Origin: an uncultured virus (IMG/VR IMGVR_UViG_2061766007_000542)
Lineage: Duplodnaviria > Heunggongvirae > Uroviricota > Caudoviricetes
Reading direction: 5' to 3' (one strand)
Virus record (IMG/VR): IMGVR_UViG_2061766007_000542
DNA: 37,088 nucleotides
In this document: positions 1-37,088 of the stretch, piece by piece
How the letters are laid out: the number at the start of each line of letters is the position of its first letter
Position numbering within the stretch: the stretch's first letter is position 1
The notes under the pieces: model-generated
What the model saw: only the letters and a program-made list of their open reading frames with translations
Told to the model about the DNA's origin: nothing
Databases searched by the model: none
Translations under genes and position numbers: made by a program

Positions 1-1
1 A

Positions 2-109
2 AAGCTGAAAGAGAAATTAGAACAGATAAAATATATCAGATTTGAAGATTCTGAAAAAGAGTATAACAAATGATTATGAGAATTAGACCAACTTATTATG
101 AATAGATAA
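2..109 (+). CDS. C-terminal part of hypothetical protein (5' truncated)
   Basis: Frame 2 is open: KLKEKLEQIKY...LIMNR*. Confidence 0.5.
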
Positions 110-137
110 TAAAACTTTTATATTATAACAAATAACA

Positions 138-527
138 ATGGAGAAACTTATGAAGTTATTAAACGAGTATCAAAAAGAATTAAATGACAAAGAGGAAAAT
201 AAAGGAAATTATGAAATTTTTGAACGAAAGTTAAACGGTGATAGCATTCGTATGAATGATTTATCCGATCCGTATGAATGACTTAATATGTACTGATGAT
301 ATGCAAAAGCACGGTTAATCTCAAAACAATTCTGATTCATCAAACGGCTTGTAGATAATGATAAGATAAACATAAATGAAGGATGGGATCATTATGAAAA
401 GACAAATTTATATTGTAATGCAGATTTCTTCCAACTTCAAAAACACTATTCATATTATGAAAGTTTACTAATGCTACTTGCAATATCAGAAAATCCTATT
501 GAAGATTTAATTAGTTATTTAAAATAA
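138..527 (+). CDS. Hypothetical phage protein (129 aa)
   Basis: MEKLMKLLNEY...SKQFGFIKWLVDNDKI...; open with TGA=Gly, and its stop abuts the next ATG. Confidence 0.75.
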
Positions 528-869
528 ATGGACGACTACAACAGAAACTGCTTGATGCTTAACGACAGCATATATATATTAGTCAATGAATTCGTTCTGA
601 AATACTACGAAGAAGATGCTCATGTTATACGAATTGATTGTGATAACGATTGTTTACATTACAACCTCCAAGTCAATGATGATTATTGGAATATTGATGA
701 GATATACACGGCTTTACGATACAACATACCAAAGGAGATACTGTTTGAGTATAAAGAAGAATCTTTCGCTCATGCACTAAGAAAGGAAACATTTATAAAT
801 CTAAAGAACTTTTACTTAATTAAACAATCAGAATGGAAGAAAAACGAATCCCAACAGATGAAGAATTAG
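528..869 (+). CDS. Hypothetical phage protein (113 aa)
   Basis: Present in the ORF track; starts immediately after the upstream stop codon. Confidence 0.75.
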   Translation: MDDYNRNCLMLNDSIYILVNEFVLKYYEEDAHVIRIDCDNDCLHYNLQVNDDYWNIDEIYTALRYNIPKEILFEYKEESFAHALRKETFINLKNFYLIKQSEWKKNESQQMKN

Positions 870-1009
870 ACCTAATTCAAAGTCATTTATCTGCTGAAGA
901 TTTTCAAACATTCTTGAAAGATTTAGAAGAAAAGAATTGAGTAAAGATTAAAGATACTTTTTCAGACGTTCCTGTAACAGACCCAAGAGGTTATTCTTTA
1001 GATGAATAA
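833..1009 (+). CDS. Small acidic protein (58 aa), paralogue of 2808-2984
   Basis: MEEKWIPTDEELDLIQSHLSAEDFQTFLKDLEEKNG...PVTDPRGYSLDE. Confidence 0.75.
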
Positions 1010-1015
1010 AACAAA

Positions 1016-1291
1016 ATGAAAAAGAAAAGAGTCGAGTATGATGTACACCACTTAGTCAATCGTTGTAATTGATGAAGCAACGATCCCTCTAATCTTATCA
1101 CAATGAAAAGAAATAAACATGAGGCTCGACATATTCTCTTTGAAAATCTTTGATTTAAAGAAGCTCTAATTAAATTGTTTTTAATGGGAGAAAAATGCTT
1201 AAAAGACTGAACGATTAAAAGAGATTTACGGTATTGTTTACAAAATATCGATTATAAACCACAGACATTTAAACTTGAAAAAGAAAAATAA
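1016..1291 (+). CDS. HNH-family endonuclease-like protein (91 aa)
   Basis: DVHHLVNRCNGGSNDPSNLITMKRNKHEAWH motif; the GG is encoded by TGATGA and the W by CGA. Confidence 0.75.
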
Positions 1292-1340
1292 TTTGTTATA
1301 AGAACAATGCCCTATAGATTATAGAGGTAAATGTTTTGAG

Positions 1341-1380
1341 AAAAGAGAGGCTCTCTAAAATTAAAAACCTCTCTTTTTCT
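1341..1380 (+). terminator. Intrinsic terminator-like hairpin
   Basis: AAAAGAGAGG...CCTCTCTTTT stem followed by a T-rich tract. Confidence 0.55.
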
Positions 1381-1433
1381 ATTATCTGATTTTTCTCTCT
1401 TTTATCTTTTTTTATACAAAAAAAAACAAAATT

Positions 1434-1468
1434 CTCTTGATTTTTATAAAAAAATGATTATATTATAG
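1434..1468 (+). promoter_or_regulatory. Sigma70-type early promoter (copy 1 of 3)
   Basis: CTCTTGATTTT-N-TGATTATATTATAG, with the same motif and spacing at 32743-32777 (+) and 22644-22678 (-). Confidence 0.7.
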
Positions 1469-1523
1469 TCGTAATTGAAGTAGAGAGCAATTACAAAACA
1501 TTTATCTCTTAATGTATAGACAG

Positions 1524-1685
1524 ATGACATTTTACGAAAACCGATTAGCTTGTGCTACTATTGAAGAAATTAAAGCAGTAGTAAAGGAGTATTGCAATCT
1601 TTATCCAAAGTTCGATGTTTCTCAACCTACCATTGAAGAATACATCTCTTGGAAAGAATGCCAAAGATTAGATGAGGGATACTAA
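1524..1685 (+). CDS. Small early protein (53 aa)
   Basis: MTFYENWLACATIEEIKAVV...RLDEGY*; first ORF after the promoter, with a short hairpin over its stop. Confidence 0.65.
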   Translation: MTFYENRLACATIEEIKAVVKEYCNLYPKFDVSQPTIEEYISWKECQRLDEGY

Positions 1686-1722
1686 TCCCTCTCCTTACTT
1701 TTATTTTCTTATGTATAGCACA

Positions 1723-1875
1723 ATGCAATATAGTTGGATAGATGATCCAGATAATTCATACGATATCTGGAGAGATGAACAATTAGAAAAAGAATCTGAA
1801 GACCTTTCTTTCGAAGATCGAGAGCAGATTCAACGAGAAGACCATTTTGAAGATGAAGATATGGAAGAGGAGTAA
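1723..1875 (+). CDS. Very acidic small early protein (50 aa)
   Basis: MQYSWIDDPDNSYDIWRDEQLEKESEDLSFEDWEQIQWEDHFEDEDMEEE; shares an ATGTATAG leader with the previous gene. Confidence 0.65.
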   Translation: MQYSWIDDPDNSYDIWRDEQLEKESEDLSFEDREQIQREDHFEDEDMEEE

Positions 1876-1913
1876 TCCTCTTCCTAAATCAGACTTTTAT
1901 TTCTTTTTTAGGA

Positions 1914-2215
1914 ATGTTAGAAATCAAAAAAGCAACGGAATTTGATAAAGACCCGAGAACAGTCAGAAGCAATAAGAAAAAGTATATTGCTTTAAAATAT
2001 ACGGATTCTATCACCAAATATTGNNNNNNNNNNCAAGAGAACAAAGAAACATAGCGAAGAAAAAAGAAACGAATATAGCGAAAGAATGGTATAATTGCAA
2101 AGATAGAATAACACAACAAAGAGAATATTTGAACGGACTAATAAGAAAAGCAGAATACCTTGAGATTCAAAACAAAGCATTGATAGAGTATGTAAAGAAA
2201 TTGAAAAAATGATAG
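1914..2215 (+). CDS. Hypothetical basic/coiled-coil protein spanning the N gap
   Basis: MLEIKKATEFDKDPRTVRSN...[gap]...EYVKKLKKG*; the frame across the gap is uncertain. Confidence 0.45.
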
Positions 2216-2626
2216 CATAGTCGCCAAACACAAAACATAAGACCTGAGCAAGTCTTAAAACTACTTGGATTGCTAGTCAAACTCTGTGTAAGACTTAAGC
2301 TGCGATGCTATGAGTTACCACACTCAAACGACCTGGGCAAGTCGCTATAAACTACCCTAAACCTTGTACCTTCTCCTTTTAAGTGCTTGGAGGAGGTATA
2401 GAAAGAACTTAAGACCTGAGTAAGTCGTTAAACTGCTTGGAGAGTAAAGGGCATAAGGAGGAAACCATTTCCAAAGAAAACTAAAAGTATTCATTCTAAT
2501 GCATGTTAAAAAAATAAACTAAAAACCTTCTAACAAACTCAAAAAAGTAAAAAAGACAGACTCTTTTCATAGTATGATGATCAAAATAAAAGAATAAAAA
2601 CTCTTTACTCTCCTATCCTCCTTATG
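2212..2626 (+). ncRNA. Putative structured ncRNA/cis-RNA with four small pseudoknot repeats and long-range helices
   Basis: ORF-free. GACCTGRGYAAGTC..TAAACTRCYY repeats at 2241, 2330 and 2413, with a variant at 2275. Helices 2212-2224/2302-2311, 2439-2451/2601-2613 and 2452-2462/2616-2626. Confidence 0.6.
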
Positions 2627-2650
2627 ATGTTTATTTCGTAAAATAAAAAG

Positions 2651-2815
2651 ATGTATGATTATCCAGCTGAAAGCCAATGTTGAAGTGAAAATCTTATATA
2701 TAGGCTTTATAAAAAATTTTTGAAAGGAGCAACACAAGAAGAAGCTATTAAGGAAATTCTAAAAGAAGATTCTCAAAACAATACAGATTTACCAACTAAT
2801 GAAGACGATGAATAA
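2651..2815 (+). CDS. Hypothetical protein (54 aa)
   Basis: MYDYPAESQCGSENLIYRLYKKFLKGATQEEAIKEIL... Confidence 0.55.
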
Positions 2816-2984
2816 TCTAAATACACGAAATCCAACGGAGGAAGAACTGAATACACTTCAAGAGCATCTTTCAGAAGAACAATTTGAACAAGTTTTGAAA
2901 GATATGGAGGAACGATTTTGAATCAGAATCTGAAAGATAATAGAAACTCCTGTAAACGATCCTCATTGATACTCTTTAGATTAG
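2808..2984 (+). CDS. Small acidic protein (58 aa), paralogue of 833-1009
   Basis: MNNLNTWNPTEEELNTLQEHLSEEQFEQVLKDMEEWFG...PVNDPHGYSLD. Confidence 0.75.
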
Positions 2985-2997
2985 TAAATCAAAAAAG

Positions 2998-3213
2998 ATG
3001 CGGATGTATTTAGTGCAAAACTTCAAGTATCTTTCTTCAATACAAGTTCTTCAATATTACGAGAGATGTTTGTGTATGAAAATACAGTGAAGACCGAGAG
3101 CAAAAGTAAAATCAGCTTATCACTGTTTGATACACGGAGAGATGGAACAAGCAGAACATTTTCGGAAACAGTTTGAAGAATCAATGAAAGAGAAATACTG
3201 AATAAAAATTTAA
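2998..3213 (+). CDS. Hypothetical protein (71 aa)
   Basis: Open only with TGA=Gly; fills the intergenic gap. Confidence 0.55.
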
Positions 3214-3226
3214 CAAACAAAACAAT

Positions 3227-3502
3227 ATGAAACCATATATCATCCCTGAATGAACATTCAGACATCATCATTGAGAATTCTCAAAGGGGAGTAATAAATA
3301 CCGTTATCAAATAGAAACAAACGAACACGGAGAACATAGTATAAGTCTATTCAGACAAAGAGAACAAAAGCGAGATTTTATCTGAAACATCCAATACAAC
3401 TATAACAACAGGGAGAAACGGAGAGTATTCCAACAAAGGATCAATGGAGATGTTGTAACTGTAAAAGAAAATAAAAACAATTTATCCATTATTATATTAT
3501 AA
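3227..3502 (+). CDS. Hypothetical protein (91 aa)
   Basis: Open with TGA=Gly; TAATG overlap with the next gene. Confidence 0.55.
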
Positions 3503-4020
3503 TGAGAACAACAAAGACAAAAAAGAAAAAAAGAACAACCAGTAAAAGTACAAGGCAAAAAATAATAGATCAATTTGATGTAATCTTCTCAAGATACATC
3601 AGGATGAGGGACAGTGATGATAAAGGAATAGTTACATGTCCACTTTGCTGAAAAAAACTCCCACGAAAAAAAGCACAGAATATGCACTTCATAAAAAGAG
3701 GAGTACTCAAATACAGATTTGATGAAGATAACTGCCACGCAGGATGTAAAAGATGTAATGTAATGCTTGATTGAAACTACATCGAATACACAAGGCGAAT
3801 GCAAAGAAAATACGGAATAAAAAAAGTAGATGAGATGATATACGATAAACAACCGTACGACATCTCAACTCCTGAACTTGAAGACATGATGTGCAGATAC
3901 AGGGGGAAATTAGATAACTATGCTTATAAATTTATTCTTAACATAAATGATAATGGCAAGACCAAAAGAAAAAGTAACAGTGATGACAAAGGTATGAAAA
4001 AGAACATACAAGATAGATAA
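3502..4020 (+). CDS. ninG: NinG/Rap-family recombination endonuclease
   Basis: FSRYIRMRD..CPLCG..MHFIKRG..RFDEDNCHAGCKRCN motif. Confidence 0.85.
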
Positions 4021-4408
4021 AACAGGGAAGAAAAAGACAGGAAGACCAACGGTATTTACTCCTGAAGTTGTGGCAAAACTTGAAGAACTTTTCTCTCGAA
4101 ATTGCTCTGTCACTACTGCTTGTAAATCGGCAGGTATATGACCGAACGCTTATTATGATGAATGTAAGAGAAATCCACAGTTTAAGGAGAAAATGGAGAG
4201 AGCGATGTCTTCAGTGGATTCAATAGCAGACCGTAACATAGCAAAAGCAATCAAAAATGGAGACCTTAATACTTCAAGATGGTACAAAGAAAAAACAGAT
4301 GAGAGATACAAAACAAAACCAACTCAAATCAACATGCAACAGGAAACAGACCAAAACAACGGTACTACTGCACAGTGACTTCAAATTGAATTTACATTAC
4401 AAGAGTAA
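3953..4408 (+). CDS. terS: Terminase small subunit (151 aa)
   Basis: GRPTVFTPEVVAKLEE..ACKSAGI..YY HTH-like N-terminus; lies upstream of terL. Confidence 0.75.
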
Positions 4409-4412
4409 ACCA

Positions 4413-4661
4413 ATGGTAAACCTCGCATCCATTAAAGAAGTGGAGAATCACAGAAACAAAATCTGTATAGAAAAAATCTGTGAATTTTTGAGGCAACAGG
4501 AAGACCAAGAAAGGAGCATAAAAGACATCTCTCTCTATGAGTACCAAACACGAGTATCATCACAAATAAAAACATTAAACGAGAGTGTGGAGTACGAGAG
4601 ATACAGGAGAAAATACAGAGAGATAAAAAAAAGTGCCAATTTATCCAAAAAAGATGTATAA
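4413..4661 (+). CDS. Hypothetical protein (82 aa)
   Basis: MVNLASIKEVENHRNKICIEKICEFL...; lies between terS and terL. Confidence 0.6.
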   Translation: MVNLASIKEVENHRNKICIEKICEFLRQQEDQERSIKDISLYEYQTRVSSQIKTLNESVEYERYRRKYREIKKSANLSKKDV

Positions 4662-4662
4662 C
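4642..4662 (+). promoter_or_regulatory. Putative late promoter motif TATCCAAAAAAG..TATA (copy before terL)
   Basis: Matches the copies at 8896-8916 and 22785-22803. Confidence 0.4.
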
Positions 4663-6012
4663 ATGCAAGAAGTAAAACAGATCAGGCTTTCTGAATTACA
4701 AATGAAAGCACTGAAAGTCCTCCTTGATGGAGAGCATACTTCGGTAGGCTTTGGATGAGGAGCAGGATGAGGGAAAACATACCTCTGAACGATCCGATTA
4801 TGGCTTATGTGTGTGAAATATCCGTGAGTGAGATATGCAATGGTCAGAGATACGATCAAGAACGTAAAAGCAACAACGGTAAAATCAATGATGAAATTCT
4901 TTTCTGATTACAACATCAGTGAAGAATACAGAGGAATACTTAATCCAACTAACTCATTGATAAAATTCAAGAACGGCTCAGAGATTGTCTTAGTGGAGTG
5001 ATGCTACTATCCATCCGATCCATTATACAACAGATTCTGATCGCTTGAATTGACAGGAGCATTCATAGAGGAATCTGCTGAATGTCCGATTGAATGAATC
5101 GAGATCATCCAAACGAGAGTAGGAAGACAAAAGAACGAGGAATACAACATCCTCTGAAAAGTCCTTGAAACATTTAATCCGAATCCGTGACACGTATACG
5201 AGAGATACTTTCTCTGAAAACATAAAGACCAAGACAAGTCCATATTCATCAAAGCATTAGTAAACGATAACCCTTTCATTTGAGAGCAGTACATCGCAAA
5301 CCTCGAAAGAGCAAATGAACAAACAAAGAAAAGACTTCTCTACTGAGAGTGGGACTTCTCAGATAATGTACGAGCATTATTCAAAGTAAGTGAAATCCAC
5401 GATCTGAAAACCAACCAAAGAGAGTGAGATAAATACTGTTTGATCTGCGATGTGGCAAGATACTGAAAGGACACGGCGAGAATATCCGTACGAAAAGGGA
5501 ACACTTGGATCAGAGTAGAAACCTACGCCAAGAGCTCAACTGAAGATCTGAAAGAGGCGATAACCTACCTCGTAAGACAATACGGAATAGATCGGTCGGA
5601 TGTCGTGATAGATGCTGATGGAGTAGGATGATGAGTAGTCGATGGACTTCCATACTGCAGAGCATTCATCAATAATTCAAAACCAGTGTCAATCGCATCA
5701 AAGCAAAACTACCACAACCTCAAATCACAATGTGCATTCTATCTCCAAGAGAAAGTACAAAAAAAGGAAATCGCTATAAGATGGGAGCACTTGGATAGAG
5801 AAAAGGATCGAGAAACATTGGAGCAAGAAATGATGAATCTCTACATTGATCCGAAGTCTATCGATAGCAAAACAAGGATAGAATCAAAGGATATGATGAA
5901 AGAGAGAATCGGAAGAAGTCCTGACCTCCTCGATACTTTAATCATGAGGATGTATCTCTATCTCTTAGGGGAAGAAGATACAAAACAAAGCATTTATTCT
6001 CAAGAAAGGTAA
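4663..6012 (+). CDS. terL: Terminase large subunit (449 aa)
   Basis: Walker A GFGGGAGGGKT, Walker B GAFIEES, FNPNPG, and nuclease motifs CDVARYGKD, DADGVGGG and GRSPDLLD. Confidence 0.95.
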
Positions 6013-6014
6013 AA

Positions 6015-7865
6015 ATGATAAAACTTACTGATGAATTAAGACAGAAAATCCTAAGGGAGTATGAGCATTGATACAATGCCAACAGGAGTAAAAACTCTCA
6101 ATTTGATACACAGAAAGACCTACGATCTGCAAAAACAAATGAGGAGAAGTTAAAGAGTCAGATTTTTTGGTCTGTTATGAGAACGATCCAAGCAACCTGC
6201 ATCATCAATGAGCCTGACACGGTACGAGAAGATGAAGATGTACTCTTTCAGCAAGAGGCAAGAAACTTCTCAGACATGTATAAATCAGACTACACGAAAA
6301 ACAACCGAGATTTTGATAAATACATCGGACTCGAGGACATCTGCAAGTACTGAAAATTCGTTCAATTATTTACAGGATTTGATGAAGATAATCTCTGTCC
6401 AACGGTAGAAAGAATTGATCCAAGATTCGTGTATCCTTACAACGATGGAACAAAACTCGTGAAAGATTATCCCTTCTTTTGATTTGATAGAATCATCACG
6501 ATAGACCAACTCAAAGAACTCGATGTGAAAAACAAATTCAAAGACCGAGTATGCTGTCATTACGATGAGTTCATCGACTCACAGAAAACAACGGACAGTT
6601 TCCATAGGAACATCAACACCTTCTATGATAAAGTTTCATGAATGGTAACAATCCACTACCACTACACGTACATCAAGGGAGAACTCTATCTCGTGTTAAT
6701 GTTAGGAGAATACATCCTCGACATTTACGATGTACCTGAAACTAAATGGAGATGAAAAAACAGGATGCCGATAGCAGTAACAGGATTCGCTTATGAGGGA
6801 TCAGACCGATGGGGAGTCTCACTCGTAGATATTATCGAGGACTCACACAGAACAGAGGAACTAATGCTCAACTTATTTAAAATCAAAGCAACTCGTGAGG
6901 CAACAGGAGGAAACATCTTCATTGATGAGGAGGCATTCCTAAAAAACAAGGAGAGTTTTAAAAACCAAAGTCTCAAGAACAGATGGTATCCAATCAAGAT
7001 GAGAGATATGACAAAATCCATCAATTCAATGGTATATGAACTCCCACAACAAGCAGTAGCAGGGGACATCTACAACATGCTCAATATGATAAAAAACAAA
7101 GCAATGGCTGAATCTTTCGCAAGTGCAGTAGGACAAGGACTCGGACTTTCTGAAAACTCCAATCCAAATACAGCAACTCAAAGTAAGATACAGAAAATCA
7201 ATGCTAACATGATGACAACCCTTCAGAATCAAATCCTTTCTTATTGATCCGAAGACTTCGCCGTACTCTACAGAATGTACATGCTGTACTATTGGAGAAA
7301 TAGCAAGAAGAAAGTAATCAGAAGAGTACTCGGAGGACTTAGTGGGACATACAAGAAACTCAGTAAAAAAGACATTGCTGGAGAATTCAATATCATTATT
7401 GAAGACCCAATCCAAAGGTCAATCAAAATGGAGGACAAAAAGAAAGCACTAACGGAACAATACAATATGTTAGTAAACGATCCGAACACTCCACCATTTA
7501 TCCTCAATAATATCAGAAAATCAATCTGTTATTATAACGGACTCGATGAAAACGAGATCGATGCAGTAAATCTCTTTGATCCTGAGGAATACCAATGTAA
7601 GCAGGATGTGATCCTATTGAATAACAATATTCCAATCTACATCCCACCTACTGCAAATCCTCACATGAGACTACGATACTATAACAAAGCAGAGGAAACA
7701 GAGGCAAAATTCCAAGCGATAGAATCACTCAAATACATGATCCAACAGTGAATGGGAAATAATCCACAGAATATGGCTGAACAACCAAAAGTAGAACAAC
7801 CACTAACAGAAAAAGAACAGGAGCAAGAACTCATCACTAACGGATTACAATCAATCACTCAATAA
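6015..7865 (+). CDS. Portal protein (616 aa)
   Basis: Follows terL; size fits; WGVSLVDIIED and NTATQSKI segments resemble P22/N4-like portals. Confidence 0.8.
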
Positions 7866-7890
7866 AGTTTTTATTATCTAAACATATAAA

Positions 7891-8220
7891 ATGGCTGAAG
7901 AAAAAAAAGTCACTAAAACGGAGAAAAAAGAAACTCCAAAAAAGGAAGTAGCAAAACTACCACCTGAAGAAAAGAAAACATCCGAAATCGGAACAATCGG
8001 AGAAAAAAAAGTGTTCCAAAAAAGTTCATTTATTAAATTTAAAGTGAAAAAGAGCCCGATCTCCCTTCAGGAAGTACCACAAGAGATCAGACAATACTTA
8101 ATCAATAAAGGATTAGGGACAAATGTCTATGAAAGACCAAAGGAACGGTTAGAAAAACATCACATAGACATGGAAATCATCGAGAAACTAAAGAAATTTA
8201 TCTCTTGAAATTATCAATAA
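7891..8220 (+). CDS. Hypothetical protein (109 aa)
   Basis: Track ORF extended through TGA to TAA. Confidence 0.7.
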
Positions 8221-8555
8221 TGCGAAAAGTTATGCAGGAGTTAGAAGATATGATGAAAGATCCAAAGATTGAAGAAGAAATCTCTGACAAGGCAGTAAGG
8301 AGAGCCAACCAAGAAAGGAAAATAAGAGATTGCTTCACTCAACAAATCTACAACTACTGCAGGATTAACAAAATAAGCATAGGAGAAATGGGAGTCGAAG
8401 AAGTAGAACAACTGACAGACAACCTTTCTCCTACCAATAAGCAGTTATTCCTCGAACAATTTGAACTCGCACTCAGGACTCAACGATGAAAGAGTCTGAA
8501 ACGGATTGAGGAACACGGTAAATCTTTATTTTTAAAACAAAGACAACAATGGTAG
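8220..8555 (+). CDS. Hypothetical protein (111 aa)
   Basis: TAATG coupling; MWKVMQELEDMMKD... Confidence 0.7.
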
Positions 8556-8890
8556 CAGAAAACAAAGAACAAGAAAACATGATGGAGGATGAAGAAATCC
8601 TCACACCTGAAAACAAAAAGATCCTTAAAAAACTTATGAAAACAGAATGATGGGGAATCATCAAAAAGATTATTCAGGAACTCGTAGACAAAGGAGAAGA
8701 AGAAATCCTAAAACAAGCAAAGGCGTACAGTGCTGTAAAATCACACGGATACACTATCTTTGATATTCAAGGAGCGTGGCTCGATGGAATCAATAAAATC
8801 GTTGAGATTTTAGAGGCAATCGAACGTGAAGATGAAGTAAAAAAAGCAGTAGAGGAAGTAAACCAAGCAGAAGAAAATCAAATAAAATAA
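8549..8890 (+). CDS. Hypothetical head-associated protein (113 aa)
   Basis: LKKLMKTEGWGIIKKII motif, typical of small genes between portal and scaffold. Confidence 0.7.
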
Positions 8891-8991
8891 CAAAATATCC
8901 AAAAAAGGATTATAACACAATGACCTAAGATGTGGATGTCGTAAAAAGCGATCATTTAAAGACCAGTTCAAGTCTTCATAAAAAAGGAATT
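8891..8991 (+). promoter_or_regulatory. Putative late promoter plus two pseudoknot-like repeats in the scaffold/capsid leader
   Basis: CAAAATATCCAAAAAAGGATTATA; TGAC..GTCG (8921-8941); AAGAC-CAGTTCAA-GTCTT-CATAAAAAA-GGAATT (8959-8991). Confidence 0.5.
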
Positions 8992-9036
8992 TCGTATTTG
9001 TAGATTATACGGATTTTAATCTATTAATTATCAACA

Positions 9037-9483
9037 ATGGCTGATATGGAAAATGATTACACAGAGGAAAAAGGACTCAGTGATTATGCAAAGCAAAGAG
9101 CAAAGCATAAAGAAGAGATCGATAACCTCACGGCTCAACTTAATGCTGAGAAAATGGGAAGAATTCAAGACAAGAAACTCTACTTCTGAAAGACATTAGA
9201 GTCTCAAGGATACGCAGGAGATTTTACAGAATTCGCTGACAAGTATGCTGAAACTTTATCACTTGATGAGATGGTTTCATTGTTCCGTTGAATGAACGGA
9301 GTAGCACAAACAGAAAACAAACCTGAATCAACAGGAGAAACTACTACGAATCAAACAACACTCTGACCTAAAAGTGTGATCGGCACAAATCCTACTAACT
9401 GAACAGGAGCAAAATCACTCGATGAAATGACACTTGAAGAATTACAACAATTCTGAAAAGCAAATATGCACATGTTCAAGTAG
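9037..9483 (+). CDS. Capsid scaffolding protein (148 aa)
   Basis: Acidic/helical protein directly upstream of the capsid gene; C-terminal KSLDEMTLEEL. Confidence 0.65.
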
Positions 9484-9517
9484 GTAAAATATTTATCTTT
9501 TTTATCGCTAAAGAAAC

Positions 9518-10486
9518 ATGATTAAAACTACTAACATTGAGGCGACTTCAAACGATCATTTTTTTGAAACCCTCCTCAGAAAATCTTTCCTTGAAAACGG
9601 AGAGCCATCAACAATCTTTATGAAATTAGGAGAAGCTCCAATCTCTCAAAGAGGTTATGACTCAGTAACGTGGGCAAGATTAAACCCAATGAAAAGAACA
9701 TTAGCACAGACTACACTTACAGAAGGAGTTACACCTTCAGGAACAGATAACACTGTAAGTACAATCTCTGCTACTCCAGTAGAACTTGGAGATTTTACAA
9801 ATTTCTCTGACAAATTGACAATGGAAACATTATTTGATGTTATCCCTGCACAATGAAGAGAATTGTATAACAATGCAAAGAGAATCATCGATGAAAAAAT
9901 CCAAGATGTACTCGCATCAGATGATACAGTACCTGTAATTTATGCTGGATCTGCTACGGCAAGAGATGAATTAATATCAAGTGACACTTTGGATCTTGAT
10001 TTGATTATGAACGGTACGACTTTCTTAGCATCTCAAGGAACAACGACAGAAAGATTCAAGGTCGTAGTTCATCCAAATGTATTCTTAAACTTCGCTCAAA
10101 GTTCATCAACGAATACATGGCTCAATAAAACGATTTATGAATCTTTCAAAGGAATTGAAGATGGATACGTAACATCAATCTTAAACTTTGACATCTACCA
10201 ATCAGCAAATGTAAAACCATTCACAGTAACTGCTACAGGAGGAAACTTCAATGTTTATCCAACTTATATCTTCAGAAAAGGAGCATACGGAACAACTACG
10301 CTCGAAAACTTGAGAACAATCTACAAAGGATTTGGATCAGGAGGAACTGAAGACCCATTGGATCAAAGAGCATCAATCGGATGGAAAGCATACTTCGGAT
10401 GTGCAGTATTAAATCCTTTCTTCTTAGTAAGATTAGAAACGAGAGCCACTACAGATTATCAATGGCAAGAAACAATCGGAGACTAA
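9518..10486 (+). CDS. Major capsid protein, N4-gp56-like family (322 aa)
   Basis: LTEGVTP, VVVHPNV and GSGGTEDPLDQRASIGWKAYF motifs; a single in-frame TGA (Gly) at 9854. Confidence 0.9.
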
Positions 10487-10498
10487 GATATTTATACA

Positions 10499-10526
10499 AT
10501 GCAGGAGGGAGAAATCTCTCTTGTAT
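10499..10526 (+). terminator. Hairpin after capsid gene
   Basis: ATGCAGGAGGGA-GAAA-TCTCTCTTGTAT stem with a GNRA loop. Confidence 0.5.
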
Positions 10527-10557
10527 TAATAAATATTTTAATCCTTAAACACATACT

Positions 10558-11316
10558 ATGGGAACAGTACAAAACAGAATCGACAACCGAGCAACAGCAG
10601 AAATAAGAGGCACAGGTCAAATCAATTATAATGTAGTTCTCCAATGGTACAACAAAGGACTGCTTATTTTTCAAAAACAAGTTTTAGAATATCTCGCTAA
10701 CACTTATCAGATCACAAGCGTAACGATTGATACACAAACAGGGAAATCAGACTATGCACTCCCAACAGACATCAACATGGGAATCAGTTCAGATTTTTAT
10801 TCTATTGCTCAATTAAGAGTAGCATACAAAGAAGATAAAGACTGATACCCTATCTACAGGAGATGTGAACAAATCAACATCGCAGACTATAACATCAGAT
10901 CAACAGGAAGACAAAAAGGACAGCCTTTCATTTTTTCAAGGATCAGCAAAAGACAGCCAAAATTCTCGTTCATCTCAGAGAGAAATACCACAACAAACGA
11001 AACAGAAAGCAAAATCAGAATCTATCCAACACCAACAGAAGACATCACAGCAGGGATTCATCTCACGTTTAATTACATCCAACAACCAGTAACACTCAAC
11101 ACTAACGAAGATAAACTCCTACTCCCTCGATATTTTCTCGATGTTATCGATGATTATTTGACTTATAGATTGATAAGAGCAGAGAATCCTGAAATGGCAC
11201 AGACTCACTTTCAAATATTCAATGAAACACTTCACAATAACATCTACTGATTAAACAGAGATCAAAGACCAGTGGAGGAAGAATTCTGAAACTTCAGAAA
11301 TTTATATAGAAACTAA
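10558..11316 (+). CDS. Head-tail adaptor / tail tubular protein A-like (252 aa)
   Basis: Position after the capsid gene; DYALPTD..F and IRIYPTP motifs; L.LPWYF.DVI.DY. Confidence 0.65.
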
Positions 11317-11323
11317 GAGAGCA

Positions 11324-13012
11324 ATGGAGAGATTCACAAAAGACAGAATATCAAACGTTTCATGGAGGGATTGCTTAAGTCAAGATCCTTATTATTGATT
11401 AGAAAACAGTTTCCAATATTCAGAAAACATCAACGTAGATGATGAACTACACGGAATCAAACTCTCACAAAAAGTACTAACAGCCAATGTATGTGCTAAC
11501 TGCCAACTTATCAGTGCAGGAGATCACGTCTTCGCACTTGATAAACAAGGAACTCAAAATGTGAAATATTTCAATAAAGATAACCGAACAAGTCCAACAA
11601 CTACAAGCCGAACAGTACCATCAGGATCAGCAGTAAAAACCGTGAAAGGAACAATCTTTCAAGATTATCTCCGATTTTGATTCAATCTCACTGTCCCAAA
11701 CATCCAAGCATGAGCATTCAAAAGGGGAAGAGTTACAGGAGCAGGTAATGCAGACATCATCATCCCACAGGATCACATAGAAAGTACGGATGAAAGTATC
11801 TCAACTTACAACCAAGCATACTGAGAAAGCCATTTGATGCCGTGAAACATTACAAGTATTCTCAATTATAACAATACAAGACTCGTAGTAGGAGCAGGAA
11901 GAGAACTCCGAGTATACTATCCTGAACTTGATATGACAGGAACAACTCAAAACTGACATACAGTAGCATTTGGAGAAACAGGATGGAAGAAAGTACAACA
12001 ATTTGAGGCAGGATGTAATATCATCGCTCTTACTTGTGACTTTCAATTCTTAAGAGTACGAGTTCAAGATGAGGGATGGAATACCAAGATGTTTTATTAT
12101 CAAGGGAATAACGATTTGAGAAACACTTTCGTATACAACCTCGTAGACTTAACGAATACCAAAGTCCTCAATGTTTATCCAATCAACTGAGTGGACTACT
12201 TCACAGCATCACTTGATGGAACAGATGGATACATAACCCTAAACAAAATCACAGGGACTCAATCCGTGCAAATCTTCAAGCAAAGAGCAGGACTAAGCCA
12301 ATACGATCCATCAAATAAAAATGGATACTTCGTATGACCAACAGCAATCGATAGCTCGTACTTAGATGGAGCGTTTTATATCGCCGACTATTACGGAGTG
12401 TTCAAATTTCTCTACGATCCACAAGGAATCGATAAAGGATACTTGAAATGGAAATTCAGGAGCAACCATACATCCAACACTCAACCAACAGGACTCACAA
12501 TCTGTCAAAACTTTCTTTATGTTTCTGACCGAGAGGGAATCAAAAGGATGAGATTATATGATACAGGAGTCGATGGATACCAAAGTAAAGGAATCCTTGT
12601 ATCAAGAGAAATGGAGGGAAACTACGGATGATGTATCTGTAAAATTTTAGATGAAGTAAGATGCCACTTTGAATTCAATCACTTCACAAATAGCAGTAGT
12701 ACAGGGACAATCGATGTTTATGTATCTCCAAACAATCTCCGAGAATTATACGATCCTGAAGTAAACAGCAACGGATGGATACAAGTAATGCACATTGATA
12801 ACGATAGCAAGGGGACAAGATACGAAAAAACAAACACTCTAAACAGTTTAGATGATTGAAAACCTGCATTTGAAACAGACCGAGAAACGATAACCTACTG
12901 CGTCGTAATCAAGAGTGGAGGGACAAGCGTACAACGAACTCCAGCAGTAAGAGAAATTCAAATGACCTACCATACAAAAGGAAAAACAAACAACGTTTAT
13001 AACATAAATTAA
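11324..13012 (+). CDS. Tail nozzle / tubular protein B-like (562 aa)
   Basis: Position and size fit; beta-rich composition; N-terminal FQYSENINV. Confidence 0.6.
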
Positions 13013-13017
13013 AAAAG

Positions 13018-13788
13018 ATGTTTGATATACCAAGCCCTGATGAACTTGATCCAAATTTGAAATACGATTACAACCTCGTATGAAAACAATTCTCAAACGA
13101 GCAGATGCAATCACAATCAGCAGACACCTACGATCAATTTCTCTGACTCAGAGATACGCTCATCGATAGCAAGAAGAAATATCCGTGAAAAAGATGAGCA
13201 ACATTGATCGTAGGAGATAAAGAGAGGAGCGTAGAAATCAAATATAAAAACAGATTCAAAGCCTCTTTTGATGACTTCACAGCCTGTAATGTGGATAGTG
13301 AATGACCCTACGTATCATACGATACAACATACGGAAATCTTGGAGCAATCATCAATGAAGATTGAAGATATAGAATAGAACATAAATTCACAATCAAACC
13401 ACAGGCGAACACGGAAAGAATTATTGCTTATTGTGATTTTTTCGCAATCAACGATGACTGAACATATCCTACGAAATGACAACCAATCGCCGTGTATGAC
13501 TTGGTAGGGAAATTCTCAAAAACCTTTCAAGGATCAATCAGTGGAACTTGTCACGGAGAGGGAGGATGATCAGTAACAGGAACATGCAGTGTAAAAGTTG
13601 AATTCAAACTCTGAGATATTCTTCAGAAAATTACAGCATTATGATTCATTGAAAGAGATATGAGAAGATGAGATAAAATGGAATTCAAAGCAGTAGATGA
13701 AAACGACCAACTCCTCGAACTCATTCCAAACTCAAACTTTTTCTCAGTGCAACATTTAGATCTTAACAAAACAGAAAATGGCAACTAA
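13018..13788 (+). CDS. Putative tail/structural protein (256 aa)
   Basis: Open only with TGA=Gly; lies within the structural operon. Confidence 0.6.
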
Positions 13789-16540
13789 TCAACCAATCAA
13801 TAACATCTCACAACCACGAAACAGCCAAAATACTGCTAAATTTAACAATACTTATCAAGTAGGAGCAAACACTACGAATAACCTCTATAAACCAACCACA
13901 AAAGCACAACCAACCGTAGCAAAAACAAATACTACGAAAACAACAAACACTCCATGATTGACAAACAACATCGCTCAACCACGAGATAGCAAGAATACAG
14001 CAAAGTACAATAACACCTACCAAGTAGGAGCAAATACAACCAACAATCTCTATAAACCACGAGAACAAGGAGGAACAACAGCAACACCAAAAAAAGAAAC
14101 TGTTTCAAACACGAAAACTACTACAGGAGGACAAAGTACTCAACTCGGATACATCAATGAACTACAAAACCAAATCAAACAACTTCAAGAGGAAAACAAA
14201 AACTTAAACATCCTCTGTAAACCTGATGGGACACCACTTCCACCTGAACAGCAACCACCTGAAGTACAAAAAGAACTCAAGAAAACACCTAAAAAAGTAA
14301 ACAATCCACAGCCTCAACCACAAGTAGAACAACCACAAGAACAAGAGCCAGTGGATGAATTCGCTCCTGACTTTTATAAACAAGAACAACCACAAGAGGA
14401 AGTACAAGAAGAACAGCCACAAGAAGAAAACACCGAAAAAGAGGCAACGATCGATACAGAAAACAGAGAGGGAGTAATCTATGGAAGAGCAAGTGGGGAT
14501 GAGAGTACAAGAATAGAAACTAACAGCGACCAATACTCAGCAACTGATACATCTGTAAGAGAAAGACAAAACTCTCTCAATTCATTACTTGGTATGAGTG
14601 CAGAGAACATCGCAATCAGTATCAATAGCTGATATACTCCGTTCGGAGAACAAGGGATGAGAGATCTCCAACAATACGCACCTGAAAAATACAACTTGAT
14701 CCAACAGGAACTCAAGAAACTACAAACGATGGAAAATGTGAACTCTATCGCAAGTGGAGGAAGTATCAACATTACAAGTCAGATTCAAAACACTACCGAT
14801 ACCATCAATAACAGTATCGATGACCGAGCGAGAAGAAATTCTGATCCTCAAAGTTATGACAATACTCTAAGCAACCTAACAGAAAAACTCGCAAGTAGCC
14901 AAACGGCACAAAGTGCAACCCAAGAAATGCTCAATATTAATAAAGACATCGCAGAGATTCAGGCAAAGATGGAGAATCTACCAAACGAGGCAAAAAAGGC
15001 ATTTAAAGGAGATGTCCCTGATTATATCTACCAAGCGTACATCTCAAATAAACAGCAAGAATACCAAGCACAACTCAACAAACTCCAAAGCAGATACCAA
15101 TCAGCAAGTGATCTCTATAAAACGGAACTCGCTAATAAACAATGGGAGGCAGAGATGGAGATGAAAGAGCAACAAATGATGATCCAACAAAATCAACGAG
15201 CATTGGAACAAGAATTCAAGATGTCCCAACAAAACCGAGAGAACAACTTTAAAACAAATCAATTTAATTGGAATGTCTGACAGCAAAACCGAGAAAACAA
15301 CTTCAAAACAAATCAATTCAATCGGCAAGTAGGACAGCAAGATCGAGAGAATCAATACAAACTCAAACAATATGATCTCGATGTTAGCCAATTAAAACTC
15401 CAAAGCATGAAAACAGATAGCAGTGGTAGAGTTTTCCAAATCAATTCAGATGGAACTTACACTTATCTAAGTGATAGCACAGCAAAAGTTATCATGGATC
15501 AGCAAGTCGATGCAGGATTACAAGCATTAATGAAGAAATGTCCTCAATGAGCAACTTGATGGCAATGTGAAGCAGTAACGGATGAGTTCAATAGAAGTAC
15601 CTACGGACAAGAAATGCTCCCAAGAGATAAAGACTGAAACCCAAGTAAAAATCTTTGAAGGACATACACTACAGCAGAAGAAAAGAAATCCTATGTGAAT
15701 ACTCCCTACCTTATGAAATGAGCAACAGCAGTATTCAATTACAAGAAAAGTGATGGGGTTTCTGATGCCGCAGTAACATATGGACATACAGCCTTAATCG
15801 TTGGAATCGATGAACAAAACGGAACAGTGACCTACCTCGATGGAAACAGAAAATGAGATGAAGTAGTAAGATATAACACAATGCCAATTGAGGACTTCTA
15901 TAAAAAAACAGGACTTCAAGGATTCCGATACCCACCATACGATAAAAATCTTGATACAATCCAAACAAATGATGAAATAGCACAATCAAATTCTGTGTTA
16001 TTTGACAACTCAATGGCTTCACTTTATGGGAAATACAACAGTTGAAAAGGGCTTACAAAGGAAGACCGAAATACCGTAGACTCTGTATGAATATCAAGAA
16101 AAGAATTTATGCAACAAGCAACTAATTATAAAACACATCTTGAAGAACAAATGACACCACAAGTACAAGAGATGATCAATAATTTACAAGAAATTAAAAG
16201 CGAAATGTGAAGGATTGACTTCATCAATGCAGGAGTAGGAGAACAAGGTACACGATGAACAGAATGAGCATACCACAGAAGTCTTATCAATCAATTTATC
16301 GCAAGCAAATCCCTACAAAATCTTATTGATATGAAATCACAGGGAGCAACATTCGGAGCATTGTCTGATTCAGAATTGAATTTCATTTCAAACTCTGCAA
16401 CAAACCTCAATATGAATCTAAGTTATGGAGATTTTATGAAAGTGATTGATAAAACGTTAAATATCCTCGAAAAAGGGATAAAAACAGTAAAAACATCAAA
16501 ATGATCAGAAAATAACCAAAGAAAGAATCCACGAGCATAA
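13778..16540 (+). CDS. Internal virion/ejection protein with CHAP-like amidase domain (920 aa)
   Basis: Gln-rich coiled coils; GWQCEAVTD (about 15555) and YGHTALIVGID (about 15780) supply the Cys/His pair. Confidence 0.7.
13802..14058 (+). repeat. Duplicated ~31-aa unit NNI(S/A)QPW(N/D)S(Q/K)NTAK(F/Y)NNTYQVGANTTNNLYKP
   Basis: Two copies 162 nt apart. Confidence 0.85.
15227..15360 (+). repeat. 54-nt tandem coding repeat (QQNWENNFKTNQFNW.VG) x2.5
   Basis: TGG(15269) aligns with CGG(15323), and TGA(15278) aligns with GGA(15332). Confidence 0.9.
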
Positions 16541-16562
16541 TTTATTATTTAATAAAACATTA

Positions 16563-19500
16563 ATGGTCAACATTTTATTAAACCAATCAGAAGAAGAAAA
16601 CAAACCATATTCTCCTTCAACAAACATCCTAAATACTCAGAGTTCAACTCTTTCTCAAACGAGCAAAGAAGAACAGAATAAGTTTCTGAATAGTCTTGAT
16701 GACTCACAATATCAGAAAATGGTAGACTATCACAAACAAGGATACTCCTTCGATCAAGCAAAAAATATGCTTGATTCTGACAAAAAAGAACAGCAAAAGT
16801 ACCTTGATAGTTTGGATGATGTACAATACAATAAAATGTTAGATTATTACAATCAAGGATACAGTTTTGAAGATGCACAAAATATGCTCATCAATGGAAC
16901 AAGTACAACCTGAAAAGCATTAAAAGGGAAAACAGTGTGAGGAGGTAGAAGATGACTTATAAATCCAACAGAAACAGGACAAGCACGATACAATATCACA
17001 AAACAGGATAGTAGTACTGCTTGAGATGTACTTGACTATGCAAACATCCCATGAGCGTTCACAGAAATGTTAGATAACCAAGTACAAAAAATCCCTAATT
17101 TTAACATCCAAGACAGAAGGACAGAATTACAAAAGCAAGTAGATAACCTCTCAAAAGAACAAAAAGCAGACTATAAAAAAGAGCGAGAATCGTTTGATCC
17201 TGCAACACAGAGTTATTTCTGATCTTTGAATAAGTATATGCTTTCGCAAGAGGCGTGAGTCCTTGATAGTATCTTTGAAACTTGGAGAGAGGATGAAGAA
17301 AACAAGGATGATTTCAATATCAAAAATACTATCTGAAACATACCGTGATCCTTAATAAAAACAGCAAGTGCAATCACAAGAGCAGTAACAAATCCTGCTG
17401 ACACGTTAGAATGAATAGGAGCGTTATGATGAGATGTTATTGATAACGGTCGAAATTCAATGCTCGCACAAGAATATGCAACCACAGAATGATGGAAGAA
17501 TTCACTCCAAAATGATCCTGTGGGTAGAGTTTCTGATGTGGTCGGTGCTATCGCTTGATGAGTCTGAATTGCTAAATGAATTGTAAGTGGTGCAGTAAGG
17601 GGATGAGCAAAATTATGAGCAGATGCAAGTAAACTCGCAAGGTTATCAAAAACAGCCTGAAAGTTATGAAGAGCTCAAAATGTTCTTGATAACATTTCTG
17701 ACCTTTGAATCACTAATCTCTACAAAGGAGAATGATGACTCCTTGATAAAGTAACAGGTAAACTCGCACAGTGAAATAAACTATCAAGAACTGCAGGATC
17801 AGTTTTAGAATTATCACAAAGACCACTAAAAACAATATGGAAATGAACTTCAAAATACGAACTCAAAGATAAAGATGGAAACGCTATAGAGCAACAATCC
17901 ATCAAATGAGTACATAATCTCGTAGAAAAAGCAATCGAACACGGTAAAGAAAAATATAAAGATTTCGCATCATGACTCACAGCAGAGAAAAGACAAAGAA
18001 TACAACAAAATCCTTATATCAAACCACTACGAGATGAAACTGTAAAAAAACTTGAATCAGAATGAGCGTCTTTCAATGATCAAGTCGTAGTAGAAAAGAT
18101 GTTTCAAGATTTATGAGATGAACTCGTCAAAAGAATAGATAAATACGAACAACAACTCTCAGATACAGGAGAATGATACGAGGCTTTGAAAAGCAACCCT
18201 GCAACTTTTAATCTCTCAAAAGCAGTAGCAGACATCAGACAGTTATTATTTGAGGAATGAATCAAAACCAACTCAAAATGAAAACTTGAATCATCAAAAT
18301 ACCATACTCCTGAAGAACTAAACGCATTGAATTTGGTGTGGGATTTCATCCAAAAAGCAAGACTCCACAACACAAACTTCAGAAATTATCACGATTTGAG
18401 GAGAGGGATCGATAAACTCGCAAAATATGACAAAGGAGGATCAGCACAAAACGTAAAATTGATCCAAAAGGTAAGAAGTATGATCGATAACGAGGCAAAA
18501 AAACAAATCCCATGATTAAAAGAAATTGATGATACTTATTCAAAGGAAATCAGAGAACTCAATAAGATAAAAGAGGGACTTGTATACAGACAAGGAGATA
18601 GAAAAGGGACTTATAGGGATAACTTTATGTCAATTCTAAAAAATCTCTGATGACAAAACAGACAAATGATGAAATGAAGATTAGAAGAAAGGATCTTCCC
18701 TTGAATTTGAGAACAAGTAGAGGCAATTAATATGATCCCTGAACTTGTGAAGTCTTATCAATGAAGTCCTGCATTGATGAAAGTTTTTTGAAAAATTATC
18801 TGAGCAGGAGGAGGATTCTGAACAAGTTTTATTAGATGAGCATTAAGTTTTTTATTATGAAGTCTCGCAGATGAACTCATCATCAGACCTCTCTGAGAGA
18901 AAATGAGAAAAAAAGTCATTGATAATTTAATGAAAGAGATGACTCCTGAGGCACAACAAAAACTCGCTGACATCGAATCTAAAAGACAAGCAGGAATAGA
19001 ACTCACAGAAGAAGATAAGAGAGTATTAGAAATGGGATTGAATAAAATCGCACAAGCTGTAAAACTTGAAACAGAAATCCAACCAAAAATAGATAAAGAA
19101 GTTGAGAAAAAGAAAAAAATAGATGAAGAAGAAAACAAAAAGAAAGCTGAAGAAACATGGAAGAAACAAGAGGAAGAACAAAAGAAAGTTCAGGAGGAGA
19201 TGGATAGTTTCCTCAATGATAGAGAAAAAGAACTTGAAACCATCAAGAATGAAGAAGTAGACTACTCTCAACTTAGTGATGAAACACTCAATAGACTCCG
19301 AGAAGATGATACGATCCCACAAGCTGAAAAAGATAAAATCGAGAACATTCTCATGGATAGAGTACAAAACGAAATCACAAGAGAGGCTCAAAAAGGACAA
19401 GCAAAAACAACAGCATTCACAAAAACCGATGCTGAATTCATAAGGAGAGCTCATCAATTACAAGAGATGGAGCAAAACATCGGTAAGGTAGGTAAGAACA

Positions 19501-22500
19501 AAGTAGGAGCAGAAACAAAAGAAAAACAAAGAAAACATCGAGAAGACCAAAGGGACAAATTGATCCAAGAAATCAAAGAGGCATACAAACTCGATCAATA
19601 CGAGGCACACGATAAATACGACCAATTCGTAAACGCAGGAATCGATGAAGAATACCTCACAAAGAGAGGAGGAAGACAAACAGCAGATAAAAAAGCAGAG
19701 AAAGAGATCATCGATAAACTCAACATGAAAAGAGAGCAATGGAACAAACAACCTGCATTTTTAAAAGGATTCTCACAAAAGGCACTCGATACAAGAGAAT
19801 ACTATCACACACTCCTTGATGGATACGAAATCCAAGCCGTAGACAAAGGAGATAGAATCGTAAAGAACGGAGAAACGGTAGGGAACATCACATACAAGCA
19901 AGATGGAACAATCGACTCTGTAATTGTAAAAGACCTTTGAAACTTCATTAAACAGAAAAAACTTCTCCAAGATCTCCCAGCAGATACTCAGATAAGAGTA
20001 GCAACAGATAAAAACAGTATCTCAGCAAAAGACCTCAGAGAGATAGAGTGAATCCAAGAGCCAAAGTATCAAATAGCATATCACGGATGACCTAATTCAT
20101 TTGATAGATTTGATCTTTCGCATTTATGAGAATGAGAGGGAGCACAGGCACACGGATACGGACACTATGTAGCACTTTCTGAAGATGTAGCAAGAGGATA
20201 TGCAGAGAAATGAAAAACGAGTAGAAACTTCTATGAAATCGACATCCCTGATGAAGTAAAGAAGAATACTCCTACTGGTACGAATTACCTTGATGAACAA
20301 AAGACTTATTCAGAAAAAAAATATGAGAAAATTTTTGAAAAATTAGAAGATAAACTATCTGAAAAACAAAAAACAGATATAGAAGAATACATTGATATGT
20401 ATAGAAATTCAAAATGATTGACTTGAGAACATATTTATAATATTCTCACAAAAACTTTATGAGATAAAAAGAAAGCATCAGAATTCTTAAACTCTCTTTG
20501 ATATGATGGGATAAAATATAAAGACCGGAATGACTGACATTGTGCAGTACTCTTTACTGATGAGGCGATGCAAATTGTAAATCATGAGAAATACCAAATA
20601 GCAGATCAGACAAAAACTCCTGAATTTAAGAAACGATTTGAAGGAAGTAAAGTAGTTGATGAAAATGGTAATCCTTTAGTTGTTTATCATGGTACTAATG
20701 CAAAATTTAACACCTTTGATGGAATAAAAACAGAACCTTGATACCGATTTACAGAAGATTTTGATTATGCTAAAGAACATTGAGACAATGTTAAAAGTGT
20801 CTATCTCAATATCAAAAATGTAGCAGATTTAGATACAATGCGAGAACTCTGAAAAGAAAAATTTGGAGACAATGTTGGAGAAAAGCAATTATTAAGTAAT
20901 GAATTTAAAGATTATCTCATCGAAAAGTGATATGATGGTATGGTATGGGATCATGATGGTAAAAATACTTATATTGCATTTAATCCAAACCAAATAAAGA
21001 GTGCAACAGACAATATCTGAACATTTGATCCAAATAATCCAGATATAAGATACCAAAAATTCTGAGTAGCAAAACAAGGAGAAAGGGGGATCACAGCTCA
21101 AGAAGGACTTGGGATGAAGAACTTTAAAAATGGAAGAAGTGTAGAGGAAATTGCAAAACACTATGGGATTGAAACGAAAATCGTGGATCAAATCCTTACT
21201 CCAAACGGAGATAAAGCATTGTGAAGTTATGGAGATGGACTTATCAAACTTGCAAAGGATCTCAAAGAGAGTACTGTACCTCATGAACTATGACACGCTG
21301 TATTTGATCTTGTAGATCAAAAAACAAAAGAAAAACTTCTTAATGTTGTAAAGAAAAAACTTGAAAGAGAGTGAAAAATGGAAGGGATAAAAGACAAAAA
21401 TCTCAATGCAGAAGAACGAATGATGGATGCTTTCTCTGAATACTTCAGAACAGGGGAATTTGAAGAAAGAGGTCGACCAACAGGGATCAAAAACAAAATC
21501 GTGGGATTCTTCCAAAGAGTGAAAGACTTTATCACATGAGTATACAAGGAGAGAAAACAGATTAAGAAACTTTTTGATGATATTCTTGAAGAAAAAATCA
21601 AAGTAGAAAAGAGTACAAGTCAGACTCAATATCAAAGTGCAGGAGATATTTATAGTAAAAACTTTAAGAATCGATTCTGAGATTGGGAGAAAGATCCAGA
21701 AAATGCGAGTAAAGTAGTAGATGAGAATGGGAATCCACAAATAATGTATCATGGAAGTAATGCTTGAGATTTTACGATTTTTGACCTTGATTATGCAAGA
21801 AAACAAAGTGATATACAGGCTTTTTTCTTCTCATCTTATAAAGATGAATCTCTTTGATATTGAAAAGTTAGGGACTTCTATCTTGATATTAAAAATCCAG
21901 CAGATTTTGATACGACTTATTGAATATTTAATAAATATAAATGACAAACAGACGGCTGAGTGAAAGCAAGAGAAGAATTGCAAAAACTTTGATATGATTG
22001 AATTGATAAATGAGAATGAGAACGAGTTGTATTTTCTCCAAATCAAATAAAATCTGCAACAGATAACAATGGAAACTTTAGTAAAACCGATGATGATATC
22101 AGACATCAAATAGCTTATAATGATTCAAAAGAAGATGCTCATAAAACGAACATCAAAAGTAACGAGAAATTCCAATTATGAGATTGAAAACCTATGTCAT
22201 CAGAAGAAAAACAAGAAAAAGTTGATTCAATAAAAAAGAGAGAGCAGATGATGGATAGTTGAAAACTCTCAAGGAATAAAACCTTTAAAACACTTTTGAA
22301 AAATAACTATGTTTCAAAGGAAATAAGAGAAAAGACTTGAGATGAAAGTTATAAACAAGAAACGGATAAACGTAAAGATCAATTCGCATTGGAAGAAATG
22401 AATTTGAAATGACCACAAGTAATAAAACGAGATAATCGTACTGTTGATAACTATTGAAATAAGAAAAAGCCTTGACCTTATCTTGAATATCATTGAATTA

Positions 22501-22574
22501 TGTGATTTCACGTTTGATACCCTGTATGGAATCAAGCACAAAAGATAAGAAAACAAATGGATGAAAAAACATAA
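16563..22574 (+). CDS. Large polyvalent virion protein (2003 aa): three ART-PolyVal-like modules and a zincin HExxH peptidase
   Basis: AYHGG..FDRFD..GEGAQAHGYGHY; TPEFKKWFEGSKVVDENGNPLVVYHGT; PHELGHA; FKNWFGDW..SKVVDENGNPQIMYHGS; NQIKSATDN.G.F; N-terminal 39-aa duplication. Confidence 0.85.
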
Positions 22575-22642
22575 ATAAAAAAAAGTGGGACAGCTTATCC
22601 CACCAATACATCGCATTTTGAATAGATGCACCTAACTATTGA
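22575..22642 (-). ncRNA. Putative ~65-nt small RNA (two hairpins, intrinsic terminator)
   Basis: Lies downstream of the minus-strand promoter copy; ends in GTGGGA-TAAGCTG-TCCCAC followed by T8. Confidence 0.55.
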
Positions 22643-22643
22643 C

Positions 22644-22678
22644 CTATAATATAATCAAAAAAAACAGAAAATCAAGAG
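22644..22678 (-). promoter_or_regulatory. Sigma70-type promoter (copy 2 of 3, antisense)
   Basis: The reverse complement reads CTCTTGATTTTCTGTTTTTTTTGATTATATTATAG. Confidence 0.7.
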
Positions 22679-22741
22679 ATTTTTGTAATGCACAGTATCA
22701 ATACTCTATTATACAAATTATAAACTGAGAAAACGAAGAAT

Positions 22742-22770
22742 AACAAGAGGCGTAAACCTCTTGTTTTTTT
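22742..22770 (+). terminator. Intrinsic terminator
   Basis: AACAAGAGG-CGTAAA-CCTCTTGTT followed by a T tract. Confidence 0.75.
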
Positions 22771-22779
22771 AAAAAATAC

Positions 22780-22803
22780 CAAAATATCCAAAAAAAGAAT
22801 ATA
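22780..22803 (+). promoter_or_regulatory. Putative late promoter motif
   Basis: CAAAATATCCAAAAAAAGAATATA, nearly identical to 8891-8914. Confidence 0.5.
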
Positions 22804-22836
22804 CACAGATAATCATTTATATCCTCTGAAAACAGC

Positions 22837-23547
22837 ATGAAAGTAAAAACCATCTATCTTGATCTTCAAGAGGCAAAAAAGACAAAAAAAATCTGAAAAG
22901 ATGTTCGGACATTAGAATCGGAGAGTTTCAAACAACCAGTAAAAATGGAACTCTGCTACGATGAAGAAGAAAAGGCATACTTCTCACAGAAAAAAACAGA
23001 ATGTGAAGAAATTTTACATCAAGCTGAAGAAATACTTGGAGCAATAAAAAAAGAGCGTGAAATTTTCAATCAATACAAACTAACAACGGAAATCGAGATC
23101 AACGAAAAGGACAAAAAAATATTACAACTCCAACAAGAGAAAGATGCACTGCTTGATAAATTGATCGCATTCAAAGGAGAACTCAAACTCTATGGAGAGA
23201 ACGTAAAACAGCACAAAGAAAAACTCGAAGAAATAGAAACAGACATCAAGAGCCTTTATAAAAACATCAAGAAAGAGCCAAAACTGATTCAGGGAACTCA
23301 ATTCTTCTCAGGGGTAGGGGAGAGTTATCTCGAGCCAATCAAAATCAAGGATTGAAAATATACGCTCATCTTCATAGGAAACATCAAAGAAAAAAACGAG
23401 TACTGCGCAAATAAAAACTTCTTCATCACAAATGACATCAGAGTCAAAGGAGGGGAGCGATTACAACCTTTCAATGTAAAGGCAACAACAGAACTCGATA
23501 CACCAACCGTAACGGTCAATTATACTTTACTCTTTCTCCCACACTAA
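22837..23547 (+). CDS. Coiled-coil protein with C-terminal beta domain (236 aa)
   Basis: Track ORF 22945-23355 extended in both directions with TGA=Gly. Confidence 0.7.
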
Positions 23548-23548
23548 G

Positions 23549-23920
23549 ATGTTCGTATATGTGAAAAATGGTAAGATCATCCTTCAGACCAAGAACAGAT
23601 ACTTCTGAAGTTATGTGAATGGCTCGAGAGAGTATGAATTCAATGGAGAGAAAACAGATAGACTCATCTTTGAAGACAATCAAATCAAATTGTATGAGAA
23701 TAGTAAACAATATTTAGAAGATATTAATTACTACCATCTCCAAACCGAAAACGAGGAATTAAAAAAAGAGAATAAGCAACTCGAATTCATCGCACACGAG
23801 AAAATACAAGAGGATCGTGAGATGTTTACAACAGATAAGCCTAACGATTATCAAAAAAAGATTTATTTATTAAAGAAAATGAAATGATCAAAACAGTCAT
23901 CATGACAGGGAGTCGAATAG
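23549..23920 (+). CDS. Hypothetical protein (123 aa)
   Basis: MFVYVKNGKIILQT...; extended through TGA. Confidence 0.6.
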
Positions 23921-24231
23921 AACTCCCAATCGATGCAGGAATCGAGAAAGAAAAGATTTCTGATAGAATCACAGAAAAAAATAGAATAACAGATTGATAT
24001 GGTGCACTCTACGACTCGATCGCTATCACTGCAGATGTAGAGAATGCATCAGCCGTTTTAATTTCTGATTATACCGAATGAAAACAAGAAGTAACAACAG
24101 CATGAGCTGATTATATTGAATTGAATCCATGAGGACAGTTAGTACTCCCATGGAACAGAGAAATCCAAGCCCTAAACAGACCTATGGTTTGCTGAACAAA
24201 TGGAGATGTGCTAAAAATAATAGCAAGATAA
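23884..24231 (+). CDS. Hypothetical (tail-associated?) protein (115 aa)
   Basis: MIKTVIMTGSWIELP...NGDVLKIIAR*. Confidence 0.6.
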
Positions 24232-24259
24232 TAACTCATTTAAATCATAAAAAAATAAG

Positions 24260-26629
24260 ATGACAGTAAGACTAACGGAACATTTAAATGCTTGATTTAC
24301 AGGAGGGACAGGAATAGAAATCACAGCAGATAAAATCATTAACCTCCTTATAAGAGATAGTAACAACTTAATCAAAGTTAATGGAGATAACGAAATATAC
24401 ACGGATCTCCAAATGGCAAACAATCCAAGTGTATCGACTACTTTTGATGTAGGGATTACGACAGGATATGTGAACTCATCACAAGGACGACCAGCATCAT
24501 GACAACTCGTAGTAGCGAAGACATCAGACTGAAAGCAACTCGGATTATTAAATGGGAATGATGGAAGACTCCGATATGGGAACGACTTCCAAGATCCTGA
24601 TAACCGAAAATATACTTTGCTTTCATCAGACCTCGATGACTTAAAAGATGAACTCCAACAATGGATTATTGATTTATTGGAAGAATATACAATCTTCGTA
24701 AGAGTATCAACAGCAAGAGGAGTAGAAAACAATACCTATATGCTCAAAAGTGTAACGACTTCCTCAGATGCAAGTAGTGCTCAAATCAACATGATCAGGA
24801 GAGATGTAGCAGGAGTCGTATCAAGTGATGTGCTAAGCAATGTACAAATGCCTGTAGCAAGTGAAACAACAGCAGGAGTGATGACAGCGAGTGTTTATAA
24901 TCAAGTACAAAGCAACTCAGACAGAATCCTTAACCTTGAGGGGTTAGGAGAATATCTCGGACTCTTTGAAACCTTGAATGATAGACCAACCAATGTGTCA
25001 GAATTTACTGATGTCGTACCAACAAGAAACGATTTCATCAAAATCGCAACGGACTCATCAAAAGGAGGAGTACTCTCACAGTATAGAATCGTAAGAATCG
25101 CCGCTAACGGAGATATTACATGGGACAGTGGAATGGTATATTCAAGTACAGAGAATTATAGAGTATATGCAACGATCCACGAAAGAGATGTGGATGTGAA
25201 TCTTTATGATGGACTTCTATGATATGTACAAGCAAATAAAACAACTTACTACTACGATGAAGATACAACATCATGGAAAGAACAAAATCCTGACAGAGTA
25301 GAACAAAAACTCTATCTCCTCGAAACAGAAGTACAAGGAGAAACAGTTTACTCATTATCTACAAGTCAAAGTACAGCAGATAATATACAATTCACAACGG
25401 TTACAAATTACTTAAACAATGATAATATCGTAATAGTAGCAGTTACAGATGGAACAGCAGAAAGTATCCTTGACTTAGTACTCGTAGCACCTGATCAATA
25501 TGTGTGGGAGGGATCAAGTTATGCAACGGTAGAAGACCAAAGGAAAGTCAGAGTGAAAATGGATGTACTCAATACGGTAACAAAAGCAATCATCGAAGAA
25601 GATGCATACATCACATGGGATGATGTAGATACAGCGATGTCAGATGTATCAACTAACCCTGTACAGAATAACACGATTAAAGATTATATCGATAAAAGAA
25701 CAACCATCGGAAATGACAGCACAAACCTCTTAAAAAGAGTAGACAATCAAGACTATGCTAACATTGAATCTGATGTAACGATCACGATAGAAAACAAAAC
25801 GGACAAAACCGTACCTTACAAGAAAATCGGAGTAGCAGTATCAGAAGTAACAGGAAACTGTATCGAAGTAAAATCGGATGGAATTTATACTCAAGGGACA
25901 AAAGACTATGATGAATTAATCAACACTCCACTCTATCTCACAGATAAAGGAGAAGTAACTCAAACCGTGAATGTAAATTCAGATTATCAAGATTTTTTTG
26001 ATAGTCTATGACAAATTATCCAAGTAGCAACACTCCCAACAGCAAGTGCAACAGAAGAGGGAAATATTTATCAATACATCGGAGCAACAACAAGTGTAGC
26101 ACCAATTTATACCAACGGATACTTTTATAAATGTGTAAGTGATGGAGCAGTTACTCCTACTTATTCATGGGAGGCAATCTCAACTCAAGAAGTAGCAACA
26201 AGCCTCGCAGACCTAAGTGATACAACTATCACTAATCCAAGCAACTGAGAGATAACTGTCTTTAATGGTACAAGCACAAAATGGGAGAATAAAAATCCTA
26301 ATGCACGGAATACTCTCACAGGTACAACTCTAACGATTTCATGAACAAATTATAGAAATCAGATCACTACTAATGCAAATATTACAGTAAGTGCTTGAAC
26401 AGGACTTATTCCATGAGCAGAATACATCCTAAGAGTAAGCAACAGCGATACTTCAAATGCTAAAACGATGACTTATAACAGTGTAGTATATACTATCCCA
26501 GCAAGTGCAAATATTAACTTCAAATTTTATGCTTTAACAAGTACTACTCTTGATTTTGAATGACCAAGAATCCTCACACAGATGATAACAAGTAACGTGG
26601 AGGAATGAAAGGTATACTACATCATTTAA
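24260..26629 (+). CDS. Tail fibre / receptor-binding protein (789 aa)
   Basis: Mosaic of fibre motifs: GGTGIEIT, PVASETTAGVM, STNPVQNNTIK, DYDELINTP, SLADLSDT. Confidence 0.75.
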
Positions 26630-26648
26630 TTTTTAAAAGTTAAATAAC

Positions 26649-27320
26649 ATGAAAATAAAAGAATGCTATGTGTGACATTTCAAAGTACGACCTAAAAAAT
26701 GATGGACTCCATGAGAGGATACAATAGCATATTATAAATTCAATGGTAACTTAAATGATAGTAGTGGAAATAACAGAAATCTCTCATGATGAACATTCAC
26801 ATACTGAGAACTCCAAACAGGAGCAAAATATATCCAAACATCATCAGGACAGTATACGAATAACTATACATCAATGCCTTTCAATACTAACTCATACACG
26901 ATAAACATCCGAGCCTGTGCAGATGCAACTACTACATCATGAATGTTGGTAGACTTCCATACAAACAAGTCTAACTTCCCAAGATTCGCAACAGCATCAA
27001 CAAATAAATTCACATTCACAACAAACCCAACTAACATCACTACAACAATCAATGAGTGGCACAATTATGTCTGTGTTTGTAAAAACGAAACGGCTTACTG
27101 TTATATTGATGGAGTACAAAAAACCACAAAAGCAATCAACTCACACAATGCTAATCTGAATTATTTTAGATTGAATACGATAGGATATGCTGATGCTTCA
27201 CTAACCAAATACACATGGAAAGGAAAGATGTCAGAATTGATCCTTGAATCAAAAGATCGAACAGCACAGGAAATAGTAGACTACTACAACAAAACAAAAT
27301 CAGATTACGGTATTTCTTAA
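26649..27320 (+). CDS. LamG/concanavalin-A-like lectin domain protein (223 aa)
   Basis: IAYYKFNGNLNDSSGNNRNL, EWHNYV, YIDG, WKGKMSEL. Confidence 0.8.
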
Positions 27321-27343
27321 TTTTATCTCCTAACAAAAACAAA

Positions 27344-27565
27344 ATGGAATTACACGATAAACACTTCTTCAATAATACCGAAGTAGATATTGATAAAGTG
27401 GTAGATTACATTCATCAACATCCTCAAGACATGATGACAGTACTCTCCTATGTAATAGAAAGAGTACAGCATTATAAAGAATTTGAGGATAAAAAAGAAT
27501 TTGAAAAGAGGATGTACGACCACAAAATCCAAGAACTCTATGCAGAGTATATGAAAGAAGATTAA
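27344..27565 (+). CDS. Small helical protein (73 aa)
   Basis: Present in the ORF track; HPQDMMTVLSYVIERV. Confidence 0.7.
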   Translation: MELHDKHFFNNTEVDIDKVVDYIHQHPQDMMTVLSYVIERVQHYKEFEDKKEFEKRMYDHKIQELYAEYMKED

Positions 27566-27643
27566 AAATAAGGTGGTGAGCGACATAAGAAAAAATACCA
27601 CAAAAACAAAAACAAAACTTTTATACCTTAATCAAACAAAAAC

Positions 27644-28198
27644 ATGGATAACAATAACGCACTCTGATTCAGTACAGGGATGGGGACATGGCTTATTATT
27701 CTCCTTCTTTTCTTAGGATGGGGAGGAAATAATGGATTCTGATTTGGAAACAATAACAATGCAGGAGCTCGAATGATGGCTAATAGCAACGCTAATAACA
27801 ATCATGACAATACCGTAGACCTCATTAATAACAATACGATGTGGCAAAATCAGGTATTCAATACTCAGAATCAAGCCAACCAAACCAGCATGATACAGAT
27901 GGGATTCTGTAACACGAATAATAATATTGAAAGAGCGATACAACAAGCAAATCAAAATACTTGTCAGATTATTGCTAACTCCACTGCTAATACACAAAAG
28001 ATTCTTGATATGATGTGCAATCAAGAAACTCAAAGATTAAGAACTGAACTTGCTGAACAAAAAGTTATAGCACAGAACAATCAGCAAACGGTAGATTTAC
28101 TAAGTAGATTACAGCCAACACCTGTACCTTCTTACATAGTATCAAGTCCGTACACTTCAATCTATCCACCTGCAACAAGTACTGCAAGTAACGGATAA
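27644..28198 (+). CDS. Gly/Asn-rich membrane-anchored coiled-coil protein (184 aa)
   Basis: WLIILLLFLGWGGNNGFGFG...MGFC..NTCQII..NTQKILDMMC..LSRLQPTPVPSY..SPY. Confidence 0.8.
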
Positions 28199-28280
28199 TA
28201 AATAATCTCGTTATTTGGTGGTCGCTGTAATAAAAGAAACCAAGTAGCGAGATTCATTTTATTTGATAAAACAATAAATC

Positions 28281-28940
28281 ATGACAATATTTATGGGATC
28301 GGATGAATTGAAAGAATTCTATCTGTGAAAAAAATGATGGGAACCTTGAGAGAATACAATCGCTTATTATCCATTCAAATGAGATATGAATAATAGAGCA
28401 GGTACAGGTACAGCGACAGGTGGTACAATAGGTGCAAATTATCTAACTTGTAATGCAGATACTATTACAGTACCATTCACTGAAACAAATAGTTCAAATT
28501 CTCCTTTCACTGCTAATATTTGGATAAAAATAACAAGACGACCATCATACAATCCAAGAATATATAATGATAGATGAGGGAAAACTTGTTTAATAGTTGA
28601 ACATTACTATAGCACATGAGTATTAGCATTAAAACGAGACAGGGATGCTCAAAGACCTGCACCTTCATACACAACAGCTATATCAGGTAATCAATGGACA
28701 AATATTATCCTTACATATTCATGAACATGAAACACTTTCTATATTTACAATAATGGACAAAAATTTACATATCCAAACGGTATAGATAGATTGACAAGTG
28801 ATAATAAGATACAGTTTGGTAGTGCTGGTTCGGATTTACTTTATGCACAAATATCTGAATTTATCTTTGAAAAAGTACAACGAACAGATGATCAAGCTAT
28901 AGAGTATTTTAACCAAACAAAATCAGATTACTGAATCTAA
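28281..28940 (+). CDS. LamG/ConA-like protein, paralogue of 26649-27320 (219 aa)
   Basis: KKGWEPGENTIAYYPF...ISEFIFEK..W...TKSDYGI. Confidence 0.75.
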
Positions 28941-28971
28941 TAATCAAACTTTTATCTCTTTTTCATAACCA

Positions 28972-29211
28972 ATGGACAAAATGATCGGTATGTTTCTCTG
29001 AAGTATGCTCCAAAACAAACTCCAACAAATGTGAATCAATACACAATGAGTAAACTTCAATGATATGAATTCAATAAATGATTTTGCACAAAAGATCCTA
29101 CCTTGAATCTTAAAGAACAATCCACAGGCAAGGGAGATGATAAAAAACAGCATGGGGAACTTTGACCCAAAGCAAAAGGAGGAGATTGTGAAAATCATTG
29201 ATAACCTTTAA
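28972..29211 (+). CDS. Small Met/Gln-rich helical protein (79 aa)
   Basis: MDKMIGMFLGSMLQNKLQQMG...NNPQAREMI. Confidence 0.7.
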
Positions 29212-29227
29212 TCTCTAAACAAAAAGT

Positions 29228-29512
29228 ATGGCTTTATCTAATGAAACCCTTGAAATCATGTTAAACGACTTGAAAAGAAATCAGCAGGAACTGAAAGAAG
29301 ATTATACAAAGAAATTTGAAGATTTATGAAATAAGATTGATAGATTATCCGAAAAAATCGATAGTCTACCGAATAATTATGTAACAAGGGGAGAATTCGA
29401 CTATTGTAAGGACAAAGTGAAAACAATGGAAGAAAGATGGAACAAGATAGTATGGATACTTATCACGGCAATTATTGGTGCAGTTCTGAGTTTAGTTTTA
29501 ATACCAAAATAA
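29228..29512 (+). CDS. Coiled-coil plus C-terminal TM protein (XhlA-like lysis accessory, 94 aa)
   Basis: YVTRGEF..KIVWILITAIIGAVLSLVL; upstream of the holin. Confidence 0.65.
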
Positions 29513-29539
29513 ATCTTTTATTCATAACCAATTATAAAA

Positions 29540-29797
29540 ATGTTATTAGAAGTATTAATCGGAATCGCAATGAGCGTTATCACGCAAGTAGCGAAAAAAA
29601 CAAAGATCGATGGTAAGTACATCATCGCTGTACTTTCCATAATTCTCGGAGGAATCTACTTCTTCGTGAAAAAAAATCATCCTGAAATCGTAGAGGAAGT
29701 GATGACCTTCACAATTGGAATCTATGGAATAAGCCAAGTCGTTTACAATTACATCATCAAACGATTTGAAAAGGATAAAAAGGAGGAAACGAAATAA
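29540..29797 (+). CDS. Putative holin (85 aa)
   Basis: Multiple hydrophobic segments and a charged C-terminus; precedes the peptidase. Confidence 0.6.
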   Translation: MLLEVLIGIAMSVITQVAKKTKIDGKYIIAVLSIILGGIYFFVKKNHPEIVEEVMTFTIGIYGISQVVYNYIIKRFEKDKKEETK

Positions 29798-29837
29798 TCC
29801 TCCTTCTTAATCAGAATTTTATTTTTTTTAAAACACG

Positions 29838-30689
29838 ATGACAGAAAACAACGGATGCTTAGGAGATGGATATACAAGAACAGACTATCTCCTCTCTGCA
29901 GAAGAAATCAACGCACTCCCTGAACTCGAACAGCAGGATGATATCATCTTTGAATACAATCAAGGGGACTCAAATGACTGTACTATTTACTCGGCTCTCG
30001 GAGCATTATCAGACCTTTATAACCGTGAAGTTACACAGGAGCAAATCGAGGAATGTAACGAGGAAAGTTATAAGAGAGGGAGAGTAAGAGGGAACGGTCG
30101 ATTCACAAAAAAAGCAGTGGAAACATGCTGTGACAAGTGGATGGAACGATACCCAACGGACAAAGTGTTTTTTTATGCTTTGAGAAACCGAAATAATGAA
30201 GAAAACTTCAATAAAATCCTTGAGAAATGATACAGCATCTGTACCTCTTTCAATGGGAACAGATCCTATCAAAAAGACCGTGATGATAACGGACAGATTG
30301 ATAAAGCAGAGCACGGAGAGAGTACCTACGGACACGCAGTAAACCTCAGAAAATACGGTAAATGGGACAGAGCAGTAAAAGACTCCTACAAGGGAAGAAA
30401 AACGAACATCTACGGATTGATCCCAACGATCGATGAACTGAATAATGCAGGGACACGGCAAAACTGGTCGTATGTAATCCTGAAAGACAAATCAGCAGAG
30501 GCGAAAGTCAGAGAGGACATCAAAAGACTCAACAGGATGAAAACACGCCTCACTGGGATGATCGAAGATAACTCAGCAATGTGGGAAGACACACATGATG
30601 AAGAATACAGAAAAGAACTCCATATCATCAATGAGATGAATAGGAAGAAGATACAGGACTGCAATAGAGAACTTGCTAAGTATATGTAA
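29838..30689 (+). CDS. Papain-like (C1/C39-type) cysteine peptidase, probable endolysin (283 aa)
   Basis: YNQG...DCTIYS, YGHAV and VKDSY motifs; follows the holin. Confidence 0.65.
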
Positions 30690-30718
30690 AGGACTTGACA
30701 AACGAGTCCTTTTTTTTA
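30688..30718 (+). terminator. Intrinsic terminator ending the late operon
   Basis: AAAGGACTT-GACAAAC-GAGTCCTTT followed by a T tract; contains TTGACA. Confidence 0.75.
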
Positions 30719-30754
30719 TGTTGTATGTGATTTTATTTTTTAAAAGTGGAGAAA

Positions 30755-31132
30755 ATGCAAAAAGAAAACAAACCTCAAAAAAGTGTATGGAGATCAATCC
30801 TTTCTCTTTTTATCTTAGCGTTAGCAACATCTTCCTGAGGATTGGTACTGTATGGATTTTTGAACTGGTTATACTTCCCCTTAGGAGTTATTGGAGCAAT
30901 TGCTGGTATTATTGCTTTTATTTATCTTTGATACAAATACGTAATAAAAGATTTACGAGCAGGAATAAAAGGAAGGTATGTACAATCAAAAAAACATGAA
31001 TGATCAGAAAAATTAATTGATCGATGACTTATCCTTCTTTGGTCTTACTTAACATTATTCATAACGATAGTAATCGGATTATGCAGTAACTGAATGAAAA
31101 TCTACACAATTTTAGTATTATTTTTAAAATAA
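30755..31132 (+). CDS. Multi-TM membrane protein (125 aa), moron-like
   Basis: Three or more hydrophobic helices; open with TGA=Gly. Confidence 0.6.
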
Positions 31133-31290
31133 TGACAAAAGTACAACGATGGATTTTTATTGTTTTACTATTTTTAGTAGTAGCAAAATTCCTATTAACC
31201 TGAATAGACATCAACTTAAACGTAACAGTGCATAACGCACAATATCAAAACCATTATAACGATACATTAAAAATCTCTCTTGAAAAATAA
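31132..31290 (+). CDS. Small membrane-anchored protein (52 aa)
   Basis: MTKVQWWIFIVLLFLVVAKFLLTG...; TAATG coupling. Confidence 0.55.
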
Positions 31291-31318
31291 AGTGATAACT
31301 AAAACATATCACTTTTTT
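31289..31318 (+). terminator. Intrinsic terminator
   Basis: AAAGTGATA-ACTAAAACA-TATCACTTT TTT. Confidence 0.6.
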
Positions 31319-31368
31319 AAAAAGTCAAGTAGAAAATCTACAGCAAAAACATATACAGAAATTGCTGT

Positions 31369-31396
31369 GGTGCTTATAAGTAGTCTTAGCAACTTT
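31369..31396 (+). promoter_or_regulatory. dif-like recombination site candidate
   Basis: GGTGCTTATAA-GTAGTC-TTAGCAACTTT (11-6-11), ending 21 nt before the recombinase ATG. Confidence 0.4.
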
Positions 31397-31417
31397 TTAT
31401 AAGCTAACTTTTAAAAA

Positions 31418-32308
31418 ATGCTAAAAAAATTTATTGAACGAATGAGAATCAACAGAAATTTTTCAGAAATAACTGTAAAAAATTATACAAGAACACTTTC
31501 CACATTTAATGAATTTCTCAACAAGGCAACCTTCTGAAACATCTCCATAGATACTCCTGAAAAAATCCAACTCTACCATATCAACAACTTCATTTTGATA
31601 GAAAGAGCAAAGGGACAAACCGTAGCAACAACCAATAACAAACTCGCAGGAATCAAAATGTTTATAAGATACTGCATCGTAGCAGGACTCGAAGTAATCA
31701 ATCCACAATCAATCATCTTCGCAAGAGAAAACGAAATCAAGATCGAGGCACTAACCAAAGCAGAGGCAACAAAATTAATGGAATACTTCAAGCAAGTACC
31801 GTGTGAAACAGAAAGGGAAGGACTAATAAAAATCAGAAACTTATTGATCTGTTCGTTTTTTCTCTACACAGGACTCAGAGTCAGTGAACTCTCACATCTT
31901 CAGATCGAAGAAGTAAAGGATGACTTCCAAATCATCGGTAAAGGATGAAAGAGAAGATACGTCCATCTCTCAACAGAAACTAAAGCAATTTTTGATCTGT
32001 ATATCACAATGAGAAAAGACCAAGAAAAACGGTTATTCATCTCTCACTCCAACAACTGCAACGGTAGGCTTTCCAATGTCTCAATAGAGAGAATCATCAA
32101 GAGAGGAGGAGAACAAGCAGGAATTATAGGAAAAGTATTCCCACATAAACTGAGGCACACGTTCGCAACGGAACTCATGAAAAACGATGTGGATCTGATA
32201 AAAGTGCAAAGGCTACTCGGACATAAGAACATCCAAACAACAGAGAGATACATCACGGTATATAACCAAGACTTAAAGGATGCTGTCTGATTGATTAACT
32301 TTTGATAA
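31418..32308 (+). CDS. XerC/D-like tyrosine recombinase/integrase (296 aa)
   Basis: SEITVKNY N-terminal domain; YTGLRVSEL, GKGGKRR, PHKLRHTFAT, LLGHKNIQTTERY. Confidence 0.92.
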
Positions 32309-32450
32309 CAAAACATAACAAAACCGAACAAAATCATTTTTGATACGTTTTGATAACAAAACCGGACAAAACATAACAAACAATAACAAAACATAACAAA
32401 ATGGAACAAAATGCAACAAAACATAACAAAATCAATTTTGATACGTTTTG
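32303..32450 (+). repeat. Iteron-like array: 11 degenerate 10-mers (consensus ACATAACAAA) and two TTTTGATACGTTTTG; probable replication origin
   Basis: Directly visible tandem repeats, followed by an AT-rich TATATATACATATATAT tract near 32519-32538. Confidence 0.7.
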
Positions 32451-32742
32451 TTTTTCAACAAGGGGGAATAACAGATTTAAAGGGGAGTTTCAAAACCTTA
32501 AAAAAACCTTAAATCCTCTATATATATACATATATATAGTAATAGTATGTTAAACTTATAAGAAATACATAGAAATACTTTTAAAAGAAAAAAGAAAATA
32601 AAAAAAGAAAAAAGAAAAAAAATCTGAAACAGGGGAGTGGGATAAAAAAACAAGATCGAGAAAAATGATAAAACTCCACTCCTCTAAAAAATAATAAAAT
32701 TGTGAAAATGGAGAAATCGTAGGTTTGAAAAGACAAAAAAAT

Positions 32743-32777
32743 CTCTTGATTTTTTCATTTTTTTGATTATATTGTAG
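32743..32777 (+). promoter_or_regulatory. Sigma70-type early promoter (copy 3 of 3)
   Basis: CTCTTGATTTTTTCATTTTTTTGATTATATTGTAG. Confidence 0.7.
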
Positions 32778-33032
32778 GCAATCAAGTGGGTAAGAATTTG
32801 GTTAGCACAATGTACCTTAAACAACATTGAGAAACCATTCAAAAGTTCCTATCCACGAGAGAGGGACTTTTTTAAAACACCACAGCACAAAGGCTACTAA
32901 GAAAGTTCCGAATGTGGATAAACAACGGTACTGAATCATATAGTACCATAGGCTTATCCACTCCTATGGCACTATACGACTTAGTACTACTGCAGGAGGC
33001 TGATCGTATAGGCTACGATCAGCTTTATTTTT
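32778..33032 (+). ncRNA. Structured leader / attenuator-like RNA before the replication operon
   Basis: Nested stems GTGGATAA/TTATCCAC, GGTACT/AGTACC and TACTAAG/CTTAGTA; perfect hairpin GCTGATCGTA-TAGGC-TACGATCAGC followed by a T-rich tract. Confidence 0.45.
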
Positions 33033-33045
33033 ATAACCAAAAACA

Positions 33046-33234
33046 ATGCTCAGATTGTACGACAAATGAAACGGAGTGAACTTCATCGGATGGGATGAAA
33101 ACAATACTCCATACGAAATCGCAAAAAGGAGTGGGGACTTTTATCACATCGAACTAAACGATGAATTAAAAGCCTCACTCGGAGAAAAACTACAAAAAGG
33201 AAGTTTTAGAATCTGCGACAAAAATGAAGATTAA
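33046..33234 (+). CDS. Hypothetical protein (62 aa)
   Basis: MLRLYDKGNGVNFIGWD... Confidence 0.6.
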
Positions 33235-33772
33235 AATGATTGAAACAATGCTCGAAACTATCGACATGCTGGATGAAACAGAGCAACTAAAAATCTACAA
33301 AACGATAGTTTCAAAGATTCTCGCTGAACAAAACGAAATCTCACAGAAAAGAGCAGAGGCAAGAAAGGGGAAGACAAAAACAAAACAAACAGAAACAAAA
33401 CAAACAACAGAAATCAAAGAAAAAAAAGAAAAAAAACAACCTGATCCTGAAGTAACAGAATGCGTGGAAATAGTGAAAAAATACAACGGATGAACGATCG
33501 AGGGAGCAGAATGACAGCAAAGAAAATATGCAAAACTGCTCCTTGATAAAATGAAAAAGATCGAGAGCATCCAAAACTGAAAAACAACACGGCAAGAAGT
33601 ATTAAACATTATTCTGAACATAGTATCGAACAACAAATACCACGCAACAAAGATCGCATCTCCTGAAAAAATCTACTACAACCTCAGCACATTAATGCAG
33701 GTCTGTAAGCAAGAGGGGACAAACAGAACATTTGACATCAACTCTTATTCTTTACCTTGAATAAACTGATAA
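33224..33772 (+). CDS. Putative replication initiator (DUF6291-like N-terminus, 182 aa)
   Basis: IDMLDETEQLKIYKTI..ISQKRAEARKG followed by a KTKQT low-complexity linker; C-terminal IASPEKIYYN. Confidence 0.5.
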
Positions 33773-33773
33773 A

Positions 33774-34118
33774 ATGGCAAACAGCATAACACCCTATCAA
33801 GAAATCGTGATGATAAAACTCAAGGATGGAAAGTATCTAAGGACAACGGCAACAATGGAGCAAGTTTCACAAATCCTAAACGATAACACAAAGGATTACA
33901 TCATGATTGATGGAGTAGGATTCAATAGACTCACAGCAGTGGAAGATTACTACCCATACAATCCTGATGAATTGGAATGCTTTATTCGGAGTCAACCAAA
34001 AGAAATACAAGAAGAACTTGAAAAGATCGTGAAAACAAGAAAAGAAAAACAACTCCCTATCAGATGAACAAAACATCTATGGGAAATCTATCAAAACCAT
34101 TTATCTCCAAAACAATAA
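33774..34118 (+). CDS. Hypothetical protein (114 aa)
   Basis: Track ORF extended through TGA. Confidence 0.7.
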
Positions 34119-34119
34119 G

Positions 34120-34308
34120 ATGACAAAAAGGACAGATTTACAATACATATTCTCGCAAGATTTCAAGAGTATGTATCAAGAATTTTATAAAGACCAATTC
34201 ACAATCAAAGAATTTACAAGACTATTCAAAGAATTTTATAAGGAACACGAAAACGATGACATGTGCTTTGAAGACCGATTACAACTTTATCTCTTAAACA
34301 GAAAATAG
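34120..34308 (+). CDS. Hypothetical protein (62 aa)
   Basis: Present in the ORF track; tightly packed between neighbours. Confidence 0.65.
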   Translation: MTKRTDLQYIFSQDFKSMYQEFYKDQFTIKEFTRLFKEFYKEHENDDMCFEDRLQLYLLNRK

Positions 34309-34309
34309 G

Positions 34310-34948
34310 ATGACAAATATCTACCAAAAAATCAATAAAGTAAAACAAGCCATAGCAAAGGCAGGACTCAAAAAGAGTGGGAAGAATGCATTCGCAAAGT
34401 TTGAATATTACGAACTGAGCGACTTCCTCCCCACCATTATAGAGGAATGTGATAAGATCGGATTATTCAATCATATCACATTCAAAGAAAACGAGGCAGA
34501 ACTTGAGATCATCAACTGTGAGAATCCTGAAGAAAAAATCACATACGTCAGTCCAATCACAGAACTTGAACTCAAAGGATGCAACAAAATACAGGCACTC
34601 GGATGAGTACAAACATACAGCAGGAGATACTTATACATCACTGCATACGACATCTGTGAAAATGATTCATTTGATGCAGTTACAGGAGATGGAGATAAGA
34701 ATCAAGAAAAGAAAACAGAAAACAAAATCAAACCTGAAGAAAGCAAAAAGAAACTCGAAGAATTCAAAAAGAAATGTGAAACAGTGAATCTCGATGACAA
34801 AACAGAAACAGAAAAACTACTCGAAGAATGAAGACAACTTCACAAACAACTCTTAGAAGAGGACAAAAAAGTCCTCACAGAATATTGTGTGTGAATAAAA
34901 AATGCTTTAGAAGTACTTAAAACGAATGGAAATCAAAGTAATGCTTAA
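34310..34948 (+). CDS. erf: ERF-family single-strand annealing protein (212 aa)
   Basis: KKSGKNAFAKFEYYELSDFLP...IQALGGVQTYSRRYLY..DSFD. Confidence 0.88.
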
Positions 34949-35315
34949 AATCAATGAGGAGTTCAAAGAGAAAGGACTCCTCCTCTCCAAAGAGGACTTA
35001 TTTGATCGACTCAGGCTCAGAGATGATATGAGAACAAAATCAAACGAACTCAAGCAAGAAGTAACGATCTGAAAATTAGAACTCGATAAGGAGAAAGCCT
35101 GTAAGGTTATAGAATACAAGGCAACAATAGATGACAAAGGGAAATGACTCACAGAAAAAACAATCGAGTCATTGATAAAAAAGGACTTCTATGAGAAAGA
35201 GATAGAACTCCTCACAAAGAAAGCAACTGCAGATCTCCTACAAGAGAGAGCAGAGAGCATCATAGACTTTGTAAACATCGTAAAGATGGAGATCAAAGCA
35301 AAAATAGAGTTATAG
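34926..35315 (+). CDS. Helical protein, possibly a UvsY-like recombination mediator (129 aa)
   Basis: Helical bundle with GKGLTEKTIESLI; adjacent to erf. Confidence 0.5.
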
Positions 35316-35344
35316 GTCAGACTTTTATTCTTTTATAAAAATAC

Positions 35345-35749
35345 ATGGGAGAAAAAACACTAACCATCATTAAACTATCAGTAACAGCATTATTAATCAT
35401 CGGAATTTTATCTTTGACTTTCGTGGTAGGACAAAACAGAATCAGCGAAAAAGATCAAAGAGCAATCAACAGCCTCGAGGAAGTATTAAAGATAAAACAA
35501 CAAAAGCAAAACTGCCTCGATAATCTCACGGCATTACAAACAGAGGAATACCTCAAATGAGTGTGAGATTACTGCAAAACAGATGATGAGAGAATCAAAG
35601 AACTCAAAAGTATCATCGACTCAACCATCAATGGATTTGAATACGAAAACATTGATAGATTGATCCAAGAAAAGAAAGATGGACAAATCATCAACAATAC
35701 AGGGATGACAGCCATCGAAAAATTAGAGGGTTTATTAGCGAGTGAGTAA
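35345..35749 (+). CDS. Membrane-anchored protein (134 aa; short product of a frameshift gene)
   Basis: N-terminal TM helix; ends ...LEGLLASE*. Confidence 0.7.
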
Positions 35750-36222
35750 ACACTCAGACAAAAAATCTCTCCAATGAGAAAAAAATTGAGGAGAAACACG
35801 AGGTAGTATCGTCCACAAAAAAAGAAACAGAAGAAAAAAAATCTGAAGTCGAACAACAAACCATCAAGAAAAAAGAATACGAAGAAAATGATTTGAGAAA
35901 CGAGATGATACAGTATGCATACAACATCGGATGACTTGACTTGGTACTGATGATGGAATGTGAAAATTCCACACGGAACATGTACAGACAGAGCGAAGTG
36001 GTAAAGAACTGAAGAAGAGAGCCTTCCTACTGACTCTGCATGATTGACAGGGACTTTCATCCTGAAATTATAGATGATCCACGTTTTCGGTCAGATCGAA
36101 AACGACAGATAGAAACCTGCAACAGACTCTATACATGAGGAACAAAATTCTACTGACCATCAAGAATCGTAAAAGGACAAAGATGTTCAGAATATGTGAA
36201 ACAGAGATTCACACTGACCTAA
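35728..36222 (+). CDS. Lytic transglycosylase-like domain in the -1 frame (probable frameshift extension of 35345)
   Basis: MMECENSTWN...SYGLCMI motif. The frame has no start codon between the TAG at 35656 and about 35893, and G GGT TTA lies at 35728-35734. Confidence 0.65.
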
Positions 36223-36432
36223 GCAAGTCGCTATAAACTGCAGTGCTTATATAACAAAGGCGAGAGCCTGTCCCAAACAAGACATAAAACTGTTTCCTAT
36301 TTGCTGTAGGAGGTTATGGATACCACAGCACAAAGATAGCAAAGCAAAAAAGAACAAAAGTAAAACTTCCATTCATTGATCATAATAAAGTAAAAATCAG
36401 ATAAAACATCCATCCATAACCTGTGCTATCTT
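36216..36432 (+). ncRNA. Second composite structured RNA element (two pseudoknot repeats, GNRA hairpin, long-range helices)
   Basis: Pseudoknots at 36216-36241 and 36269-36295; AGGC-GAGA-GCCT hairpin; helices 36311-36321/36412-36422 and 36333-36341/36424-36432. Confidence 0.55.
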
Positions 36433-36456
36433 TTAATTGATAAAAAAACAAAAAAC

Positions 36457-36699
36457 ATGCCAAGAGAAATAACACCCTGAGAATTAGAGTTCATCAATGA
36501 GCCATGAATCATTCACAAACTCTTTGATAAGTTCAGAAACTTCCTCATCTTTGTATTCACAAGAGAATGAGAATCACTGGATGTGGATACCAAGAGATAC
36601 AAAGAAAAAGGATTCTCTGATGTAGACCACCTGAGATCCTGTGGCAAGAGAAATCAATCAAAATTCTTCAAGGATTATGAATACACTAAAAGAAAATAA
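36457..36699 (+). CDS. Hypothetical protein (80 aa)
   Basis: Open with TGA=Gly. Confidence 0.6.
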
Positions 36700-36721
36700 T
36701 TTTTATCCATAAACCGTACCA

Positions 36722-36820
36722 ATGAGAACAGGCGACAAGATAGTCTTCGCAATAGCGATTATCGTGATGATGACAATCATCGCAAGTTTTATCTGCTTAT
36801 GTTTAGAATGAGTGAAATAG
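36722..36820 (+). CDS. Small TM peptide (32 aa)
   Basis: MRTGDKIVFAIAIIVMMTIIASFICLCLEGVK. Confidence 0.5.
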
Positions 36821-36990
36821 CAACAGAATGCCCTGAGCCAAATAGGAACAGACACGAAAAAACAACCGTGAGAATAGGGAACACGGAAATATCAATTCCA
36901 AGATACCTCATCAATATGATAAAAGAACTCCCTGATACTTTACTAACACTTTTAAGAGATAACAGACAAGAGAGAAGATGAAGAAGATAA
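36808..36990 (+). CDS. Hypothetical protein (60 aa)
   Basis: Track ORF extended through TGA. Confidence 0.5.
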
Positions 36991-37088
36991 CAACAGAGGA
37001 AGAATACGAGGAGAGTTGTAAGAGATTCTATGAATTACAACTTCAAATCAACAGATGTGATGAGAACATCGCAAAGCAAAAGGCAAGT
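36978..37088 (+). CDS. N-terminal part of coiled-coil protein (3' truncated)
   Basis: MKKITTEEEYEESCKRFYELQLQINRCDENIAKQKAS, open to the window end. Confidence 0.5.
   Translation, partial: MKKITTEEEYEESCKRFYELQLQINRCDENIAKQKAS

What the first reader, a model, noticed from the sequence alone, without database searches (positions are those of the whole stretch)
1..37088. Phage with a triply reassigned code (TGA=Gly, CGA/CGG=Trp): probable Absconditabacterales (SR1/CPR) virus
Seen in sequence: TGA occupies invariant Gly positions (TerL Walker A GFGGGAGGGKT, HELGH, GKGGKRR). CGA occupies invariant Trp positions (FKKWF, FKNWFGDW, HEAWH). In the 54-nt tandem repeat, TGG/CGG and TGA/GGA align codon for codon, and the LamG paralogues end DY-GGT-I versus DY-TGA-I. 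Established: UGA=Gly is used by Gracilibacteria and Absconditabacteria, and CGA/CGG=Trp has been reported for Absconditabacterales. Inference: the host is an Absconditabacterales CPR bacterium. The recoding runs through early and late genes and no suppressor tRNA is present, so the phage appears to match the host code rather than use recoding as a lysis switch.
Basis: partly seen in the sequence, partly recalled or inferred. Interest (0 to 1): 0.85.

Follow-up and report, generated by a model that had tools for sequence, protein, structure and literature searches.

The report
Rumen phage with three-codon altered code
This is a nearly complete tailed phage from cattle gut whose genes only make sense if TGA is read as glycine and CGA/CGG as tryptophan, the code predicted for Absconditabacteria (SR1) bacteria, so it most likely infects them and public databases translate it wrongly.

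Summary
The window is a roughly 37-kb Pagevirus/SU10-like podophage, with genes on the + strand.

**TGA = Gly.**
- Reading TGA as sense opens frames of up to 2,027 codons. Reading TAG or TAA as sense does not.
- TGA sits on Gly columns of distant homologues (+50 bits).

**CGA = Trp, not Arg.**
- It pairs with TGG in every relative and essentially never with AGA.
- It sits on W or aromatic columns (Arg -36 bits).
- It raises Pfam scores.

**CGG = Trp.** The data are fewer but point the same way: its main partners are CGA and TGG, and it never pairs with AGA.

**Other checks.**
- All other codons read as standard.
- Recoding runs through both early and late genes.
- No tRNA was found in the window or in 19 related loci.

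**Host.** Absconditabacterales is inferred from the code match. A spacer or an integration site would prove it, and neither was found.

**Novelty.** Code-25 SR1 phages (Liu 2023) and phages that mirror a host sense-codon change (AGG=Met, Shulgina & Eddy 2021) are already published. The CGA/CGG=Trp part in a phage was not found in print. This is a new member of a known kind. The scan had noted CGA=Trp before, but only on SR1 bacterial contigs.

The parts
1..37088 (+). Near-complete phage genome, all called genes on the + strand, read with TGA=Gly, CGA/CGG=Trp, stops TAA/TAG
   Evidence: The 36 genes cover 81.6% of the window. Relatives sit on contigs of 35-44 kb. G001 is 40,199 bp with a CheckV estimate of 96%.
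1016..1291 (+). Small HNH-like ORF with HEA[CGA]H
   Evidence: No family hit at the threshold used.
2024..2033 (.). Run of 10 N (gap or masked bases)
3502..4020 (+). NinG/HNH junction endonuclease (2 TGA, 2 CGA)
   Evidence: Pfam NinG 70.4 bits; phrog_5034 2.2e-25. Both CGA sites are TGG in L004.
4633..6012 (+). Large terminase (16 TGA, 4 CGA, 1 CGG)
   Evidence: Pfam Terminase_3/6N; phrog_2 2e-27. In 120 homologue clusters the CGA and TGG sites show only W or R.
6015..7865 (+). Portal protein (7 TGA, 6 CGA)
   Evidence: SU10_portal scores 26.5 bits with CGR=W, below the 30-bit cut-off. 222 distant homologues were found. 5 of 6 CGA sites are TGG in relatives.
9518..10486 (+). Major capsid protein; nearly free of reassigned codons (1 TGA, 0 CGR)
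   Evidence: phrog_1357 1.5e-39; 26% identity to the Pagevirus head protein; codon bias p=7e-4
10558..11316 (+). Head-tail adaptor (SU10 type)
   Evidence: Pfam SU10_adaptor 48.9 bits, rising to 51.6 with CGR=W
11324..13012 (+). Virion or tail protein of unknown family (10 TGA, 9 CGA)
   Evidence: 6 of 9 CGA sites are TGG in G001 and L001. No family hit.
13778..16540 (+). 920-aa protein with a weak CHAP-like stretch and an internal repeat (15 TGA, 12 CGA, 1 CGG)
   Evidence: CHAP 17.3 bits, below cut-off; repeat seen
15230..15391 (+). 54-nt in-frame tandem repeat in which TGG/CGG and TGA/GGA occupy the same codon slots
16563..22574 (+). 2,003-aa polyvalent protein with three ART-PolyVal domains and an HExxH motif (88 TGA, 14 CGA, 1 CGG)
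   Evidence: ART-PolyVal scores 130.4 bits (TGA=X), 114.2 (W), 155.2 (G) and 163.3 (G plus CGR=W). Column tests.
26649..27320 (+). LamG-like protein, paralogue 1
   Evidence: Laminin_G_3 scores 42.4 bits (CGR=X), 45.3 (R) and 48.7 (W). Its end is DY-GGT-I.
28281..28940 (+). LamG-like protein, paralogue 2
   Evidence: Laminin_G_3 scores 31.4 bits (TGA=X), 27.3 (W) and 35.9 (G). Its end is DY-TGA-I.
31418..32308 (+). Tyrosine integrase / Xer-like recombinase (4 TGA, 1 CGA, 1 CGG)
   Evidence: Phage_integrase scores 111.1 bits (CGR=R), 112.1 (X) and 115.5 (W). Among 116 homologues the CGA site is R 70 / W 35 and the CGG site is Y 52, Q 31, W 16, R 10.
32353..32431 (.). 10-bp tandem repeat (7.9 copies) just after the integrase gene; possibly iterons or an attachment region (not tested)
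34310..34948 (+). Erf-type single-strand annealing protein (3 TGA)
   Evidence: Pfam ERF 40.5 bits; phrog_155 1.2e-26

Best explanation
The window is a near-complete genome of a tailed podophage. Its head genes are of the Pagevirus/SU10 type, it carries a 2,003-aa polyvalent ART protein, and it holds an integrase and an Erf recombinase. The genes are written in a code with three departures from the standard one: UGA = Gly and CGA and CGG = Trp. Arg is left to AGA, AGG and CGY, and stops to UAA and UAG. The phage encodes no tRNA or release factor. Its mRNAs must therefore be decoded by a host that already reads these codons this way. That means a host with a UGA-reading tRNA-Gly, no RF2, and Trp-accepting tRNAs for CGA/CGG. 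This combination has been predicted only for Absconditabacteria (SR1, GTDB order Absconditabacterales). The most likely host is thus a rumen Absconditabacterales bacterium, and the code acts as a lock on host range: in a standard-code cell 34 of 36 genes would terminate early. The three codon meanings, the lack of tRNAs and the genome-wide spread are shown. The host identity and the tRNA mechanism are inferred.
For: **TGA = Gly.**
- ART-PolyVal scores 130.4 bits with TGA=X, 155.2 with G and 114.2 with W. TerL loses its hit under table 4.
- Over 37 columns of about 99 standard-like distant homologues, G scores +50.1 bits and the next residue -39.
- The main partners of TGA in relatives are GGA 539, GGT 61 and GGG 59 of 1,334 pairs.

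**CGA = Trp.**
- Of 79 sites, 41 align to a relative. 22 of those have TGG in at least one relative and none has AGR or CGY. None of the 172 aligned AGA sites meets CGA or CGG.
- Across 14 further loci, CGA pairs with TGG 151, CGA 48 and CGG 23 times of 353.
- On distant homologues W is the best residue (+1.1 bits) and R scores -35.7.
- With CGR=W rather than X, Pfam scores rise for ART-PolyVal (+7.8), LamG (+6.3), integrase (+3.4), adaptor (+3.2) and portal (+3.0).
- In 120 TerL clusters the window's CGA sites and its TGG sites both show only W or R. AGR sites show R 1,889 and K 308.

**CGG = Trp.**
- Its partners are CGA 23, TGG 18 and AGA 0 of 59 pairs.
- 4 of the 6 aligned sites have TGG in a relative.
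- The integrase CGG column is Y 52, Q 31, W 16, R 10, F 5.
- In the tandem repeat, CGG lines up with TGG.

**No phage-borne decoding genes.** ARAGORN finds no tRNA in the window or in 19 related loci, including the whole 40-kb G001.

**Genome-wide use.** Early and late genes both carry the codons.

**Host.**
- The code is as predicted for Absconditabacteria (passages of PMC8629427; PMC13092985).
- The GC content of about 0.35 lies within the reported 0.26-0.38.
- The phage occurs in bovine gut metagenomes of at least 5 studies besides the possible source.
- 58 papers in the library hold both 'Absconditabacteria' and 'rumen' (listing only).
- A distant polyvalent homologue is labelled Candidatus Absconditicoccaceae (P0059).
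Against: **Host not linked directly.**
- Two scans of species genomes found no relative.
- No relative lies on a contig longer than 46 kb, so no prophage junction is seen.
- No spacer search was possible.

**CGG rests on few sites.**
- There are 15 in the window and 6 align to a relative.
- The single polyvalent column favoured E or R.
- The TerL CGG site is variable: H 60, P 17, R 13.

**Some results cut the other way.**
- 9 of 353 CGA pairs in the more distant relatives are with AGA.
- On distant portal homologues CGA columns favour F or Y rather than W. The window's own TGG columns do the same.
- With CGR=W, Terminase_3 (-1.0 bit) and NinG (-1.4) drop slightly, and the weak CHAP hit is lost.

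**Other limits.**
- Some Gracilibacteria are predicted to read CGG as Trp, so a BD1-5 host is not excluded on CGG alone.
- The window is not closed and has a 10-N gap, so a missing tRNA gene cannot be ruled out for this genome alone.
Confidence: 0.8

Rival explanations
1. The phage uses plain table 25: UGA = Gly, with CGA/CGG still Arg. The Trp signal would be an artefact of a few motifs.
For: Table 25 alone already opens all frames. NinG and Terminase_3 score marginally better with R than with W. 9 of 353 CGA pairs are with AGA.
Against: Arg at CGA scores -35.7 bits on distant homologues, against +1.1 for Trp. CGA pairs with TGG in 151 of 353 pairs. None of the 172 aligned AGA sites meets CGA or CGG. 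Without CGR, Trp would make up only 0.6% of residues.
Confidence: 0.02
2. The host is not Absconditabacterales. It would be a Gracilibacteria/BD1-5 bacterium or an undescribed lineage with the same three reassignments.
For: No direct host link was obtained. Some Gracilibacteria are predicted to read CGG as Trp. Rumen CPR diversity is poorly sampled.
Against: In the passages read, CGA=Trp together with CGG=Trp and UGA=Gly is reported only for Absconditabacteria. The only taxon label among the homologues is Absconditicoccaceae.
Confidence: 0.13
3. Recoding is a phage-driven timing device: late genes are recoded and a phage-encoded suppressor is expressed late, in a host that uses the standard code or table 4.
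For: Such phages are described (cited in PMC10746230, passages). Public databases translate this lineage with table 4.
Against: No tRNA is found in the window or in 19 related loci. TGA occurs in 14 of 15 early genes and 20 of 21 late genes, and CGR in 13 of 15 and 16 of 21. TGA=Trp lowers every informative Pfam score. A sense-codon change cannot be supplied by a suppressor alone while the host's Arg tRNA competes.
Confidence: 0.03
4. CGA/CGG are read ambiguously (a Trp/Arg mixture) or are poorly decoded, rather than cleanly reassigned.
For: The major capsid gene avoids the reassigned codons (TGA 1 of 23 Gly codons, CGR 0 of 4 Trp codons). The same holds in G001 (2 of 22, 0 of 4). The CGR share of Trp codons differs between relatives: 61% here and 26% in G001.
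Against: Invariant Trp positions of TerL, portal and ART-PolyVal are written with CGA, which ambiguous decoding would make costly. CGR is the majority Trp codon here (94 of 155).
Confidence: 0.1

Closest known systems
Absconditabacteria (SR1) genetic code: UGA=Gly plus CGA/CGG=Trp (Shulgina & Eddy 2021, eLife, PMC8629427; passages read)
   Same: The same three reassignments. GC is low, AGA is the main Arg codon, and CGY is kept for Arg. The CGR share of Trp codons (61%) resembles the most advanced host assembly they describe (CGA 30 + CGG 24 vs UGG 35 per 10,000).
   Different: That report concerns bacterial genomes and rests on Pfam columns and tRNA genes. Here the carrier is a phage with no tRNA genes. 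CGA is used at 78 per 10,000 codons over all genes, against less than 37 in aligned Pfam domains of the hosts.
Code-25 phages predicted to infect Absconditabacteria (Liu, Jaffe, Chen, Bor, Banfield 2023, mBio, PMC10746230; abstract and passages read)
   Same: The phages are dense with in-frame TGA, have a far higher coding density under table 25 than table 11, and share the host's code.
   Different: Their hosts were assigned by CRISPR spacers, mostly from human-associated samples. The text holds no occurrence of 'CGA', 'arginine' or 'Codetta', so the Trp reassignment is not addressed. This phage is from bovine gut and has no spacer link.
Baboon-gut phage assemblies predicted to read AGG as Met like their Bacilli hosts (Shulgina & Eddy 2021, passage read)
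   Same: A phage mirrors a host sense-codon reassignment without carrying the tRNA.
   Different: The codon, amino acid and host phylum differ. There is one change there and three here.
Stop-codon-recoded phages with suppressor tRNAs and release factors (works cited as refs 20-23 in PMC10746230; not read here)
   Same: A stop codon is read as sense inside phage genes.
   Different: Those phages differ from their hosts' code, carry the decoding machinery, and often recode late genes only. None of this is seen here.
Bacillus phage Page and relatives (Pagevirus) and SU10-type podophages
   Same: The capsid is 26% identical over 90% of its length. The gene order TerL-portal-capsid matches, both have a very large internal protein, and there are SU10 adaptor and portal Pfam matches.
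   Different: They use the standard code and infect Bacillus or E. coli. The portal match is below Pfam's cut-off, and the early genes are unrelated.

Membership tests
Users of translation table 25 (UGA=Gly) | Many in-frame TGA codons; frames open only when TGA is sense | tested here: met
   There are 237 in-frame TGA in 36 genes. The longest + strand frame is 2,027 codons, against 347 with TAG or TAA as sense.
Users of translation table 25 (UGA=Gly) | TGA aligns to Gly, not Trp, columns of homologues | tested here: met
   G scores +50.1 bits over 37 columns. Pfam scores rise with G and fall with W. The partners of TGA are GGN.
Users of translation table 25 (UGA=Gly) | tRNA-Gly(UCA) present and RF2 absent in the decoding cell | not testable with these tools
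   The phage has no tRNA and no host genome could be reached.
Absconditabacteria code (adds CGA/CGG=Trp) | CGA at Trp positions, not Arg | tested here: met
Absconditabacteria code (adds CGA/CGG=Trp) | CGG at Trp positions, not Arg | tested here: met
   The partners of CGG are CGA 23, TGG 18 and AGA 0 of 59. 4 of 6 aligned sites have TGG in a relative. The integrase CGG column is aromatic. The sample is small, and one distant column was inconclusive.
Absconditabacteria code (adds CGA/CGG=Trp) | Arg carried by AGA/AGG/CGY; low GC | tested here: met
   The counts are AGA 292, AGG 64, CGT 12 and CGC 1. GC is 0.29-0.38.
Absconditabacteria code (adds CGA/CGG=Trp) | tRNA(UCG)/tRNA(CCG) with Trp identity elements | not testable with these tools
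   No tRNA gene is in the phage and no host genome is held.
Phages of Absconditabacteria (as in Liu et al. 2023) | CRISPR spacer match from an Absconditabacteria genome | not testable with these tools
   No spacer collection or SR1 genome was reachable.
Phages of Absconditabacteria (as in Liu et al. 2023) | Much higher coding density in table 25 than in table 11 | tested here: met
   On the + strand, bases in frames of 100 aa or more total 37,614 with TGA as sense, against 13,245 under table 11.
Recoded phages using recoding as a lytic switch | Phage-encoded suppressor tRNA or release factor | tested here: not met
   No tRNA is found in the window or in 19 related loci. No RF family appears among the Pfam or PHROG hits.
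Recoded phages using recoding as a lytic switch | Recoded codons confined to late genes | tested here: not met
   TGA occurs in 14 of 15 early and 20 of 21 late genes.
SU10/Pagevirus-type podophage head module | Adaptor, portal and capsid of that type | tested here: inconclusive
   The adaptor scores 51.6 bits, above the 27-bit cut-off. The portal scores 26.5, below the 30-bit cut-off. The capsid is 26% identical to that of Pagevirus. No structure was compared.

The most novel reading that the evidence does not exclude
In this rumen phage lineage the reassigned codons are under active selection as well as being tolerated. CGA has overtaken UGG as the main Trp codon in this genome (94 of 155 Trp codons). 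It reaches 8 of 8 conserved TerL Trp positions in one relative and 26% of Trp codons in another. The most highly expressed gene (capsid) avoids both TGA and CGR. One reading is that the CGR share tracks the stage of reassignment of each phage's particular SR1 host, so phage codon usage would fingerprint the host sub-lineage. On that reading, moving Trp from UGG to CGA also escapes misreading of UGG by the UGA-reading tRNA-Gly. The lineage would then give independent, phage-side evidence for a sense-codon reassignment that has so far only been predicted from host genomes. It would also give a natural system for testing the code as a host-range barrier.
Probability: 0.2. Interest if true: 0.75.

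Novelty: new member of a known kind. Interest (0 to 1): 0.5.

Why it matters
- **Independent evidence for the code.** CGA/CGG=Trp in Absconditabacteria is so far a computational prediction from host genomes. A large phage lineage that writes invariant Trp positions with CGA, with no tRNA of its own, is independent evidence that cells with this decoding exist in the rumen.
- **Wrong translations in public databases.** All 120 TerL clusters of the lineage are stored with W at Gly positions (table-4 style), and 108 of 120 have R at conserved Trp positions. Table 25 alone would still mistranslate 94 Trp codons in this genome, which degrades annotation, clustering and structure prediction.
- **A host-prediction signal.** The code gives a signal for assigning hosts to phages of uncultured CPR bacteria, and a case for studying an altered code as a barrier to host switching.

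Tried and rejected
- **Whole genome.** None is held for the window.
- **Species-genome scans.** Scans with the capsid alignment and with the Absconditicoccaceae-labelled polyvalent group found no relative. No SR1 genome handle was obtained, so no tRNA or spacer test could be run.
- **Handles for three GenBank-style metagenome contigs.** These are not held.
- **Metagenome scan for an integrated copy.** It returned 19 loci, all on contigs of 42.6 kb or less, with no host flank.
- **Integrase search for organism labels.** No organism label was returned, and all contigs are 46 kb or less.
- **Terminal repeats.** None was found.
- **Table 4 (TGA=Trp).** Rejected by Pfam scores.
- **Other reassignments.** Every other codon with 4 or more informative columns gave its standard meaning or a near tie: ACC S/T, GTA I/V, TGG F/W.
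- **Earlier scan notes by place and by sequence.** Nothing was found.

Full report
**What the window is.** Under table 11 the 37,088-base window gives only short frames, the longest being 347 codons. With TGA read as sense, the + strand fills with abutting genes of up to 2,027 codons. Reading TAG or TAA as sense does nothing of the kind. A set of 36 genes covers 81.6% of the window, holds no in-frame TAA or TAG, and ends in TAA 29 times and TAG 7 times.

Pfam and PHROGs name the following genes:
- a NinG/HNH endonuclease
- the large terminase
- a portal
- the major head protein
- an SU10-type adaptor
- a 2,003-aa polyvalent protein with three ART-PolyVal domains
- two LamG-like paralogues
- a tyrosine integrase
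- an Erf recombinase

The nearest named phages are Bacillus megaterium podophages of the genus Pagevirus, whose capsid is 26% identical. GC is about 0.35. There is a 10-N gap at 2024-2033 and no terminal repeat. Relatives sit on contigs of 35-44 kb, and one of them (G001, 40,199 bp) is rated 96% complete. The window is therefore close to a whole genome.

Every codon-level detail was found as described: the TerL Walker A with two TGA, HEA[CGA]H in a small HNH ORF, the 54-nt repeat in which TGG/CGG and TGA/GGA share codon slots, and the LamG ends DY-GGT-I and DY-TGA-I.

Two examples were overstated.
- The x in HEL[TGA]H is not a Gly column. It is F 43, L 21, D 12 of 96 homologues.
- The integrase GKG[TGA]KRR position is Gly only within the lineage (W 67 + G 37 of 116).

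**TGA is glycine.**
- ART-PolyVal scores 130.4 bits with TGA masked, 155.2 with Gly and 114.2 with Trp.
- TerL loses its Pfam hit under table 4. NinG, LamG, adaptor, Erf and integrase all prefer Gly.
- On 37 columns from about 99 distant homologues that look standard-coded, Gly scores +50.1 bits and the runner-up -39.
- In codon alignments with relatives, TGA pairs with GGA 539, GGT 61 and GGG 59 times of 1,334. It pairs with TGG only 8 times among TGG's 456 pairs.

**CGA is tryptophan.** I masked TGA, CGA and CGG as X before every alignment, so the alignments could not lean on a reading.

*Relatives at 60-93% nucleotide or protein identity.*
- Of the 79 CGA sites, 41 align to at least one of five relatives. 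22 of those have TGG there and none has AGA, AGG or CGY.
- None of the 172 aligned AGA sites meets CGA or CGG.
- In 14 further loci, CGA pairs with TGG 151, CGA 48, CGG 23, TTT/TTC 31, TAT 13 and AGA 9 times of 353.
- The 9 AGA pairs are the only contrary counts.
- These loci are related to each other, so the counts are not independent events.

*Distant homologues.*
- On 13 columns Trp is the best residue (+1.1 bits), Tyr scores -2.1 and Arg -35.7.
- In the polyvalent protein alone, Trp scores +8.3 over 7 columns.
- On the portal alone, the CGA columns favour Phe/Tyr, exactly as the window's own TGG columns do.

*Pfam scores.* With CGR=W rather than masked, five scores rise and two fall slightly, and the sub-threshold CHAP hit disappears.

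| Pfam family | Change in bits |
|---|---|
| ART-PolyVal | +7.8 |
| LamG | +6.3 |
| Phage_integrase | +3.4 |
| SU10_adaptor | +3.2 |
| SU10_portal | +3.0 |
| Terminase_6N | +1.6 |
| Terminase_3 | -1.0 |
| NinG | -1.4 |

*Lineage-wide columns.*
- In 120 TerL clusters, the window's four CGA sites and four TGG sites carry almost only W or R (273 R and 652 W in all).
- AGR sites carry R 1,889 and K 308, with no W among the eight commonest residues.
- The R at Trp columns is CGR translated by a standard-Arg table.

**CGG.** Only 15 sites exist in the window, and 6 align to relatives.
- 4 of the 6 aligned sites have TGG in some relative and none has an Arg codon.
- Over the 14 further loci, the partners of CGG are CGA 23, TGG 18, CAT 6 and AGA 0 of 59.
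- The integrase CGG column is Y 52, Q 31, W 16, R 10, F 5.
- In the tandem repeat, CGG replaces TGG.
- Against this, the one polyvalent column favoured E/R and the TerL site is variable.

I take CGG=Trp as well supported but on a thinner base than CGA. No other codon departs from the standard meaning.

**Who decodes it.** ARAGORN finds no tRNA in the window, in the whole of G001, or in 18 other related loci. The reassigned codons are in both gene blocks:

| Gene block | Genes with TGA | Genes with CGR | TGA per 10,000 codons | CGA per 10,000 codons |
|---|---|---|---|---|
| Late | 20 of 21 | 16 of 21 | 244 | 79 |
| Early | 14 of 15 | 13 of 15 | 187 | 71 |

This does not fit recoding used as a lytic switch with phage-borne suppressors. 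The phage must rely on a host that reads the three codons this way.

- In passages I read, Shulgina & Eddy (PMC8629427) predict exactly this code for Absconditabacteria. They predict CGG=Trp in only some Gracilibacteria.

The host call is therefore an inference from the code match. Four weaker facts support it:
- The GC content fits.
- The phage recurs in bovine gut metagenomes of several studies.
- Absconditabacteria are often reported from rumen (58 papers hold both terms; listing only).
- One distant polyvalent homologue is labelled Candidatus Absconditicoccaceae.

I could not reach any SR1 genome, spacer set or prophage junction.

**What is known and what is new.**
- Liu et al. 2023 (PMC10746230; abstract and passages) report that most predicted Absconditabacteria phages use table 25. 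Their text has no mention of CGA, arginine or Codetta.
- Shulgina & Eddy also report two baboon-gut phage assemblies that read AGG as Met like their hosts, without the tRNA.
- Six library searches found no paper describing CGA/CGG=Trp in a phage.
- Supplementary tables were not seen.

The principle is thus known, and this is a new member: an SR1-type phage shown to carry the two sense-codon changes as well. Earlier notes of this scan record CGA=Trp on SR1 bacterial contigs and one TGA=Gly phage head block, but no phage with CGA=Trp.

**Side observations.**
- CGR makes up 94 of 155 Trp codons here, against 44 of 169 in G001.
- One TerL relative has R at all eight Trp columns.
- The capsid gene avoids reassigned codons: TGA is 1 of 23 Gly codons against 237 of 649 genome-wide (p=7e-4), and CGR is 0 of 4 Trp codons. 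G001 shows the same pattern.
- The polyvalent gene is enriched in TGA (88 of 165 Gly codons).
- All 120 TerL clusters in the public collection are translated in table-4 style.

Noticed in passing
window 9518-10486: The major capsid gene almost avoids the reassigned codons. TGA is 1 of 23 Gly codons, against 36.5% genome-wide (p=7e-4), and CGR is 0 of 4 Trp codons. The capsid of relative G001 does the same (TGA 2 of 22, CGR 0 of 4). The polyvalent gene is enriched instead (88 of 165). This may mean the reassigned codons are decoded less efficiently or less accurately.
   Followed up: partly
P0121-P0240 (TerL homologues): All 120 public TerL clusters of this lineage carry W at conserved Gly columns (a table-4-style translation), and 108 of 120 carry R at conserved Trp columns. 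One (P0122) has R at all eight. The lineage is stored mistranslated in two ways.
   Followed up: yes
window vs G001 (L002/L005/L012/L013): The share of Trp codons written as CGA/CGG differs strongly between relatives: 94 of 155 in the window and 44 of 169 in G001 long frames.
   Followed up: partly
window 32353-32431, 32583-32623, 33374-33439: A 10-bp unit (ATAACAAAAC) is repeated 7.9 times directly after the integrase gene, followed by A-rich short repeats in a gene-poor stretch. These may be iterons or an attachment or origin region.
   Followed up: no
window 833-1009 and 2799-2984: Two small paralogous ORFs share the pattern W.PT.EEL..LQ.HLS.E.F...LKD.EE..G..I...PV.DP.GYSLD, and each writes its N-terminal Trp with CGA. 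They flank a region of short ORFs with no family hits.
   Followed up: no
window 2024-2033: A run of 10 N sits inside the early region. It is either a scaffold gap or masked bases.
   Followed up: no
P0003, P0011, P0025, P0044, P0047, P0064: Polyvalent-protein homologues at 37-46% identity lie on contigs of 245-393 kb, far larger than this phage. They may be prophages or genes in host chromosomes of TGA-recoded bacteria. The contigs could not be fetched.
   Followed up: no
window 29838-30689: A 283-aa protein has Cys and His residues spaced as in a cysteine peptidase and sits where an endolysin would be expected. It has no family hit and only 1 TGA among 18 Gly codons.
   Followed up: no
window 27644-28198: An Asn/Gln-rich 184-aa protein has an N-terminal hydrophobic segment and lies between the two LamG genes. 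It gives a weak match to a PHROG of unknown function and may be a membrane or lysis protein.
   Followed up: no

Follow-up and report, generated by a model that had tools for sequence, protein, structure and literature searches.

A temperate phage that uses genetic code 25 (TGA = Gly) and belongs to Patescibacteria-type hosts carries a membrane-anchor ORF whose translation is very probably extended by a programmed -1 ribosomal frameshift into a lysozyme-like domain; judged from comparative sequence evidence, we put the probability of this at about 0.85. The locus lies near the end of the window, by which we mean the whole 37,088-nt stretch of DNA analysed, and combines the canonical features of a -1 frameshift gene, namely a slippery heptamer in phase, a downstream hairpin, a -1 ORF lacking a start codon, and a conserved frame offset together with homologues in which the two parts are fused. 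The features are as follows:

35324 to 35335, + strand: gene-start motif 5' of the anchor ATG, with TTTA at -21 and -13; TTTA is found at 17/17 anchor starts
35345 to 35749, + strand: zero-frame anchor ORF (134 aa, table 25) encoding the anchor-only product, which has a transmembrane helix at its N-terminus and two Cys in a helical region
35354 to 35428, + strand: predicted transmembrane/signal-anchor helix, residues 4-28, a DSSP helix in AF2 model mc671485bee33
35728 to 35734, + strand: slippery heptamer G GGT TTA; GGT (35729-35731) and TTA (35732-35734) are zero-frame codons, which gives the X XXY YYZ phase
35734 to 35859, + strand: K/E-rich linker of the -1 frame, predicted to be disordered, with no ATG, GTG or TTG; the -1 product has a pLDDT of <50 over residues 1-40
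35735 to 35739, + strand: 5-nt spacer between heptamer and hairpin (3-5 nt in relatives)
35740 to 35755, + strand: 5-bp hairpin, GAGTG (35740-35744), AGTAAA loop, CACTC (35751-35755); probable frameshift stimulator, with the zero-frame stop in its loop
35747 to 35749, + strand: zero-frame stop TAA, 12 nt past the heptamer and within the hairpin loop
35860 to 36222, + strand: lysozyme/lytic-transglycosylase-like domain of the -1 frame (ECEN...SYGLCMI), including the stop TAA at 36220-36222
35893 to 35907, + strand: candidate internal starts TTG 35893 and ATG 35905, inside the folded domain (residues 56 and 60 of the -1 product) and with no TTTA

In the proposed mechanism, ribosomes would initiate at the ATG at 35345 and mostly stop at the TAA at 35747, yielding a 134-aa protein in which a transmembrane signal-anchor at the N-terminus precedes a helical region that would be extracytoplasmic. 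Some ribosomes would slip one base back on the heptamer, probably aided by the hairpin, and would read the -1 frame from 35734 to 36219, giving a long product of about 292 aa (130 zero-frame and 162 -1 codons) predicted to comprise the anchor, the disordered K/E linker and the C-terminal lysozyme-like domain. The frameshift would in this way supply both the translation of the catalytic domain and its crossing of the membrane toward the cell wall, and would be needed for both because the domain has neither a start nor an export signal of its own. That the slip takes place is what we infer.

The first-pass annotation had proposed a -1 frameshift at this site, with an in-phase heptamer 12 nt before the zero-frame stop and the hairpin GAGTG-AGTAAA-CACTC 5 nt past it. 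Both elements are present at the positions given above, and the frameshift is borne out by the conservation of the heptamer in phase, the covariation of the hairpin, a linker that is coding and start-less, in-frame fusions among homologues and the lack of an indel. It had also placed the gene in an early operon, which fits its neighbours: Erf lies at 34310, NinG and the terminase follow past the wrap-around, and an apparent lysis cassette with an XhlA-like gene is located elsewhere in the window (29228-30689).

Code 25 was read from in-frame TGA codons that align with Gly in homologues. At the invariant Gly columns 24, 25, 51, 58 and 100 of the domain alignment (A5), TGA, which is used by 9-13 of the 17 sequences, is replaced only by GGN, and a 2003-aa ORF of the window has 88 TGA codons inside it. 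Hosts of the phage group are uncultivated TGA = Gly Patescibacteria-type bacteria of the rumen or gut. None of the 31 gene starts in the window (0/31) uses a Shine-Dalgarno sequence, while 29/31 have a TTTA starting at -26 to -12, compared to 8.1% of all positions. Within the phage group this gene-start motif sits near -21. An Rfam scan of the window gave no family at gathering score, and a tRNA scan of it returned zero tRNA.

Sixteen distinct loci with an upstream ORF were compared, consisting of the window and IMG/VR loci with 32-73% domain identity. A homologous anchor ORF lies 5' of the domain ORF in all of them (16/16), and in all 16 the domain ORF is offset by -1 from the anchor ORF and runs through the junction with no stop. 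Of these loci 14/16 (window included) have G GGT TTN in phase, as does one further locus, from a MAG (L026), so that the slippery site and the frame offset, which the first-pass annotation had suggested looking for in homologues, are both conserved. The codon before the heptamer GGT varies (GAG, TTG, AGG, ATG, GTG, CAG) and always ends in G, a base that occupies 12.5% of third positions, and GGT itself makes up 7.5% of 617 Gly codons; that the heptamer is kept despite a rare codon choice and a variable preceding amino acid counts in favour of frameshifting. Among diverged anchors the only near-invariant residues are Met1 and the Gly of the heptamer. The hexamer GGGTTT has just two occurrences across the 37-kb window, and a count over 29 ORFs gave 61 in-phase XXXYYYZ heptamers, with GGGTTTN not among them.

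Two lineages lack the canonical heptamer and keep the -1 arrangement and the hairpin, with A ACT TTT in L002/L006 and A TGA TTG in L003/L004/L022/L023/L027. These lineages either use another slip mode or point to a role of the hairpin beyond frameshifting.

The hairpin is the MFE element of 35735-35780 (-9.9 kcal/mol, z -2.97), with 2/200 shuffles equally good. Its counterparts in the relatives have an AGNNAA loop and lie 3-5 nt downstream of the heptamer position, with stems that differ by lineage (GAGTG/CACTC, AGAAC/GTTCT, AGAGC/GCTCT, GTGG/CCAC, GCAG/CTGC); all are small (4-6 bp), single loci have z-scores between +0.3 and -4.4, and the hairpin of L018 is of a different kind. The usual spacing between a heptamer and its stimulator is 5-9 nt, and the 3-5 nt seen here is short. 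The inner four pairs are formed in 11/12 distinct sequences, and across the 11 loci outside the window clade (alignment A7) 96% of cells pair compared to 70% after shuffling (0/500), with compensatory changes in 4/5 pairs and slid controls at 20-42%, figures to be read with a register picked by eye and with phylogenetically related loci, so that the counts represent non-independent events. Pairs were counted by a script on ungapped windows and on the 11-locus alignment leaving out the window clade, because MAFFT on the 18-mers moved this clade by one column. A covariance model built without the window clade (R1) placed its best match in the window at 35725-35766 (17.9 bits, next 10.2), with a marginal E-value of 0.14. 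On this sequence pattern the hairpin probably acts as the stimulator of the frameshift. A pairing of GGGTTT with a conserved downstream AAAATCC was set aside for two reasons: AAAAATCC codes at once for the K-N-P conserved in the -1 frame, and three loci (L011, L018, L019) have no such sequence.

The membrane anchor named by the first-pass annotation was recovered as an N-terminal hydrophobic helix (residues 4-28), and the hydrophobic N-terminus is kept across the anchor alignment (A6). In the AF2 model, which is of low confidence (mean pLDDT 68.8), the rest of the anchor is all-helical. A search of viral contigs with the anchor protein alone gave no relatives; the anchor homologues were reached through the domain search only. 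PADLOC returned only weak, unconvincing matches for the anchor (TIR-TM, E 0.0039; GajB, E 0.0093). We considered a holin or spanin identity for the anchor-only product and rejected it, as the best PHROG holin match has an E-value of 0.075 and the gene lies beside Erf, outside the 29228-30689 cluster.

The C-terminal domain was modelled by AF2 with a pLDDT of about 90 over residues 41-164 of the -1 product, the fold starting at about residue 43. With VIA-align, residues 43-164 gave top rows that were nearly all from the lysozyme superfamily, at Z 5.9-7.9 and all below 8, and Foldseek against the PDB gave no match for the domain model at E<=1e-3. At the sequence level Pfam assigned no family to the window protein, SLT (PF01464) included, and among 17 relatives a single SLT match was obtained at E 0.09, below any cut-off. 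No match to the window domain was found in PHROG, none to the -1 product by PADLOC, and a PDB sequence-profile search with the domain gave only an irrelevant match at E 1.2; NCBIfam gave a weak match to AggPromo_Cterm in 3/17 relatives (E 4e-4). The domain belongs to a large family (508 homologues at E<=1e-3), in which E, C, E, G and C are among the invariant positions and the invariant Cys number four. The motif of SLT/GH23 enzymes is present: E-C-E-(N/S), where helix 56-79 ends, and G..C(Q/M) are both invariant. The description "lytic-transglycosylase-like" in the first-pass annotation holds at most for the probable fold (Z 5.9-7.9) and the motif and fails at the level of the family, where the Pfam SLT match is missing; the enzyme assignment is a soft one. 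The helix-end Glu of ECE(N/S) would be the catalytic residue and the domain is predicted to be muralytic.

Fused homologues join the two parts directly. P0006 aligns with the anchor of locus L025 over residues 8-93 (E 1e-20) and with the -1 product of that locus over residues 125-256 (E 9e-26), and P0046 and P0047 are built in the same way, with anchor and domain in frame. An in-frame hydrophobic N-terminus is present in 26/72 database representatives with the motif, the domains of L021 and L028-L030 have signal peptides of their own, and longer domain homologues have SLH cell-wall-binding domains attached.

The -1 frame is open from 35659 to 36222 and has no ATG, GTG or TTG in 35659-35892, the first start codon being TTG 35893, 55 codons past the heptamer, and the first ATG lying at 35905; the first-pass annotation's description of a frame open to 36222 with about 55 start-less codons is accurate. 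The +1 frame is likewise open under code 25 (35742-36236), so an open frame alone is weak evidence. The most substantial alternative, to which we give a slim chance, is that of two separate genes, with the domain started at TTG 35893, at ATG 35905 or at a non-canonical start in the linker, and with the heptamer being a mere Gly-Leu dipeptide. Start codons do exist at 35893 and 35905, an ATG occurs in the linker or overlap of some relatives (L005 2288, L006 2489, L007 2402, L022 2408 and 2423), and the canonical heptamer is missing in two lineages. The internal starts, however, lack the TTTA that marks the genes of the window; a TTTA near -21 precedes only 1/41 candidate -1-frame starts in the 16 loci, and L016 has no candidate at all. 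Initiation at residue 56 or 60 would also begin within the modelled domain, leaving a strand (residues 46-48) and a conserved block on the 5' side. The linker upstream is conserved as protein, with motifs such as (G)F..EQ.SS.NP and LYIEPNPTEEE lying upstream of any start codon, and at 23-61 aa in the relatives it is always in frame, its indels all being multiples of three. A separately initiated product would moreover have no export signal, whereas in-frame homologues bear a transmembrane segment or a signal peptide, and two genes would not call for a rare GGT and a preceding wobble G to be kept whatever amino acid is encoded.

The remaining alternatives explain the change of frame otherwise. 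A different route, by transcriptional slippage or by another slip site in the 91-nt overlap, appears less probable still; the heptamer-less lineages share the architecture, and the overlap in the window does extend over 35659-35749, but homopolymer runs at the junction are short (five A at most), the overlap has no in-phase XXXYYYZ heptamer other than GGGTTTA, and the overlap common to all loci narrows to about 22-28 nt around the heptamer. Slighter again is the likelihood of a decaying gene, in which an ancestral in-frame anchor-lysozyme fusion was frameshifted by mutation and only the anchor fragment is made. The in-frame fusions P0006, P0046 and P0047 and the loss of the heptamer in 2/16 lineages would agree with such a history; against it, no stop has closed the -1 frame in any of 16 diverged loci and their domains keep the invariant catalytic-type residues, the linker changes in steps of three, and the maintenance of offset, heptamer and hairpin indicates purifying selection rather than decay. 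We see next to no chance, and found nothing to suggest, that sequencing or assembly introduced an indel into what is really one ORF. Contigs of 4/4 runs, from four different and independent studies, bridge 35728-35755 with 0 gaps, no extra base being found where the first-pass annotation had asked whether one was present, and an identical frame offset recurs in independent contigs of many metagenomes. Among the strain differences listed, no substitution falls between 35713 and 35778, but 11 more differences lie outside that listing and we do not count this as evidence.

A programmed frameshift remains the reading that we favour, and on it the long product may perhaps serve as a membrane-tethered cell-wall remodelling enzyme or lysis aid, with the anchor-only form as its partner or regulator. 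The uses suggested in the first-pass annotation, namely fixing the ratio of the two products, superinfection exclusion or remodelling of the epibiont-host interface, are speculative. A bolder and unlikely extension is that the frameshift sets the stoichiometry of a membrane complex with many anchor-only and few anchor-lysozyme subunits, and that the AGNNAA hairpin is a new type of compact stimulator. If so, the subunits would co-assemble via their shared helical ectodomain into a dose-limited, tethered wall-cutting machine made from a single gene. It could be produced early in infection, or a prophage resident in an ultra-small, host-attached bacterium could supply it; opening the wall locally to let DNA through, attaching cells to one another and timing lysis are examples of what it might do. 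The hairpin would then be a stimulator specific to Shine-Dalgarno-less code-25 systems, and one that persists in lineages without the heptamer.

A frameshift that puts a cell-wall enzyme destined for export onto a membrane anchor would, if confirmed, represent a new class of frameshifted phage gene; we know of no frameshift that does this or that supplies both translation and export. To our knowledge almost nothing is known about translation control in TGA = Gly Patescibacteria-type bacteria, and the locus would give a rare handle on that of uncultivated hosts, since two of its elements, the small covarying hairpin and the TTTA at gene starts, are testable translation signals for the lineage. 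Gene callers currently split the gene or misplace its start, and in many database entries the -1 ORF has been given a spurious N-terminus or its TGA codons have been translated as Trp, so that recognizing the frameshift would correct the annotation of a 508-member family. The literature found consisted of genome papers only, and frameshifting of a lysin or transglycosylase gene was mentioned in none of the titles and abstract openings.

Phage -1 frameshifts are textbook cases in tail chaperones (the lambda G/GT type) and capsid genes (T7 gene 10A/10B). As in these, ribosomes would slip into the -1 frame at an X XXY YYZ heptamer shortly before the short ORF ends, which would give a major short and a minor extended product with a shared N-terminal part, at a position conserved across diverged phages. 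They differ in that lambda G/GT and T7 10A/10B serve virion assembly and structure, whereas the present gene lies in the recombination/early region by Erf and would place an exported enzyme domain on an anchor. In the bacterial -1 frameshift of E. coli dnaX (gamma/tau), a hairpin also follows a few nt past the heptamer, and the ratio of two products sharing an N-terminus is at stake; there, however, the shift truncates the protein and has an upstream Shine-Dalgarno-like stimulator, while here it would extend it, in a phage with 0/31 Shine-Dalgarno starts and with a much smaller hairpin. The yeast L-A virus, a dsRNA virus of eukaryotes whose stimulator is a pseudoknot, has the identical heptamer, GGGUUUA, as its gag-pol slippery site.

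The nearest known enzymes are GH23/SLT-type lytic transglycosylases, goose- and c-type lysozymes and specialised transglycosylases like EtgA. The modelled domain resembles in fold c-type lysozyme (Z 7.9), the phage lytic transglycosidase 9udh (7.0), MltF (6.9), EtgA (6.2) and SLT70 (5.9), and shares with GH23/SLT enzymes a helix-end Glu followed by S/N and a G-L-C-Q/M motif; the ECESGFNP..GLCQ of L021 is near to what we take to be the SLT signature. It is set apart from GH23/SLT by the lack of a Pfam SLT match for the window protein and by the four invariant Cys of its own family. Signal-anchored endolysins of the SAR type, and endolysins that give two products per gene by internal initiation, offer a further parallel, with a muralytic domain tethered by an N-terminal transmembrane segment in the former and one gene with two products and a common module in the latter. 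In the present gene the common module is instead the N-terminal anchor, the second product would arise by frameshifting rather than by internal initiation, and the gene lies outside the apparent lysis cassette.

A conserved -1 programmed frameshift at 35728-35755 would best explain this region (probability about 0.85), on the combined evidence of a conserved heptamer, a hairpin, a linker without a start, in-frame fusions among homologues and the absence of an indel. This agrees with the mechanism proposed by the first-pass annotation, whose statements on the heptamer, stop, hairpin and -1 frame were all correct on re-reading the window. With NCBI table 25 (code 25, TGA = Gly), the window can be read as a phage genome in which every gene lies on the + strand. 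The elements of the site are:

35345-35749, +: anchor ORF in the zero frame, 134 aa, with a hydrophobic N-terminus
35659-36222, +: -1 open frame, whose first ATG/GTG/TTG is the TTG at 35893 and whose first ATG is at 35905
35728-35734, +: slippery heptamer G GGT TTA, with GGT and TTA as zero-frame codons
35740-35755, +: hairpin GAGTG/AGTAAA/CACTC, after a 5-nt spacer
35747-35749, +: zero-frame stop TAA

The +1 frame (35742-36236) is likewise open, so an open frame alone carries little weight. No convincing ORF was recognised in the approximately 230 nt after the lysozyme-like ORF (36223-36456), and scans of the whole window returned neither an Rfam family nor a tRNA.

Viral loci related to the window were collected by domain query (four loci) and then by alignment of those four (21 loci). 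Identical or near-identical loci were collapsed (L007 = L008 = L020; L011 = L012; L022 with L023; L016 with L017, which is cut at its 5' end; and L001-L004, which share contigs with L005, L006, L022 and L023), leaving 16 distinct loci, window included, in which an upstream ORF is visible. In all 16 the domain ORF was -1 relative to the upstream ORF, the upstream product consisted of an N-terminal TM helix and a helical region, and the -1 frame was open through the junction. L021 lacks an anchor ORF; there the domain ORF begins at an ATG of its own, with a lipoprotein-like signal. In 14 of the 16 loci a G GGT TTN stood in phase (N = A in 12, G in one and T in one), 3-21 nt ahead of the zero-frame stop, so that both slippery site and frame offset are conserved among homologues; a MAG contig (L026) gave a further example, G GGT TTT. 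The codon preceding the GGT encoded E, L, R, M, V or Q, always with G in the third position. Across 29 scored window ORFs, GGT made up 7.5% of 617 Gly codons and 12.5% of third positions were G. GGGTTTN was absent from the 61 in-phase XXXYYYZ heptamers of these ORFs, and the window as a whole has just two GGGTTT. Columns of the anchor alignment averaged 31% identity, and apart from Met1 only the Gly of the heptamer GGT was near-invariant. At the slippery site it is the nucleotide sequence that is conserved, rather than the protein.

The L006 and L022 lineages (also L002, L003, L004, L023 and L027) kept the offset and hairpin with the canonical heptamer gone. At the heptamer position L006 (2375-2434) has A ACT TTT, leaving only a T TTT single-tRNA slip, and L022 (2315-2374) has A TGA TTG, in which the Gly codon is TGA.

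Hairpin pairs were counted in windows of 6+6+6 nt with the AGNNAA loop in the middle, and the inner four pairs formed in 11 of 12 distinct sequences, with a register picked by eye and loci that are mutually related. Stem sequences were wholly different from lineage to lineage, and sliding the 3' arm reduced pairing from 52/60 to 15-24/60 cells. In an ungapped alignment of 11 loci with the window clade left out, 96% of cells were paired compared to 70% in shuffles (0/500 as good), falling to 20-42% in slid controls; four of five pairs had changes on both sides, and the covariation score was 0.707 compared to 0.229 shuffled (0/500). A covariance model built from this alignment placed its top window match at 35725-35766 (17.9 bits, E about 0.14), with the second-best at 10.2 bits. 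Single-sequence hairpin stability was modest (z +0.3 to -4.4), and the L018 hairpin differs from those of other loci.

Two alternatives to a frameshift were raised by the first-pass annotation. An assembly error at the junction was ruled out, as four runs, each from a different study, gave contigs that bridged it with 12-23 substitutions apiece and no gaps; the runs were bovine gut metagenomes or unlabelled samples, none marked as a possible source of the window DNA. Against independent initiation at 35893 or 35905 stand the start contexts. None of 31 window starts had a Shine-Dalgarno motif, but TTTA began at -26 to -12 (mode -21 to -23) at 29 of the 31, for example at 35324-35327 ahead of the anchor ATG at 35345 (background 8.1% over all positions, 8.8% at other ATGs). 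It was found at 17/17 anchor starts (local consensus at related loci roughly yTTTTATTCTTTAAAC...ATG) compared to just one of 41 candidate -1-frame starts in 16 loci. It was absent at both 35893 and 35905 and at the candidate starts of the L006 and L022 lineages, and L016 had no candidate start codon. In these code-25 phages and their hosts, TTTA may serve to initiate translation independently of Shine-Dalgarno pairing, or may be part of a promoter for each gene. The linker from heptamer to folded domain (23-61 aa) was in frame in every locus, with peptide motifs conserved right after the junction and further on (e.g., F..EQ.SS.NP, LYIEPNPTEEE); in most loci these precede the first ATG. AlphaFold modelled the window -1 product as disordered over residues 1-40 and confidently from residue 41 (pLDDT about 90), with a strand at residues 46-48, upstream of the TTG (residue 56) and ATG (residue 60).

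A -1 frameshift is also consistent with homologues encoding the fusion in one frame. A profile search against 1.84 billion representatives returned 508 matches to the domain family at E<=1e-3. One database homologue (P0006) is a single ORF of 263 aa in which residues 8-93 match the L025 anchor (43% identity, E 1e-20), residues 125-256 match the L025 -1 product (E 9e-26) and the stretch between resembles the junction motif; it therefore corresponds to the predicted transframe protein as one in-frame ORF. P0046 and P0047 are built alike. Many entries of 200-240 aa comprise a TM segment, linker and domain, and others a signal peptide and domain. An in-frame hydrophobic N-terminal segment was present in 26 of 72 representatives with the ECEN-type motif; most of the others open with a spurious start and then the junction peptide. 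Signal peptides of their own occur in MAG copies of Patescibacteria type (L028-L030), and longer homologues contain SLH domains. Together the fusions, signal peptides and SLH domains mark the domain as an exported, wall-associated module, for which the export signal in the window would be obtainable only via the frameshift.

When 17 domain sequences were aligned, TGA occupied invariant Gly columns in 9-13 rows, alternating there only with GGN and never with Trp codons, so that Gly is the correct reading of TGA. Many database homologues (P0002-P0151) have W at these invariant positions and were evidently translated with TGA as Trp; the family is systematically mis-annotated in databases. Many of these entries also open with out-of-frame junk before the junction peptide. 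A 2003-aa ORF (16563-22574) contains 88 in-frame TGA codons; it matches the ADP-ribosyltransferase 'polyvalent protein' domain PF18760 (E 2e-45) in three stretches. L027, on a contig titled Clostridia MAG, is a near-identical copy of the phage locus L022, with 18 in-frame TGA in its domain-frame ORF; the contig probably belongs to a code-25 phage and was binned with a MAG to which it is unrelated.

The window domain protein had no match in Pfam, PHROGs or a PDB sequence search; SLT was touched by one of 17 relatives (E 0.09) and the aggregation-promoting-factor C-terminal model touched by three of 17. Foldseek gave no match at E<=1e-3, its top rows being weaker matches to lysozymes and lytic transglycosylases. 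VIA-align against 48,161 chains matched residues 43-164 to c-type lysozyme (Z 7.9), a phage lytic transglycosidase (Z 7.0), MltF (Z 6.9), DslA (Z 6.4), EtgA (Z 6.2) and SLT70 (Z 5.9). E-C-E-(N/S) is invariant where a helix ends; this and a G-L-C-(Q/M) motif are consistent with the lysozyme superfamily. The description 'lytic-transglycosylase-like' holds for fold and motifs and not for Pfam SLT membership, and we call the domain lysozyme/lytic-transglycosylase-like.

Landmarks of the window, all +, are:

3502: NinG
4633: terminase
9518: major head protein
29228-30689: XhlA-like gene and two further ORFs, resembling a lysis cassette
31418: integrase
34310: Erf

The frameshift gene sits in the recombination/early block, as the early-operon assignment had it, and so do relatives' copies (L003 neighbours are NinB-like and methyltransferase genes); from this position its role is not obviously end-of-cycle lysis. 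Of the ORFs in the probable lysis cassette, one encodes a 94-aa XhlA/hemolysin-like protein whose TM segment is C-terminal, one is 85 aa long, and one encodes 283 aa without a family match, with a Cys/His pattern that we take, by eye, to resemble a papain-like peptidase. A weak CHAP match (E 0.0068) falls in a 920-aa ORF (13778-16540).

Among the papers listed by full-text searches, on genomes, Patescibacteria (CPR) and recoded-stop phages, titles and abstract openings report no frameshift in a lysin or transglycosylase gene, and a term search of the mBio article PMC10746230, on phages infecting code-25 bacteria, found no 'frameshift', 'transglycosylase', 'lysozyme' or 'endolysin'. The frameshift would be of a known kind, and its gene context, host and phage group are new. 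Systems for comparison are lambda G/GT, T7 gene 10, dnaX and the L-A virus heptamer.
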